Shown here: positions 1 through 64,000 of the stretch, one piece after another
How the letters are laid out: the number at the start of each line of letters is the position of its first letter
Position numbering within the stretch: the first letter of the stretch is position 1
Origin: Geosiphon pyriformis uo1
Taxonomy: Eukaryota; Fungi; Glomeromycota
Direction of reading: 5' to 3'
NCBI GenBank assembly: GCA_016748015.1
Contig: JAAOMT010000503.1
Coordinates: 732,305-796,304 of the forward strand
DNA: 64,000 nt
Notes under the pieces: generated by a model
What the model saw: only the letters and a program-made list of their open reading frames with translations
Databases searched by the model: none
What the model was told of the DNA's origin: nothing
Made by a program: the position numbers and the translations under genes

Positions 1-350
1 ATGAACTTGCACTTTTTTTCTTTGCTCAAATTTTGGCAAACTAAAGATACATTTTGATAAACTACAAGTTATTTTGCTGAACTATTGATTAATTTGGGTG
101 AACTATTCATAATTTTGGCGAATTTCTGTAAATTTTGGCAAATTTTTGAATGTTACAAAGTTCAGGGTATTGTGTAATTTGATCATCCTACTTTCTGTTA
201 TACTAATTAGATTATTTTAATTGAATCGTAATATGTAATAATTGATTAAATAATAAATGATAATTTGAAATGATATTAATATACTAATGAATTATAGGAA
301 TTATACAGGTAATTTCATGCTAATTAATAGCTAAAATTCTACTGGTAACA
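1..350 (-). mobile_element. LTR family B, outer end (rest lies upstream of the window), inserted into the integrase C-terminus of Gypsy A1
   Basis: Reverse complement starts TGTTACCAG and aligns by eye with 42414-42770, including the AAATTTGCCGAAAT-type repeats. Integrase-coding sequence resumes at 351. Confidence 0.85.
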
Positions 351-2239
351 ATGAAAAAGAGCAGCTAATAATATTTAAAAGTCACAAAAGAAACAGAAAG
401 AAAGACATGATAGTCAACTACTAGACAAACCAGTGGAATTCAAGATTGGAGACAAAATACTCTTACATCATACCAAAGCAGAAAAACAATGAAGTGGAAA
501 ATTTGACCCCAAATGGGATGGACTATTTCACATAAAAAAAATTCTAGGAAATAGAGCTTACAAATTAAAACTGAATAACAAAATTTTAACCAAAGCAGCA
601 CATGGAGATTGACTGAAACCATACCACAACATTACACTACCATCTACCAGTAATATTCCACAATTAGGAGTACAGAGAATACTAGTCCAACCAGATAAAA
701 TTCCACGAAATCTGGAACCAATTGTTATTATTAACAACAACATGTTAAATTGATCCATTAAAAGAATATATAAAGACATAGTAGATACAACAGAAAATAT
801 CAGAAAAATGGAAATTACAGACAACATTCACTCACTAGCACAACAACTCTTTCAATTAATCCAACACCAGGAAATGGAGATTACAATCAATCAACAAACC
901 ATTTGATATCAAGATACTAGAAAGACATTTCAACTCAGAACACAGAGGAAAACTGAAAATACTGTGGACAAAATTATGGCAAAAGTAAAATTAGCAATAA
1001 GAGAGTCGACAAAAGAGGCACTATATCAAGAGTTGACTAAAGAAACTTGGAATTGGTGGATACAACAATTTCCAAGAAACTATTGTTATTTTTACTTGGG
1101 ACAACACATAAATATCCAGAATCTATATATGGATAAAACAAAGCAATTATTTGACAAAAGAATACTACAACAATTAGAACATTTTGTGAGAAAGAACAAC
1201 TTATCCACACAGGCCCGAGCCATATACCAAATACACACAGCATTTTAGGATAGATCAGAAATATTACTCAACAAAGCAATGGATATGGTTACCAGTAATC
1301 AATTAGGAAAGATCACCAATACTCAATTTGAAGAATTACAGACCCAAATAACACAAGTAATTCTCAAAAACAAAATCCAGGAAATACTTCAAGAGGGTGA
1401 ATTAAATAAGTTGGATTTTGATGGAGCTCAATATTAAAAGGAGAAAATAATGTTACTCATAGAAATATAGAAAATATATTAGCAGGAGTAGTAACCAATT
1501 AAAAGTAGACATAGTAAATATGGAATTTCAGGATTCCCTGATGAGGAATTGCAGGATTCCAGAATTCCAGGATTCTTCTCAAAGGAATTGCAGGATTCCA
1601 GAAATTTCAGAATTCCTGTCGTGAAGAATCAAGGAATTGAGAAATCTCAATTATGTATATATAGCAGCAGAATTAGAAGCTAAAAAGAGAGACCTCTCAG
1701 TGTAGATTAATCTAAGCAACCTTCCAATTCTCAATTATCAAATAAATAATTATTTTATATCTTAATCCACTCTCAATTATTAACACTTCATGTTGATAGT
1801 AATTGATACTTAACCATACTGGAACAATAGTTTTTGATCATGGCTATTGACGAGATACTAACTTACCAAATTGTCTTGGCTTATCTTTATTATCATTATT
1901 TTCTTTATTTTATTTATTTCTTTCTTTGATTCTGTTGTGTTTACTAATTGATTGGGGATTAAAAGTGCTGAGTTATTGATGTTATGGATAGCTTGGTAAA
2001 AGACCCAGAAATAAGAATAGATTTATATATATTATCAGTTAGCTTACCAAAAGGACACAACTACCAGAATAAATCTGGCCACCAAGCTAAGACTATCAAA
2101 TCTCTGTCTATTATACAAAAGACTCCATCAAAACCTTCAGATACAACACTTTCATAATATCATTGACAGAAATAGCTTTTGAGCACTAAGTTATGGGTTT
2201 GTTATTTGACTTGAGACTCCAAATAATTCAACTATAACA
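351..2239 (+). mobile_element. Gypsy family A copy A1, 3' part: integrase C-terminus, unknown domain (742-1437), PPT, 3' LTR (1451-2239)
   Basis: Closely matches 51310-53239. GPF-type integrase tail, ORF end DGAQY*, purine tract before TGTTACTCATAG, LTR ends ACTATAACA. Confidence 0.9.
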
Positions 2240-4731
2240 ATGCAACAGAAGACTTCAGAAAAATGAAAATTACTGACAACATCCACTCACCGGCACAATA
2301 AATTTTTCAATTGATTCAACAACAGAATATGAAAATTACTATCAATTAACAAATCATTAAATACCAAAATATCAAAAAGATATCCAAATACAAAAGTTAA
2401 AGAAAAACAGAAAACACTATCAACAAAATAATTCTAAAAATAAAATTAGCAATAAAAAAATCAACAATTGTCACCACATATCAAGAGTTAACCAAAGAAA
2501 CTTGGAAATAGTAAATACACAAATTTCCAAGAAACTTTTGTTATTTCCACTTGAAATAACACTTGAATATTCAGAATTTATACATGGATAAAACAAAATG
2601 ATTATTTGACACAATAATATTGCAACAACTAGAACAATTTGTGAGCAAAAACAATCTAACAACACAAGCAAAAGTCATCTATCAATTGCATGCTGGATTC
2701 CAAAACAGATTGGAAATTTTACTCAATCTGAAAATAGATTCCATTACAGTTAACCAAATGGGAAAAATAACCATCACCCAATTTGAAGAATTACAGAACA
2801 AAATAACTCAAGTAATTCTTGAAAAAAAAGTTCAAGAAATACTCAAAAACAGAGAATTAGAGTCAGAAGATTTGGGAAATCTTGATGGAGCTCAATATTA
2901 AAAAAGAGGAAATAATATTACTCATAGAATATAGGAAATATATATTAGCATAAATTAGCCAATCAGAAATAATTATAGTAAATATGGAATTCCAGGATTC
3001 CTCTCAAGAGGAATTGCAAAATTCCAGGAATTTTAGGATTCTCATATAAAGAATTACAGAATTCCAAAATTCCAGAATTTCTCTCAAAAGAAATTGCAGG
3101 ATTCCAAAAATTCCAGGATTCTTGGTGTGAGGAATTGAGGAATCGAAAAATTTCAATTATGTATATATAGCAGTAGTATTAAAAGGAGAAAAAAACAGAA
3201 TCTTTTAATTAGAAATCTCTTAGTTTAGATCTAATCCAAGCAATCTTCTATTCACAATTATTAATAAATAATTATTCATTATTGCAATTCACTTTTCACT
3301 ATTAACACTTTATGTTGATAATAATTGATACTTGACCACATGGAAATAATAGCTCTTGATTATGACTATTGATAGGATACTAACTTGTAATTGCTTTTAC
3401 TCATTTTTTTTTATTCCTTTATTTTTTTTTATTTCTTTTGTTATTTCTTTGGTTTTACTAAATTGATTAAGAATTAAGCACTAAGATACAAATGTTATAG
3501 GAACTGGTAAAAAATCCATGAAACAAGAGTAGAACACTTATAGATTTGAGGATAGTTTACCAGGAGGATTACCAGTCACCATGCTGTTACAGGATGGTTT
3601 TTTTGGTATATTTTAATTGTTGATCTTCCGTTTTAATTGCAATTAGTCTCTCATAAGTTTCTCTATTTTATATGTTGGATATTAATGATAATGTACTGAA
3701 GGTTTTCTCTTGATGTTGTAATATAAGTCTTCTCTTTAATTCTAATTGTCTTTGTATGTTGTGTACTCCTTCCTAAAAGCTAATCTGAAATCTACTTGCT
3801 GTCTGGGGTTTTCTCTGAGGCTATCTTTGCAATTGCCTGATGTGTTTCTCTAATCTAGAAACACAGAATATTAATGGCCTTTTTGCGATTTTTCTAAGTA
3901 TATAATAAAGCTTTTTCAATTTAATTAGTAACCACATAAATAATTTTGATTAAGAATTATTCTTCCAAAGGGTTCAAAGATAGAATGATAGTTTCATTTA
4001 CTAGAGAGTGTATGTGAATTCTATTGTTAATCTCGTAATTGTAATGTTCATTCAATTTATTATTTTTTTTATTAATTCTTTTTGAATAAAATTTTATTTA
4101 GATATTTGTTGCTTTTAGTTGAAGCTTGTTTTATTCTTCATCATTAAAAACTATTGTATATATATATAATTATTGTTTTATAAAATAACATTTTGTAATA
4201 CTCTATTTTTGTTATTTCTAAATAGTGCTTGCTGCTATTATAAAATAGTGCTTGCTGCTTTTGCATAATAGTGCTTGCTGCTATTGCACAATAGTGCTTG
4301 CTGCTATTTGTAAATCATTTCTTTTTTATAATTTGTTGCTGTGCTATTTCATGATTGGCTAATTTATATTATTTATAATTCCTATTAAATTCTTAAACTG
4401 TAATATTATCCCGTCCTTTCAAGATTGAGCTCCATCAAAATTGAAGTTAATTTCTTCATTGAATTCTAAGTTGCTATAGTAGTCCAATACTGTATTATTA
4501 ACTTGTTGTTGTAATTTTTGAAATTTTGAGTTGGTAAGTCGTCCAATACTATTGGTTGTTATTATGTTTATGGTCAAATCCAGTAATACTTTGTGACAAT
4601 TTTCAAATGCTTTGAAAATTCTGTAAACTGCTTTTTAAATTGAATGTACTGTTGGTTTTTTCAATAAAACTTTCTAATTGTTGGATTGTTGCTTTGTCAA
4701 TTACTTTAATTGATGAGTGGATTCATGATTT

Positions 4732-7700
4732 TTACATGTGTCTCATTCTTGACAAACAGTCAGCATTGGCATTTTTGATACCTTCTTTGTATTTGATGAT
4801 ATAATTGTATGGTGCTAATATTTGTGACCATCTGGCATATTTTTCTTTCAGTGCTTTTTTGTTATTTAACCAGACCAGACCTCTATAATCTGTGGTAATA
4901 TCAAAGGATTTGTACTGTAAATATGTGTTAAAGTGAACACAACTCCAGACTACTACTAAGCATTCCAGTTCGTGTGCTGCATAGTTTTGCTCTGCCATAC
5001 TGAGACTTCTATTGACATAAACAATTACATGTTCTCTTCCATTATTATCTTTTTGTGAAAAAATGACTCCAAGTCCAGTTTTAGAGGCATCTGTGGCCAA
5101 AATGAATTTCTTGTTAAAATCCAGATAGATTATTATTGGTGATTCAATGAGCTTTTGCTTAAGGTACTCAAAAGCTTTTTGCTGTATTTTGGTCTATTCA
5201 AATTTTACATTTTTGGATAGTAGATAATTAAGAGGTTTGGTGATGTTTGAAAAGTTTTCTACAAAGCAGCAGTAGTAAGATGCAAGTCCTAAAAAGCTTT
5301 TAACTTCTGAAATGTTTTGAGGTACTGGAAAATTTTTCACTTTGTCTATTTTTGATGGATCTGGTTTTATTCCATCTTTTTTAACTATGTGTCTTAGAAA
5401 TGCTAGCTCATTTTTCCCAAAGAAATATTTTTCTAAATTTAATTTAAGTCCAGCATGTCTCAATCTCTTAAAAACTTGTTGTAAATGTTGGAGATAATCT
5501 GCAAATTTTGGTGAGAAAACATTTGTATTATCCAAATAGACAACAATGGATTGTCACAGGATTCTGGAGTAAATTATGTCCATTAGTCTTTGGAATGTTG
5601 TGAGAGTGTTTATCAATCCAAATGAACTTATAATTGTCATTTTGTGTTGTAAATGCTGTTTTATGTCTGTCTTTTGGGTCTATTTCCACTTGCCAGTATT
5701 CACTGGTCAAGTCAAGTGTAGAAAACCATTTTGCTCTTCTAAAAACATCGAAGATTTTGTCAATTAACGGTATTGGGTATGAGTTTTTGGTTGTTTTGCT
5801 GTTTAGTTTGTAATAGTTGATGCAAAATCTAATTTTTCCGTTTTTTTTCCTTACTAAAACAACTGGTAAGGATCATGGGCTCATTGATAGTTGAATTATT
5901 CTTTTTTTCAACATGCTTTGAACTTTTTCTCTGATAAAATTATGTTCCATTGGTAGAATACATTAAGCACATTTTTTTTTAAGTCTGGCATCTTCAGTGA
6001 AAATTTGGTGTTGAACCAAGTTGGTTCTTCTAAATTTGCCATTTCGTGAAAATATATCAGAATATTTTAAAATTAATGCTTTTAATTGTCACTGTTGGTC
6101 CAGATCTATTGTTTCAATGTTTAATTTGGCCAATTCTTCTGGCGTAAATTGATAGCATTTCAACAGTTGTTGCCAATTTATTGAAGTGAATTCACAGTAA
6201 AGGGCAATTTTTGGGAAATTTAAAATTTCTTGTGGTATTGATGCATTTTCTAGCTCCGTTTCAAGGTATTCTATGATGGTGTTTTCTGGAATGTATATAA
6301 ACTCTTTTGTAGTATTTATGATAGGAATTTTTATCCATTGTGTTTTGTCAGCTGGAATAAAAAGGTTAGTAAGTCCTATGAAAAACTGTTGGCAAGTTTC
6401 TAGGTGAGGCTCAAATATTAGATTTATATCTTTTATTGTCCTTTTTATTTTAATTTCTGATTTTTCATAAGGCGTGAGCATAATTAATTGCTTATTTCTG
6501 ATTAATTCATTTTTCTTCTTTGGCATTTCAATAAAATTTGCTTTAATTCTTTTTCCTGTTAATCTAAAACCATAAATTCCTCTTATTGTTTGTGTCAATT
6601 CCTTTCAATTTTCCACTAGTACAAATTTTCCAACTTTTACTAATGGTAGGAAAATTGCTTGTGTAATCTTCTCCTTAGATTCAATGATATAAGATTTTTC
6701 TGAATTGTTCTGTAGTAAAACCATCAAATTTCCAGTATAGCCGGAGTCAATTACTCCTTCTTGAACATTTATTTCTTTTTTCACAAGGCTTGATTGTGAT
6801 GCTATTTGAACCATTATTTCCAGCAGAATTTCAACTGCTATTTTCAGGTCAATTTTGGTAATGCTCCTGAGTGGTAACGTTGTGGATTGGTCTTTTGGAT
6901 AATATAAATTGAATCCAGCATTGGTTGGATGGGTTTTTTTGGGTATTATTCTTAAGTGCCCGTTGTTAAAGTATTGAATGTCAATCTTTTGTTCTAGATC
7001 AGTATAGGCTATAAATTTTCCTGACTCAGGACTGTCAGATGAGTCTTGTTGATTTATTGATTGATTTTGGTACTGCTGATTCTCAATTTTCATTTTTCTT
7101 GCCAAGTCTCTTTCATATTGACACTCTTTACAGTGCTGACTTTGGCATGGGATAAAACAGTCTTCACAAAGGTAAGTGTTAATCTGGGTGAGATACTGTT
7201 CCTGTTCTTGACAAGTGGAATACAGCTGTTAATAATTTTTCTGGAATTCATTCATTGGGTCAAACATGTTATAGCTGGTAACTTTGTCAGCTATTTCAGC
7301 TGACACTTTTCAAAGTCATATTTCTTTGGCAGTTCCTCCTCTTACTTTGGCTTGTGTAGTGTTGTATAATTTATTCTTGTCATGTAGATAGTGCTGCAGT
7401 CTTCTTAATACTCTGTTGAATGCTGCTTTGAATGGCATTTTTCCTTTTACCCAGTCACAGATAAAAATTGTGTATTGGCAAGTTGCATCACATGTTTTTC
7501 CTTTGCCTGGCATGTTAATCCAGTTACATCCTTTTGGTAATGGTTCTTCACAAGTGAGACACAGTTCTTCATCCCATTTTCTGTGTCTTTCTGGGTAACC
7601 ATATTTTTCTTTGTTACAATGATTACAATAGTAGTGAGTGGGATTTCTTGGATCTTTGTTTGGTGTGCTGCATGCAATTATGGACAAGAGTTTCTTATTG

Positions 7701-10700
7701 CAAACTGAACATTCTAGTTTTGGTCTGCATTGTTGACAGTTTCTTTGTGGACTTGCCTGGTTCTATTTGGATCTTCCTTCACTCCTCCAAGTTGATATGG
7801 CTGGTAGTCCTGTTCTTTGGTCATCAGCCCATGAGAGCTGATAAGTTTTGATGACTGGTAGGATTAGATTTTTTTTAAATTTGAAGGTGGGTCTTTGGTT
7901 GGTGCTGGGTTTTTAGAAGTGGCCACATGTGGCTGGAATTCTGGCATGGTGGCCATTATAGCTGATAAAAAGCTCTTGGATGGTCCAGTCTAATGTGGCA
8001 TTGGCTTTTGTTAGCCAGTCATTTCTTACTAACACTTAATATTATGTAGTATCCATTACTAATACTTTTGTAGGTATTATTATGCCATTAATTTCAAAAG
8101 GAAATGAGTCAATTTTGCCATGAGACAGCTTAGTACTTCCATCAACTGTTATAATTTGGGACATTGTGGCATGATCAACTTTGAAACCCAGTTGGTTTAC
8201 TAGTTGAAGCATCACAATGCTTCTGGTGGATCTACTGTTTAAGATAAGTTTGATTGGCATGTTGTTTACTTTTGCTTCCATGTATATAGCAGTGATTGGG
8301 CATTCTTTGTTCAATGCTGCTCCACTAAACATAGCCTCTTTTTTCTCTAATTCAAAAGGAAAAATAGCTGTGAGGCTGCTATCTTTTGTGACAATGGCTG
8401 GTAGTATTGTTTGGATCAAGTTCTGGTTATTGGTAATATTTTTGGTTCTAGGTATGTTACTATTAATATTTCTGAGATTTAAGTTTTCCGATATATTAAG
8501 GTAAGTTGGCTGAAAATTTGAGTAGTTTGAGTAGTTTGTGTTTGTTTGCTAATTAGGTCCTATACAATTAGGATTTCTAGTAATAATCACATTTTGACTT
8601 AATACTGGCTGGCTTCGAAACTCTGGACACCAGTTTGGATTTGAAATCACTGGTCATTGCTGGTAAGTTCTTTGATTTTGGTATGTAGTGGAGTATTGAT
8701 GTGATATTGGCATGTATTGATTTCTGAGCATTTAGGGTGGCATGTAATAATTATTCTCACATGTTTCATGTATCATTCACATTTGATATTAACTAATTAA
8801 ATGTCCTATGTATTTACAAAAATGACAGGCGCACGTTTCTGTTCTGAAGTCCTGGCATAATAAGTGATTATTTTGGCTGCCGCTGAATTCCTGGTTGTGT
8901 CTTTGTGGTGTTTGATATGTGTTATTTCTTCCTGGGTCTGAGATGAGGTAACTTTTTATTTTCTTAGAGAGTTCCTTCCCTAATTGTGTTACTCTTTTTT
9001 CTAATGTTTCTGTCTTGTTTTTCTCCATTACCATGTTAACCATTTGACTATGATTAGCTTTTTTCTCAGCCGATTCAAGGGCTCTGGCAAGTGTAATGGC
9101 TTCTGGTAATAAATTAGGGTGGGCAGGGCATACTTTTTCTAAAATGCTGCTTTTTAATCCTCTAATAAATTGATTTAAAACCTGAGAATTGGTATAGTAT
9201 CCTTGCTTAATTGCTTCAATTTGACAGCAAATTTAATTGAATCAAGCAAAGTATTGGGTAACAGTTTTACCTGTACTTTGCTTGATAGTATTGAATTCGT
9301 TTAATTGAATTATGGTGTTTGGGTTGCTAAAATACTCCAAGAGTGCATTTTTGAATTTGGCAAAGCTTGTGGGTTTTGTTTTCAAGCTTTGATATCATGA
9401 GTTGGCAGTGCCTTTCAGAAAGAAAAGTAACATTTGGATTACTCTTTGATCATTCCAGTTATTTGCCTGGATGGCTTTTTGTGCTTTTTTGAGCCATGTG
9501 TGCATGTCCATTTCTTCTTTCTCTCTTGAAAAATCTGTTAATTGTGCAATATACAGTGTGGCCATTTCATTGTTGTTTCCTGCTGGTGGGTTTATTGGTC
9601 TAAGAGAAGATGGAATGATATTTTCTTGAGTGTTCCTAAAAGTGGCTTCACTTATATCCAGTTTTTCTTCTTAATCATGAGTTTCTTGGTTTTTGGACTG
9701 GCTGCTTGTTTTTTCACTGGTTTCTTCAGATTCCAATTCAGATTTTTCTTCATGGTTTTCAAACCCACTCCGAATTTTGGTTGAAAAAAAGGTTTTTGGA
9801 ATAGCAATGAATATCTTTTTGTGATTGGTATATTTTCCCAATTGCATTGTTTGAGCTTCTCAGTGTAATTAGAAGTTCTCGGTATTTGTGGGGTTAATGT
9901 GAATGATGATGCAGCTCCTAATGAGAGTTGGATTTTATTATCTGGGAAAAAATGGTAAGATCTTTTTTCTGTCAAATGAAGGCATTGTTTCTTTACTGAT
10001 TGCACAATGTTTTTCTTGGGCATTTGGGCAGTGTTACTCATAGAAATATAGGGAATATATATTAGCATAGTTATTAGCTAATCAGAAATAGATGTAGTAA
10101 AATGTGGAATTCCAGGATTTCTCTCAGGAATTGCAGGATTCCAGGAATTACAGGATTCTCACAAGGAATCGCAGGATTCCAGAATTCCAGGATTCCTCTC
10201 AAAGAAATTGCAGAATTCCAGGAATTCCAGAATTCCTGTTGTGAAAAATTGAGGAATTGAGGAATCTTAATTATGTATATATAGCAGTAGGATTAGAAGC
10301 TGAAAAGACAGACCTCTCAGTTTAGATTTAATCTAAGCAACTCTCCAAATCACAATTATCTAATAAATAACTATTTGTTATCTCAAATCTATTTCCACTA
10401 TCAACACTTTATGTTGATAGTAATTGATACTTAACCATACTGAAACAATAGCTCTTGATCATGGCTATTGACAGAATACTAACTTGCAAATCATCTTGGC
10501 TTATTTCTTTTTTTTCTTTATTTTCTTTTCTTTTCTTTATTTTCTTGCTTTGATTTTATTGTTGTTTACTAATTCTATTGAGGATTAATGCATGGGGCAC
10601 TAACATCAGGATAAACGTGACTGGTAAAAAACCCAGAAATAAGGATAGAACACTCAATTGAGGATAGCTTACCAGAAGGAATACTGGCCATCAAGCTAAG

Positions 10701-11290
10701 AAAGAAACTGACGAAACTGCAGTTTCAGGAAGCTATGGATAAAACTATTACCATTGAATCTCTGTTCATTATACAAAGAACTCAACTAAACCCTTCAAAT
10801 ACAAAACCTTCAGATACCAAATCTTCAAATCATCGACAATGAAAATAGCTTTGAGCACCAAGTTATGGGTTTGTTATTTAATCCAACACCAGAAATTGTC
10901 ACCTGTAATAGTGGGTGTTCCTAATTTTTGCTGATTTTCTTGATTAGTTTCTAAATTTTTTTTGGCTTTGTTGGTGCATTCCTTAATGTTTTCTGTGGAT
11001 ATTGGAAAATTTTTATTGGCATATTGCTCAATTTTGCAATAAATGTTGACAATAATCATGGCTATTACTACTTTCTTTGTAATGTATTGTAATAATTCTC
11101 TATACAATCTAAGTTTCGTGTTGTGTAGTTCTTTTTTTCCTATGTGGTAATTTATTCTGGCATTGATATAATAAGTGAGAGCAGATTCTGCTGGACAACA
11201 CCCTTCTGGTAATCCAAGATCACTTTGATTTTGTGTGTAAATAGCATGGCAGAATTCAAGAACAGTAAGGGTAAGGATTTTTGTTACCAC
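4732..11290 (-). pseudogene. Degenerate Gag-Pol polyprotein of element C, interrupted by a solo LTR-A
   Basis: ORF-track fragments 10874-11290, 8789-9043, 8042-8419, 7316-7687, 6605-7105, 6089-6598, 5194-5710 and 4732-5100 fall in canonical domain order, with many stops. Confidence 0.88.
10032..10910 (+). mobile_element. Solo LTR of family A inside the gag region of element C
   Basis: TGTTACTCATAG...ACCTGTAATA with no PBS or PPT. Flanks GCAG and GTGG fit a decayed GCGG TSD. Confidence 0.92.
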
Positions 11291-13048
11291 TTTTGTTTCT
11301 TTTTTTTTAGCAATAAATTATTGCTAATTATTATTTTTTTTTTGATTTTCTTTCTTCATAAGGTTCACCAAATGTTATGGAGGTGTTTTCTTGGTATATT
11401 TTAATTGTTGATTTCTCGTTTTAATTACAATCAGTTTTTCGTGAGTTTTTTTATTTTATGTGTTGAATATTAATGATGATGTACTGAAAATTTTCTCTTG
11501 ATGTTGTGATGTAAATCTTCTCTTTAATTCTAATTGTCTTTGTATATTGTGTATTCTTTCCCAGAGACTAATCTAAAATTTACCTGCTGTCTGGGGTCTT
11601 CTCTGAAGCTATTCTTGCAATTGCCTGATGTGTTTCTCTAATCTAGAAACATGGAATGTTAATAGTCTTTTTGCGATTTCTCTAAGTATATAATAAAGCT
11701 TTTTCAATTTAATTAGTAACCATGTGAATAATTTTGATCAGGAATTATTCTTCCAAAGAGTTCAGAGATGGAATGATAGTTTCATTCACTAGAGAGGGTA
11801 TGTAAATTCTATTATTAATCTTGTAATTATGATATTCATTCAATTTATTATTTTTTTTATTAATTCTTTTTGAATAAAATTTTATTTATATATTTGTTGC
11901 TTTTAGTTGAAGCTTGTTCTATTCTTTATCATTAAAAACTATTGTATATATATATAATTATTTTACAAAATAACATCTTGTAATACTCTATTTTTATTAT
12001 TTCTAAATAGTGTTTGCTGCTATTGTGAAATAGTGCTTGCTGCTTTTGCATAATAGTGCTTGCTATTATTGTAAAATAGTGCTTGCTGCTATTGTAAAAT
12101 AGTGCTTGCTGTTATTTGTAAATTATTTTTTTTTTATAACTTGTTGCTGTGCTATTTTATAATTAGCTAATTTATATTATTTATAATTCCTATTAAATTC
12201 TTGAACTGTAACAATGCTGAGAAAGAAATTTGATGAAACTGCAGTTTCAGAAAGCTATGGATAAAACCATCAATTAAATCTCTGTCCATTATACAAAGGA
12301 CTCAACCAAAACCTTTAAATAAAAACAAAGTACCAATATTACTAACATCATCCACCAGATTAATTATTGAGCACCAAGTTACGAATTTGTTATTTGATTT
12401 GAAACCCCAAATAATTACTTGTAACAATGTCAACAAGAGAATCACAAATTTTCTAGAAAGACCAATTGACATTGAATTAGCAAGAGAAAATTTTTATACA
12501 AAGTTAATCTAACATACCAGCTTATCATAGAATTACAGTTTTGCACCAATTATTAAAGAAATTAATTAAAAAATTGAAAAATACACTCAACAACAATTTC
12601 TTATTACCTATGCAAATAAGGATAAAAAAAAATTACAAACACCAGCAGTAATACCAAGAAAAATACAATTACCAACATAGAAGAAACAAAAAATTGAATT
12701 CCCACTATATCCATCATATCATCACACATCCAGTAGTATTATTAACATCTCAACAGATGCATCCACATCAAACACAACATCAACATTTGGACAACTTCCA
12801 TTTCAAAGTAAACAAAAGAAAGTAGAATTATTAGGAATTTATAGCAATTACTTTGAAGGATTTAAATTGTGATCCCCAATGCTATCAGAATTCCAATCAC
12901 TACCACCTCAACCAGATTTTAGAACTGCAAGTTCCTGAGAGATAACAGTGTTACCTGAGTAGAAAAACCAAAAAGCTATGAAAAAACGTGACTAAGAAAT
13001 GTAACAAAAAAAACGTGGTACAACTCGAGGTAACACAGAACAAATATG

Positions 13049-13170
13049 AGCAATAGTTAGCAATAACAAATAATAACTAGCAATAATGAGCAATAGCTAG
13101 CAATAATAAGCAATAGCTAGTAATAATAAGCAATAGCTAGCAATAATAAGCAATAGCTAGCAATAATAAA
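13049..13170 (+). repeat. 20-bp tandem repeats (GCAATAGCTAGCAATAATAA) in U3 of LTR-D; also at ~15440-15580
   Basis: Directly visible upstream of the TATA-like TGTATAAAAG. Confidence 0.85.
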
Positions 13171-14049
13171 ACAATTAAAAGCAATCCTGTAAAACCAAAA
13201 TAATGTATAAAAGCAAATAGCTGTAGAAGTTAAAATGACATCCAGAGAGAAAATTAGACTTTTAGGAGTCAATTAGACTCTCAGAGTTAATTAGACTCAT
13301 AGGTCATAATTATTAAATACTTCTTTTTTCAAGGATAGTTGCTATCAACCAAAATAAAATTATATTAATAAAATATCTCTTCAATTCTTCAAATCCATGT
13401 TATTATCTATTACTTAACCTGCTGGCACAATAGCTCTTGATCATGACTATTGACAGAACACTTATTTCTTATTTTATTTTTTTTATTTTTTTATTTTTTT
13501 TTTATTTTTTTTTATTTTTTTTATTTTTTTCTTGTGGAGCAGCAACATAAGAAAATCAATTATCTGAAAATAGACTTCATAATAGCCTGGTAAAAAAAGG
13601 AAGCTCTCCTTAGGTTTTTAAATATTAACATTATCTTGATAGCTTACCAGAAGAGCAAAAAGACAATGCTGGATCCTAATGACTGCACTTGTTAATTCAG
13701 AAAAGAAAGCTTACCATTATAAGAAGTTGCAATCAGCAAAAACCAAAACTCTGTGCCTTATAACCAAAGAACTCAATGAGTAAATTCACAACCAGTAATT
13801 AAGACTTTCAGAGACTGATAATCAAGACTAAGCCAACAAAATTATGCAAAAGATATATTATCAATCATTGAAAGCACCAAACATTACCATTTTCATCTCC
13901 CACCAAGTTTATCTATAACATTTGGTGCTCCCTGTGAGGTTATAAATCCATAGAGACCGAGCCTCTCAGAAATTCACAAAAGTGAAAAACCAAGAAAAAA
14001 CAAAGGAAAAATTACTTAGGATTCACAAAATCTTTATTTTAGCATTTTC

Positions 14050-14710
14050 TTTGAAAAACTCATTAAATTAAAACTCTAATTATTTAAAACCCAATCATTA
14101 AAACTCCAAACATTTGAAACTTACCTTTGATAAACTCATAAAATTTGTTAAATTAAAACTCCAATTATTCAAGATTTGATTATTCAAAAACTTGTTAAAA
14201 TTAAAAACTCAAAAAATTATTCAAAACCTGATGATTCCAACCCCACTATCATATAAAGAACTTACTTTTGATAAACTTGTTAAATTAAAAACTCCAAAAA
14301 TTATTCGAAACCCAATAATTCTAACTCCACTATCGTATAAAGAACTTATCTTTGATAAACTTGTTAAATTAAAAACTCCAAAAATTATTTGAAACCCAAT
14401 AATTCCAACTCCACTATTGTATAAAAAAACTTATTTTTGATAAAATTTGTTAAAACTTCAATTCTTTAAAACCCGATAGTTTAAAATTTGAATATTTGAA
14501 ACCTGATAAATTCCAACTCCACTAGTGTAGAAAAAAACTTATCTTTAGTAAAACTTGTTAAAGTTAAAACTCCAATTATTCAAGACTCGATTATTTAAAA
14601 CCCGAACATTCAAAACCCAATAAGTCTAACTCTGCTATTGTATAAAGAAACTTATCTCAGATAAAACCTGTTAAATCTCTAGAAATTCAAAACTCCAATT
14701 ATTTAAAGAC
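14050..14710 (+). repeat. Degenerate tandem array with an ~84-bp core unit inside element D
   Basis: ORF 14192-14392 repeats the 28-aa unit LVKLKTPKIIRNPIILTPLSYKELIFDK. Flanking units are more diverged. Confidence 0.85.
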
Positions 14711-17700
14711 CCATTGGAAGAATTCCAGAAAAAAACTACCCAGATTTATACTTACTTATACAAAGACTGCCTTCTTCCATGCCAAAAGTCAGCATTGAGA
14801 AAGTGTTAATATAAAAAAGACTTAGAGAAGAAAAAGAGATTTGAGAATCAGTAGTACTAAAATCAATTAACAAATCATCAAAACTCATCTGATGGCCCCA
14901 AGTCACAATCCACTTTCATGTGTCATATATTCAAACTCCAAGAAAAACAAGCCAATTAGTGAGAATTAGAATCAGAACTTAATTCCAATTCAAACTTTAC
15001 TGATAATGATAATGACAATTCAAACTTTGCCGACAATGACAACAACAATTCAAACTCTGTTTCAAATACCGAACAATATATCACACTTCTAAATCTTACA
15101 ATGAAGCAGGAATTAACTCAATTCAGTAATCATAATGAGGACATTATGGCTGAACATGCACATAATATGAATGTAGGATTTGAAATTAGATATCTTGGAC
15201 AGACCCTTATAGTTTAAAAACACCATTCACATATTAAAATAGATTTAAAAATAGCAATAGAAATTATGGCAACAACATAGAGACAAGAGAGAAATTTAGA
15301 AGATTTTGCAAAAGCTCAATTCTAAAAGAGAGAAATAATATTACCCAAGTAGAAAAACCAAAAAGCTATGGAAAAACATGACAAAAAAACATGACAAGAA
15401 AAACACAGTACAATTCAAGATAACACAAGACAAACACAAGCAATAGCTAGTAATAATAAGCAATAGCTAACAATAATGAGCAATAGCTAGCAATAACAAG
15501 CAATAACTAGCAATAACAAGTAATAGCTAGCAATAATAAGCAATAGTTAGCAATAACAAACAATAGCTAGCAATAGTGAAGCAATTGAAAGCAATTCTGT
15601 AAAACCAAAAGAATGTATAAAAACAAATAGCTGTAGAAGTTAAAATGACATCCAGAGAAAAAATTAGACTTTCAAAAGTCAATTAGACTTTCAAAAGTCA
15701 ATTAGACTTTCAGAGTTAATTAGATTCACAGGCTATTATTATTAAATACTTCTCCTTTCAAAGATAGTTGCTATCAACCAAAATAAAATTATATTAATAA
15801 AATATCTCTTTAATTCTTTAAATCCATGTTATTATCCACTACTTAATCTGCTGGCACAATAGTTCTTGATCATGGCTATTAATAGGACACTTATTTCTTA
15901 TTTTATTTTCTTTATTTCTTTATTTTTTTTTTATTTTTTTTATTTTTTTTTATTTTTTTTATTTTTCTTTTGTGGAGCAGCAACATAGGAAAATTAACTG
16001 TCTGGAAATAGACTTCGTAATAGTCTGGTAAAAGAAGGAAGCTCCCCTTAGGTTTTTAAATATTAATGTTATCTTGATAGCTTACCAGAAGAGCAAAAAG
16101 ACAATGCTGGACCCTAATGACTGCACTTGTTAATTCAGAAAAGAAAGCTTACTATTATAAGAAGTTGCAATCAGCGAAAACCAAAACTCTGTGCCTTATA
16201 ACCAAAGAACTCAATGAGTAAATTTACAACCAATAGTTAAGATCTTCAAAGACTAATAATCAAAACTAAGCCAACAGAATTACACAAAAAATGCATTACC
16301 AATTATTGAAAGCACCAAATATTATCATTTCCATCCCCCACCAAGTTTACCCATAACAATGACATCAAAGGAAGAGAAAAAAGAGAATCAAGAATTTAAT
16401 TATCAAAATCCGATCACAGAAAATCCAGAAGTTGAAATCCCAAACATTCAGATCCAGCAAACTCAAAATAATCCAAATCCTGAAGCAATTAATCAGCAAA
16501 ACTTATCTCCAGTAATTATCATCAATCAGCCACCAATTGAACTGATTTAATAGCAGCCACTTTAGCAACCTATTTAACAACCACTTCAACTACCTCCACA
16601 ACCACAGTAGTCTCTTTAACAGCCACAACAACAACTTTAACCAATATACCAACAACTGATCAGACCAATGGCTTACACTTCAATTGCAAAACTTGAAAAA
16701 TTCACTGGCAAAGAGGACGATACCCAAGTGTTGTTAAATAATGTGGAAAAAGCCATCATAGCCAATAGATAAGATGACACCAGAGCCATGCAAGCCATTT
16801 TTTATTTCCTTTAGAATACTGCCAATTTATGGTATCAAAGCTTAGCAAACAAATCTCAAGATTTTAATACATTTAAGCTTGCATTCCTATAATACTTCAG
16901 CAATAATAATAGTATTAATTGTCTAGCAAATACCTTCACCACTATCAAACAGGGAGATACTAAAGCAGTCACCACTTACTTGGGACGTTTCCATCAAAAT
17001 CTGTGCCAAATACAAGTCATCAACACCAATTATTTTACTGTAGTCCAGATCCTGAATCAGTTTATTTGTGGATTACATAGTAGCATCTTGCAATGCGTAT
17101 GACCACTACATCTAGCCAACTTACAAGACACAGTTATACACACCAGAAATTTTGAATCAGCTGAATTAGAAACTAATCATGCCCAAGCTGTAAATCTAAT
17201 AATAAATGAATCATCTAACTTGGATTCCAAACTAAAGCAATTCAATAATTCGATCAATCAGAAAATCAAAAGATACTTAGCTGACAATCATGCAATTTAT
17301 TAACTACCACAATGACACAATAATTCAGGAAACATGAATTGTTTTCACAATCAGTCGCATCCATTATTATTATTCAATCAGCCATGACAACCAAAAACAC
17401 ATGTCTGTCACCACTATAATAAACAAAACTATATTCGAGCCAACTGCCATTTTTATAATAACACATGATTGGGAAATCAATACTGAAACTCCAATTGCAG
17501 CATTTAAACTCCATATTATTATACAAATCAAAACCAATATTAACCTACTTACTTGCCAATGACACAGCAGTCAATATATTAATTACTCATATATCAACTT
17601 CCTGTTTATCAACTGCAGCCACCAGTGATATATTAACTATTACAGCCACAGATAATTTATCAAACACCCACAGTTCAAACACCACCATCAAACTCAGCTC

Positions 17701-19662
17701 AGATGACATCAAGAAACCCTAGATTAAAAGTCACTTAAAATTGGAGATCAGCAATAGTTGTTCACCAACCAATTCCCAGCTTCTCCCACCAACCAACAGG
17801 ATTACATTCTCAGAATTCGGAAACTGGGCACACCCAAAATCCGAATTCCCAACACTATTTAAGTCTCTTGGTTTCCTCAGAAAACACTCAATCCAACAAT
17901 CCAGAAACCAACCAACAATCAACACTTATTAGCAACATTTTACCAGCTACCATTACTGAGAATAAATTACTGAATGCCATCTTTCCATTTGAACTCAAGG
18001 AATTGGCAGCCACACTGTTATTTAGTAGAGCTGCTCTCGAAGAAAAACTTATTACTGCTATATACACAGATATCAAAGTTGATGACTACCTTATCAAACT
18101 GATTCTAGACAGTGGATCAGCTGACAGCATTATTACAAGACAACTTATGGACCAATTAGGTTGCCAAGTTGATTGAGCTGTCAGCATATGAATTATTACT
18201 ACTAATAGAGTAACCAAAACTTTTATTGACAAGATTGATGATTTTCTCTTTGAAGTAAACAGTATTATTACCCCAATCAAAGTTTTAGTGATAGAAGCTA
18301 TGCAGTACTAGACATTAGTTGGTAATGACTGGTTAGTCAAAACCAATGCCATGCTCGACTGGAACACACAGAAACTACAGCTTAACCAGAATGGCCGACA
18401 CATGTGAGTACCTGCCATATATGGTCATTTTAAGACTACCAACTCACTAGCATTATTTATTAAGTTCAAAGAAGAAGAAAAGAAACCTACTTGAGAAGTC
18501 TATCAAGTGTTATGGGCTGAAAGAGACCACAACAAGTTACCACCAATACCCTTCTGAGATGACAATGGAAAAAAAAACAAAAGGAAGAACTTACCTGGAA
18601 TGCCGATCAAACCTAAGAAACCAACAACAACCAGGAAGAGCTAATAAATTAGGAGTGAGAAAAAAATACAAAAAGAAAAAGAAAGAAAAAAGAAGAAGAA
18701 CCAATATCAACTACCACTGCCACTTACAACTCATACACATATAATCTACCACAACTATCTAACTATTATCACCCAAAACTGGTATGTGTCAATTGTGGCA
18801 AAAAATTGTTGTCAATAAGCGCATGCTGCGGCAATGATGAGAAATACCAGACAGCAACTAAGTTCTATTGCTGTTTATGCCTTATTAACTGCTTTGGAAA
18901 ACCAAAACGAGTTGGAAAATAGGATAATAAGCCATGCTTGGCTTGTGGAGAAACTTTTCTCAATGAAGGAATGTGAAATGACATTCTTGGGAGAGAAGAA
19001 ACATGTAACAAATTATTTTAGTATATGATTCTAATAAGTAATTGGATAAAAAAAGGGACACCCATAAATGCTGCTTAAAGACAAGCAGTCAAATGTCTGG
19101 ACAGCTGTCCACACAATAATGACAAAATATGGTGAATGACACTTGCCAAAATCAAAAGAGTGTTACCAAAAAAAATAAGAACAATTAAAAATAACCCACC
19201 TAAATCCATAGAACTTGACTGGGATCCAGAACCAGTCATAAATCTCTTGGATCCAGAACAGTTCCACAAACACTACTAAGAATTAGCATCCACAAGAGAA
19301 GAGCAAGAGCAATGCTTAAAGCAGCTGAACACCCAACTGTGTTAATATTGCCTAATTCCATGTGACTTCTAATATTGTAATGAGTGTGATCTTATTTACA
19401 ATTCACTACTACACATGATCTACACAATCCCAGAAAAGGAAGAACCAATCAGCAGTTGTGCATCAAAATTGGAATCAACTTTCAATTTTGATTCAAACTC
19501 TGACAATGATAACAATGAAAACAACAGTTCCAGCTTTGCTCAACATAGCAACAAAAATTACGATAATTTAAACTCTGATTCAAACCCCGAAACATACATC
19601 ACACTTTCTAATCTTACTAAGAAACAGGAACTTAAAGGTTCAGCAATAATAATAAAGGTATT

Positions 19663-21888
19663 ATGCCAGAACGTGCACATGATACTGATGCAGGGTTTGA
19701 TCTGAGATATCTGAAAAAAGATCTCATCAAATTGGAACCCCATTTGCATATCTGCATTGATCTTAAAATAGCACTAGAAATTTCAGCAACAACAATGGTT
19801 CAGTTAGCATCTAGGAGTAGCTTAACCAAAAGAAGAATCAACATTAGGAGAGGAATAATTAATGTAAGATACATAGGAAATATTATTGCTATGCTACAAA
19901 ATGACTCAGAAAAAACATATATTATAGATCTAAATGAAAAAATAGTACAGGCAATATTCCTGCCTCTAATTAAAATAGCTCAATTAGTATCAGTGAGAAA
20001 CAGAGAAAAATTAGGGATAACAGCAAGAAGAATACAAGAATTCGAATCCACAGGTAGAATAGATGTACCAGTTAATATGACAAAGAAAGAAATTGTTGAC
20101 AAGGAAGAAATTATCTCCATCTGTCAATTAATTTTCATTCCACCATATGACCAGTACATGGTAACTATAGAGAGAAAAATAAAGAATCAGGTTCAGATTT
20201 TTGAGACAGAAGCAACACTTTGTGAATTAAGAGAGATTGGATTAGTCAATCTACACATATCAGCTAAGAACCACAGTTACATCAAAATTTCCATTTACAA
20301 CAACACAGAAAACGTCATCAAGATACCAGAAAGAACCACCATTGGATATTTAATCACAAAAATTGAAGAACAACTACCAAATTCTATTCTAGACTTTTCA
20401 CAACTGTGTGAATATGTAAATATCACATCACAAACAATATATGGACAAGAAAAATATTATCTGCTCCAACCAGAACAATTGGAACAGCTGAATTTGGGAA
20501 ACTTAAATTCATTTCAACAAATGCAACTCAAGATATTACTTAACAATTTCAATGACATCTTTGCCAGTAAAAATAAATTTGGCAGAACTAATATAATTCA
20601 GTACCAGATTAAAACTGGAGATGTAATGCCAATAAAACAAAAAGCATATAGAATACTATCAGCCAGCCATAAGATTATTCATCAAAAAATCAACCAAATG
20701 CTTGACAACAGACTAATTCAGTTATCAATAAGCCCATGGTCATCACCAGTGGTACTAGTCCAGAAGAAGAATGGAAAGATCTGTTTTTGTGTGGATTATC
20801 GAAAATTAAATGGGGTATCTAAAGGTAATAGCTATTCAACTTCAAAGATCTAAGAACTGTTCAATGCTTTTAGAGGAAAGAAATGGTTCTCAACTTTAGA
20901 CTTAGACAGTAATTACTGGCAAGTAGCCATAAAGACAGAAGATAAAGAAAAAACAGCTTTTACAACATGGGAAAGAAATTTTGAATTCAAAGTTATGCCA
21001 TTTGGCTTGATAAATGTGTCAACAATATTCCAATAACTCATGAAAATTGTTTATACTGGACTACTGTAGAAATTTGTAGTTGTTTACTTAGACAACACAA
21101 ATGTGTTTTCCAAAACATTTGATGACCATCTATATCATCTTCAACAAGTATTTGAAAGATTGAAAAAAGCAGAATTGAAGTTAAATGCAAACAAATGTTT
21201 TTTTGAAAAAACAGAACTCAAATTCTTAGGACATGTGGTGAGCAAAGATGGCATCAAAACAGATCTGGATAAGATTACAATAGTAAAAAACTTTCTAGTA
21301 CCAACTAATTTGACAAAACTAAGAGCATTTTTAGGATTCACAGACTATTATCAATATTTTATCAAGGACTTTTCTAAACTGGCTCAACTATTTCATTATC
21401 TACAAACCAAGAATATAAAGTACAAATAGACAGAAGCTCAACAAGAAGTGTTTAACACACTGAGAAGAAAACTTATTCAAGCTCTAGTACTGATCTATTC
21501 AGATTACAGTAAACCATTCATTATTACTACAGATGCATTAGGCCAAGCATTGGAAGCAGTACTATCACAGAGAAAACCAGATGGAAGAAAACATCTAGTA
21601 GTATATACCAGCAGAAGCTTAAGTCCAGCTGAAAAAAACTATAAAACACCAGTATTGGAACACTTAGCAATCTATTGGGCAGTCATGAAATGGAAAGAAT
21701 ACTTGAGCCAAAAGTTTGAAGTATATATAGATTACAAAGAATTGACTTCAATCCAGAAGCAAAAATTTGGAGATGATCACCATGCCAGATGGAAAATAGA
21801 ACTTTCACCATTTAATTATACAGTACATTACAAAAAAGGAAAAAAAAATAGAAATGCCGATGGATTGTCACAAATAAAACAAATCTAA
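19663..21888 (+). pseudogene. dUTPase-RT-RNase H region of A3
   Basis: ORFs 19663-20853, 21103-21429 and 21448-21888 share a frame and are separated by premature stops. Confidence 0.9.
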
Positions 21889-21921
21889 AAAAACATTTCA
21901 ACCAAAAAATATAATAAAAAG

Positions 21922-23987
21922 ATGAACATACAAAAATATCAACAACTTCAATATTATATAAATACTTAATTGTTCAAGGAGAAATTATTTTAAAAAAAAC
22001 AAAACAACATAAAACAGCAATTAAAATAATTTATCAACCATCAAAATATACTTTACCAGAAGAACAAAAGAAATTCAGATCAACCAACCAAAGTGATTAC
22101 AGAACCAGAAAAAGAGACAGTATTATTTAACATGCACTCAGATCCAACAGCAGAACATTTTCACAAAGAAGCAATCATGGAAAGAATTAGAAAAAGATAC
22201 TATTGGCCATTAATGTATCCAGATATCATTCAATATGTTCAAAATTGTGATGCTTGTCAAAGAAGAAGTGGAACAAAACCCAGTGAATCATTAAAACCAA
22301 TTAAAGTGAGACAACTATTTGACCATATTAAAATTAACTTAGTCGGACCATTAACTATTACCAGCAGAGGCAACAGATATATTGCAATAGCCATGAATTA
22401 TCTCACAAAATGACCAGAAGCAAAAGCCATTCAAAGAACAAATGCAGAATTCATTGCTGAATTTGTTCATCAAAATTTGATCTATTGACATGGATGTTCA
22501 AAAGAACTATTATCAGATCAAGGAACTCATTTTGTGAATAAAACATTAGAAAAATTAAGTCAAAGATTTGGAATTAAAAAACTATTGTCATCATCATACC
22601 ATCCACAAACCAATGGATTAGTTAAAAGATTCAATAGAATATTGTGTAAAGCAATTGCCAAAATCAGCCAAGAAAATCAAGATGAATAAGATTTGTTTAT
22701 ACCATCAGTATTATTTACTTATTGGACAATGAAGCAAGATACTACACAAACAACACTATTTGAATTAGTATATGATAGAACAGCAATACTACCAGTAGAG
22801 ATAAAAGTACGAACATATCCAACAGAACCAATAACAGAAGAGAATTTCCAAAGAACATTGTTGAGAAGAACATATGACTTAATAGAAACACTAGAAAACA
22901 AAAGGCGAAGAACAGCTGATAACATACAAAAGTCACAAGAAAAACAAAAAGAAAGACATGATAACCAACTATCAAAGAAACTAGTTGAATTCAAGATTGG
23001 AGACAAAGTACTTTTACATCATACTAAAGTGGAAAAACAATGGAATGGAAAATTTGACTTTAAATGGAACAGACCATTTCACATAGAAGAAATTCTTGGA
23101 AATAGAGCTTATAAATTAAGGTTGAACAACAAAATCTTAACCAAAGCAGCACATGATGATCAACTGAAACAATATCACCATATGGCATTATCATCCATCA
23201 GTAAGATTCTACAATTAAGAGTACAGAGAATACTAATCAAACCAGATGAAATTTCATAAGATCTAAAACCAATTATAATCATTGAACCAAATATGTAAAA
23301 TTGAACAACCAAGGAGTATATAAAAGACATGATATATGTGACAAAAGACAACAAAAAATAGAGATTACTGACAATATTCACTCGCTAACACAACAATTCT
23401 TTCAACTGATCCAACAACAGAAAATAGAAATTACAATTAACCAACAAACTATCAAATACACAAACACCAGAAAAGAAACACAAAATAAAATATAGAGAAA
23501 AACAGAAAATACTGTTAACAAAATAATCACAAAAGTAAAATTGATAATAGAAACACAAACAAAAGTAATCTAATATTAAGAAATGATTATAGAAACTTGA
23601 AATTAGTGGATACAACAATTTCCAAAAAACTTTTTTTATTTTTATTTGGGACAACATTTGAACATTCAGGGCTTGTACACAGATAAAACAAAATTATTAT
23701 TTGACACAACAATACTGCAACAACTAGAACAATTTGTGAAGAAGAACAATTTAACCACATGAGCAAGAGCCATTTACTGGCTACACACAAGATTTCAAGA
23801 TTGGCCAGAAATCTTACTCAATCCAGAAATGGACTCTATTACCATCAACCAAATAAAAAAAATAACAAATACATAATTTGAAAACTTACAAAACAAGATA
23901 GCACAAGTAATTTTTGAAAAAGAAGTTCAAAAAATATTCAAAGACAGAAAATTAGAATTAAGAGATCTCAATAAAGCTTAATATTAA
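21922..23987 (+). pseudogene. Integrase plus in-frame C-terminal unknown domain of A3
   Basis: ATG at 21922 (MNIQKYQQL). HSDPTAEHF...CDAC, LSDQGTHF and NGLV-RFNR motifs. Confidence 0.88.
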
Positions 23988-24829
23988 AAAAAAGGAATAA
24001 TATTACTCATCAAATATAAGAAGTATATATTAGCATAAATTAGCCAATCAGAAGTAACTGTAGTAAAATGTGAAATTTCAGGATTCTTTTCAGAGAAATT
24101 GCAAGATTCCAGAAATTTCAGAATTCTTGTACAAGAAATCACAGGATTCCAGAATTTCAGAATTCTTTTCAAAAAAATTACAGGATTCCAAGAATTCAGA
24201 ATTCCTGGTGTAAAGAATTGAAGAATTGAGGAATCTTAATTATGTATATATAACAGTAGTATTAAAAACAGAAAAGGCAGAATTCTATAGTTAAAGACCT
24301 TATAGTTTAGATTTAATCTAAACAACCTTCCATATTATAAATATCAATAAATAATTATTCAAATATCTCCAATTTACTCTCCACTATTAACACTTGATGT
24401 TGATAACAATTGATACTTAACCACACTAGAACAATAGCTCTTGATCACAGCTATTGATGGGATACTAACATTTATTGCCTTGGCTTATTTTTATTTTATT
24501 TTCTTTATTTTCTTTTATTTTGTTATTTTTTTTGTTTTATTAAATTAATTAAGGATTAAGTGCTAAATTATTGTGGGTAGAACACGTAAAGAATACAGAT
24601 TACTTACCAAAAAAGTGCCAGCCATCAAGCTAAAGAAAAAAATTGACAGAATTGCAATTCTGGGAAGCTATGGATAAAACAACTATTGAATTTTTGTCTA
24701 TTATACAAAAAATTCAACCAAAACCTTTAGATAACAATATTTTCAGATTACCATTACTGCAAATAGCTTCTGAGCACCAAGTTATGGGTTTGTTATTTGA
24801 TTTGAGACCCCAAATAATTACTTATAACA

Positions 24830-27800
24830 ATGTATATATCTATAGCAGTTTAGTTATCTGAATACACAACCACAACACAGAAAAAGGACATGTATTCTAA
24901 AAAAAAAGTAATGGCTTGCAATTTAGTTAGTATTGAAGACAACAATTTATGAATTCTAACTTCAATTTTCAAATTTATTTCAAAAAAATAAGCAATAGTC
25001 TTACATATAATAGCAACAGAACCCAAATTTTTCAAAAACTTATTGGTATATACATTAATTAAATTTGACTAGATTTTATGTAAGCATTTTTTTAAAGTTA
25101 AAAACTTATTCATTAATAAAACATTATTATTTGCTAATTCAAAAATTACATTAGGAAATGCTAACACAAAATCAGAATTATATAAAAATTTTAATATTAG
25201 TACAAACTAAAAAGGCACAGACCTCTTAGAATTCAGTTTTTTTTAGTAATAAAAAGTTTTTTAATTTATAATTCTATTTTGTTTATTCAAAAGTCTATTA
25301 CAAAAACCATATCAAATTTTTTTAATGAACCAATCTTATTGAAATACATTAAAGTTGCCAAGATAATTAATATAGAAAACTTGTCAAAACTGAAAAACAC
25401 ACAAGACAAATTATTTTTTAATAATAAATTATTGTTCAAAAAAATACACATTACTCCAGCCAAAAAATTGTTAGAGAGACTAACTTGTAACTTAACCAAA
25501 TGCTATAAAAAATTCAAAAAAGCCTAGTCCAAAATCTGTAAATTTAAAAATCTGTACTTAAAAAACTAATTAAAAATATCAACAACATTTAAAAAAGCAA
25601 TAATTTAAATAATCTTAATTTTAGTCTGAATTTGTTTGAATGTCTTTAAATTATATAAAAAAAATAGTATAATGTCTTATTAAAAACAAGTTAGCTTTCA
25701 ATTTGAGACTCTTTTTAATCATAATATTCTAATAGTAATATGTTTCAGAAGAAACAAAACTGAACTGTAATTAATATTTGATTATAGATTATAAAATAGC
25801 CAAAACCAAATAGAAGAATTGCTTATCTATAATAGTTTTTTTCAACACTATATTCGAAAAAAACCTGATATTAAAGTAAGTTTTGACCAAACTGGACTTA
25901 AACAGATTATTTGTTAATAAAAAAATCTTCAAATATTTGTATAATACACTATTTTTGACAATTAAAATTGGCAATTTACTAATTCTCAAAGAAGCATTTT
26001 TAATTTTTTAATTAATAAGAATAAATATTGTTTTATCATTGTTAATTAAGATATTATTAAATAAAAAAAATTTACTAGCAATATTTAAAATATATTATGT
26101 AGATATATAATTACTTCCTATCTAACTCATATTATTAACAAAAACATTAGCTGTAAAAAAGAATGTTTTGTCTAAACTGGCTTTTACTTTTTCTAATTTG
26201 GCAACAAACTTGGTATTGATATAATAGCCACACAAATGCTTATGTCTCTTAACTTTACATAAAAGAAAATCATAAAATATCTTCTAAAAAAGTGGCAAAA
26301 AAACTTTACTTTGGTCTAAACTATTATGTATTTTGTATTCATTTGAAAGCCCAAAATCAATTATCATCTTATTAATTCTGTTTTTATGTATATTACCAAA
26401 AAACAATAAATTTCTTGCACATTTTTATTTGTTTTAAACTCTATTGCAAATGAATTCAGCCAACAGAATTATAGACTTTATATATATTTTACAATACTAG
26501 TCATATCTTTCTGTTTTTTTTCAAAACATTCTTGATAACAAAGCCTATCACAAAAATAGAATTATGAGTAAACATGTCTTTAAGTATTAAAAAATTGGTT
26601 TCATAAAATACATCAAACTTGGTATAAACAGAAAAGATACAGTCTGATAATATTTTTGAAAAAATTTTTTTTGTTGTCTTAATTAAAGCAATAGATTTCG
26701 CATTTGTTAATACTTTTTTCTAATTATAAGGTTTTAAAATTATAGAATTTTAAGTTCTTTTTCAAGACATAAAAACAAATCCTAAAACCAAGTAACTATT
26801 TAATAAAATTAAGAAGCACTTTAAAATATCATTATCACTATGCTTTTAAAGTTTGTTTAAAATACCAGAAAGCCTAGCTGTTTTGTTATTAAAAAAATAA
26901 TTAACCATATTTTTTAACTTTTTAAGACCAATTTTTTTTTATTATACTAGAAAACACATTATTATCTACATAAGCCAAAGATGTATACTAATAAGACCAA
27001 AAACCAAAAACAACTTCTAGTACTAGATGTTTTCTTGTTTAATCTTTTATGATATTGTTTACTTTACTTTTTACTTTATTTGGTTCTAGCATCAGTTCAT
27101 TATCAATTATCAAATAATCTAACACTATTTTTTGAAATGACTGTTTTAAAACATTTCTAATTATGTAGTCTTTGTTTATACAAAAATTTTTCATTTTTTT
27201 ATTAATAGTTTTCTTTATAATTAATGCTTTAACAGTTTCTAATTTTCAAAACTTTGACATATAATATTCTTTTTTAGTCTTAAGCAAATGACCAAAAACT
27301 TCTTTAAATTTTATCTTATATTTAATTAATAATTGAATATTAGATGCTTTATTGTTGTCAACTATAGACCAAATTTTCATAAATCAGACAAATTCAAAAA
27401 TATTTTCAGAAACAAAAGTCTTAACAATCTTAGAAACCAATAATTCCAGCTTAAAAAACTTATTTTTTAAAACATCAAATTTATTGTATTAATATTTAGA
27501 AAAAATCTTTTTCACTAAATTCACCATAATTTTTTGCAAACATTTCCATATCTTATTTAAGACATCCTAATCTTTTGCAATCTAAAATCTTGTCAAATCA
27601 AATTTAAGCTTGATAATAAATATCTCTAAAATATGTTCACTTTAACTCATTTGTATTTTTTATTTCGAACTTTTAATAATCATAATTGGCTTGTTTATAT
27701 ATAGCATTTAAATAAACATTTAAAAAATTATTTATGCCAAAAAAAACTAACATGGCCTGGTAATTAGTATTAAAATACTCAGATACATCAGAAATTTTAT

Positions 27801-30270
27801 AATTAATAACTATTAATAAAAAACAAAAATATAATTAATAGTTCTTTTCATTTCTTTTGAGTTGTTTTATATTGGCAGCTTGGCTGTAAGATTTTCAGTA
27901 AGTAAATTGCATAATCTTTAACCAGAATATTTTCCAAAATTAGTACTTCTTTTTAAACTATTCTTATTAAAATTCTTATTTAGCACTATATAAAATCCAG
28001 AACTAACTGCTTTATAATAAGTAAATTCACTTTACTAGCTTGACCAAAGCACATACTTATTAAAACATCTACATAAATCTCCAAGATCACAATTAAAAGA
28101 CCATTACTAAACAAAAAATAATTGATAAAAGACAATCTGAAATTTCAAATATTTTATATACATACTAAACAAATATATTATCTATTATTATTGTTACATC
28201 TAAATCCAAGTAACTAGAATTTAAACCAAACACAAAAACCTTCAGACCAAAAAACTTGTCTTTTATTTACAATTTGTATTGTCTTTTAAGTTTTATTTTA
28301 GTTACAAAAAAATTAAATTCCCAGATTTTTTATGTTATTTAATAATATTTTTTTGTTTTGCTAAATTGTTTATGTTCTTAATATTATATGTAGTAACTTT
28401 TTATATGAAATTAATTATTAAAATAAAGAAACTATTAGAAAATTTGAGCCAACATATAGTTGATTTAATTTTTTTAAAACCAAACCAATAAAAATCTCAA
28501 GAGTAACTATTTTTGATTTTAATTTACTTATTTTAGTGATTAAAACTTTTGAGCTGCTTAACTTTAATTCTGAACTTTTAATTATTGCAATTAAATAAAA
28601 AAAAACAATATTTATAAGGCATTCAAAACTATATTTGTATTTAAACTTAAATTCCAAAATACAATAATAGTTGACAAAAGAGAATAAAAAATAGAAACCA
28701 AAAGAATTAAATCTACATTATTTAATCTTTACACTATGCTAAACACTTGATTAGCAAAAAGTTTTAAAGATTACTTCAAAAAAGCCAAATAAACATTAAT
28801 AAAAGATATATCTTATAAAGCAGATAGAATCTTATTTAAATATAAAGTATTTAAGAGAGATAATTTCAAACTAGAATCCAAAAGAACATTATTAGAAATA
28901 GATACCAATAAGATTATTTAAGCCTATAATTTGTTATCAAAAGCAGCAAAATAAAAAATAAAACACTTTTTTTGACATATAATTTTGTAAGTTAAAAGTA
29001 ATTTTTATCTAAAATAAACTTTTTAAATATTTTTAAAAACAGAGATACAAAAATACTTAATACATCACATTTTAAAGCAAAATGTTTAAAACATCTATAT
29101 TTTTTACAATAAACCAGATTTATCCTAATCCAAAAAAGATTAATATTATTTAAAATAGACTTTATATAAAAGATTAACTCTAATCTCTTTTCTAATTTAA
29201 AACCAATTACTATATAGCAAATTTTATTGCCAGTTTTAAATAATCAATTAATAATACAAGTTTTTTTACCAGTCTTTTTTAACAAATTACCAAGATTATA
29301 AACAATTGTTTTTACAAATAGAATAAACAGAAGCACTTTAAACTAATTTCTTGACATCTAAATATCACAATTTTTTATAGTTTTTGTTACACATACTGAA
29401 TTTTTTTAATTAAGAATAACTATTTTGTTGCTAACAAATCAGCTTAATAATTATTTTTTTAAGCATATTTATGAAAATTTTCTTAATTATTACAGTTTAA
29501 TCTAACTTAATTTTTTGTTTTTTGATATTGTTGTTTATAATAATTCTTTTTTTCTAAGCCAATAATATGGTCTTATTTATACTTTTTTTTAATGTAAATA
29601 TAGATTTAATTATTTCTTCAAATTTTGAAAAAGTAATAATTTTCTTAAATTTATTGACTAATAAAAATTTTTTTTTAATGAGGTAAGTTTTTACTATTGC
29701 TAATTTGCTTTTTATGGTTGAAAAATTGATATCTAAGACAAAAAATTTCTTAATAGACACTTCTATTAGAGTTTTTATTATCTTGGAATCAATCTATTTT
29801 TTGTTTAATAAGATATTAAAAGAAGGCAAAAGGAGTTCAATTTTTTTCTTTGTATTGAATCAAAAAAACCAAAAAAAGAACTATATATTATATTAGGAAC
29901 TATTCTTTTGGTCTTAGGAATAATAGCAACTAAACCAAAAAAAGATTCACTATTAATACAAGTTATCAAATCATTATTTTTACTATTACTAAACTTATTG
30001 TTCATATTTGAATATATACTATTACCAAAACCAGTCTTAACTAAAGAGATATCTTTTTTTATTATCAGAATATTTAATATTATTGAGAATAATTCTCTTT
30101 TTTTAAGAAAAAAAGCCATTAATAAGACCATAAAAAGTCTTTTTAGATGTTTTTTTTTAGATATACTATTACCTAAAGTAGTTTTTAAGTTTATAACAAA
30201 GAAGTTATTAGTTAAAAAAAAATTAAAAAGAATAATAAAAGAAATTATGTTTTTTGAAAAATTTTAGATG
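24830..30270 (-). mobile_element. Heavily eroded LINE (ORF1 plus ORF2 up to RNase H); A3 inserted into its RNase H region
   Basis: Decayed motifs colinear with the other LINEs, e.g. VYTNKFLKNLGS for VYTDGSLKNLGS and DKQFFYLVLAIL. ORF1 start region near 30164. Confidence 0.8.
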
Positions 30271-30969
30271 TTAATTTATTTTTAATAATTGAAATTTAAA
30301 TAATATTATAAAAACTTAATAAACTGAATTTATTTCTAATTTCTTTTAATTTAGTTTAATTAGTGTTTTAACTAATTTAAATAGTTAATTACATGTAAAA
30401 AACATGTAAAACATATTAATTTATGTTATTTAATTTAATATTATATTAGATAATATTTAAATACATATTGTTAAAACATAAAAAAATAATAATTATAATT
30501 TAATTGAGATTTGCAAATATTTAAAACAATATAATTACCAAATATAATTATTATATACTTAAAAACCAAAACTTTATTAAAGTAAAAAAATCTTAATTCA
30601 TATATTTTTATATTTATATCCAAAGAAAAATTCACAAAAAATACAATAATATTATAAAAAACATTAAAAAAACCAAAATTTTTAACCAATCTATTAATAT
30701 AAATTAATAACTTAAAATTCTTTAAATTCTTTAAATTAAATACTACAAAAGCAAATTAAATATATTTTTTAAATTTTAATATTTTTTAAATATTGTTTTT
30801 TATTAATAAAATATATTATTATTATATTATTATTATTATTATTTTTTATTCTTTTAACAAGTAAGGTTCAAACACAGCCTAGTACTATACATTAAAAAAA
30901 TGATCTAAACTAGGTATGAATCATGCATTTTCTACACATAACCAGCCATTCGGACTGATTAGAACAACA

Positions 30970-33900
30970 CTATGCAGCTATGTAAACTGAGACTAAACTA
31001 CTAAGACCTGAAAAAAATGAACAAGACTTGTGAGAACCAAAACATATACCAAAAGCATCAGCCATACCAAGCAGTTTTACCACACCAGCGGGAAATCCCG
31101 AAGGCAAACTAGAAACCGAGGTGATGGCTGAACCATCAAGAGGAATCAAACCATGCTTTTCTATATAGGCATGGTGTTTAGCACGAACCAGCCAAATATT
31201 ATTTCTAAAGGCTAAACTAAGAGAGTACACAAACTTAACAATTTCCAGACCAGCCAATTTGGAATAGTGGAAGATGGATATGGTCTTCCGAAACCAACCA
31301 TCAAAAACAAAACTCTTAAAGAGAGCTATATACACAGAAGAATTAAAAGTGCAAGATGACAACAGCTGCAACACACATAAAGAAGCATGATCGGAACCAG
31401 AAAGTATTCTCCAAGAATTCACGTGGAAGTCCAACAACTGATGGCAGGCAGACTCATCAGCTTTACAAAAGAATGCATGATCTGACACCTCCACTTCACT
31501 GCAATATAAGCACAATACACTGGGATAAAGTCTATTATAAAGGCGTTTCCGAACAACAACAGGCAGGTGGTAATGCAAAGCCTTTATAAAGTAGGTGTGT
31601 GCATAAGATGAGAGCCTGCTAGTAAAACCAGTATCCATGTGCAAATCAAGATGCCACACCAATGAAAAGCGGATCCAGTCAACCTCAGAAAGCAGACAGG
31701 TCTCCAAAAACTTGCAACCAGAACCAATCTCCTAATATGTATGACAAACAGAACAAAAAATATTACGAACAAAGTGTCTAGAATTGCCAGAAACTATATT
31801 ATCATCAGCCACAATAAAATGTTCATCCATGTGTGGAGGATGACACCAACCTGAAAGAGAAGCAGTGCCAACAATCATGTCAGCACACTTATTCTCCAAA
31901 ACACCAGAGTGACCTTTCACCTTGTGCCAACTGATCTTCAAGTTCTTACTATGAATAACATTAAAGATATGTCAATGTTCAATCCAATACTGATTACAAA
32001 AGTCAGGAGCCACCAAACCCAATTCTGACTTGTAAGCATCCAAAGCAGATTGACTGTCCAAAAACAAGTGAACAGAACTAGACAAGAGAACACACTCCAG
32101 AGCCAGCACAATAGCCTGCGATTCCACCAGTATAGAAGACATCAAACTCATAACACCAACACCCAAACCCAAACCAATGTCTTCAAAGAATGCAGCAACA
32201 CCAGCACTATAGTTGGCTGTACCAAAGTTCTTCAGGGATCCATCAGTGTACACAGATAATACATTAGCATTAACTTGAGAAAGATAATTGCAAATAGACA
32301 CACAATCACTGAATTCAAGAATGTTCAAAAGACCAGTACCACACAAAGCCATGGAGCAAATTGGAGAGACAGATATACTGTTGAGAAATGCAGTAGACAA
32401 CCTGAACCAATCAGGAACAGGGCCATGAGGGTCCAACCTTTTCCATTGCTTAAAGGTGTACCAATCAAAGACAACACCATGATGATCTCAAAGTTGCTCC
32501 ACATACACAATACTATATTACCAAAGAAAAGGAAGAAATTTGATAAATCTTGACTCACTTAAAACAGTAGACATGGGCATTCCATCATGAAACCAAAAAA
32601 AACTGACCAAGGGGCCACTTAGAGATAAATTACAATCAAGAAGAATATGAATTATGCCTGTCAGAAAATTATTAAAAGCACTGAACAAGTACGAACAAAA
32701 GAGACCAACAGATAAACAGGGTGTCAACACCAAACTTGTAGATCATAAGACCAGTAAGAAAACAAACAACCCAAAATTTCATCAGAGTTTATAAAGTCAA
32801 CAAGTGAAGCAATCTTACTCTTAGACTGAATTTGCAAAAAAGATCTCAAATCATAAAAAGAAGGGTGGTGGATGGTATCACTAGAAAAGTCAAGTGGCAG
32901 ACCAGACTTGAGCTTTAAGCCTTTACAAATTAGAGCATCCTATTTGTTGTACACATTAACAGGAACAAAGCTAAACTGCATTTTGTAGCTGACAATAGAG
33001 TAAAAGACCACTGACATTAAATATAAGAACTGTTTATCTAACACAACTTTTCTCAAAACCAGATTCGTAAAAAATCTGACATCTGAATGCACCTTGGCCA
33101 AACTAGGCTTTGAAAAACTCTCAGTCAAAAGAAAAATACCCAAATACTGATGTGATTCCTCTTTTTTGGCAATAGTGATGAGAGAGCCACTTATAAAAAA
33201 GAATGGATTGCTGATTCTGCTATTGATGGGAATGGCCACTGTCTTTTTGTTATTAATAGAAATGTCATTGATCTGAAAAAAATCACTAGCAACATCAAAA
33301 ATGTGTTGAGTAGCATTCCAACTGCTACCAACCCAAATTGTATCATCAATGAAAGCACCAGCAGCAAAAAATGAGGAAAATCCAGTTCGAGATTCAGTGC
33401 GACCACTCTTAGAGATAAAATGAGAATTGATCCTGTATCCACACACACTTTTTTGGCACTTGACTTTACACAACAGAGGATTATAAAATACATACCATAG
33501 AAGAGGGGAAAAAACTTCACCTTGGTCCAAACCATCATGTACATGATAACCATCTGTTAAACCAAAATCTGTCATGACCTGGTTGGTACAACCTTTATAA
33601 ATATTACCAAAAAATCAAATGAATCTGTCACACATTTTAATCCTGACCAAACTTTTCTTAAGATGATCCCAGCCAACAGAATCATACGCCTTCCACATGT
33701 TCTGCAAAACCAGCCACAGCTCCCGGTTTTTCTCCAAAGCATCCTTAATGACCAACCCAATTGCAAAAATAACAGACTGAGTCATTGTACCCTTCAAAAC
33801 CGAAAAATTGTCTCCATAAAGAACATCAAAAGTACTGCAAGTTGAGAAAATCCTATCAGAAAAGATCTTGGAGAGAATTTTACAAGCTGTTTTAATCAAA

Positions 33901-35657
33901 GCAATAGGACAAGTATTTGTTAAAACACCTTCTCATTCATATGGTTTGGAAATTATCAAGACCCAGACTTCTTTCCAAGAATTTGGAACAGATTTATCAG
34001 ACAAGCAACAGTTTAGAAGCACCAAAAGCATGTCCAAAATAGATTTGTCACAATGCTTCCAAAGCTTATTTGAGATACCTGAAAGACCAGCAGCTTTGCC
34101 ATCAAGCAAATTAGAAACCACCTCAAAAAATTCATCAAAATCAATTGAACACATTACACCAGAAAAAGCCCCATCAAAAATGTATTCTAAGAGCCAATAT
34201 TGCCAACACCAATCATCAGACACATCAGAAACTGTCTGATGCTTCTAGATCCAACTTCCCATAATTGAATCAATCTTAGACTTAACCAAACTAGGCTCCA
34301 AAACTAGCTCATTATCAACAACCAAATGGTTAAGCACTACTTTGCGAAAAGGATGCTCCAACACACTTTTAATAGTATGGCCTTTATCTATCTCAAAGCT
34401 CTCCATCCTCTTGTTAATAGCAGATTTAATGTCCCCCTTTTTAGCTCTCAAAGATTCTGTCAGTTTCAAAGCATGATAAGATTTCCTAGCTCCAGAGAGG
34501 GCAGAGCAAATACAATCAAAAGATGCACCAAAGTCTACCAAATCCTGAACAATCAAAGCCTTAGCTCTGTCCAAAAAACACCAACACTTCACAAGAGAAA
34601 CAAAACTACCAACAACACCTCCACGAAAAGCCCTAACAATCTTCGAAACCAAAAGTTCTAATCTGTGAAACCTCGAAGACCCCTTGGTGAAGATATGGTC
34701 ATTGTTCTTAAACCATTTCTTCTTGAATATTTCATTAGCCAAAAATACCATAACTTTTCAAATAACATTCTACATTGTGTCCAAGTCTGAGAATCTTGAA
34801 GCTGTAGCAAATTTATCTTAAAATATTGCCACATTAGCCATTATGACATCCTTGAAATTATTCCACTTATCAACACCAGCATTTTTGAAATTGAACTTCC
34901 ACTGATCTTTATTTGCATGCTTGTGAAGAGAATTCAACCACTTATCCAAAAGTCTACCCAAATCTACAGACATAAAAACAGCTTAATGGTCAGTATCAAA
35001 AAATTCACCAACATCAGACACCTCGCAATCCACCACAGCATTGACCAAGTTTGAAGAAATGAACAAAAAATTGATAGTCTTAGCCACACTCTGAAAGTTA
35101 GCCCATGTGGATTCTTTGACATAAAAACTACCACTCAAAGAATTGACCAAACCAAGATCCAGACATTTTTTGAAACTTGCACACTTTCGAAAGCCATTTT
35201 TATTGAAGTCACTACCCAGAACCACAAAAGAAGATTCATTAATTGCCTTTGCTATCATAGAATTAATATCAAAAGCTTGAAAGAAACAAACAGCCAGGGA
35301 TGCCCCAGCATAAAGTCCCAAAATGGACACAGAAAGTTTATTTTTAAATAACAGCTTGACCAAAAGGAGCTGACCAGGCACCTCAGAAATCTTACTAACA
35401 TGATGAGCCAGAGAAGAATCCATAATGATCGCAACCCCAGCATCCAGAAATCCTTTATCCAATCCAGATGAAAAAACTCTGACTCCATCAAACTTATCAT
35501 TAATCCAAAGTCTGCTATCAGACCTCAGCTTTGTTTCAGTAATTATCGAAACCAAATTTCCAGAATCTCTATGCCAACAAATAATGTCATCCTGCTTGGC
35601 AGGGATATTAATACTGCAAACATTACACATCGCAAATTTCCATACAAAGTTACTCAT
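30970..35657 (-). pseudogene. LINE ORF2 (APE endonuclease, RT, RNase H, Cys/His C-terminus)
   Basis: TETKL...GSDFN...TDH (APE); GLDQGEVFSPLL and AFIDDT (RT); VYTDGS and KVKGHSG (RNase H); CLYC...DHAFFC. Confidence 0.92.
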
Positions 35658-37605
35658 TGAGAAGTAAGAGAAGTCGATGATCCCAAACCAAAGCACAGAC
35701 AATCCAATTTTTCCAAAACAGATTCAACTGACACCTCCAAAACCACCATCTTGGATTCCAATCCACCCACTTTGGTAGTCAAAACTCTAGAACTACTCAA
35801 ACTAAGGTCAGTAACCGAGTTAACAACAACCAACAGGGGGAGAAGAGAAGACACAGCTGTATCATCTATAGCCATATCTGAATCTATATTAGCAGCAACA
35901 GGAGTGGCAACAACCATAGAAGATGCACGGAGACCAGACACCAGAGGCACCAATTCCATGAAACTCAATTTTTTTAAAATATTTGAAACCTGATCTGCTA
36001 AAAGCTCCAAAAAATGTTCCAAAGAAGCCAACTGCTTAATCAAACAGGAATCGCCAAGAGAATTTGAAACTAACAGGACAGGTTTTGCACCTAGAGACAT
36101 ACCAGCACCAGAAGGATCTGATGAAACCACATAAGAAAAAAAACCTCCAGCCACTTGGGCCCAAGTTTTTCCACCAAAAGAAACTGAATGAATGATCAGA
36201 GCTTGTTTCTTTTTATATATGTTTGCCAAGCAAACCCGATCTTGAGGAGTTACCATCCGCTTACTACAAGCACCAGAATTTCCACCAACTGAGCACACAT
36301 TAGAAACATAACCAAATTGTTCACATTTGGCACAACAAGCCAGAAAAAGACCAGTCCACCACAAACTCATGCCCTTAAAAACTGGAATGGAATTAATCGC
36401 AGCCAATTTGAATGCTTTATCAGCAAAACAAACTACAGCACATCTGTTATGGACATAAGAACTAAGATTGCGACCAATAAAACAAGTCTTCTCACCATAT
36501 GAATCAAGCAAATCAGACAAATCATGAGCAGTAATGCCCACAGGTAAAGTATAAAGCAAAGCCCTATATTGATCCCTAAACATTCAAGATTGTTTATCAT
36601 TCACAGCCAATGCCACATGAACCGAATTCTTTCTCATAAGAACAGACCACTTAGAAGCAACTAAACTAGCTACTTCAGGTGATTCAAACTCCATTAATGT
36701 CTTCTGCCAAAGACCAATTAATTGTATTTTGATTGACACAATTTTACCAAATTTAGAGAAAACTGATCCTACAGCTGATTTGGGAAATTGACCAGAATCT
36801 TCTTGACAATAACTTCCTGATCTGAATGGCCACTTACTTTTCTGACATTATTGTTTACCATAATTTTTTCATTAATAGCCAACTCCTTAGCCTTTCTCAA
36901 ACTTGATTCAGATGTGAAAGATGACCTAATAATTCCTGGAAATTTTAAAGGAGTTGAAGCTCTTCTAAAACCATCTACATGATAGAAGATTCTTTTGACA
37001 GAAATTACCTTATCACTAATAGTTTTTCCAAACACTGTGGAGAGCTCAATATCAAGCACAAATGACTTAGCTGAATCAAAATTACATTTCTCTGATACAC
37101 ATAACCCTAGCAGTGGCAACTAATTAGACCTATTGAGTTTAGGAGAGGGAAGTTCCAAGACCAAATCATCATCATTCACATCATTAAATGAAGGCATTTT
37201 GGAAGATTAGTTCAACTCATATGTATGTGTATAAGTTTTTTTTGAAGTTGTTTTGTCTATGTTTTTGTTGTCTGCTAAATCACTTAATTTTGCATAACTT
37301 GTTTTCTTAGCAACTGTATTTTTCATATTTTCGACATTAGAGAGCCCACTAATACTACTTGCAATACTGCCAATGTTGCTTCTTCAGGATATCACAGATT
37401 TGATACTGACAATACTAATATCTTCAAGACTCAAAGAGCTGACAGAAAAGTTCATAACACCACCAGTCACTGGCACTTTCGGCTTCTTATAGGATGCATC
37501 ACAGAAGTAGATGATGTCCACACACTTCTTTTTTGTATTCGGACGGGTTCCCAAACCAGTCAAACCAACACCAAAACCACCAGCAGACATGTCTGCAGAT
37601 TCCAT
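35654..37605 (-). pseudogene. LINE ORF1 (RRM-like region plus decayed CCHC knuckle CAKCEQFGYVSNVC)
   Basis: ORF fragments 37384-37605, 36769-37119 and 35654-36583. Confidence 0.85.
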
Positions 37606-38669
37606 AATGACAAAAATAAGAGTATTTAAAGAAATAACTAATGAAGGAAAGGGGGAAAAGAAAATATAAAAGAAAAAAAAACACTATAACTTTGACAAAA
37701 ATTTATTGCTCCCATCATGGGCAGAAGATCGACAAGAGAAAGTTTTTATATTATTTTTTATTTATGAAATCAAAAATATAATTTTTAAAGTAAAAAAAAA
37801 TTTATTAATAAACAAATGTGTATACAAAATTAATTAATTAATTAATTAAAATTTTATTTTTAAATTGGTTTGTTTTGATTGTAAAGTATTGTATAATAAA
37901 ATTCTTATATTAATATAAACTAATCAAATTTTAATTAAAGTATAAAAAAAGAATCAATTAAATAGTTAGTGTTAATAAATTATAATTTGTTTTTTAATTA
38001 TCAAGATTAAAACAAATATTTTACTATTTTGTTAATAAATTTAAAATTTCTTTTAAAAAGTCAATAAACTTGAATATAACATATCTTGTCATAAAATGAA
38101 TTTTATAATAACACTTCAATTTAAAATTTTCGTCATGTTCTTTTTGGTACCTTTGACCAATTTTCAAAGGATCGCCACCAGAAACCATTAGTCATAGAAA
38201 GTGGATTAATAAACTAGAATTCAAATAACAGAGCAATTGCTTCCAGCTAGTAAGTGCTACACAACCAGTAAGAACGAAGAGCATTATTTATCGATAAAGG
38301 CCGGTGCGCGAAATATGGAAAAAACTCATTTTATCATGACAAGCGAAAATGGTACCTCATTTTATAGTAGAGTGTTCTTTCAAGACGATCGAATGTTTTA
38401 AACGAGAAAGCTTCGTTGAACCAGATAAATCATTTGTCAACTTTGTTATACGGGTCAAAAAGGAAAAATCCATATCTGATATCTGTTTACATGTGCCACC
38501 TTGTACCGAACTTTTTTTTGCTAACCAGCCTCATCTGTCATTTTAACAATTGAAACATCATTTTTTGACTCGACACTAAACTTTCATATTCTTTTTGGAT
38601 ATACCCTGTTTCACCATTTTAGTTATCTCTTTGCTTATTTACCCTTTTTAGTTTTATCTCTCTTCGAAA

Positions 38670-39477
38670 ATGTGGAGCAGTCAAGCTATCGGGCAATGGT
38701 ACTTTAAAAGTTCAGACTTTGATCTAACACCTTCACGAAAGGAAGGTATATCACTTGAAGACGAAAATAATCGTAGAGCCAAAGGTGTTAAATTCCTACA
38801 AGAAGTCTCGTTCGAGCTTAAGCTGTATCCTTTTTTGCTTCAAAACTTTGGTTCAACTTTTGATTGTCACTTTGAACATGGAGGAACGCCTTAGTAGCAA
38901 TTATTCATCTTTTACTCCGATATAGTCCGCAAATAACCATCGCAACAGCCGCTACCTTCTTACACCGGTTTTACATGCGTAGGAGCCTCAAAAAATTCCA
39001 TCAATATGTTAGTAGCAATACTTTTATACTTCTTGGTATTCCTTTACATCTTTAAACCACCCCGTCTATGAAATCTTTCACTTATCCAACGAGCTAATTT
39101 TTTCAAACTTCCTAAACTTATTTTGGTTTCTTCAGGACGTTGCTGGGACTTGTGTATTTGAAGCGTGCAAAACGGAAGAGACGGGAAGAAAGATGGATGA
39201 TGTCGCCCGTGTCTGTGCGAAAAAAGCACAGAAAAATCCTCTTCTGGATGACGAAGCGGTAAATGTTTCCAGATTGATAAAGATGAAGATTATTCAATTA
39301 ATTTCTCATTTCCCACGAATTTCTTCTCAAAAAATAGGAATTTGCAAAGTGGAGGCACACAATTAATAAACATGAAATTATAGTTTTGGAAGCGCTTATG
39401 TTCGATCTCCACATAGAGCATCCCTATCGAACTTTATTAGAATATGCTAAAGAGCTCAAGAGTATTTAAAGCTTCAA

Positions 39478-39519
<42 letters not shown>

Positions 39520-40776
39520 TATTTTTTATTACTATTTTTATTATGATTTGTTAATAAATAAATAATTTTCTTAAATTTTGATTTACAACTAGACGATAGG
39601 GCCATCGAAAATGAAGGAGCCAAAAAGTTGGCACAATCAGCCTGGGCTATCGTAAATGATAGGTAAGAAATAGTTTCTGCTTTTAATTGATTTTTAATTA
39701 TTAAATTGTAATCTTCAATCAAAAATTTATTTTTCTATGATCATTGCAAAAAGTCTACGCATTACGGTATGTTTGCGTCACCGACCAAATGTAGTTGCAA
39801 GTGCTGCAATATATATGGCGGCTAAATTGTACAATATCCGGCTCAACGATGATACTTCTGTTGGAACAATTTGGTGGGAAATTGTGAATGCCGACATAAA
39901 AGAAATCGCAGGTAAATTGTACATGCTATTCAACCTTTTGAATTAAAATGGATTTCCAAGTTATTAATTAATTTTCTTATTTCAAAATATCTAGATGCGG
40001 TCAATATAATGTTAGATAATTATATAACACGTCCAAAGCTTATAAAAGAAGGACGGGTATGAAGAATATTTATCTTCGCTCAATCAACTGGATTACTTTC
40101 CCAATTATCTAGTTTCACCTCTCGGTTTGGGATTTGAGATTTATCACTGTTGCCATTTCTTTCCCCATAATAGAGTGGTGAAAACGGCGGTAGGTGCAAG
40201 AGCAACCCCCTTCATTTCGAATGCACAAAGATTGTTACTACACGTTCCTTGCCTGCTTACCCACAAGACATCACGCAACCACCAATAAATCATCTACCAA
40301 AAATAGCACAAAATATATTATCAATCCCTGCAGCACAAAGCCATCAGGGAATTGCATCGTCGCAAGATAAAAATTCTCAAGATAATCACCTACCACTCCT
40401 AGAACAAAAAACCCAATCATCTGACATTCCTCTTGATCAATTTCCAAGGTCGCCCAGAGGGTCGGAACACTCCAAGAACCCAGAATCCGAAGAACATGTA
40501 GGTCCAACCAATGCGAGTGAAACAACTTATGCAAACTCGATGAATTCAGATTCAATCAATGAAGACGAAGATATGGAAGAAGGTGAAATAACGGAAGAGG
40601 GGGAGGGATCGCAACTTGATTCAAATAACAGTGGAGAAAATGGTGTCAATGGGGAGAACCGAGCTTTGGACGAGAAAGTATGGGATGCCGAAGGGATCGG
40701 TGGTCAAAAGAGAAATTTCGACGAAGCTATCGGCCAAGAAAGTGACGAGGATCGACCAAGAAAAAGATTTTTATGA
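38670..40776 (+). CDS. Cyclin T/K-family transcriptional cyclin. Predicted exons: 38670-38824, 38926-39007, 39136-39258, 39338-39461, 39593-39662, 39754-39911, 39995-40056, 40174-40776
   Basis: GT-AG splicing gives one open frame with cyclin-box motifs (QWYF, LKLPQITIATAATFLHRFYMRRS, ACKTEE, LEALMFDLHIEHPY, AWAIVNDSLRITVCL), an acidic disordered tail and a C-terminal basic NLS-like end. Confidence 0.9.
39478..39520 (+). repeat. (ATT)n microsatellite in cyclin intron 4
   Basis: Directly visible. Confidence 0.9.
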
Positions 40777-43224
40777 AGCCAATCCTCTGTAAGATCGATC
40801 CAAATTCTAGGCTCCTCCTTTCTCTATGTCTATAATGTTTGGCGATTAGTTGACGTAGCTCTTCTTTTGAATTACTTGCCAGCTCAAAATTACTTTGATA
40901 AATGATAAATCCTAACCTATTCAGGATAGGTCTTTGTGCAGTGCGTTGATCACACTGTAATAAAAAATTTTTTTTATTTTCGTCAAAGTATTACGTAATA
41001 GAAGCTTTTACAAGAATTTCTTTATAAAAAAGATTATTGGTACAATTGATCTTTAATATAGCTTTTTAACAATTTTTTTGGTATAATTCTTTTATAATCT
41101 ATACAAGTTGTTATGCTTAATTAATTATAAACATGAATTATGCAGTTTTAACACATAATCAATTATTTAGATTTTTGTTTAAATTAAATTATGTTAATTA
41201 AAAAACAGAATTATTTTTAAAGCATTTATTTTAAATATAAAGTAATTTAAATTTAATAATAAAATTTATAATTTAAAAACACTATTTTGTTTAAAAAAAA
41301 TTTTAACTTTTTTTTATTTTATTATTATTAAAGTTTTTTGTAATAAATTTTTTTTTGAACTTAATAAAATTTTTAAATAATTTGCTTAATACTTTATAAA
41401 AATTTTTAATTTAAGTTTTTACAAAAAAAAATTTTTTGTTTTTATTTAAAACTAAACAGTTTTATTAAACAAAAAAATAATCAAAGTTATTAAAAACCGA
41501 TAAGCTTAATTATAAATTTTATTAATTAAAACAGATTTATAATTAAGTTTTAAAAAAACCAATTTAAAATTTAATAAATAAAAAACAGTTTTAAAATAAA
41601 ATATTAAATCAATATATTAATTTATAAAAATCTTAAAAACTTAAAAACAAATTTTAATAAACAATTTTATACTTAAAACTTTATTTATTTATTAAGTAAA
41701 GTCCAACTGCTATCTAATACATAGAGTCAAACTAAGTGACCCAAACTAAACACAATTTATGCACTTACTACATATGGCTAGCCACTCAGGCCAGTCAAGG
41801 CAACACTACACACCTATATTAACATTAACGACACCACCTAGACCAGAAAAAAAACAGCACGGCAAATAATAACCAAAGCTAACAGTAAATAATTCAACCA
41901 CACCAAGCATTCTAATCACTCCACCCGACAATATAGAAGAAATATCACGAGACAGACCAGAAACAACCCCACCATCAGCAACCAAACCAGCCCTCTTCAT
42001 TTGTACTCTGTGCTTAGATCTCATCAACTATGCCTTCACATGATGTAAATCAGCTACAAACCTAACAAAACCGACAACCTCACCAGTGGCCTGCTTCTTA
42101 TCTTCAAACACACCTCGAGCTTCTTCACACCATTCATCCAGCATGAAGCTCTTATACACAATAGAATACAAACCAACATCTAAAGAACAGGCAGACAATG
42201 TCTGCAAAACAGCTAAAGACGACGAGTTACAAAGACCTGCCACCAAAATCCAATAAGCAAAAGCCTTAACCAGAACCTCATCACAAATAACAACATTCCT
42301 AAAGCACATGAAAGCATGGTCAGAAAATTCCACTCTACCACACAGCAAGCACAATACACCAAGATAATTTCTATCATACAGTTTTTTTTGAACAGCTACT
42401 GAAAAGCACCTGTTGTTACCAGACAAAATTAAAGATATTGTTTAGCATAAAAATACTCTTATAAATCTTATTATTAATTAGCATATATTATTGTTTCAAA
42501 TTATCACTTATTACACTAGCAAAATGTCCGAAATTATCATTTAACTAATAACCCAATTTGTACATAACACAAATATAACCTAAGTACAATGATCAATCAT
42601 GCAATATCCTGAAATATGTAACATTCAAAAGTTCGCCGAAATTTGTAGAAATTTGCCGAAATAATTGATAGTTTACCAAAATATCTAATAGTTCGCAGAA
42701 ATAACTTGTAGTTTGCTGAAATGTATCTTTAGTTTAGCAAAATTGTAGAAAAAAGCAAAGTTCAAGTTTATAGAATAGTGTTATGACAAGTTGTATAAAA
42801 GAAGAGCTTTTCTCTTCAAAAAAATGTATCTTATTTTAGATTTATTACTTAGAACCATTTCTATACACACAAAAAGAAATAAATATCAAATAAATTCAAA
42901 AAACAAAATTCTTTAATTATTGTACTTGGAAAATCCCCAAAATCCAACTAACATTTTGAAATTAATTAGCTACCAATTTCAGTAAACTGTTAGTGACTCC
43001 AGGCCTGAATAGAAAAACGTTTCCCTTGATAAAATTCTATTTCTTTTATTTTTCTTTTTTTTTCTTATTACAATCATTAGGGTAGCCTACAGACAAGATT
43101 CCTGTAGAAGAGTTGACTTTCACAGCAAAGTAACTACACATTTTTAGTGAGCTTTCAGATGATGTTACTCATAGAAATATAAGAAATATATTAACATAAT
43201 TATTAGTCAATCAGAAGTAAGCAT

Positions 43225-43385
43225 AGTAAATGTGGAATTCCAGAATTCCTCTCAGAAATTGCAGGATTCCAGGAATTTCAGGATTCCCAACAAAGAATTG
43301 CAGGATTCCAGAATTCCAGGATTTCTTTCAAAGGAATCGCAGGATTCCAGGAATTCCAGGATTCCTGTCATAAAGAATTGAGGAA
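43225..43385 (+). repeat. GGAATTGCAGGATTCCAGGAATTCC-type short repeats in U3 of LTR-A (present in all A LTRs)
   Basis: Visible upstream of the TATA-like TATATATAG; copy number varies between LTRs. Confidence 0.8.
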
Positions 43386-44019
43386 TTTTAATTATGTATA
43401 TATAGCAATAGTGTTAGAAACAGAAAAGACAGAATTGATACCACAGAATCCTTAACCTAGAAACACAATTATCAAATAAATAATTATTTCATATCTCAAA
43501 TCCATTCCCCACTATCAACCCTTCATGTTGATAGAAATTGATACTTAACCATGCTGGAACAATAGCTCTTGATCACAGCTATTGACGGAATGCTAATCTG
43601 CAAATTGCCTTGGCTTATTTCTTTGCTTTTTTTATTTTTTTTTATTTTTTTTTTCTTATTTTATTTTTGATTTGTTGTTATATACTAATTGATAAAAGAT
43701 TAAGCGCTGAGTTATTGATGTTAAGGATAGCCTGATAAAAGATCCAGAAATACAGGTAGGATTTTATATATTATCGGATAGCTTACCAGAAGGGCATGAC
43801 TGCCAGACTAAATCCGGCCACCACGCTGAGAAAGAAATTGGGAAAACTCTTGGAAAATATATCTACTATCGACATTATTGAATCTCTGTCCATTATACAA
43901 AAGACTCAACCAAAACCTTCAGATACAGCATCTTCAGAACAGTCTCAATGAAAGTAGCTTTTGAGCACCAAGTTATGAGTTTGTTATTTAATTCAAAGCA
44001 GAAATAATTACCTGTAACA

Positions 44020-44037
44020 TTTGGTGCTCTCTGTGAG
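44020..44037 (+). promoter_or_regulatory. Primer-binding site of family A, shared with family D (13921-13939)
   Basis: TGG start 2 nt after the LTR, complementary to a tRNA 3' end ...CUCACAGRGAGCACCA. The tRNA is not established; elongator Met or Ile are candidates. Confidence 0.8.
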
Positions 44038-44081
44038 ATATAATCTTACAGAGAACCAGCACCAACAACACCAAACCAAAA

Positions 44082-47000
44082 GTGGCAGAATCAGAAATTA
44101 TAGGAGCAAACCATTTAGGATTTGCAAAATCTTTATTTCAACACTATTGTCAATACTTGGAATTAAACCACAATCATATATCTACTGAATTAATCTTCAA
44201 TTTTTACGTCAACGAAAAGATTTCCTTTTTATTAGGAACACTAGTGAATACTGAATCAGCAAGAGAAACTTTCTATAAAGAATTAATTCAAAACACCAAC
44301 CTACCAACAAATCATAATTTTGCATCCATCATTACTGAGATCAACAAAGAAATTGAACACCACACTCAACAAAAATATCCAATTACATATGCTAATAAAG
44401 GCAAAGGATAATTACAAACACCAGCAGTAACACCCAGAAAATTACAGCCACCTGCTTGGAAGAAAAACAGAGTTGAATCCCCAAGCAATCCATTCTACCA
44501 CTATACACCTGGAAGCACCATCAACATATCATCAACCGATGCGTTCTCATCAACTGCAACATCAGCATTTGGACGATTCCCATTCCAAAGTAGACAAAGA
44601 AAAACAGAATTGTTAGAACCATATGGTGAATACTTTAAGGGATTTAATTTGTGATCATCAACCCCATCAGGACTTCGATCACCACCGCCTTCACCAGATT
44701 TCGGAATCTCTGATCTGTGGGAAGCAGCAGAATCAGAAAAAGAGGAAGAAGAATTAGAGGATCAAGAATTTACTTACCAAAACCCAATTACTGAAAGCCC
44801 AGAAGTTGAAACCCTGAATCTTCAAGCTCAGCAAAATTTAAATATAGACAATTTGAAAATCGAAACTCCGAATCAGCAAAGACAGAACAATCCAAAACCT
44901 GAATTAATTAATTAGCAAAACTTACCTCTGATAATCGTCATTGATCAACCGCTGATTAATCCAGTAGCTGAACCTATACAACAGCCACTTCAACTACCAC
45001 CCCAACAACTACTTCAACAGCCACCACAACCACCTAACTTAAACCCAATGGCCTATGCACCCATCGCAAAACTTGACAACTTTACTGGTGAAGAGGATGA
45101 TGCTCAAGTATGGCTGAATAATGTAGAAAAGACCATCACAGCCAACAGATGGAATAATGTCCGAGCCATGCAAGCCATTCCCTACTTTCTCAAGAATACT
45201 ACCAATTTATAGTATCAGAGCTTGGTTAATAAACCACAAGATTTCAATGCCTTCAAAGTGGAATTCCTAAGATACTTTAGCAACAACAATAGCATCAATT
45301 GCCTAGTCAATACATTTACCACCATGAAACAAGAAGAAACTGAAGCAGTCACCACTTACCTGGGATGCTTCCATCGAAACTTGTGCCAAATTCAAGCAAT
45401 TGACAACGACTATTTCACAGCACCACAGATACTCAACCAGTTTATCCATGGCTTACGCAGCAGCATCTTGCAACATGTACATCTGTTGTATTCTGGTATG
45501 CTTCAAGACACAGTCACACGTGCCAGAGATTTTGAATCTACTGAGTTAGAGGCTAATCATGTCCAAGCCGTTAATCTAGTAATGAACGGATCATCTGAAT
45601 TGGATTCTAAATTGGAGAAGTTCAGTGAATCAATCAATAAGAGATTGGAAGGATACTTAGCTGACAATTACGCCATTTATCAGTCTTCACAATGACACAA
45701 TAACCAAGAACATCCTAATCGTGGCCAAAATCAACCATGTCCATCTTCATCAACCAATCAATAGTGACAACAGGAAATGCATATCTGCCACTATTGTGGT
45801 AACCAAGGACATATCCAAATTGACTGTCACCAGCATTTAAATAACCAATGATTAGGAAATCAATATCGAAACCCCGATCGCTGGTTTCAAACTCCGAATC
45901 ATTATCCAAATCAAAGTCAAGACCAATATTGGAATAATTACCTGCCAATGACGCAGCAACCAATCTATCAACCGCCAGTATATCAACCTCCGATTTATCA
46001 GCTGCAGCCACAAGTAATATATCAACCACAGCCACAAATTATCTATTAACCCCAACCAATTCAAACACTACCCCAGAACCCAGCTCAAATGACATCAGGC
46101 AACCCTCAATCCAGAATCACTCAAAACTGGAGATCAGCAATGGTTGTTCACCAACCAATTCCCCATTCACTAGATCCACCATCAAGATCACACACCTAGA
46201 ATTTGGATACCAGTCATGTCCAAAACCCAAATTCCCAACATTATTTAAGTCTCCTGGTTACCCCAGAAAATGCCACATCTAACAACACAGAATCCCATCA
46301 GCATGTACCTACCAACACAATTTCACCAGCAACCATCTTTAGCGACGAATCCCTAGCAGCTATCTTTCCTTTTAAACTTGAAGAAAACACACTAATACCA
46401 TTATTCAGTGGAGCTGCCCTCGAAGAGAAACCTATAACAGCAATGTACACGGATGCCAGAGTTAATGGTCATCTCATCAAACTCATCCTAGATAGTAGAT
46501 CAGCTGGCAGCATAATCACATGACAACTCATGGATCAATTAGGTCACTGAGTTGATCAAGCTGCCAGCGCCAGAATTATCACAGCTGACGGAGTGACCAA
46601 AACTCCAATCGGTGAAATTGACGAGTTTCCTTTTGAAGTCAATGGCATCGTGACTTCTATTAAAGTTCTAGTAATAGAAGCCACTCAATACCAAGCTCTC
46701 GTTAGTAATAACTGGCTATCAAAAGTCAACGCAATGTTAGACTGGAACACCCAGGAACTCCAGCTAATGTATTAGGGCCAACACATATGTGTTCCGGCCA
46801 CATGTGGCCACTTCAAAACACCTCCAAGAGAAAAACTATTGATCGAACTGGAGGAGGAGAAAGAAAAGCCTACCAAGTATTGTGGGCTGACGAAGAGCAC
46901 AATGAGCTGCCACCAATACTCTCCTGGGACGACAACAACAAGAAAAAAGGGAAACAAAAAAAAGAACTTACCTGGAAAACCGATAACCTGACATGGACCG

Positions 47001-50000
47001 ACAACAATGAGAGCAAACCGACTTCAAGCTGGAAATGGGAAGAAGACAAAGAAAATAAAGGGAAAGGAAAAGAAAAAGAGACCACTCAAACCACTACCAC
47101 TTATAACACCCACACTATACCACAACAATCTACCTATCGTCGACCTAAGCTTATATGCGTCGATTGCAGTAAGAAATTGTCGTCAATGGGCGCATGCTGT
47201 GGCGACAATGAGGAATACCACACTACAACAAAATTCTACTGTCATCCATGCTTATTCGAATGCTTTGGACGACCAAAAAGACAAGAAAAATGGGATAACC
47301 AACCTTGTCTCGCTTGTGGGGAGACCTGCTAGATGAAGAAATGTGGAATGACATCTCAGGATGTAGAGAAACATGTAATGTATTGTGTCAATACACAATT
47401 CTAATAAGCAACTGGGTAAGGAAAGAAACCTCAATGGAAGCAGTCTGGCAAAGAGCCGTACAGCAACTAGACAGTTGTCCACATGATGACGATAAAATAT
47501 GGCAAATGGCACTTGCCAAAATTGAAGGGGCGATGCCAGAAGAGATAAAAATGATTAAAGACAACCCCCCAGAACTTTTAGAGCTTGACTGGGATGCAAA
47601 ACCCATCATAAACCTCCTGGATCTAGAACAATTCCACGAACACTACCAAGAATTAGCACCCACAAGGGAAGAACAAAAACAACGATTAAAGCAGTTGAAT
47701 GCTCGACTATGTTAACACTGCCTAATTCCCTGTGACTTCTAGTATTGTGATGAGTGTGACCTCATCTACAATCTACCACCACGCATGATCTACTTGATCC
47801 CTGAAGAAGAAGAACCAATCAGCAGCTGTGCATCAGAATCAGAATCGCCAATCAATTGTGATTCAAACTCTGACGATGACGACGATAACAATGGTTCAAG
47901 CTCTATTCAAATTGGCAATGATGACAAAAACAATTTAGACTCAGATTTAAAACCCAATGTAAACTATGAACAATACATTGCACTACCAGATCTCTCCAAG
48001 GAACAAGAGTTGAAATGGTATAGTGACAATAGGGAAGGTATTATGCCAGAACGTGCACATAACACAGATGCAGGGTTTAATCTGAGATATCCAAGAAAAG
48101 ATGTCATCAAATTAGAACCGCATTCATGCACCTGCATTGATCTGAAAATAGCACTAGAAATTCTGGCAACAACAATGGTTCAATTAGCATCTAGGAGTAG
48201 TTTAGCAAAAAGAGGGATCAATATAAAAGGAGGAATAATTGACATGGGATATGTAAGAAATATTATCGCTATGCTACAAAATGACTCAGAAAAAGCCTAT
48301 ATAATAGAGCCCAACAAAAAGATAGCACAGGCAATATTCCTGCCTCTGATTAGAGTAGCTCAGTTACTGTCAGTGGGAAAGAGGGAGGAATTGGGAATAA
48401 CAGCAAGGGGAATACAAGGATTTGGATCAACGGGTAGAATAGAGATATCAGTTAATATGATGAAGGAAAAAATTGTTGGCCAAGGAGAAATTATCTCAAC
48501 TGGTCAAGCTATTTCCATTCCACCATATAGCCAGTACATGTTAGCAATAGAAAGAAAGGAAAAGGAGCAAGAACAGATTTTTGAAGTGGAAGCAACCCTT
48601 TGTGAATTAGGAGAGATTGGGTTGATCAATCTCTACATACTAGCCAAAAGCTATAACAGCATAAAAATTCCCATCTACAACAACACTGGCAATATTATCA
48701 ACATACCAGAAGGAACCACCATCGGATATTTAATCACAGAAATAGAAGACCAATTACCAAACTCCATTCCAGACTTTCCACAACTTTGTGGATATGTTGA
48801 CATTACATCACAAACAATCTATGGACAAGACAAATGTTATTTGCTCCAACTAGAACAATTGGAACAAATGAACATGGGAAACTTAGATTCACTCCAATGT
48901 ATGCAGTTCAAGATGTTACTTAACAATTTCAATGACATCTTTGCCAGTGAAAATGAGTTTGGCCAAACTGACATTATCCAGCATCAGATTAAGACTGAAG
49001 ATGCAATGCCAATTAAACAAAAAGCATACAAAGTGCCACCAGCCAGCCACAAGATTATTCGTCAAGAGATAAACAGAATGCTTAACAATGGATTAATTCA
49101 ACCATTAATGAGTCCATGGTCATTACCAGTGGTACTCGTCCATAAAAAAAATGGAAAAATCTAGTTTTGTGTAGACTACAGGAAACGCAATGGTGTAACT
49201 CGTGGAGACAGTTATCTAACTCCACGAATACAGAAATTATTCGATGCTTTCGGTGGGAACAAATGGTTTTCCACATTAGATTTGAACAGTGATTACTGGC
49301 AAGTAGCCATGAATTCAGCTGACAAGGAGAAGACGGCATTTACTACTAGAGAAGAGAATTTTGAATTTAAAGTAATGCCATTTGGCTTAACCAATGCCCC
49401 AGCAACTTTCCAATGGCTAATGGAAATTGTTTATACTGGCTTATTGTGGAAATTAGTAGTTATATACTTGGACAACACCAATGTATTCTCAAAGACATTT
49501 GATAATCATCTTCATCATTTTCAACAAGTGTTTGAAAGACTAAGAAGAGCAGGACTAAAGTTAAATGTGACAAAGTGCTTCTTTGGCAAAACAGAACTCA
49601 AATTCTTGGGACACATAATCAGCAAAGACGGCATCAAAACAGATCCAGAAAAAATAGAGATAGTAAAGAACTTTCCAGTACCGACCAATATAACAGAACT
49701 GAAATCATTCTTGGGATTTACCAGTTACTATCGTCATTTTATCAAGAATTTTTCCAAGATAGCACAGCCATTCAATTAACTGCAAAACAAAAATGCGAAA
49801 TATGAATGGACAGAAAGTCAACAAAAAGCTTTTGATATTCTGAGGAAAAAGCTCATCTAAGCTCCAGTACTGATCTATTCAGATTACAGCAAACCATTCA
49901 TTATCACTACCAATGCATCCAGTCAAGCATTGGGAGCAGTATTATCTCAGAGAAGACTGGATGGCAGAGAACATCCAGTAGCATATGCCAGCAGAGGTTT

Positions 50001-50268
50001 AACACCAGCTGAAAAGAACTATGAAACACCGGAACAAGAACACTTAGCAATATACTGGGCTGTCATGAAATGGAAAGAATACTTGAGCCAGAAGTTTGAA
50101 GTATACACAGATCACAAGGAATTAACATCACTCCAAAAACAAGAATTTGGAGATGGAAGACAGTCAAGATAGAAAATGGCACTCGCACCATACAAGTATA
50201 CTATACATTACAAAAAAGGAAAAGACAACAGAAATGCTAATGGTTTATCGCAAATAAGACAAATTTAA
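44082..50268 (+). pseudogene. A4 polyprotein: N-terminal extension, capsid, CCHC knuckle, aspartic protease, Cys-rich domain, dUTPase, dUTPase-like relic, RT, RNase H
   Basis: FTGEEDDAQVWL; CHYCGNQGHIQIDC; LILDSRSAGS; DAGFNL/ASRSS/GGIIDMGY/KIAQAIF/RGIQGFGSTG; VMPFGLTNAPATFQ, YLDNT; RNase H ending NANGLSQIRQI*. Two small frameshifts at ~46870 and ~47325. Confidence 0.93.
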
Positions 50269-50331
50269 GAACATTTCAACCCAAAAATATAATAAAACCA
50301 GAACAATACCAATAGAAAAATACAACAAAAG

Positions 50332-52396
50332 ATGAACATACAAAAATATCAACAATTACAACATTATTTAAACACTCAACAATTCAAGGAGAATTTATCT
50401 CATACGGAACAAAGGAGTATCAAATACCAATTAAAATATTTCATCACTCACCAAAATATATTTTATCAGAAAAATAGAAGGGATCTAGATCAACCAATCA
50501 AAGTAATTATGGAGCCAGAAAAAGAGACAATATTATTCAATATGCACTCAAATCCAACAGCAGGACATTTTCACAAAGAAGCAACCATAGAAAGAACTAG
50601 AAAAAGATACTATTGGTCATTAATGTACCCAGACATCATTCAATATGTTCAAAATTGTGACGCTTGTCAGCAAAGAGGAGGAACAAGACCCAGTAAACCA
50701 TTAAGACCAATCAAAGTGGAACAACCATTTGATCATATGGGAATTGATTTAGTAGGACCATTAACAATCACCAGCAGAGAAAACAGATACATAACAGTAG
50801 CTATGGATTATCTTACTAAATGGCAGAGACAAAAGCAATTCAAAGAGCGGATGCAGAATCCATTGCCAAATTCATTTATCAGGATTTAATTTGTCGACAT
50901 GGATGTTCAAAAGAATTATTATCAGACCAAGGAACTCATTTTGTGAACAGAACATTAACAGAATTGAGCCAAAAATTCGGAATCAAGAGACCATTATTAT
51001 CATTATACCATCCACAAACCAACGGATTAGTAGAAAGATTTAATAGAACATTGTGTGAAGCAATAGCCAAGCTCAGCCAAAAAAACCAGAACGATTGGGA
51101 TTTGTTCATACCATCAGTACTATTTGCTTATTGGACAACGAAACAAGATACTATACAAGCAATACCATTTAAATTAGTATATGGGAGAATAGCAACATTA
51201 CCAGTAGAGAGAAAAATTAATACATATCCAGCTGAACCAATAACAGAGAAAAATTTTTAAGAAACATTGCTGAGAAAAACATATGACTTAATGAAAACAT
51301 TGGAAAACAAACAAAGAAGAGCAGCTAATAATATCCAAAAATCACAAAAAACACAGAAAGAAAGACACGATAGTCAACTACCAGACAAACCAGTTAAATT
51401 CAAAATCAGAGACAAAGTATTACTACATATACCAAAGCAGAAAAACAATGGAGTGGAAAATTTGACCCCAAATAGGACGAACCATTTCACATAGAAGAAA
51501 TTCTAGGAAATGGAGCTTACAAATTAAGATTGGATAACAAAATTTTAACCAAAGCAGCATATGGAGATCAACTAAAACCATATCACAACATCACACTACC
51601 ATCTACCAGTAATATTCCACAATTAGGAGTACAGAGAATACTAGTCCAACCAAATAAAATTTCATAAGATTGGGAACCAATCATTATTATCAACAACAAC
51701 ATGTTAAATTGATCCATCAAAAGAATATATAAAGACATAGTAGATGCAACAGAAAATATCAGAAAAATGGAAATTACAGACAACATTCACTCACTAGCAC
51801 AACAACTCTTTCAATTAATCCAACACCAGGAAATGAAGATTACAATCAATCAACAAACCATTCGATATCAAGATACTAGAAAGACATTTCAACTCAGAAC
51901 ACAGAGGAAAACTGAAAATACTGTGAACAAAATCATGGCAAAAGTAAAATTAGCAATAAAAAAATTGACAAAAGAGTCACTATATCAAGAGTTGACTAAA
52001 GAAACTTGGAATTGGTAGATACAACAATTTCCACAAAACTATTGTTATTTTTACTTAGGACAACACGTAAATATCCAGAATCTATATACAGATAAAACAA
52101 AGCAATTATTTGACCAAGGAGTACTACAACAATTAAAATATTTTGTGGAAAAGAACAACTTATTTACACAAGCCCAAGCCATATACTGAATACACACAGC
52201 ATTTCAAGATAAACCAGAAATACTGCTTAACAGAGCAATGGATCTGGTTACCAGTAATCAATTGGGAAAAATCACCAATGCTCAATTTAAAGAATTACAG
52301 ACCCAAATAACACAAGTAATTCTCAAAAACAAAATCCAGAAAATACTTTAAAAGGAAGAATTACATGAGTTAGATTTCGACGGAGCTCAATATTAA
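50332..52396 (+). pseudogene. A4 integrase (HHCC, DDE, GPF) plus in-frame ~230-aa unknown domain (51701-52396)
   Basis: Own ATG after the RNase H stop. HSNPTAGHF...CDACQ, GIDLVGP, LSDQGTHF, NGLVERFNRTL. Ends DFDGAQY* next to the PPT. Confidence 0.9.
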
Positions 52397-55300
52397 AAGG
52401 AGAGAATAATGTTACTTATAGAAATATAAGAAATATATTAGCATAATTATTAGCATAATTATTAGCCAATTAAAAGTAAGCATAGTAAATATAGAATTCC
52501 AGGATTCCTCTTAGGAATTGCAGGATTCCGATTTCTCTTAAAGGAATTGCAGAATTCCAGGAATTCCAGGATTCCTGTCATGAAGAATTGAGGAATTGAG
52601 GAATCTCAATTATGTATATATAGCAGTAGTGTTAGAAACAGAAAAGACAGAATCGATACCACAGAATCCTTAACCTAGAAACACAATCATCAAATAAATA
52701 ATTATTTCATATCTCAAATCCACTCCTCACTATCAATCCTTCATGTTGATAGAAATTAATACTTAACCACGCTGAAACAATAGCTCTTGATCACAGCTAT
52801 TGATGGAATACTAATCTGCAAATTGCCTTGGCTTATTTCTTTGCTTTCTTTATTTTTCTTTTATTTCTTTTTTTCTTATTTTATTTTTGATTTGTTGTTA
52901 TATACTAATTGATAAAAGATTAAGCACTGAGTTATTGATGTCAAGGATAGCCTGGTAAAAGACCCAGAAATATGGGTAGGATTTTATATATTATCGGATA
53001 GCTTACCAGAAGGGCACGACTGCCAGACTAAATCCGGCCACCATGCTGAGAAAGAAATTGGGAAAACTCTTGGAAAATATATCTACTATTGACACTATTG
53101 AATCTCTGTCCATTATACAAAGGACTCAACCAAAACCTTCAGATACAGCACCTTCAGAACAGCCTCAATGGAAGTAGCTTTTGAGCACCAAGTTACGGGT
53201 TTGTTATTTAATTTAAAGCAGAAATAATCACCTGTAACAACAAGCAATTCTTGGGAAAGAGTTGACATTTACTACAATGTAACTATACAAAGTAACTGGC
53301 ATGGAATTGGTCATTTCACTTATAAGCCCAGCAGTTCAAATTATAAGAGATAATTTGAAGATAAATTCAGTTACTGAAGGTTCAACCACATCCAAAAAAC
53401 GTGAATTCACAGCAAACAAGCATCGACAACATTTAAGAAAAGAGACCAAAAACCTTCGGTAACACTGTACACAGCTTTTATCAAATATGAGCACAAATTC
53501 GAAGTTTTCTGACCAGTAAACTCAGTAAGCATATGAGAGTCTGGATGCCAAATTTTTGTGGTAGAAATCCAGTCTATACACCCAACAAGATCAACAGGTA
53601 TCATACTCACACCAGGCCCAGCCTCTCAGTCAGCATGATTAATAGATCAAAAAATGTCCCTTACAAAGTGGCAGGCATTATCAGGGATTGCCATGTTTTC
53701 AGCCATCAAATAACACTCATAAACTCCAACCAACAAAGAGAAGGAAGATCAAGCAGCTTCCTCAGCTGCCAAATTAGCCTTGACATACCCAAAATGCCAG
53801 AATGGCCTTTAACTTTAACCCAGACCATCTTGAGATCTTTTTCCCTAATCAGATTGAAAATATGGTGTCTTTCCAACCAGCACCAATTATGAATCAGGCA
53901 TGGCACAAGACAACTTTGACAAGCAGACATCAATAGCAGCTTGGCTATTAGTATGCAAAATCACTTGACAAGAGGAAGGTACACACTCAAGAGCCAACAC
54001 AACAGCCTACAACTCAGCTAGAGTAGAGAATAATAGACCACCAACCACAACACCAACACTTCTATCTAAAACCAGAAAATACACAGCAGCACCACAAGCA
54101 GCATCAACCAAGCCAGCATTTCTCAAAGATCCATCAGTATACACCTCAAAGCAACTAGACCAGATATCATGCAACCCATCTTTTACCAGAGAAAACACCT
54201 CAGAATCTAAAATGTTTGTATCAACAGACTGAGCAAAACCAGCAGAACTGGAAGCAGAAAAGCCTTAAACCAACATAAACTCAGATGCGACTGAGAACCA
54301 ATAAGGCACAGGGCCCCATGGGTCCAACTTTTTCCAACAACAAAAGATTTTCCAATCTAGCACATGGTCTCTCTTATCCAAAATCCGATCACCAAAAGCA
54401 ACCCCAAAACACTTCAGAAAGCAAACAGAATTAAAATACTCAGAACTACCTAGAATTGACAAAAGTGGAAAACAACCTGGACTGTGAAAGGCATTGGGAA
54501 GGTTGTTAGCCAAAGAAAGCTTATTACTCAAAAAAATTTTTGCAATCCCAGCCAAAAAGTTGTTGACTGGACTAACACACAACTTGACAGGAAACTGCAA
54601 AGAATCCAGAGAAGCCCAGCCAAGAATCTGCAAGTCCAAAAACCTATAATTGAACAAACGCCCAAGGATCCCAGAGGCATTAGAAAAAGACACCAAAGCA
54701 GCAATTTTCCCTTCAGATTGCACTTGTTCAAAAGTTTTCAAGCCATACAAAGAAGAGTGATGTAAGGCAGCATCCAGAAAATTACAAGGCAAACCAGCTT
54801 TGAACTTAAGACCCTTTTTAACCATAACATCCTATTTGCAATAAACACCAGATAAAACAAAACTAAATTGAGTCTAGTAACTAACTATAGGCTGCAAGAC
54901 AGCTGAGACCAAATACGAGAACTGTTTATCTGTAATAGCCTTCCTGAGCATGATGTTGACAAAAAAACGAACATCAGAATAAGCTTTAAACACACTAGGT
55001 TTAGAAAAACCCTCCGTAGACAAGAAGATATCCAGATAATAATGAGCTTTGCCCTTTTTAGCAATCAAGATTGGCTGACCACAAATACTCAGAGAGACAA
55101 TCCTAACACCCTGGTTAATGGGAATAGTTACCGTCTTATCATTATTAATAGAAATATCATTGATTTTGAAGAATTTACTGGCAATGTTCAGAGCATACTG
55201 AGTGAAGGCCTGACAATTTCCAATCCAAATTGTATCATCGACGAATGCACCAGCCGCCAAGTAAAACATCATCCCACCCACACCCTCAACTCTGCCCATC

Positions 55301-58300
55301 TTTGCAACAAACTTAGAATCAACATGGTATCCACACAAATGCTTGTGTTGTTTCACTTTGCATAAGAGTAGATCATAGAAAATCTTTCATAAGAGAGGCA
55401 AAAAAACTTCACCCTGGTCCAATCCATCATGTACACTATAGTTATCTGACAAGCCAAAATCAGTCATCACCCTGTTAACTCTATCCTCGTGAATGTTCTC
55501 AAAAAATCCAATAAACTTCTTACACATTTTGATGTACCGCAGATTAGCTTTCAAGTAAGACCAACTAACAGAATCATACACCTTCCACATATCCTGCAAA
55601 ACCAACCAAATTTCCCTATTTTTTTCAAAAGTATTCTTCACAACTGAACCAACTGCAAACACTGGAGATTGTGTAGAAGTACCACAGAGCACTGAAAAAT
55701 TATCACTTCAGAGAACACCAAACTTACTACAAGCCAAAGAGATGTGATCAGACAAAATCTTAGACAAAATTTTTCTGGCAGTCTCAATCAAAGCAATAGA
55801 ATGAGTATTAGTAAAAACACTATCCCAATCATAAGGCTTAGGGATCATTGAGACTCATGCTCTTTTCCACAAAGCAGGCACCATGCCAATAGATAAGCAC
55901 ACATTTAGCAGTACCAAAAGGCATTCCAACACCTCACCACAACCATGTTTCCAGAGTTCATTGGAAATGTCAGACAAGCCAGCAGCTTTGCCATCAGGCA
56001 GACTATTAGTAACCGAAAGCAATTCACCCATGCTAATCACATTTATTACATTAAAAAAAGCATCATCTCTAACATAGTTCAAAGGTGAATACTAACAAGT
56101 CCAGAGATCAGACAGCACCATAGGCATCACATGCTTCTGTGTCCAACTCTCCATAATCTTGTCAACACTTGACCTGACTTCCTCCAGCTCCAATATCAAT
56201 TCATTATTAACCACCAAATGATTCAACACCACCTTTCAAAATGGCTGATCCAGAACACTCCTAATCATACTTCCCTTGTCTGAGCAAAATTGTTCCATGT
56301 GCTTTTCAATAGTCTTTCTAATAGTAGCCTCTTGCAGCAACTTTGATTCAAACATCTTGGATTTTCTATATCCCTTTCTGACAAGTGACAAATAACTAAA
56401 AAGGTTCTTTACTTTTTGGCCACCACAAACCATGTCCTCCAGAACAAAAGCTTTACCAGCATTCAGAGCTGACCATTTTTTCACGAATCGATCGAAACCA
56501 AAAGTATCAGCAAAGGTCAGGCATTTGACTATCTTGGCAATCAGCAACTCCAAATCCAGGAACTTAGAAGAATGTTTATTTTTTGAGCACTGAAAATCAC
56601 AGAACCAATGTCTGAAAAATATTTTATCTGCAGAATCCACCACCACCTTTTCCAGCAAAAACCACATAGCATCCAAATCAAGACCAGCAGCAGTGCCAAA
56701 AAATCTCCTCTTTACCTCCAACATCTTAGCAGAAGAACATTTCTTAAAACAGGACCACCCAGCATCATCAGTATTCTTTATCCTAAACTTCCAATGATCC
56801 TTGTTGGTCTGCTTATGCAAACCATTCAGCTGAACATCTAAGAGTCCACCCAGGCCAACTGAAACCATGACAGATTTGTGATCTGTATTGAAGAAATCAG
56901 AAACAGAATTGACACAATGCTTTGCAACAGCAAAAGATAGAGTCCCACTAACAAGAATAAAATCAATTGTCTTCTTTACCCCCTAGAATTGCTCCATATA
57001 GCTGTTTTGACCAAAAAGTGTCTAACAAAAGAATTGACTAAACCCAAACCCAAACAGAACTTAAAACTCACACTTCTCCCAGAATCATTCTCGTTAAAAT
57101 CACCACCCAGAACAACAAAAGTGCTGGAGTTAACAGCCTTAGCAATAAAAAAATTCACCACAAGAGCCTGAGCAAATCTAGTCCCAGAAGAAGCACCAGT
57201 ATACAAACCCAAAATTGTAACCAAAAGCTTGTCTTTAAACAAAAGCCAAATTGAAATCAAATGACCAGGAACCTATTCAATCCTAGAAACATGGCAAGTC
57301 AAAGAGTTGTTTATGATCACAGTAACGCCAGCACCGAGATAACCAATATCCAACCCAGAAGTAAAAATCCGAATCCCATCAAATTTGTTCCTGATTCATG
57401 ATCCAAAAGAGAATCTCAATTTTGTCTCAGCAACAAAGAAAATCATATTTCCAGAACTCACATGCCAACAGACTATGTCTGTCTGTTTTGCAGGAACATT
57501 GATACTCTAAACATTGCATGTAGCTAATTTCCAGACCAGATTACTTATTGGAATAAAGGGAGTAAGGACAAGCCCGAACCAGAACACAAGAGATTCAATC
57601 TTGCCAGGATCAAACCAAATGAAGCTTCTAGAGCAGATAATTTGGATTCCAAACTGCCCACCTTGGAGGTAAGAACCTTAGAACCACTTGAACTAAGACC
57701 AGCAGTAGGCTCATCACTACCAAAAAGAGGCGGAACAAACAGAGCCAACACATCATCCAGAGCCATATCTAAATCCACAATCAGAGCCAAAGGCACTGAA
57801 CCAGCCATAGAAGGAGCATAAGAAGTGAATACCAAAGGCACCAGATTAACAAAACTCAATTTTTTAAGAATAACAGAAACCTGATTCGAAAAAATTTCCA
57901 AAAAACACTCTAAAACCACCAAACAATCACCCAAACCATCAACCTGAAGACCAGAAAAACTAAAAGAAAGATGCATACCACCAGAGAGTGAACCAGAACC
58001 AGAAGAGAAGCCACCAGAAGAGGAGGCAAGAGACACCACTTGAGCCCAAGATTTTTCGCCAAAGGCAGCAAAGTGAGAGATAGGAACATTTTTTTGCATA
58101 CAACCTGGCTAACTGAAGATAATCAAAACCAGAAGCAGACTTCTTAAACAAAATTGGAAGGCCAGAAGATGACTCAACCGATACATCACACTCCAGAGTA
58201 GAATGGCCAAAATGCCCATACTTCCCACACCAAACCAAATCCAATCTCATCCATAAGAGATGTACCTCACCAAAAATAGGCTTAGTGAGAAAAACAGATT

Positions 58301-59532
58301 CCAACTCCTCATTAGATTCAAAGCCAACCACAGCAAATAAATGATTAATGATGTAAGTTTTTCCACCAGTCTTTTCCAAAAGAGTATCAAGATTATGTGC
58401 AGTTGTTTCCACTGGCAAAGTAAACAACAGCACTCTGAACTGATCTCTCAATGCCCAGATATCGTGATCTCCTACTGCTTTGGTAACACATACTGAATCT
58501 TTTCTGATCAGGAATGACCATTTTGAGGCCAACAGATTGGCTTGACTCAATTTGGCAAACTTCACTACAGTCTTTTGCCACATTCCAATTAACTGAATTT
58601 TGATCGACTTAATTTGTCCAAACTCAGATATTGCAGCAACAATCATATCCCTAGGTGTATCCATGGGAATTTCCTTAATTATTATGGCCCAATTTGAACA
58701 AAATTCTTGTTTCTTAAAATTGCTGTTTATACTGATCCCATTTTCACCAGCCAATAAAATGGCCTTTTTCATGCTTTTTTCTGATGTAAACATCGATCTG
58801 ATAATCTCTTCAAATTTTGAGGGGGTAGTGGCCCCCCCAAAACCATTGATTTTTGAAAAAATTTTTCTGACGAACTGAGTTTTTGACATAGCCAATTTTT
58901 CTTCCACAGCTGAAAGATTGATGTCCAAAGCAAATGATTTCTTGACCAACACCTCAACCTGAGTCTTAACAATTTTAGGGTCAATCCATTTTTTTTCCAG
59001 AGGGATTGAAAGGCGAGAAGGAAGAGAGACATCTTTATCATCATCCATGACAAAATTAGGAGAACCAAAAGGTAAACCAAAAATGGCACTAGTATTAACA
59101 TGCTTGGCTTTAGGAGTATTGACGACAGAATCCAGAAGAGACCCAACATTAATGCCAGTCATGTTAGTATTTTTCTCATTACCAAACACACTATCCACAT
59201 CAGAGAACATACTAACACTAAGCTCAGACCTGTCCAAAGAAATATCCTTTTCATCCCTTGAGTGTTTGACATTCCCAAACATAACTCTCTTCTTTTACGA
59301 GAAGAAATCACCAGCAGGACCATAAAAAACACTCTTTGGTGCTTTCTTAAACATATTGTTACTAAAAGCAGCCTCCAGGACTTCAAAAAAGAGATTATTA
59401 GAAAGAGAAATTGTGAAATACTAACAAGAAAAAATAAAAAACTTTTTTATCAGAAAAGCACTTTTTGAGAGTTTGTAAAAGTAAGAGAGAAAGAAGTTTT
59501 TTTAAAACTTAAATAATTTAAATTTTAATATT

Positions 59533-59534
<2 letters not shown>

Positions 59535-59577
<43 letters not shown>
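59535..59577 (+). repeat. (TAA)n microsatellite
   Basis: Directly visible. Confidence 0.9.
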
Positions 59578-59599
59578 TTTTAAATTTTAATTTAGCAAT

Positions 59600-61380
59600 T
59601 ACAAAATTATAATTTTTTTATTATGTTTTTATAAAATGTAATTTAATTATTATTTTAAATTATATAATAAATAATTATTATACAAAAAATATAATTTATG
59701 TTCTTATTATATATAATTAATTACTTAAATCAATATTATTAATAAAGAAAAACAAAAATTATAATAAATAAAAAATAACCAATAGCAAAATAAAAAATTA
59801 TTAAAAGCATATAATATCAAAAATTTTAAGAATCTTAAGAATTTTAGAAATATTAACAAAAATATTAGAAATTTTAAAAATGTTAAGAATTTTAACAATA
59901 ACTTAAAATTTTTTTAGAAATTTCATATAATGAAGATTTATATATATAATAAAAGTATTAAAAGTTAAAAAATATTATCAAAAAACAAATAAGCTTATTT
60001 TAAGATCAATCTAGTTATTTTTATTTTAATATTACTTATTAATTAATAAATTTAAAATTATCTTATTAAAATTCATATTATAGTTATATTAATACTATTA
60101 GTATTTATCATAATTATTTAAAAACATTAAAACAATAGTTTTTGATTATGATTATTAATAAGATATTAATTATTACTTTATTATTTTATTATTATTGTTT
60201 TAATTAAGTTTACTAATTAATTATAGAAAAAATATTAAGATTATAATATTAAAAATTGCTTAGTAAAAAATATTAAAAAAAGTATAAATATAGTCAAAAA
60301 ACTAAGATTGCTTACTAAAAAGATGTAAATACCAGAATAAATTAGTTATTATATTAAGAAAACTTCGAATTAATTATTAATTATTATTCATTAAATTTTT
60401 GTTTATTATACAAAAAACTTTAACTTAAAACCTTTAGAAAATTCTTTAGAGTAGAATACTACTAACCAGAATACCAAGTTACAGAATTATTACATTAGCC
60501 AAAAATTTATCCATAATACTAATTAAAATTATATTATATACTTATGTTTTTATTTAATATTAAAAGTTTTAATAATTTTAATAAAACCAAACTGTAATTT
60601 AAAACTAAACTAAAATAATTTTTGTAATTAAAAGCCAATAAAAAATTAAAAACAAAACCAAATAAACAAATATTATTTATATTTATAAATATTAAATAAT
60701 CAATTATATTAAAAATTATAAAATACTTAATAATTATTATATATATAATAATATTTTTTTTAGCCAATAACAAATAATATAGAGTTAAATAATTAACAAT
60801 TAAAGTTTTAAAATATAACTTTTTAATAAATTTATTAATTATAAAACTTTTTTTAACTATATTTAATTTATAGACCAAAAAAATTCAATTTTTTTTTTAT
60901 ATTAAATACAAAGTTTATTATTATTAACAATTTTTATAAAGTTTTAATAAAATATATATACAAGCCAATAAACTTAATATTAATTAAGTTAAATATAATA
61001 TTTTTATAAAATATTATATTTATATTATTAATATTAATATGTTTTTTTTTAATTTTAAAAATTTAGAATATTTAAAAACAATTCTAATTAACAAACATTT
61101 AAAATAACTTGATTATTTAAAAAAAAATTCTATTTTATTGTTAATTAAAACAGTATTTAAATCTAAAACAATTACATAAAGCTTTATTATTATGAAAGTC
61201 AACAAATTTGTAATTTTAATACTTAAATTTACATTTAAGTTAAAGAAATAACCAGACAGTATTATTTTTTAAAAGTTGTTTTATCTATTTATTTACAAAA
61301 CTTTATTTTTTTTATTTTTTGTATAATTCGAAAAAAAAATTACAGTTTTATTTTTTGAAAATTTTGTTTTTTAATAAATG
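59600..61380. other. Extremely AT-rich tract, probably a terminally eroded TE relic
   Basis: Almost no G/C. Residual C sits mostly in ACCA/GCCA words, as in the eroded LINE at 24830-30270. No domain recognisable. Confidence 0.4.
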
Positions 61381-61387
61381 GTTTTAA

Positions 61388-61436
61388 CAATAACAAGAAC
61401 AACAACAATAACAACAACAACAACAACAACAACAAC

Positions 61437-61470
<34 letters not shown>
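61388..61470 (+). repeat. Compound (AAC)n(AAT)n microsatellite
   Basis: Directly visible. Confidence 0.9.
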
Positions 61471-61794
61471 TATATATAAATTATTTTAATTTTTGTTTTG
61501 TTAAATTTATATTTTAATAAATATTTTTAACAATAAAAAATCTGATAAATATATTTTTTTTATTTTAATAATTTTGCCATAATTTATATATATATATATT
61601 TATTTTAATATATTTTAATTTTATCAAAATGTTCTTATAAATTGGAATAATAATTATAATTTGATTAATAGCTTTGTCTTTCAGAAAAAAATTAATTTTA
61701 TGTAATTCAAGCTATTTATATACATGTCCATTTTATCGATAAAATATAATCTCACAATTAATATAAGCACAATTTTTTAGAATTTTATGTACAA

Positions 61795-61853
61795 TAAAAA
61801 ATAAAAAATAAAATAAATAAAAAATAAAATAAATAAAAAATAAAAAATAAAAT

Positions 61854-61884
<31 letters not shown>

Positions 61885-61950
61885 AAATAAAATTAATAAA
61901 AAATAAAATAAAATAAATAAATAACTAAAAAATAAATAAAAAATAAAATA
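61795..61950 (+). repeat. A(3-5)T low-complexity tract
   Basis: Directly visible. Confidence 0.85.
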
Positions 61951-62404
61951 CGTCATCTTAACTTTTCTCAAGTTGAAAACCTTTTCACTAAGCTCTTTTT
62001 AAATTTTTGAACTCACTTGGAATCCTTTCACTGCAACGTAATGATGGTCCATATGATTTAGATTCCTGGAAAACTGGTAAACGGATTGGGCCGGCCGAAT
62101 TTGTAAAAAACTAAATGGGGAGTTTTTTTTGTTTTTTTTTAAACAAATCGGGTTTATTAAATGATTACTTTGCATACGTCAAGAGCTTGCGTCAGATATT
62201 ACGCCATTTCAGGACGTGTATATCGTGTGAAACAATCAAAAATTTGAAAAGCTATAAATTATCTCGGGGGTTTAATAAAAGTTTTGAAAATTATCATTAT
62301 TATCATTATTATTATTATTAAATCCAATTTGACTTCCGTCTAAAACGAAAACGAAAACGAAAACGAAAACTCTTTACTCTCCTATTTAATAAAATAAAAA
62401 CTTC

Positions 62405-63107
62405 ATGGCACCAATCAAGTTATATGTTTATGATTTATCACAGGGATTAGCCAGATCATTGTCGTTAGGTTTAACCGGGAGGCAAATTGGTATTCAACTA
62501 GAATTTAACTACGTTTTATTTATCCCTTATCATTTCATTTATTCATTGGGATAAAATCCTTTTAAAATTCTTTAGAAGGTATATGGCACACAGGAGTTGT
62601 GGCGTACGGTCTGGAGTGGTATTATGGACAAGGGATATTATTTGATTTACCTGTAAGTTTGCACTATTTTTATTTGTTAATTCAAGTTATATATATGTAT
62701 ATATATATATATTTTTTTTTTTAGGGGGAAACTCAATTAGGTCCACCTTCACAAATTATTGACATGGGCGATACTCAAATTCCCCAAGAGATCTTTGAAG
62801 AATATCTTGATGAACTACGTCAAGTCTTTACGATGGACAAGTACCATTTGCTTGATAACAATTGTAATAACTTTTCAAATGCCGTTTGTGAATTTTTGAC
62901 GGGTAAACAAATTCCTGAATTCATTACAGGTAATATATGTGAATCAAGATTTTCCCATTTTTTATCCATTTTGTAAATGAATTTAGAGTATTTCATTCTC
63001 AATATTCTCCTTTTGAAGGCTTACCCGCGGATTTCTTGATGACACCATTGGGCCAGCAACTTCGTCCCGTTATAGAATCAATGTTTGGACCAAGTCAGCA
63101 TCCTTGA
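62405..63107 (+). CDS. DeSI-1-like desumoylating isopeptidase (PPPDE peptidase). Predicted exons: 62405-62489, 62576-62652, 62725-62929, 63019-63107
   Basis: Spliced product MAPIKLYVYDLSQGLA...EGIWHTGVV...YHLLDNNCNNFS...TPLGQQLRP contains the PPPDE His (WHT) and Cys (NCN) catalytic motifs. GT-AG introns keep the frame. Confidence 0.92.
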
Positions 63108-64000
63108 CCTTTGAGATGTTTTGAGATATTTTATTAATTTAAAATTTAAAATAAGTTTTTACCAATACCTCTTTTTACCTTTAATGAGAAAAGTCTATGT
63201 TTATTTTTTTATATATTTTTCGCTTTCATAGAATTTATTTTTTTAATTTAAACAAGCTTATAGCCACGGCTTTAAACCCGTAAAGAAATGTAAAACGATT
63301 CATAATTTTGTAATTATTTGTGGAGTTTTAATTTTAAAACATTAGTTCAAAAATTATTTTTGATTTTTGAAAATATAAAAACTTGAAACATGGAAATGTT
63401 TGAGTTATAGCATGATTCAAGGCTTATAAAGTTTTATGTTAGAAAACTAATTATTAAGCAAAATATTATTGAATTTTATAATTTTACACAATTTATCATT
63501 TACATGAAAAAAAATCATGCCTAAAAGCACAGTTTTTTTATGACTTTAGAATTTTTAAAATTTTTTGGATTATTTAAATCTATTAAAACCAATCAATCAA
63601 CTTTTTGTATTAATTCATTATTAAATAAATCATGAAAATATCCTATGCACGTTACCCTTTACTACAATTGTGTTTTATTTTAATACCACATAAATAATCC
63701 AATAATACAAATATGAAGTTGTAATCTTTCACATAATGTAATGCGTTTATGCGAATAATTAAATAGAATTAATTTGAGAAATTTCGAGTTCAAAATGAAA
63801 TTTCAATTCATAAAACTTACTTTATGTAAAATTATCACCAATTTTTGTCACACGAAACTGCCTGATTTTATTGGATGGCCCCCAATTGATAGTGCTGCGT
63901 CATTATTTTATTGGGATCGAGTAATCTTGTTCGTTTATAAATCATTGTAATTTGAGTAGCCTATCCCAGGCTAAATAGTAGTAATTAGCACCAAGCCATC

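Follow-up and report, generated by a model that had tools for sequence, protein, structure and literature searches.

The DNA analysed here, a stretch of 64 kb from Geosiphon pyriformis (the window), holds a nest of long terminal repeat (LTR) elements; its assignment to this Glomeromycotina species agrees with protein matches. At its left edge, a B-like LTR end on the reverse strand (1-350, a reverse match to 42413-42771) runs off the window, ends in GGTAACA and is followed by the right flank ATGA (351-354). It sits in A1, the 3' part of a forward family-A element (351-2239, matching A4 at 51306-53240) with its 3' LTR at 1451-2239, a polypurine tract before 1451 and the right flank ATGC (2240-2243). 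A1 in turn lies in A2, also forward, of which the left piece (2240-3584) holds internal region and the start of the 3' LTR (from 2916), while the right piece (12214-12426) picks up again beyond element C as the end of that LTR and is followed by ATGT (12427-12430) in A3. Element C, on the reverse strand inside the A2 LTR (3585-12213), has TGTTAC...GTAACA termini, LTRs at 3585-4405 and 11373-12213, a reverse-complement primer-binding site (PBS) before 11373 and a perfect target-site duplication (TSD), ATGC/ATGC (3581-3584 and 12214-12217). Inside C lies a forward family-A solo LTR (solo A, 10032-10910; TSD GCAG at 10028-10031 and GTGG at 10911-10914). A3, a forward family-A element that lacks its 5' end (12427-24829; 16429-24830 matches 44850-53240), has its 3' LTR at 24001-24829 and the right flank ATGT (24830-24833), and is interrupted by element D, a short forward derivative (12949-16358) with LTRs at 12949-13920 and 15339-16358, a PBS after 13920, a polypurine tract before 15339 and the TSD ACAG (12945-12948)/ATGA (16359-16362). 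Further along, the forward solo LTR B (42414-53464; TSD CTGT at 42410-42413 and 53465-53468) is split by A4 into halves at 42414-43162 and 53240-53464 which, when joined, align over their full length with the B-like 5' LTR of locus L006; its right end reads GGTAACA, then CTGT. A right end of B at 42986, with an odd GTAAA terminus, was dropped on the strength of the L006 alignment, which places the end at 53464. A4 itself is a full forward family-A element (43163-53239; TSD ATGA at 43159-43162 and ACAA at 53240-53243) with LTRs at 43163-44019 and 52410-53239 that are 93.9% identical, and it carries gag, protease, dUTPase, reverse transcriptase (RT), RNase H and integrase. The family-A elements all date from a single burst.

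Termini of the form TGTTAC...GTAACA, the PBS TTTGGTGCTC and an A/G-rich tract ending in ATAA recur in 13 full elements, and Pfam domains follow the order Retrotrans_gag/Ty3_capsid, Asp_protease, dUTPase, RVT_1, RT_RNaseH, Integrase_H2C2, rve and SH3_Tf2-1. With direct TG...CA LTRs, a PBS after the 5' LTR, a polypurine tract before the 3' LTR and the integrase after the RT, these are Ty3/Gypsy (Metaviridae) LTR retrotransposons of the arrangement gag-PR-dUTPase-RT-RNaseH-IN, and the four LTR families are probably members of one Ty3/Gypsy lineage. The integrase aligns to that of Ty3 (5e-31, including the SH3-like C-terminal domain) and to that of PFV (3e-24, across the zinc-binding and catalytic core domains), and it has a Thr where PFV has Ala188 and HIV-1 Ser119. 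No chromodomain was matched in the integrase ORFs or the ORF downstream, where stop-free pieces of decayed copies were scanned, and a general scan of the ORFs, not specific to env, gave no env-like Pfam match.

The nine insertions with 4-bp TSDs that an earlier note had described from the window, and the two uninterrupted paralogues it had cited (43821 and 44204), were all recovered in place. The central dinucleotide is TG or CA at all nine sites, as that note had reported, with a chance probability of ~2e-8; across the window, TG and CA together occupy 13.2% of central positions and CG 0.7%. As the LTR boundaries are fixed by the PBS (TTTGGTG...) and the polypurine tracts, and the 4-bp phase by perfect TSDs, the pattern is genuine and does not stem from misplaced boundaries.

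The proposal that these targets once had a CpG at their centre held for most of them, with independent evidence for seven of the nine in the form of discordant TG/CA copies or CG paralogues. The TSD pairs of A4, solo A and D are discordant for TG and CA and restore to ACGA, GCGG and ACGG, respectively; a paralogue of the D target in L005 still reads ACGG. Among family-A paralogues of site 351, ACGA (L009 and L006) occurs alongside ACAA and ATGA, and the paralogue of site 12427 in A4 (44206-44209) is ACGT. Site 2240, where A1 entered A2, appeared to be a true ATGC from the window paralogues alone, a reading that was dropped when the paralogues at four other loci (L003, L004, L006 and L009) proved to be ACGC. 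The site equivalent to the C target in the A4 5' LTR (43821) is likewise ACGC, and this LTR position was struck independently by another element in L009. Paralogous B-LTR sites of the A4 target read ACAA, ATGA and ATAA, while a search for a paralogue of the A3 target (24830) found none.

The wider sample comprises 36 sites in 13 stretches of the same genome, namely the window and 12 further loci; it is small, all 13 stretches were picked around family-A dUTPase ORFs, and the window itself had been pre-selected for its central-dinucleotide pattern. A second G. pyriformis assembly or isolate is on record (PMC11952901). A pyrimidine-purine (YR) step lies at the centre of 35 of the 36 sites against a background of 22%. 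The same holds for 20/20 TSD pairs, compared with 22.2% in restored LTR pairs matched to them for age and inference rule (p=9e-14), and for 13/13 pairs from loci other than the window (p=3e-9). The outer B-like element of L006, whose right end has a 1-base irregularity that leaves its TSD unsettled between ATAG and ATGG or TGGA, enters the 36-site tally by its left flank alone, and as an uncertain pair it is counted in the 20-pair tallies only and left out of the 17-pair and 13-pair tests. The symmetrised target logo is V-Y-R-B, with T in 3/40 at position 0, A in 3/40 at position 3 and G absent at -3. The sole present-day exception to the YR centre is the flank ATTA of an unpaired site in L005 (L3805), but 11 of its 13 listed paralogues are ATGG, and the target probably had a TG centre at first and was damaged later. 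The general rule is a central pyrimidine-purine step, known before from retroviruses with 4-bp TSDs and from gypsy-group elements of flies, and the CpG-only rule of the earlier note is the strong end of this broader one.

As a rule for the lineage, the statement that all targets are N-CG-N or its decay products is contradicted by targets that are centred on TA or uniformly on TG. TA is central at eight or nine of the 36 sites, made up of three perfect TSD pairs (CTAC/CTAC in L007, GTAG/GTAG in L008 and ATAT/ATAT for the outer element of L009) and five or six unpaired flanks, and more than 15 paralogues of the L008 target read GTAG. At least four targets are true TG targets (L006_A, L010_A, L010 L1386 and L005 L3805): each has 5-13 paralogues, nearly all of them TG (GTGG, ATGG or ATGT) and the rest GTAG or TTGG, with neither CG nor CA found among them.

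Within this broader rule CpG is nevertheless over-used. CG is supported at 12-13 of the 36 sites, that is, at 7/9 sites in the window and 6/27 elsewhere, the latter being a lower bound. Seven of the 20 pairs restore to CG, compared with 7.1% of YR steps in the matched LTR-pair control (p=3e-4; concordant TG pairs are unassignable in such counts), and the over-use recurs outside the window (4/13 pairs against 7.1% of YR steps, p=0.011). For insertions into family-A DNA, 7/8 are CG-supported where 20.4% would be expected by the same rule (p=1e-4), five of the eight being window sites; the matched nulls behind these comparisons are built from transposable element (TE) sequence and not from the true target pool at the time of insertion. 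In two pairs CG is still present in one TSD copy (TCGT/TCAT in L002 and CCAA/CCGA in L004), and paralogues confirm CG at window sites 351, 2240, 12427 and D as well as at L005_A (CCGC in four), the inner element of L009 and L005 L422. The CpG preference proposed in the earlier note therefore stands as a bias but not as a requirement, given the perfect TA-centred TSDs and the TG targets; judging from these target sequences, CG is preferred several-fold, not exclusively.

Decay of CpG since insertion is heavy. Of the restorable CpGs in the LTR pairs, 20 survive in both copies, 101 have decayed in one copy and 49 are discordant, and the chance of loss since insertion is ~70% for each CpG in each copy; classic CpA-type RIP as its source was ruled out by the context of the C-to-T changes. 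The reading we prefer, with a probability of about 0.7, is that of an integrase that makes a 4-bp-staggered cut and needs a YR step at the centre, over-uses CG while also using TG/CA and TA, and whose TSD CpGs decayed afterwards. A central YR step is the arrangement in which retroviral-type intasomes sharply bend target DNA, and among such steps CG would be taken several-fold above its availability. After insertion, the strong C-to-T decay of the host would convert TSD CpGs to TG or CA, leaving discordant pairs where opposite strands were hit and concordant pairs where the same strand was. Among YR steps, CpG is not generally regarded as the most flexible, so bendability alone does not account for the CG excess. 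The integrase itself may read sequence, by bendability together with a base-specific contribution for C/G, and would in this way discriminate CG from TG or TA. Fresh, CpG-rich family copies would also be favoured targets, helping nests to grow.

A simpler account would keep only the central-YR (bendability) rule and ascribe the CpG excess to the availability of young CpG-rich TE copies during the burst and to the selection of the window. The logo is indeed shaped like that of retroviruses with 4-bp TSDs, the CG share is far lower outside the window, and family-A elements stem from one burst, so that many targets were fresh copies. However, controls matched for age and rule leave a 4-5-fold excess (7.1% against 31-35% of pairs), 7/8 within family-A DNA remains far from the expected 20.4%, and targets of the CG type are found in unrelated repeat families, too (L001, L002 and L004). 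Two independent insertions at one LTR position would, by a rough estimate, have a probability of ~0.01 if any YR step sufficed, and altogether this account is unlikely. At the other extreme, the integrase could be CpG-specific, perhaps methyl-CpG-specific, with every TG/CA centre a decayed CpG. This would suit the window, where TG/CA lies at the centre of all nine sites and there is evidence of CpG for seven, and also the five discordant TG/CA pairs against six or seven concordant ones (those of C and B in the window, L003, L006, L011 and L012, plus L010 if counted), since CpG decay alone predicts ~1:1. It is made quite improbable by the three perfect TA-centred pairs with their five or six unpaired counterparts, by the four targets with nearly all-TG paralogues and zero CG or CA, and by the age of the elements concerned, as those at TA or TG targets have LTR identities of 91.7-94.4% and are as old as the CG-type ones.

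The discordant TSD copies could also have been made at integration itself, if cytosines were deaminated in the two 4-nt single-stranded gaps before repair. G-to-A changes would then be expected in the left copy and C-to-T changes in the right, as is the case for 12 of 18 TSD mismatches, with six in the opposite sense. This 12:6 polarity falls short of significance (two-sided p about 0.24), however, and ordinary post-insertion CpG decay at ~70% per copy is enough for the mismatches. Moreover, gap deamination would cover only the divergence of the copies and not why C and G occupy the centre, and we consider it the least probable of these explanations.

A bolder reading would be that the integrase, or a host factor bound to it, recognises 5-methyl-CpG, which would steer insertions into methylated TEs, bring about self-nesting and spare unmethylated genes. 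In the related fungus Rhizophagus irregularis, CG methylation of TEs has been reported and a methylome published (PMC8647823); that fungus also has relatives of the integrase at about 48% identity. The earlier note had spoken of untouched host genes, but no host gene turned up in the window, where the ORFs of the single-copy stretches at 37-41.3 kb and 59.3-64 kb gave no Pfam or homologue match. A plain CpG preference would draw insertions to CpG-rich single-copy DNA as much as to TEs. Recognition of the methylated form is very unlikely.

Yeast Ty3, with its 5-bp TSD, is directed to the transcription start sites of Pol III by tethering. The Geosiphon elements, by comparison, choose targets at the level of local sequence, although the Ty3 integrase (PDB 7q5b) is the closest solved one and the best structural relative of the family-A integrase. 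In the retroviruses PFV, MoMLV, PERV and XMRV, which have 4-bp TSDs, a central YR is favoured and RY avoided, with T disfavoured at position 0 and A at position 3 (PMC4422553). The Geosiphon elements are alike in their 4-bp stagger, YR centre and T/A avoidance and in having a homologous integrase, but YR in those retroviruses climbs from about 22% to no more than about 36%, compared with 35/36 sites here. The elements here also live in a fungus, are retrotransposons in which no env was found, and over-use CpG more than any other step. Drosophila errantivirus-type elements have 4-bp TSDs, too. With the errantiviruses and their two-ORF derivatives the Geosiphon elements have in common the Ty3/Gypsy superfamily and a strong local sequence choice. 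The Drosophila gypsy, ZAM/Tirant and Idefix subgroups choose palindromic targets (TATA, CGCG or ATAT), that of the ZAM subgroup being CG-rich, and errantiviruses with their derivatives have been named as the only elements with sequence-specific integration (PMC5408687). These Drosophila elements have AGT...AnT termini and, in errantiviruses proper, an env ORF, whereas the termini here are TGT...ACA and only two central bases are constrained, with the palindromic CG and TA used but TG/CA as well. Some fungal Gypsy elements (Postia PosPlaTy3-5, Phanerochaete and Tuber Tmt1) have a dUTPase between protease and RT, the same position as in Geosiphon; they appear in an account whose subject is chromodomain-containing Gypsy elements (PMC2864245), in which SM-Tcn1 of the spikemoss Selaginella has the 5-bp TSD AACAC. 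In Geosiphon the TSD is 4 bp long, the host belongs to the Glomeromycotina and the ORFs scanned gave no chromodomain match.

For annotation, the lesson is that under heavy C-to-T decay TSDs should be matched with transitions allowed, and that discordant TG/CA pairs expose ancestral CpG. Among LTR elements, strict choice of the local sequence has hitherto been regarded as peculiar to the Drosophila errantiviruses and their derivatives (PMC5408687), retroviruses showing a weak form of it. A Gypsy lineage of a fungus, with TG...CA termini, a YR centre that is near-obligate and a bias for CpG, would show that the errantivirus group is not the only one in which strong sequence choice arises, and it offers a natural system in which to ask what, beyond DNA bendability, makes an integrase prefer one YR step. 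The bias also suggests a simple cause of self-nesting, as no repeats in a CpG-eroding genome are richer in CpG than fresh copies.

The LTR elements of four Ty3/Gypsy families (A to D) in Geosiphon pyriformis integrated with a 4-bp stagger around a central pyrimidine-purine (YR) step, with an excess of CG at this step and subsequent CpG decay. The target site duplications (TSDs) and single flanks from which the earlier note had derived a lineage integrating at CpG are all present in place, as are both strings it took from uninterrupted paralogues, and B proved to be a solo LTR (42414-53464) split by the full family-A element A4 (43163-53239, plus strand), with CTGT on both sides. The central TG or CA at 9/9 window sites is not a product of chance, given a background of 13.2% TG+CA and 0.7% CG positions. 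As most targets are repeats themselves, uninterrupted paralogues were available as evidence, some of them in 12 further loci of the same genome (L001-L012). These paralogues read ACGA for the site at 351 (L009, L006), ACGC for 2240 (four loci), ACGT for 12427 (A4), ACGG for the target of element D (12949-16358, plus strand; L005) and ACGC for that of element C (3585-12213, minus strand; A4 5' LTR); the A4 target reads ACAA, ATGA or ATAA in other B-like LTRs. Within elements, LTR differences are nearly all transitions (e.g. 63 vs 1), and C-to-T/G-to-A predominates when LTRs are compared with the family majority. Given this bias, a discordant pair such as ATGA/ACAA is best explained if the ancestral site was ACGA and its two copies lost the CpG on different strands. 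Positive evidence for CpG was found at 7/9 window targets, the remaining two being B (CTGT) and the flank of A3 (ATGT, 24830).

The 12 further loci, ~21 kb each, were centred on homologues of the dUTPase ORF, and their LTR ends were placed by similarity and terminal motif. Since the termini TGTTAC...GTAACA, the primer binding site TTTGGTG... and a purine tract with ATAA at its end are common to all four families, LTR boundaries were set independently of the flanks. Twelve further full family-A elements carried the TSDs GCAT/GTGT, TCGT/TCAT, ATGC/ATGC, CCAA/CCGA, CCAC/CTGC, ATGG/ATGG, CTAC/CTAC, GTAG/GTAG, ATAT/ACAT, GTGG/GTAG, ATGC/GTGC and CTGC/CTGC. An L009 element with an internal deletion added ATAT/ATAT, and A-, B-, C- and D-like LTRs also yielded flanks without a partner. 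CG is retained in one copy of two pairs (TCGT/TCAT, CCAA/CCGA), and three pairs are perfect and TA-centred (CTAC, GTAG, ATAT). At the L008 target more than 15 paralogues read GTAG, so that TA is the real target there, and almost uniformly TG paralogues identify L006_A, L010_A, L010 L1386 and L005 L3805 as true TG targets. Together with the window, 35/36 sites have a central YR (CG-supported 12-13, true or probable TG/CA 9, unassigned TG 5, TA 8-9); the sole exception is an ATTA flank in L005, where 11 of the 13 listed paralogues read ATGG. CG-supported sites make up 7/9 in the window and, as a lower bound, 6/27 in the other sample, a stronger window signal being expected because the window was flagged for this pattern. 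CpG is thus supported as the target at 7/9 window sites, through discordant TSDs and paralogues, but not as a lineage-wide rule, given the TA and true TG targets elsewhere; the idea of a CpG-specific lineage has to be widened to a central YR step at which CpG is favoured.

The size of this preference was estimated against the LTR pairs of the 13 full family-A elements, which equal the TSDs in age and mutational history; in both, the ancestral base was restored by preferring C to T and G to A. Of the control steps, 22.2% are YR and 1.57% can be restored to CG, the latter being 7.1% of the YR steps, compared with YR in 20/20 TSD pairs (p=9e-14) and restored CG in 7/20 (p=3e-4). In loci that the earlier note had not covered, the values were 13/13 (p=3e-9) and 4/13 (p=0.011). 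Of the insertions into family-A DNA, 7/8 were CG-supported (5 of the 8 being window sites), whereas the paralogue rule gives CG support to 20.4% of all YR positions in an alignment of 13 copies (p=1e-4). These matched comparisons show that CpG is used ~4-5-fold above control, as a preference and not a requirement. One family-A LTR position (...CACC-NNNN-TGA...) was struck independently by C (window 3581-3584/12214-12217) and by a family-A element (L009 5056-5059/15247-15250), which suggests a hot spot for insertion where the putative ancestral sequence was ACGC.

Restorable CpGs in LTR pairs were intact in both copies in 20 cases, decayed in one in 101 and discordant in 49, which corresponds to ~70% CpG decay per copy. 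Window repeats have a CpG observed/expected of 0.08-0.2 at a window G+C of 31%. TpG+CpA is over-represented (1.2-1.35) and TpA is not (0.75), a balance indicating that cytosines decayed chiefly at CpG, unlike in classic CpA-type RIP. LTR-pair differences (window 43163-44019 vs 52410-53239; L001-L012) are almost purely transitions (e.g. 63:1, 72:0), only ~1/4 of them in CpG context, with C-to-T per copy at 28% for CpG and 8.5-11% for CpA, CpC and CpT. Such transitions in all contexts amount to RIP-like or deaminase-like hypermutation; RIP signatures are said to be undetected in Glomeromycotina (PMC8647823). TSD mismatches in the window and L001-L012 lean towards left G-to-A/right C-to-T, the polarity that deamination of single-stranded gaps in the integration intermediate would produce, but 12 cases against 6 is not significant. 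LTR identity of 91.7-94.4% in all 13 full elements suggests a single burst of family A, in agreement with the "striking expansions of LTRs" of Geosiphonaceae (PMC11952901).

Self-comparison of the window revealed nested LTR elements. Family-A DNA has ~4.7% CG-supported positions vs 0.7% CpG in the window as it stands after decay, so an integrase favouring CpG would disproportionately strike fresh copies of its own lineage, which would help to explain the nesting with no need for methylation. For a speculative recognition of methyl-CpG by the integrase, the one related fact is that CG methylation in Rhizophagus irregularis is concentrated on TEs (PMC8647823). A plain CpG preference would target CpG-rich single-copy DNA, where observed/expected is 0.6-1.1, as much as TEs. 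No host gene was found in the window, and ORFs tested in single-copy DNA at 27-30, 37-41.3 and 59.3-64 kb gave no Pfam or homologue match; 60001-62000, also single-copy, is extremely AT-rich (G+C 11.7%) with no detectable ORF homology. A non-LTR-like family (minus strand, 25.6-36.5 and 54.6-59.3 kb; copies ~65% alike; RVT_1 and weak RRM matches) is the target of several insertions in other loci, and the interior of D contains tandem or direct repeats (14045-14713).

A4, the best-preserved window copy, contains gag, dUTPase, RT and integrase. Protease, RNase H and an SH3-like C-terminus of the integrase are recognisable in less damaged copies from other loci, and no chromodomain was found in the stop-free pieces scanned in these decayed copies. 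Family A is therefore a Ty3/Gypsy element with dUTPase (47785-49164, plus strand) between protease and RT, an arrangement known in fungal Gypsy elements (PMC2864245). Many G. pyriformis (Glomeromycotina) proteins share 77-85% identity with its dUTPase ORF. A dUTPase domain is curious in a genome whose repeats are full of C-to-T changes. The integrase aligns with those of Ty3 (5e-31) and PFV (3e-24), and 13/13 copies carry Thr (ACT; L006 13112-14386, window ~50.3-51.3 kb) at the position of PFV Ala188/HIV-1 Ser119, which contact target bases (PMC4422553). This Thr is only a lead as to target choice. Integrases ~48% identical occur in R. irregularis DAOM 197198 (P0140, P0145, P0162, P0172) and many metagenome contigs of unknown origin, so the lineage is not restricted to Geosiphon.

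The symmetrised logo of 20 pairs reads V-Y-R-B, with T in 3/40 at position 0, A in 3/40 at position 3, no G at -3 and no C at +6. PFV, MoMLV, PERV and XMRV, which also make 4-bp TSDs, select central YR, avoid RY and disfavour T at 0 and A at +3, and Serrao et al. attributed their YR choice to the sharp target-DNA bend made by the intasome (PMC4422553). In such retroviruses, however, YR reaches only ~36%, compared with 35/36 sites here. Near-obligate sequence choice is known from Drosophila errantiviruses and derivatives, with palindromic TATA, CGCG and ATAT targets, and one review considers it exclusive to them (PMC5408687). The Geosiphon integrase probably picks a bendable YR step with an additional base-specific preference for C/G. 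CpG is not usually ranked as the most flexible YR step, and bendability alone would thus not account for the ranking. An integrase target preference of this kind is known, and what is new is a variant of it in a Glomeromycotina Gypsy lineage rather than a new CpG-specific class.

Follow-up and report, generated by a model that had tools for sequence, protein, structure and literature searches.

The window analysed here, i.e. the whole stretch of 64,000 nucleotides from Geosiphon pyriformis, contains the copies A4 and A3 and a partial copy of a retrotransposon family termed A and, on the minus strand, a copy of a second family termed C (Table 1). The window element is a decayed copy from an old Ty3/Gypsy lineage with a three-ORF layout, in which Gag-Pol ends behind RNase H, integrase has its own start codon and a small third frame (ORF3) follows. 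The two LTRs of A4 share 94.2% identity over 812 columns, all 47 differences being transitions, and its target-site flanks (43159-43162 and 53240-53243) are two transitions apart.

Table 1. Features of the retrotransposon copies in the window, with positions counted from its first nucleotide.
Feature	Position	Strand	Remarks
Partial A copy	349..1437	+	integrase C-terminus, stop at 751, ORF3 ATG at 808
Family C, whole element	3585..12213	-	LTRs 3585-4405 and 11373-12213; exact 4-bp target duplication; without integrase
Family C, ATG 5 nt past the stop, then C-terminal half of ORF3, frameshifted	4419..4726	-
Family C, Gag-Pol stop past RNase H	4732..4734	-
A3, Gag-Pol stop TAA (21886-21888) and A-rich spacer of 33 nt	21886..21921	+
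A3, integrase ORF, ATG at 21922	21922..23298	+	single frame, with decay stops
A4, 5' LTR (TG...CA), then PBS-like TGG	43163..44019	+
A4, capsid (Retrotrans_gag) and aspartic protease of Gag-Pol, decayed	45213..46721	+	Pfam
A4, dUTPase inside Pol	48034..48435	+	Pfam PF00692, E 3e-19
A4, RT and RNase H, final Gag-Pol domains	49141..50265	+	PF00078, PF17917, PF17919
A4, Gag-Pol stop TAA	50266..50268	+	4 codons past the RNase H end motif
A4, spacer	50269..50331	+	63 nt; A = 60%; ATG-free; unfolded by prediction
A4, integrase ORF, own ATG at 50332	50332..51712	+	zinc domain, rve core, SH3-like (Pfam)
A4, ORF3, own ATG 54 nt past the integrase stop	51767..52396	+	predicted helical protein
A4, polypurine tract (52396-52409) and 3' LTR (52410-53239)	52396..53239	+

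A cysteine-rich region and the dUTPase lie between protease and reverse transcriptase (RT) at 46900-48500, and likewise in A3 and C. The differences in the target duplications of A4, and in those around a solo LTR at 10032, are those expected between the two products that deamination of a single CpG can yield. At 25700-26900, 30900-37100 and 53400-59300 the window contains three repeats, related to each other, whose minus strand bears long ORFs and in which one weak RRM was nearly the sole Pfam match.

The junction between RNase H and integrase

In both A4 and A3, Pfam places RT and RNase H upstream of a stop codon and the zinc, core and SH3-like domains of integrase downstream of an ATG. A sequence-only reading of the window had proposed that a TAA terminates RNase H at the homologous place in A4, A3 and family C, where the stop follows NADCLSRMRHM, that an A-rich spacer comes next whose common sequence sits in different frames in A4 and A3, and that integrase then begins at an ATG (MNIQKYQQL in A4). 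All three observations were reproduced at the positions listed in Table 1. The alignment of A3 and A4 is free of indels over 48017-50267 (about 2250 nt) and over 50327-50823 (about 500 nt), and the spacer holds one 2-nt and one 32-nt indel, which puts the sequence common to both copies out of register. The spacer lengths are both multiples of three; that of A3 is open in frame, and that of A4 includes two extra TAA codons. For the spacers of A3, A4 and the nearest relative, L003, the predicted folding energy is 0 kcal/mol. The integrase ORF of A4 has lost single nucleotides near 50823 and 51429 and terminates with TGA at 51710-51712.

The stop might merely represent C-to-T decay in dead copies. 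The copies are indeed decayed, and their LTR changes consist of transitions only; however, the stop is common to A3, A4 and C. Within the aligned stretch from dUTPase to integrase, four private decay stops were counted in A4 and seven in A3; the two copies coincide in a single stop codon, the TAA behind RNase H. DNA read runs X2 and X3 gave no matching reads. In run X1, which contains A-family copies and is possibly the window's own source and thus not independent, many A4-private changes are minority alleles. Although position 50265, adjoining the stop, is C in 89% of this run, neither a majority sense codon at 50266-50268 nor an ATG variant was present among the best 40 of 290 differences; as all of these had shares above about 60%, the run rules out a majority sense codon only, and to that extent it agrees with the proposal of a fixed stop. 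Decay is furthermore contradicted by the 21 intact split relatives described below, and it appears scarcely credible as the source of the stop.

The assumption that Gag and Pol occupy a single frame held for family C, which can be followed over 1314 codons from capsid to RT with 19 stops, but A3 and A4 are frameshifted at differing places. The separate integrase ORF, conversely, was confirmed in A4, A3 and the relatives but not in family C, which supports the RNase H stop only. An integrase profile search between the family C LTRs gave zero matches, and the codon pair ATG AAT stands 5 nt after the stop. In the RT tree family C clusters with A3 and A4 (support 98). Judged from this one copy, its integrase may have been deleted after insertion, with the start codon left behind, or the element may move by means of an integrase supplied in trans.

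Split integrase and ORF3 in related elements

Metagenome DNA was examined because a length-matched protein search leaves out fused forms. The relatives were obtained by a pattern scan of metagenome contigs seeded by stand-alone integrases, and the best 80 of at least 572 confirmed loci were used. Of these loci, 51 included the end of RNase H as well as the start of integrase, while the contigs of the remaining 29 were without one of them. Integrase was split from RNase H in all 51 informative loci, so that the open frame across this boundary, named in the sequence-only reading as evidence to the contrary, was found in none of them; 21 of the 51 are free of stops in integrase and in the 430 codons that close RT-RNase H. 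Relative to Gag-Pol, integrase lies in frame 0, 1 or 2 in 13, 17 and 21 loci, respectively. The spacing extends from a 20-nt overlap up to several hundred nucleotides: after dereplication, 11 of the 46 junctions overlap or are at most 2 nt apart (TAATG and ATGA types included), 25 measure 15-98 nt and 10 measure 149 nt or more. L028 encodes an intact Gag-Pol of 1621 amino acids followed by integrase and ORF3, with capsid, protease, RT, RNase H and integrase in this order, and terminal repeats are present in L009, L016 and L075. We regard it as nearly certain that the split integrase is real and lineage-wide.

With the A3 integrase as query, 337 proteins matching it in length were obtained. The top 120 span 376-453 amino acids and start with MD, ME or MN in 102 cases; the named stand-alone relatives belong to Rhizophagus. 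Among the best 120 of 677 longer proteins, distantly related fused Pol proteins predominated. Rhizophagus and Cetraspora contributed four close matches (P0121, P0122, P0123 and P0128), which in the part listed lack both the integrase methionine and the end motif of RNase H; we infer that they are gene models joined through a false intron. In P0125, which is nested in the split clade beside P0123, RNase H and integrase are fused in frame. The split label changes twice in the integrase tree (FastTree, 135 rows) compared with 31.7 changes when shuffled, and a single change of the fused label suffices for the 74 rows of the RT tree, the base of which, common to four fused proteins, lacks resolution. 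These trees fit a single old origin of the split plus rare re-fusion (P0125). A scan of viral contigs produced three weak core matches only.

A fused Pol could still be produced if ribosomes read through the stop or shifted frame, or if the stop were spliced out with an intron. The spacer lengths of A3 and A4, the open A3 spacer and the fused P0125 are compatible with this explanation, and so is a readthrough-type TGA-CTA between protease and RT in nine loci of the lineage. However, all three frames and overlapping ORFs are seen, A4 has further in-frame stops, and copies in run X1 carry spacers from which 1 nt or 32 nt have been deleted. An in-frame GT-AG intron fusing the ORFs is impossible in A3, A4 and all loci with spacers of up to 50 nt; 13 of 51 loci would permit one, and 11 of these have long Pol tails that provide a GT by chance. 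Moreover, a conserved methionine with start context would be needless. Synthesis of a fused Pol is hence considered very unlikely.

The in-frame TGA-CTA was observed at L009:2498, L010:2882, L012:870, L034:86, L041:45, L048:902, L056:3290, L065:780 and L074:1955. A TGA followed by CTA is a readthrough-type stop context. Since it separates protease from RT, the protease sits on the Gag side in these nine loci; other relatives have a frame change or a single frame at this boundary. Pol tails of 220-340 amino acids past RNase H were noted in L023, L028, L030, L039, L051, L053, L067 and L076 and had no convincing Pfam match; most of these loci belong to the subgroup that carries the RNA element described below.

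Behind integrase, the relatives carry a family of 140-amino-acid ORF3 proteins, of which 22 members were aligned (e.g. L033:1596-2042). ORF3 comprises 140-230 amino acids overall, and its start overlaps the integrase stop in some loci. Based on profile comparison (probability 80%, E 1.4e-5) the ORF3 type of the window and L003 is probably a distant member of this family. The predicted structure is all-helical (pLDDT 95.5). No Pfam family was common to two members and no Atlas match was obtained; the best fold matches had an E-value of 0.35 (PDB) and 0.098 (viral structures) in Foldseek and a Z of 4.4 in VIA, by which a new fold is not shown. Ten ORF3-related proteins were looked up; eight are gene models of Geosiphon pyriformis, five of these being relatives of the window-type ORF3. 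In L022 (1945-2889) a 314-amino-acid ORF with a Nudix-like motif, recognised by eye, occupies the place where ORF3 would be.

Initiation at the integrase AUG

The integrase ATG has the features of a genuine start codon. A purine at -3 was found at 55 of 63 integrase starts (dereplicated loci) compared with 246 of 414 internal ATGs, and a G at +4 at 54 of 63, the latter partly reflecting the conserved second residue. Twenty-three of 30 spacers of 10-210 nt are ATG-free, more than in any of 300 dinucleotide shuffles (mean 15.7, maximum 21), though the depletion extends equally to AAT and GTA. The spacers of the intact loci L012, L034 and L041 measure 192-446 nt and cannot be passed by simple scanning because they contain 6-10 upstream ATGs. 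Some of the longest spacers look like early stops in the Pol tail, as L038 and L039, whose spacers measure 827 and 62 nt, respectively, are nearly identical.

Two groups of spacers have sequences in common. Those of L012, L034, L041 and L057 contain a motif with the palindrome GACATGTC, which is doubled in L041 and has no Rfam match, and those of the L001 group have U-rich tracts and TTAACGG-like repeats.

A YAG as splice acceptor occurs within 30 nt of the ATG in 35 of 63 loci, against 34.8 in shuffled sequences, and a TATA-like codon choice in 29 of 36 cases, against 25.4 expected (p 0.11); neither is enriched. In the 100 nt preceding the stop, 3 of 49 loci contain the TURBS-like UGGGA, which was absent from the 120 nt inspected in A3 and A4.

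The sequence-only reading had listed reinitiation, internal entry and subgenomic RNA as possible routes to integrase; this set is supported, and the evidence appears to favour reinitiation for the A family. We presume, at a probability only slightly above one half (about 0.55), that the elements form a three-ORF Ty3/Gypsy lineage which expresses integrase through termination and restart on the genomic RNA. In the observed layout, the Gag-protease-dUTPase-RT-RNase H frame terminates at the stop, the integrase frame starts at its own ATG and the third ORF lies behind it. The 40S subunit would be retained past the stop, traverse the A-rich spacer of 33-63 nt and restart on the same RNA. The integrase methionine would take the place of proteolytic cleavage at the RNase H/integrase boundary, the restart would keep integrase rarer than the single-frame Gag-Pol, and integrase may enter the particle via binding its template RNA or nascent Gag-Pol. 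Termination and restart is favoured because the acceptor, TATA, TURBS and fusing-intron searches were negative and the A-family spacer is short, ATG-free and unstructured.

Against a restart it has to be considered that the strong start context and the ATG-free leader can be reconciled just as readily with a subgenomic RNA, from which integrase, and ORF3 with it, might be translated after splicing from a 5' donor or transcription from an internal promoter. Env genes and the spliced Pol of foamy viruses are models for such an RNA. The long spacers carrying upstream ATGs, the subgroup-specific spacer motifs, which are possibly DNA elements, and the location of the third ORF in the env position also agree with it. 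However, acceptors are not enriched in the region examined, the 30 nt next to the ATG, and the only AG is lost from the RNA-element copies L033 and L050. A TATA signal was not found either, the codon concerned being TAC in A3 and A4, and the repeated stop/start overlaps are nothing that a subgenomic RNA would call for. A subgenomic RNA is a possible source of integrase, although we rate it as rather unlikely.

A 38-nt RNA element precedes integrase in a subgroup of the relatives (e.g. L039:4460-4504 and L021:51-96), where 23 of the 80 loci match its 45-position model at E < 1e-12, 21 of the 23 being the training set; two more matches were weak. Its 3' end lies 1-33 nt, mostly 4 nt, upstream of the AUG in the 22 loci with a located start. 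In a proposed three-helix structure 94.6% of 280 cells are paired and double changes occur at 8 of 14 pairs, figures which relatedness among the loci can inflate. None of 500 shuffles matched the paired cells or the covariation score, and slid controls were 24-45% paired. An alternative structure from RNAalifold, a hairpin with a 12-nt 5' bulge, is supported by a further double change. Folded singly, copies of the element do not surpass shuffled sequences (z -0.5 to 0.2). An Rfam scan of 31 loci gave three matches, all weak, below the gathering score and away from the element, and its pattern retrieved nothing from viral or prokaryotic collections. In the window the element was not found (best match E 0.1, elsewhere).

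The presence of this RNA element in 23 relatives also speaks against a restart, as it suggests a dedicated entry or tethering site that the A family lacks. The rarity of UGGGA, the upstream ATGs in long spacers, the equal depletion of AAT and GTA, the fused P0125 and the choice of the 80 loci from a scan seeded by stand-alone integrases weigh against it as well. Internal ribosome entry would be mediated by the spacer, either through the A-rich tract in the A family or through the structured element in the 23-locus subgroup; the covariation of the element and the tie of its position to the AUG rather than to the stop point in this direction. Its absence from the window and the shuffle-like folding of single copies do not. 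In addition, 33 nt would be very short for an IRES, and A-richness is typical of the whole retrotransposon. Internal entry therefore seems improbable.

Relation to known systems and implications

The element shows two LTRs, a PBS-like site, a polypurine tract, the domain order capsid, protease, RT, RNase H and integrase (Pfam) and, in family C, an exact 4-bp target-site duplication, and its RT and integrase group with Ty3/Gypsy Pol in FastTree trees among fused Gypsy-type Pol proteins. LTR, PBS, polypurine tract, capsid, domain order and the Ty3-type Pfam families are likewise found in the Metaviridae (yeast Ty3). Integrase as a pol domain was detected in none of the 51 loci, and the element is a Ty3/Gypsy variant, not a canonical member. 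The ICTV profile of the Metaviridae describes integrase in pol and one to three genes (gag, pol, env), whereas here integrase is an ORF of its own and the last ORF is small, predicted to be all-helical and without a match to Env (PMC7879559).

A second enzyme ORF past a stop is also present in LINE-1 and SART1. According to the available part of PMC5972666, a restart over a 63-nt spacer has been proposed for LINE-1 ORF2 and a restart has been shown for SART1, the overlapping UAAUG stop-start of which recurs in three loci here. Those elements are non-LTR and particle-free, whereas those described here keep the methionine constant in a strong context, and their integrase has to arrive in a capsid. 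The overlapping or adjacent stop-start in 11 of 46 dereplicated relatives resembles the TURBS of caliciviruses and influenza B and the stop/restart of hypoviruses, as far as they are covered by the same text (PMC5972666). Most spacers here are, however, longer than TURBS coupling favours according to that text. UGGGA, moreover, was limited to the 3 of 49 loci mentioned above. Caulimoviruses are, to our knowledge, without integrase. They belong to the same taxonomic order and have consecutive ORFs and a separate last ORF, and the TAV-dependent restart tolerates a few to 700 nt in the account given by the available part of PMC5972666. The general Pfam, Atlas and fold searches with ORF3 brought up no link to TAV. 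Integrases of the Gypsy type that begin at a start codon of their own occur in Ginger, GIN and Maverick, but in the available part of PMC2836005 these are DNA transposons or host genes, while here the ORF lies past RT-RNase H and inside the LTRs.

In the open-access literature searched, the available part of PMC12789967 included, no LTR element was found to be described as having integrase in an ORF of its own. Neither the available text of PMC3248453 nor that of a preprint on R. irregularis transposable elements (bioRxiv 10.1101/2021.03.30.436303) mentions one. New here are the conserved and, by prediction, helical ORF3 and the covarying RNA element, which had no Rfam match in the 31 loci scanned.

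LTR retroelements are taken to package integrase through its synthesis within Pol. A large, old and still intact lineage without integrase in Pol implies another route of expression and packaging. The relatives supply natural restart junctions ranging from a 20-nt overlap to 400-nt spacers, plus a small covarying RNA element. A cultured host exists, since the integrase of L021, which bears this element, is nearly identical to protein P0077 of Rhizophagus irregularis. The split integrase also explains odd gene models of mycorrhizal fungi, and intact elements of the split type risk being scored as broken.

A further reading, which we put forward tentatively as an unlikely one, is a polycistronic LTR lineage (Gag-Pol/integrase/ORF3) with a translation system of its own, in which the RNA element or the A-rich tract would load ribosomes at the integrase AUG, ORF3 would be a TAV-like transactivator or a protein binding the element, and integrase would act in trans. 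If this were true, integrase-less families such as C could spread.

What the first reader, a model, noticed from the sequence alone, without database searches (positions are those of the whole stretch)
51701..52396. Conserved ~230-aa unknown domain after integrase, where a chromodomain or env would sit
Seen in A1 (742-1437), A2 (2240-2901), A3 (~23293-23987), A4, and as a diverged C-terminal half in family C (4419-~4715, minus strand). C reads IQQLESFIEK...AVYRIFKAFENCHKVLLD...ITTNSIGRLTNSKFQKLQQQV...FDGAQS*. A reads LQQLEHFVRK...AIYQIHTAF.DRSEILLN...VTSNQLGKITNTQFEELQTQI...FDGAQY*. Amino-acid conservation across divergent families implies function. The domain is in frame with integrase, separated only by a TGA in MLN*S in three copies, which may be a decayed CGA or a read-through stop. 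It looks helical, with no signal peptide or TM segment, so it is not Env. Inference: a candidate targeting or chromatin-reading module linked to the CpG preference, a packaging adaptor, or an anti-silencing protein.
Basis: partly seen in the sequence, partly recalled or inferred. Interest (0 to 1): 0.78.

Follow-up and report, generated by a model that had tools for sequence, protein, structure and literature searches.

The report
Unknown third gene in fungal retrotransposons
Behind the integrase gene of several gypsy-type jumping genes of a soil-fungus-like genome (likely Geosiphon pyriformis) lies a separate, conserved gene for a small helical protein that matched no known family or fold in our searches and likely helps the element switch itself on by binding its own DNA or RNA.

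Summary
The domain is real, but it is not a tail of integrase. It is a separate third gene (ORF3, about 209-219 aa, window 51737/51767-52396) of a dUTPase-bearing Ty3/gypsy element; all named relatives are Geosiphon pyriformis proteins. Across genomic copies the junction codon is TGA (about 69% of depth) or TAA (31%), with no CGA at 1% or more, while this copy's three internal stops are minority decay alleles. An independent metagenome element carries the homologue 316 nt behind the integrase stop, in another frame. ORF3 is under purifying selection like integrase (dN/dS 0.2-0.45) and occurs in at least five Geosiphon subfamilies and two metagenome lineages (16-43% identity). It is soluble, mostly helical, not Env and not a chromodomain. 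Pfam, PDB and two AlphaFold models gave no significant match; a ParB/YhcG-type helix-turn-helix resemblance stayed inconclusive. Best guess: a trans-acting nucleic-acid-binding regulator of the element (about 0.4). Extra ORFs after pol are a known kind; this protein family and the stop that also separates integrase from RNase H were not found described.

The parts
51767..52396 (+). ORF3 of element A4, 209 codons plus stop, from the ATG that aligns with the start of all other subfamilies; this copy is dead (3 internal stops)
   Evidence: P0003 is an intact 209-aa version, 89% identical to copy A1; starts align
51737..51766 (+). Optional 10-codon N-terminal extension of family A; the codon at 51737 is ATA here and ATG in 74% of depth across copies
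   Evidence: 51739 A>G, 80255 of 107896; 26 of 101 gene models start here, 30 of 101 at 51767, 45 elsewhere
51710..51712 (+). Integrase stop codon, TGA or TAA across copies
   Evidence: 51711 G>A 30305 of 96980, 46 contigs; no row for 51710 at the 1% threshold
51713..51736 (+). 24-nt spacer with TATATAAA at 51726-51733; same length in A3 but internally shifted, so the DNA motif is kept and the peptide is not
   Evidence: 0 of 8 motif sites vary at 1% or more against 8 of 25 other A/T sites (counted by hand, P about 0.08)
50332..51712 (+). Integrase gene with its own ATG (H2C2 zinc domain, core, C-terminal SH3, no chromodomain); two frameshifts in this copy
50266..50268 (+). TAA directly after RNase H, also in A3, C and L001: pol is split before integrase
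45213..50265 (+). Gag capsid, protease, Cys-rich insert, dUTPase, RT and RNase H of A4 (decayed; gag begins further upstream)
   Evidence: Pfam for gag, dUTPase and RT; protease and RNase H read from the translation and by Pfam in copies C and A3
52395..52409 (+). Polypurine tract overlapping the ORF3 stop
   Evidence: sequence
52410..53239 (+). 3' LTR (TG...CA)
   Evidence: 6% divergent from the 5' LTR
43163..44019 (+). 5' LTR, followed after 2 nt by a TGG primer-binding-site-like stretch; the 5-nt flanks of the element do not match as a target-site duplication
808..1437 (+). ORF3 copy A1
2263..2901 (+). ORF3 copy A2 (upstream part cut off by the LTR of A1)
23358..23987 (+). ORF3 copy A3
4419..4713 (-). 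C-terminal half of family-C ORF3, left by a deletion of integrase and the ORF3 N-half; one frameshift

Best explanation
The stretch is a separate third gene (ORF3) between the integrase stop and the polypurine tract of a dUTPase-bearing Ty3/gypsy LTR retrotransposon, conserved across several element families, and its predicted helical, soluble product of about 209 aa likely works in trans as a nucleic-acid-binding regulator that helps the element's own expression. Shown: separate reading frame with its own ATG, fixed stop upstream, purifying selection, family-wide conservation, no membrane segment. Predicted: an alpha-beta-beta N-terminal module, a disordered basic linker and a confident helical core with a conserved helix-Gly-Lys-Thr-Asn-helix-Arg element. 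Inferred: it is made from a short message (an internal TATA-like element or re-initiation), enters the nucleus through the basic linker, and binds LTR DNA or genomic RNA, which would let the element be expressed in a CpG-methylating genome. Odds: separate functional ORF3 about 0.92; nucleic-acid-binding regulator about 0.4; specifically anti-silencing about 0.15.
For: Separate gene: junction is TGA or TAA with no CGA row at 1%, whereas the three internal stops of A4 are sense codons in 88%, 71% and 88% of depth (52017, 52187, 52349); 52187 is a true CGA-to-TGA decay and serves as control. In L001 the homologue lies 316 nt after the integrase stop, in another frame, and runs into PPT and LTR. 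Subfamilies A, C, D, E, F and both metagenome proteins begin at about the same aligned position. Selection: dN/dS 0.21-0.24 (kappa 1) or 0.39-0.44 (kappa 4), intervals below 1 in 5 of 6 pairs; integrase 0.29/0.45, RT-RNase H 0.13/0.24; 0 of 2000 neutral simulations reach the observed amino-acid conservation in those five pairs, and third positions change about twice as often as second positions after removing CpG sites (P 0.0001-0.002). Homology to the metagenome proteins: hhalign 98.7%, E 4e-16. For nucleic-acid binding: net basic linker in 7 of 7 representatives; conserved G128, K129, N131, R141, K117 and aromatic residues on and around two adjacent helices; weak fold rows Spo0J 1vz0 (Z 4.1, rmsd 5.2, 92 aligned), Raf1 6kkn (Z 3.9, 5.2, 86), KorB 1r71 (Z 3.3, 4.5, 93); DUF1016_N at E 0.056 in one member. 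Window CpG observed/expected is 0.08-0.26 over the elements; CG methylation of TEs is reported in the related Rhizophagus irregularis (10.1101/2021.03.30.436303, passages).
Against: The function is untested. The helix-turn-helix lead did not pass: hhalign to 38 YhcG N-domains gave P 0.15 (all families) and 0.04 (subset), reached by 3 of 30 and 1 of 30 block-shuffled controls; to 30 ParB domains P 0.64 and 0.12, reached by 19 of 30 and 2 of 30. The three fold rows lie in the background range (Z under 5) and did not appear among the 50 rows for the P0003 model. The two metagenome proteins are acidic overall (pI 5.4, 5.9). A4-A1 evolves neutrally and the C-versus-A dN/dS interval includes 1 in 3 of 4 estimates. 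Several automatic gene models join the integrase SH3 region to ORF3 across gaps that look like predicted introns (e.g. P0043, P0074, P0086, P0092); I take these for mis-predictions on dead copies but have no RNA to show it. Depth shares come from contigs of one run and are not copy counts.
Confidence: 0.42

Rival explanations
1. ORF3 is a protein adaptor that brings the separately translated integrase into the particle or tethers it to target chromatin.
For: Integrase is cut off from Gag-Pol by a stop in A3, A4 and L001, so it would need another way into the particle (inference from how Ty3/gypsy polyproteins package integrase, recalled). The split and ORF3 occur together in two distant lineages. 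These integrases end in SH3 with no chromodomain.
Against: Nothing links ORF3 to integrase or Gag physically; ORF3 with integrase was not modelled. The basic linker and conserved Lys/Arg fit nucleic acid as well.
Confidence: 0.22
2. In family A the stop is read through now and then, giving an integrase with a C-terminal targeting domain.
For: ORF3 is in frame with integrase in A1 and A4, and the spacer has 24 nt in A1, A3 and A4. Stop suppression is proposed for gag-pol of Tj1 (PMC5911963, passage).
Against: 31% of depth has TAA; the spacer peptide is shifted in A3; L001 is out of frame with a 316-nt spacer; no stored protein spans the junction by the pattern tested.
Confidence: 0.07
3. ORF3 is a movement or spread factor, a functional stand-in for Env that carries particles along coenocytic hyphae or between nuclei.
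For: It sits where env sits; non-Env roles are proposed for sense extra ORFs in plants (PMC7264820, passages).
Against: No hydrophobic segment; no match among predicted viral structures (0 rows at E 0.001).
Confidence: 0.08
4. ORF3 is a copy-number brake or other negative regulator of the element, or a captured host gene that is merely carried along.
For: An internally promoted inhibitor is known for Ty1 (PMC5911963, passage). A DNA-binding protein could repress as well as activate.
Against: A passenger would not show dN/dS like integrase across families; no cellular homologue was found. A repressor role is not excluded.
Confidence: 0.15

Closest known systems
Sense additional ORFs between pol and the 3' LTR of LTR retrotransposons (review PMC7264820: abstract and passages; bdelloid ORF3s PMC5408684: abstract and introduction)
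   Same: Position, sense orientation, presence in most copies, conservation like the core genes; bdelloid elements also pair dUTPase with ORF3.
   Different: No transmembrane segment and no GDSL, DEDDy or Env match; fungal host; no sequence or fold match found; integrase is also a separate ORF.
CERV of C. elegans Cer1 (PMC10309623: abstract and passages)
   Same: Lineage-restricted, non-Env product of the env position in a Ty3/gypsy element; a model for a trans-acting regulator.
   Different: CERV is 517 aa, spliced to a Gag N-terminal part and depends on a Cys-rich loop; ORF3 is about 209 aa with its own ATG and 0-3 cysteines. No homology was tested directly.
Chromoviruses, incl. dUTPase-bearing fungal gypsy elements (PMC2864245: passages)
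   Same: Gypsy domain order; dUTPase between protease and RT is reported there for PosPlaTy3-5; 'additional ORF of unknown function' appears in its figure legend.
   Different: No chromodomain after the integrase SH3; the downstream module is a separate gene.
VANC anti-silencing proteins of VANDAL transposons (PMC13547354: passages)
   Same: Transposon-borne accessory protein in a methylating genome; the functional analogue of the boldest reading.
   Different: DNA transposons of dicots, MAIN-like fold; no similarity found here and no anti-silencing test done.
DUF1016_N (YhcG N-domain) and ParB-type helix-turn-helix domains
   Same: A Y-x-x-I-G-x-x-L helix and a helix-Gly-helix align in register; weak fold rows to Spo0J, KorB and Raf1.
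   Different: Scores are not above shuffled controls with confidence; bacterial families.

Membership tests
Ty3/gypsy LTR retrotransposon (host element) | Order gag-PR-RT-RH-IN between two LTRs | tested here: met
   Pfam and translations; LTRs 43163-44019 and 52410-53239
Ty3/gypsy LTR retrotransposon (host element) | PBS after the 5' LTR and PPT before the 3' LTR | tested here: met
   Seen in the sequence; the priming tRNA was not identified
Ty3/gypsy LTR retrotransposon (host element) | Integrase translated as part of Pol | tested here: not met
   TAA right after RNase H in A3, A4, C and L001; integrase has its own ATG in A3, A4 and L001. Read-through not excluded.
Ty3/gypsy LTR retrotransposon (host element) | Target-site duplication | tested here: inconclusive
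   The 5-nt flanks of A4 differ; the copy is old and nested
Sense additional ORF (ORF3) of LTR retrotransposons | Separate sense ORF between pol and the 3' LTR | tested here: met
Sense additional ORF (ORF3) of LTR retrotransposons | Present in most copies and conserved like core genes | tested here: met
   4 of 4 family-A 3' ends in the window; dN/dS like integrase
Sense additional ORF (ORF3) of LTR retrotransposons | Expressed from a spliced or sub-genomic RNA | not testable with these tools
   No RNA run was listed
Chromovirus | Chromodomain fused to the integrase C-terminus | tested here: not met
   Only SH3_Tf2-1 in the integrase ends of A1, A3, A4 and L001 at E 0.5; ORF3 is separate and predicted mostly helical
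Chromovirus | RT phylogeny within the chromovirus clade | not tested
   No tree was built
Env / env-like protein | Signal peptide and transmembrane anchor | tested here: not met
   Best 19-residue hydropathy 0.27-1.29 in 6 of 6 proteins; hydropathy only, no signal-peptide predictor
ParB / DUF1016_N-type helix-turn-helix | Significant profile similarity | tested here: inconclusive
   P 0.04-0.64; shuffled controls reach the score in 1-19 of 30. YhcG-N against ParB gave P 0.0003 in the same set-up.
ParB / DUF1016_N-type helix-turn-helix | Structural match to the DNA-binding domain | tested here: inconclusive
   Z 3.3-4.1, rmsd 4.5-5.2, 86-93 aligned, within background
CERV / VANC-like regulator | Nuclear, binds the element's RNA or DNA, needed for export or de-silencing | not testable with these tools
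   Needs bench work

The most novel reading that the evidence does not exclude
A gypsy lineage of Geosiphon-like fungi has a three-gene layout in which integrase is made apart from Gag-Pol, and ORF3 is an undescribed-fold, sequence-specific LTR-binding anti-silencing factor, the LTR-retrotransposon counterpart of VANC, that let these elements expand in a CpG-methylating genome reported to be 41% LTR sequence (PMC11952901, passage).
Probability: 0.13. Interest if true: 0.82.

Novelty: new variant of a known kind. Interest (0 to 1): 0.52.

Why it matters
Accessory genes decide how retroelements evade silencing, export RNA or choose targets, and very few have a known function, fewer still in fungi. 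This one is old (16-43% identity between families), selected like integrase, confidently modelled in its core yet unmatched in the PDB, and intact versions exist that can be expressed and tested at once. If it regulates the element, it offers a handle on why LTR elements dominate the Geosiphon genome. The separate integrase gene raises a second testable question, how integrase reaches the particle. Practically, well over a hundred 'hypothetical proteins' of G. pyriformis are pieces of this transposon gene.

Tried and rejected
Decayed CGA at the junction: rejected. Start at 51701: rejected. Family C as a natural half-domain: rejected. Pfam for single members and two alignments: no ORF3 hit near a curated cut-off; the best rows were tails of mis-joined gene models or weak. 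PHROGs: best E 0.0012, unknown function. PDB by sequence: best E 0.94, 0.16 and 0.0032 (importin-5 helical repeat, taken as compositional). Foldseek against PDB (both models) and viral structures (P0003 model): 0 rows at E 0.001. VIA wide and second look: best Z 5.1 and 4.5, none at 8; this does not show a new fold, and the N-terminal module was not folded alone. tblastn against phages: no match. ParB and YhcG-N profile tests: inconclusive. Homodimer prediction: no verdict, score 0.00, alignment not used, own fold uncertain. No RNA holder listed. ESM Atlas gave no answer for any sequence tried. No whole genome was held, so copies could not be counted or their junctions read one by one. P0165 (E 2e-7) is a low-complexity repeat and was dropped. 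No named relative outside G. pyriformis was found (10 of the 92 hits were looked up: 7 Geosiphon, 3 unnamed); the one word-free search used the narrow family-A profile, so absence from other mycorrhizal fungi is not shown. Literature searches listed no description of this ORF; the original Geosiphon genome paper and the TE library behind PMC11952901 were not seen and could mention it. Own-scan look-ups by sequence found nothing.

Full report
Setting. The window is AT-rich and CpG-depleted over most of its length and holds nested Ty3/gypsy elements with gag, protease, dUTPase, RT, RNase H and integrase domains. The finding lies in element A4, bounded by LTRs at 43163-44019 and 52410-53239, 6% divergent from each other. 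All 101 hits of the first protein search are Geosiphon pyriformis hypothetical proteins, the best 89% identical over 209 aa, so the host is very likely this fungus. LTR elements are reported to cover 41.2% of its genome (PMC11952901, passages). No whole genome was held for the window.

Observation. A3 has the TGA at the same place but reads M*N*T.

The junction. Laying the contigs of one DNA run (X1, possibly the window's own sample) on the region shows the alleles of many copies, weighted by depth. The three internal stops of A4 are minority states: sense codons in 88%, 71% and 88% of depth at 52017, 52187 and 52349; 52187 is a real CGA-to-TGA decay. The junction behaves differently: no variant at 51710 reaches 1%, and 51711 is A in 30305 of 96980, so the codon is TGA or TAA, both stops. 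The codon at 51737 is ATG in 74% of depth. Of 101 gene models, 26 start there, 30 at 51767 and 45 elsewhere, and no stored protein spans the junction by the pattern tested. Some models do join integrase pieces to ORF3 across gaps; I read these as mis-predictions.

An independent element. A profile search of 1.84 billion representatives gave 92 hits, among them intact unnamed metagenome proteins P0157 and P0166; profile-profile comparison with family A gives 98.7% probability, E 4e-16. The contig of P0166 (L001; GC 33%, CpG o/e 0.21) reads RT-RNase H, stop, integrase with its own ATG, stop at 2139, a 316-nt spacer, then ORF3 at 2456-3148 in another frame, ending across the PPT and LTR start. 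ORF3 is therefore a gene of its own. Further searches showed at least five Geosiphon subfamilies (A P0003, C P0120, D P0119/P0164, E P0177, F P0210/P0221), 16-43% identical to each other and 19-31% to the metagenome proteins. All begin at about the position of 51767. The window's C piece matches residues 126-218 of P0120 and follows RNase H directly, so it is a deletion derivative.

Selection. Between A subfamilies dN/dS is 0.21-0.24 (kappa 1) or 0.39-0.44 (kappa 4) with intervals below 1 in 5 of 6 pairs; integrase gives 0.29 and 0.45, RT-RNase H 0.13 and 0.24. These values include neutral decay after insertion and so overstate the true ratio. In those five pairs 0 of 2000 simulations that keep the mutation spectrum conserve as many codons, and third positions change about twice as often as second positions without CpG sites. 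The close pair A4-A1 is neutral (P 0.40), as expected for two dead copies. C against A is inconclusive: 3 of 4 intervals include 1.

The protein. Two AlphaFold models (mean pLDDT 78, pTM 0.69 and 0.63) agree on a helix and beta-hairpin at the N-terminus, a disordered linker and a confident helical core. The linker is net basic in 7 of 7 representatives. Conserved columns include P89, Y92, Y94, K117, E124, G128, K129, N131, R141, F146, N164, G167, T170 and F174 (P0003 numbering); I see no catalytic or metal-binding set. There is no hydrophobic segment. Pfam, PHROGs, PDB sequence, Foldseek and VIA searches gave nothing significant. One lead was followed: Spo0J, Raf1 and KorB among the weak fold rows (Z 3.3-4.1) and DUF1016_N at E 0.056. 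Profile comparisons put the expected motifs in register with YhcG-N but did not clearly beat shuffled controls (P 0.15 and 0.04; 3 and 1 of 30), and ParB gave no support. It remains a lead only.

How it likely works. Shown: a separate, selected, soluble protein carried by the element for a long time. Inferred: it must be made from a short message or by re-initiation. The spacer holds TATATAAA 33 nt before the conserved ATG; the motif survives in A3 while the spacer peptide is shifted, and none of its 8 sites varies at 1% against 8 of 25 other A/T sites (by hand, P about 0.08). This is a weak hint in 45%-A sequence. A small basic-linker protein with conserved Lys/Arg on adjacent helices fits best a factor that binds the element's LTR DNA or RNA and promotes its expression (about 0.4), by analogy with CERV (PMC10309623, abstract and passages) and VANC (PMC13547354, passages). 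The main rival is an adaptor for integrase (about 0.2), made attractive by a second oddity: a TAA follows RNase H in A3, A4, C and L001, and integrase has its own ATG in A3, A4 and L001.

Known and new. Sense extra ORFs after pol are a known kind (PMC7264820, abstract and passages; PMC5408684, abstract and introduction), and dUTPase between protease and RT is known in fungal gypsy elements (PMC2864245, passages). Nine literature searches listed no description of this protein family or of the split before integrase. Earlier scan notes record other unknown post-integrase ORFs in other genomes, so the class is common; none was matched to this one by sequence. Verdict: real, a new variant of a known kind, function open; interest 0.52.

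Noticed in passing
window 50266-50334; A3 about 21856-21891; C 4731-4733 (minus); L001 772-801: A TAA directly follows RNase H in four of four elements looked at, and integrase starts from its own ATG 24, 33 or 63 nt later (in frame in all three, but the spacers of A3 and A4 are out of register). Pol appears split into two genes.
   Followed up: partly
window 7999-6902 (minus, family C) and about 46900-47750 (A4): A Cys-rich insert of roughly 250 aa with several CxxC pairs lies between protease and dUTPase in both families; no Pfam match at E 0.5 for the C copy. Possibly an undescribed zinc-binding domain.
   Followed up: partly
P0003-P0270 (protein hits): Well over a hundred G. pyriformis 'hypothetical proteins' are whole or partial ORF3, often joined to gag, integrase or LINE pieces by automatic gene calling.
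   Followed up: no
window 44020-44040: Primer-binding-site-like stretch starting TGG two bases after the 5' LTR; the priming tRNA was not identified.
   Followed up: no
window about 25700-36600 and 54200-59300 (minus): Decayed related elements with an RT piece and an RRM-like ORF, probably non-LTR retrotransposons.
   Followed up: no
L001 3117-3148; families F, P0157, P0209: In these lineages ORF3 runs through the polypurine tract into the LTR, so the purine tract is read as an acidic LEEEIM motif, whereas family A stops at the tract.
   Followed up: no
window 10032-10920, 11385-12211, 12937-13920, 15328-16358: Several further LTR-like repeats (solo or nested) related to families A and C.
   Followed up: no

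What the first reader, a model, noticed from the sequence alone, without database searches (positions are those of the whole stretch)
52946..53015. Co-varying, two-fold symmetric RNA element (UAGC-stem-AAG) in all four LTR families
Seen at the same relative position, downstream of the TATA-like site and AATAAA, in otherwise dissimilar LTRs. A: GATAGC-CTGGTAA-AAG[ACCCA gaaata TGGGT]...GATAGC-TTACCAG-AAGGGC. D (13581-13656): same stem with a different inner hairpin. C (minus strand, 11556-11613 and ~3770-3825): ATAGC-(C/T)TCAGAG-AAGACC...TAG(C/T)-CTCTGGG-AA(A)G. B (43081-43113): GTAGC-CTACAG...CTGTAG-AAGAG. Stem sequences change while pairing is kept, and the UAGC and AAG flanks persist. In A, C and D the UAGC/AAG pair occurs at both ends of the stem, rotated 180 degrees. 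Inference: a protein-binding cis-element for export, packaging or translation. The symmetric twin-loop design recalls the retroviral constitutive transport element (analogy only).
Basis: partly seen in the sequence, partly recalled or inferred. Interest (0 to 1): 0.8.

Follow-up and report, generated by a model that had tools for sequence, protein, structure and literature searches.

The report
Paired RNA signal in fungal retrotransposons
The terminal repeats of four families of jumping genes in a soil fungus keep a small folded-RNA motif, usually in two copies, next to a self-pairing hairpin; it is likely the tag by which the element's own protein picks its RNA for packaging, though no binding has been tested.

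Summary
The window is a nest of decayed dUTPase-bearing Ty3/Gypsy elements, very likely from the fungus Geosiphon pyriformis. A 7-bp stem with UAGC before and AAG after each strand sits about 330-400 nt after the TATA box, before the primer-binding site. Double transversions keep the pairing between families (stem: A/D versus C; next hairpin: A versus D). The unit is larger than reported: NNGC-helix...helix-AAG-second hairpin. Family B carries two single units in tandem (the second is split by a later insertion). Symmetry is not universal: two of seven A copies have only the inner unit; one subfamily has UUGC at both ends. Upstream lies an unreported hairpin with a covarying stem and a UGAUCA palindrome in a 9-nt loop (A, C, D), like a retroviral dimerisation site. 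Gag-less family D keeps both. Best reading (0.45): a Gag-bound packaging signal working with that kissing hairpin. It is not a CTE (no AAGACA in the loops), and no Rfam family matches. Only about three lineages are independent; no RNA data or relatives' U5 were available.

The parts
52410..53239 (+). LTR A6 (3' LTR of the Ty3/Gypsy element 43163-53239), TGTTAC...GTAACA
52615..52620 (+). TATA-like box (function inferred)
52693..52698 (+). AATAAA, the only one in this LTR
52778..52802 (+). 8-bp hairpin with a 9-nt loop holding the palindrome TGATCA (52788-93); predicted kissing-loop dimerisation site
52830..52900 (+). U-rich tract (present in A, B, D; absent in C)
52946..52961 (+). 5' half: GATAGC, stem strand CTGGTAA, AAG
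52962..52977 (+). inner hairpin P2 (ACCC/GGGT; AAGG/CCTT in D), followed by AG
52997..53012 (+). 3' half: GATAGC, stem strand TTACCAG, AAG
53013..53024 (+). outer hairpin right after AAG (GGCA/TGCC; AGCA/TGCT in D)
53037..53174 (+). GCCACCATG and a short U5 ORF; unverified gene models of sister copies join it to Gag
53183..53239 (+). anti-PBS strand and U5-end hairpin (pairs with the PBS when in a 5' LTR)
   Evidence: folded for A5 43955-44060, z -4.6
43726..43804 (+). twin element, copy A5
44020..44052 (+). primer-binding site and the hairpin after it (tRNA-Met elongator type, recalled, not tested)
1987..2065 (+). twin element, copy A1
10621..10681 (+). copy A3: inner unit only, no outer TAGC
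3504..3569 (+). copy A2: inner unit only, outer 3' flank GAG
60256..60321 (+). copy A7, heavily decayed: TTGC instead of TAGC at both ends
   Evidence: (E 4e-4, not in the model's training set)
24570..24613 (+). copy A4: 5' stem deleted, ATTG and GATTAC flanks left
13581..13670 (+). twin element in D1 (internal region without gag, RT or integrase)
16019..16108 (+). twin element in D2
11557..11613 (-). twin element in C1
3769..3825 (-). twin element in C2
11726..11750 (-). palindrome hairpin of C1 (different stem, same TGATCA loop)
43083..43135 (+). B unit 1: TAGC, 6-bp stem-loop, AAG, bulged hairpin
43149..43162 (+). B unit 2, 5' part (GAGC, TTTCAG), cut by the A insertion
53240..53284 (+). 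B unit 2, 3' part (TTGGGA, AAG, bulged hairpin with ACATT/AATGT in place of ACTTT/AAAGT)
51701..52396 (+). ORF3, about 230 codons between integrase and the polypurine tract; candidate partner, untested

Best explanation
The UAGC/AAG unit is a covarying helix junction in the LTR, between the TATA box and the primer-binding site, of a Geosiphon Ty3/Gypsy clade, and it is likely a Gag-binding packaging signal that would work with the predicted UGAUCA kissing hairpin about 140 nt upstream. Shown: position, pairing, covariation, two units per LTR in most copies, and retention in a gag-less element. Inferred: the region is U5 and so lies only in the 5' leader; two genomes would dimerise through the palindrome loop; Gag would bind the purine-rich junction strands, two sites giving cooperative binding and a nucleus for capsid assembly; binding 30 nt before the U5 AUG would also take the RNA away from ribosomes.
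For: Pairing: 89.9% of 99 cells paired, 8 of 11 pairs changed on both sides, 0 of 500 shuffles as high; slid controls 25-48% paired. Copy decay is 146 of 151, 100 of 102 and 46 of 46 style transitions (C 74 of 79, D 99 of 102, A 46 of 46), so only transversions count; five double transversions remain (two in the stem, three in P2). A 4-bp hairpin starts right after AAG in 7 of 18 slots tested (four different stems), against 31 of 2546 AAGs in the window. Palindrome hairpin: 95.5% of 88 cells paired, 3 of 8 pairs changed on both sides, loop letters T-AT-A invariant in 11 of 11; predicted self-duplex -16 to -28 kcal/mol. D keeps the hairpin and the element, while its 1.4-kb interior hits only the protease/dUTPase-side region. 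Gag has a CCHC knuckle. Retroviral precedent: palindromic loop plus nearby purine internal loop as the Gag site (PMC13736810, passages); Ty1 dimerises through 5' UTR palindromes (PMC6844567, passages). In run X1 none of the 29 places that vary at 5% or more falls in 52947-52972 or 52997-53011.
Against: No binding, dimerisation or RNA data. Only about three lineages are independent (A/D, C, B), each family pair being the two LTRs of one insertion; the shuffle control ignores relatedness. Folding z-scores are not significant, and C1's minimum-energy fold prefers a rival pairing. A2 and A3 have one unit only. C shows no outer second hairpin. B lacks the TGATCA loop; it has a similar stem base with a longer loop. 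The low variant rate is confounded by seeding and mutation context, and the palindrome's C itself varies at 16%. D's retention fits export equally well. The R/U5 boundary is not mapped. Retroviral packaging cores mostly lie downstream of the PBS (recalled).
Confidence: 0.45

Rival explanations
1. A CTE-like export element that recruits host Mex67-Mtr2 to unspliced genomic RNA.
For: Two-fold symmetry in A, C and D, as in the CTE and the two-fold Tap-p15 platform (PMC4330393, passages). The inner strand reads AAGAC in A6, A1 and C1. D keeps it. Gene models join a U5 ORF to Gag across the PBS, so an intron may be retained in genomic RNA.
Against: AAGACA is in neither junction of any copy tested; it occurs only downstream in C and D. 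B's units are tandem. A2 and A3 have one unit. Both flanks switch to UUGC in one subfamily of the same genome. The gene models are unverified predictions on decayed DNA.
Confidence: 0.15
2. A translation-control element for the AUG just downstream (internal initiation, shunting or repression).
For: GCCACCATG lies 30 nt after the element in A6, with four AUGs upstream in the 400-nt leader. In B an AUG 16 nt after unit 2 opens 53 codons. U5-ORF variants differ by 15-nt repeats that keep frame. The clade splits RT-RNase H, integrase and ORF3 into separate frames.
Against: Gag-less D keeps the element intact in both LTRs. The ATG is AAG or ACG in A1, A3, A4 and A5. Subfamilies differ in frame upstream of the conserved codons.
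Confidence: 0.15
3. A response element for the element's own ORF3 protein, in the manner of Rev/RRE or Rex/RxRE.
For: ORF3 is kept across the Geosiphon families and in metagenome relatives (92 profile hits; loci L001 and L002). It folds with a confident helical core (pLDDT 77). The concerted UAGC to UUGC change suits a partner encoded by the element.
Against: No family or fold match. The best weak rows (Z 4.5 or less) include ParB/KorB and Orc6 DNA-binding domains, so a U3 transactivator is as plausible. Nothing links ORF3 to RNA.
Confidence: 0.12
4. A splice-acceptor or 3'-end processing signal (U-rich tract, TACTAAT, UAG), or a structure of single-stranded cDNA.
For: The U-rich tract and TACTAAT precede it in A. 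Gene models appear to enter the LTR at or near these TAGs.
Against: C has no U-rich tract. UUGC flanks have no AG. Splicing does not explain the second UAGC or the stem covariation.
Confidence: 0.07
5. A self-cleaving ribozyme of a new class.
For: Ribozymes occur in other retroelements (search listings). Invariant GC and AAG strands sit at a three-way junction.
Against: No Rfam match and no hammerhead core in nine regions tested. Cleavage in U5 would cut the leader from the PBS. Two equivalent units and a tandem form suit a binding site better.
Confidence: 0.04
6. Chance, or a neutral duplication relic.
For: Few independent lineages; weak folding energies; C's two stem strands are near-palindromic, so a duplication could have seeded the symmetry.
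Against: Twin pattern 9 against 0.17; double transversions in three helices; the concerted flank change in A7.
Confidence: 0.02

Closest known systems
Retroviral dimerisation initiation site and packaging signal (HIV-1 SL1 with its G//AGG loop; BLV and HTLV-1 sites in U5/PBS)
   Same: A hairpin with a 6-nt palindrome at its tip in the 5' leader, with purine-rich unpaired strands nearby (PMC13736810, passages). The 2+6+1 loop matches HIV-1 SL1 (loop geometry recalled).
   Different: The flanking loop bases are mostly pyrimidines, not conserved purines. The candidate protein site is a separate two-unit junction 140 nt away, and all of it lies upstream of the PBS. No sequence match to any Rfam model.
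Constitutive transport element of MPMV/SRV-1
   Same: Two equivalent unpaired motifs related by two-fold symmetry on one helix; AAG-rich strands.
   Different: No AAGACA in the junctions; about 70 nt instead of 150-175; junctions with side hairpins rather than internal loops on a rod; tandem form in B and single form in A2/A3.
Ty1 5' UTR palindromes PAL1/PAL2 and Ty3 cis signals
   Same: Structured leader signals for dimerisation and packaging in a fungal LTR retrotransposon (PMC6844567 and PMC4974528, passages).
   Different: Ty1's palindromes form the stem of SL1; here the palindrome is in the loop. Ty packaging sequences 'have not been precisely defined', whereas this is a compact motif.

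Membership tests
Constitutive transport element (CTE) | Two-fold symmetric pair of loops | tested here: met
   Met in A1, A5, A6, C1, C2, D1, D2 and, as UUGC, in A7; not in A2, A3, A4 or B
Constitutive transport element (CTE) | AAGACA in each symmetric loop | tested here: not met
   definition from PMC4330393
Constitutive transport element (CTE) | 150-175 nt rod with two internal loops | tested here: not met
   about 70 nt, branched; definition from PMC7551171
Constitutive transport element (CTE) | Direct NXF1/Mex67 binding and export of unspliced RNA | not testable with these tools
   needs binding and export assays
Retroviral-type DIS / packaging signal | Hairpin with a 6-nt palindromic loop in the 5' leader | tested here: met
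   A, C, D; not in this form in B
Retroviral-type DIS / packaging signal | Conserved purines flanking the palindrome | tested here: not met
   flanks are C-U...C in A/D and C-C...A in C1
Retroviral-type DIS / packaging signal | Kept by non-autonomous elements | tested here: inconclusive
   D lacks gag, RT and integrase hits and keeps both motifs; one insertion only, and deletion after insertion is not excluded
Retroviral-type DIS / packaging signal | RNA dimerisation and specific Gag binding | not testable with these tools
   only computed duplex energies
Known small self-cleaving ribozymes and other Rfam families | Match to a family covariance model | tested here: not met
   0 at gathering score; none on the element at E up to 10 in 52400-53500 or at E up to 0.5 window-wide
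Kink-turn / k-junction | Tandem 5'-GA-3' on both strands next to the helix (recalled definition) | tested here: not met
   the strands read GC before the stem and AAG/AG after it
Ty3/Gypsy LTR retrotransposon (host element) | gag, protease, RT, RNase H, integrase order; LTRs, PBS, polypurine tract, target-site duplication | tested here: met

The most novel reading that the evidence does not exclude
This fungal Ty3/Gypsy clade is a 'complex' retroelement: its extra ORF3 protein, with no known family or fold match, binds the paired UAGC/AAG junctions in the LTR RNA as a Rev/Rex-like regulator of export and packaging, co-evolving with the motif by subfamily, beside an HIV-like kissing-loop dimerisation site.
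Probability: 0.12. Interest if true: 0.85.

Novelty: new variant of a known kind. Interest (0 to 1): 0.5.

Why it matters
Packaging signals of LTR retrotransposons are poorly defined even in Ty1 and Ty3 (PMC4974528, passage). Here a compact 70-nt motif with natural covariation, one-unit, twin and tandem forms and a flank variant gives ready-made mutants for asking what Gag, ORF3 or Mex67 recognises. A loop-palindrome hairpin of the HIV-1 type in a fungal Ty3/Gypsy leader would show the kissing-loop design outside retroviruses. LTR elements cover 41% of this genome (PMC11952901, passage). The limits: the copies seen are decayed, and the motif is shown in one species only.

Tried and rejected
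No whole genome is held. No RNA holder was listed; this is no evidence either way. The one metagenome scan gave L001 and L002: L001's LTR starts at about 3115 but the contig ends just after the TATA box, and L002 ends inside ORF3, so the motif could not be tested outside Geosiphon (model R1 best E 2.8 on L001). Three protein scans of viral contigs found no relative. One pattern scan gave L003, a chance match inside a phage coding frame. Model R1 does not find B's units, and its hit at 55489 (E 0.02) lies in a LINE-like coding region and is taken as chance. The first ORF3 fold failed (pLDDT 40); the second gave no fold match, which shows no novelty. The protein atlas gave no result, and no complex prediction was obtained. 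Pairing of the GAUAGC flank with the 3' arm of the palindrome hairpin was considered and set aside: A7 changes both flanks without changing that arm. A likeness of the A/D stem to a hairpin-ribozyme helix (recalled) was dropped because the loops do not match and Rfam is blank. MAFFT could not align B's split unit, so it was paired by eye. Some offsets were off by one (B unit 1; the A2, A3 and A7 table rows); those rows were read instead. Earlier findings: nothing returned. Ten literature searches listed no paper on this motif; the library lacks most subscription journals, and no Geosiphon genome paper or supplement was seen.

Full report
Setting. The window is mostly nested retroelements. Pfam finds Gag, dUTPase, RT, RNase H and integrase pieces in Ty3/Gypsy order. 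All 120 listed best hits of the dUTPase-bearing frame are Geosiphon pyriformis proteins, up to 84-85% identical, and one G. pyriformis gene model matches this LTR's U5 frame exactly, so the host is very likely that fungus. Self-comparison and junctions give seven A LTRs, two C, two D and a B solo LTR plus a U3-only B end. B spans 42414-43162 and 53240-53464 with target duplication CTGT, and is interrupted by the full A element 43163-53239. Copies decay almost only by C-to-T and G-to-A changes (46 of 46, 99 of 102 and 74 of 79 differences between paired LTRs), so only transversions count as real covariation.

The observation. The quoted strings are present. The twin pattern occurs 9 times against 0.17 expected; seven are the element. 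On nine copies the main stem and inner hairpin are 89.9% paired, with 8 of 11 pairs changed on both sides and no shuffle of 500 as high. RNAalifold finds the same stem unaided. Five of these changes are double transversions: G-C to C-G and U-A to G-C in the stem between A/D and C, and three in the inner hairpin between A and D. The nine rows are not independent; they represent about three lineages, and B was left out of this alignment because its topology differs. Folding z-scores are not significant. In genomic run X1, 4418 contigs were laid and none of the 29 variable places falls in the two core blocks, but seeding and mutation context may contribute, and X1 may be the assembly's own sample.

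The unit is larger than reported. After AAG a second hairpin starts at once: 7 of 18 slots pass a strict 4-bp test against 1.2% background. C's outer slot shows none, and B's hairpins are bulged and were read by eye. B has two single units in tandem; the second is split by the A insertion, and its stem (TTTCAG/TTGGGA) and hairpin (ACATT/AATGT against ACTTT/AAAGT) differ from unit 1 while still pairing. A2 and A3 have only the inner unit, and A3 has its own target duplication, so symmetry is not required for mobility. A7 has TTGC at both ends, which decay cannot produce; A4 keeps ATTG and GATTAC, and gene model P0309 fits the same flank. Back-translation of other gene models suggests a C-like subfamily with a perfectly paired stem and an inner CAGC flank (P0269, P0289) and an A subfamily with an 8-bp stem (P0251-P0253). 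These are inferences from predicted proteins, not DNA. What stays constant is GC before the stem and a purine triplet after it.

Surroundings. About 140 nt upstream is an 8-bp hairpin with a 9-nt loop holding TGATCA. The stem differs between A/D and C while pairing is kept (95.5% of 88 cells, 3 of 8 pairs changed on both sides). It is also one of the highest peaks of laid depth, with B unit 1 (depth is not a copy number). B has a similar stem base but another loop. Downstream come GCCACCATG and a short frame that several gene models join to Gag across the PBS, then a strong U5-end hairpin that covers the PBS (z -4.6). D's interior has no gag, RT or integrase hit, yet both D LTRs keep the palindrome hairpin and the twin element nearly as in A. 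The clade also has a separate integrase frame and a 230-codon ORF3, seen again in metagenome locus L001. ORF3 has 92 profile hits (of ten looked up, eight are Geosiphon and two unnamed) and a confident helical model without a fold match.

Mechanism. I commit to a packaging signal (0.45). Two genomes would pair through the palindrome loop, and Gag would bind the purine-rich junctions, two sites giving avidity. Position, pairing and retention in D are shown; U5 assignment, dimerisation and binding are inferred from retroviral and Ty1 precedent (PMC13736810, PMC6844567 and PMC4974528, passages only). Export by Mex67 (0.15), translation control (0.15) and an ORF3 response element (0.12) remain open. 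Splicing or 3'-end roles, a ribozyme and chance are unlikely.

Comparison and novelty. It is not a CTE: the loop hexamer and size are not met, though it may still work like one. No Rfam family matches. Ten searches listed no paper on it; PMC8579622 and PMC11952901 were read in passages, the others only as listings, and no Geosiphon genome paper or supplement was seen. It could not be tested outside this genome. Verdict: a real, undescribed structured RNA motif, a new variant of a known kind (retroelement leader signals), interest 0.5.

Noticed in passing
window 50251-50345 and 21871-21935; L001 774-795: RT-RNase H ends at a stop shared by two window copies and L001, and integrase starts at its own ATG after an A/C-rich spacer; with ORF3 the clade has at least three separate frames. 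How the downstream ones are translated is unexplained.
   Followed up: partly
window 51701-52396, 742-1437; L001 2456-3148; L002 865-1275: ORF3 before the polypurine tract: no Pfam family, helical model, no fold match. It resembles a small helical domain common in Glomeromycota repeats (recalled, not tested).
   Followed up: partly
window 43955-44060: Long U5-end hairpin that covers the PBS, plus a second hairpin on the PBS 3' half (z -4.6); 67% of laid depth reads G at 44038.
   Followed up: partly
window 53301-53462: B's U5 holds an open 53-codon frame from a good-context ATG to the LTR's terminal TAA.
   Followed up: no
window 52490-52600, 13046-13170, 11995-12130 (-), 42620-42760: Each family has its own U3 tandem repeats; candidate transcription-factor or ORF3 DNA sites.
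   Followed up: no
window 43159-43162 / 53240-53243, 10028-10031 / 10911-10914, 12945-12948 / 16359-16362: Three 4-bp target duplications differ between sides in a way that fits a decayed CpG. C inserted exactly at the ATG of an A U5 frame (3581-84 / 12214-17).
   Followed up: partly
window 25693-36600 and 54265-59294 (-): Decayed LINE-like elements with weak RT and RRM hits.
   Followed up: no
window 38600-40800 and 62380-63110: Two host genes with introns between the repeats; by eye cyclin-like and PPPDE-peptidase-like (recalled, no search run).
   Followed up: no
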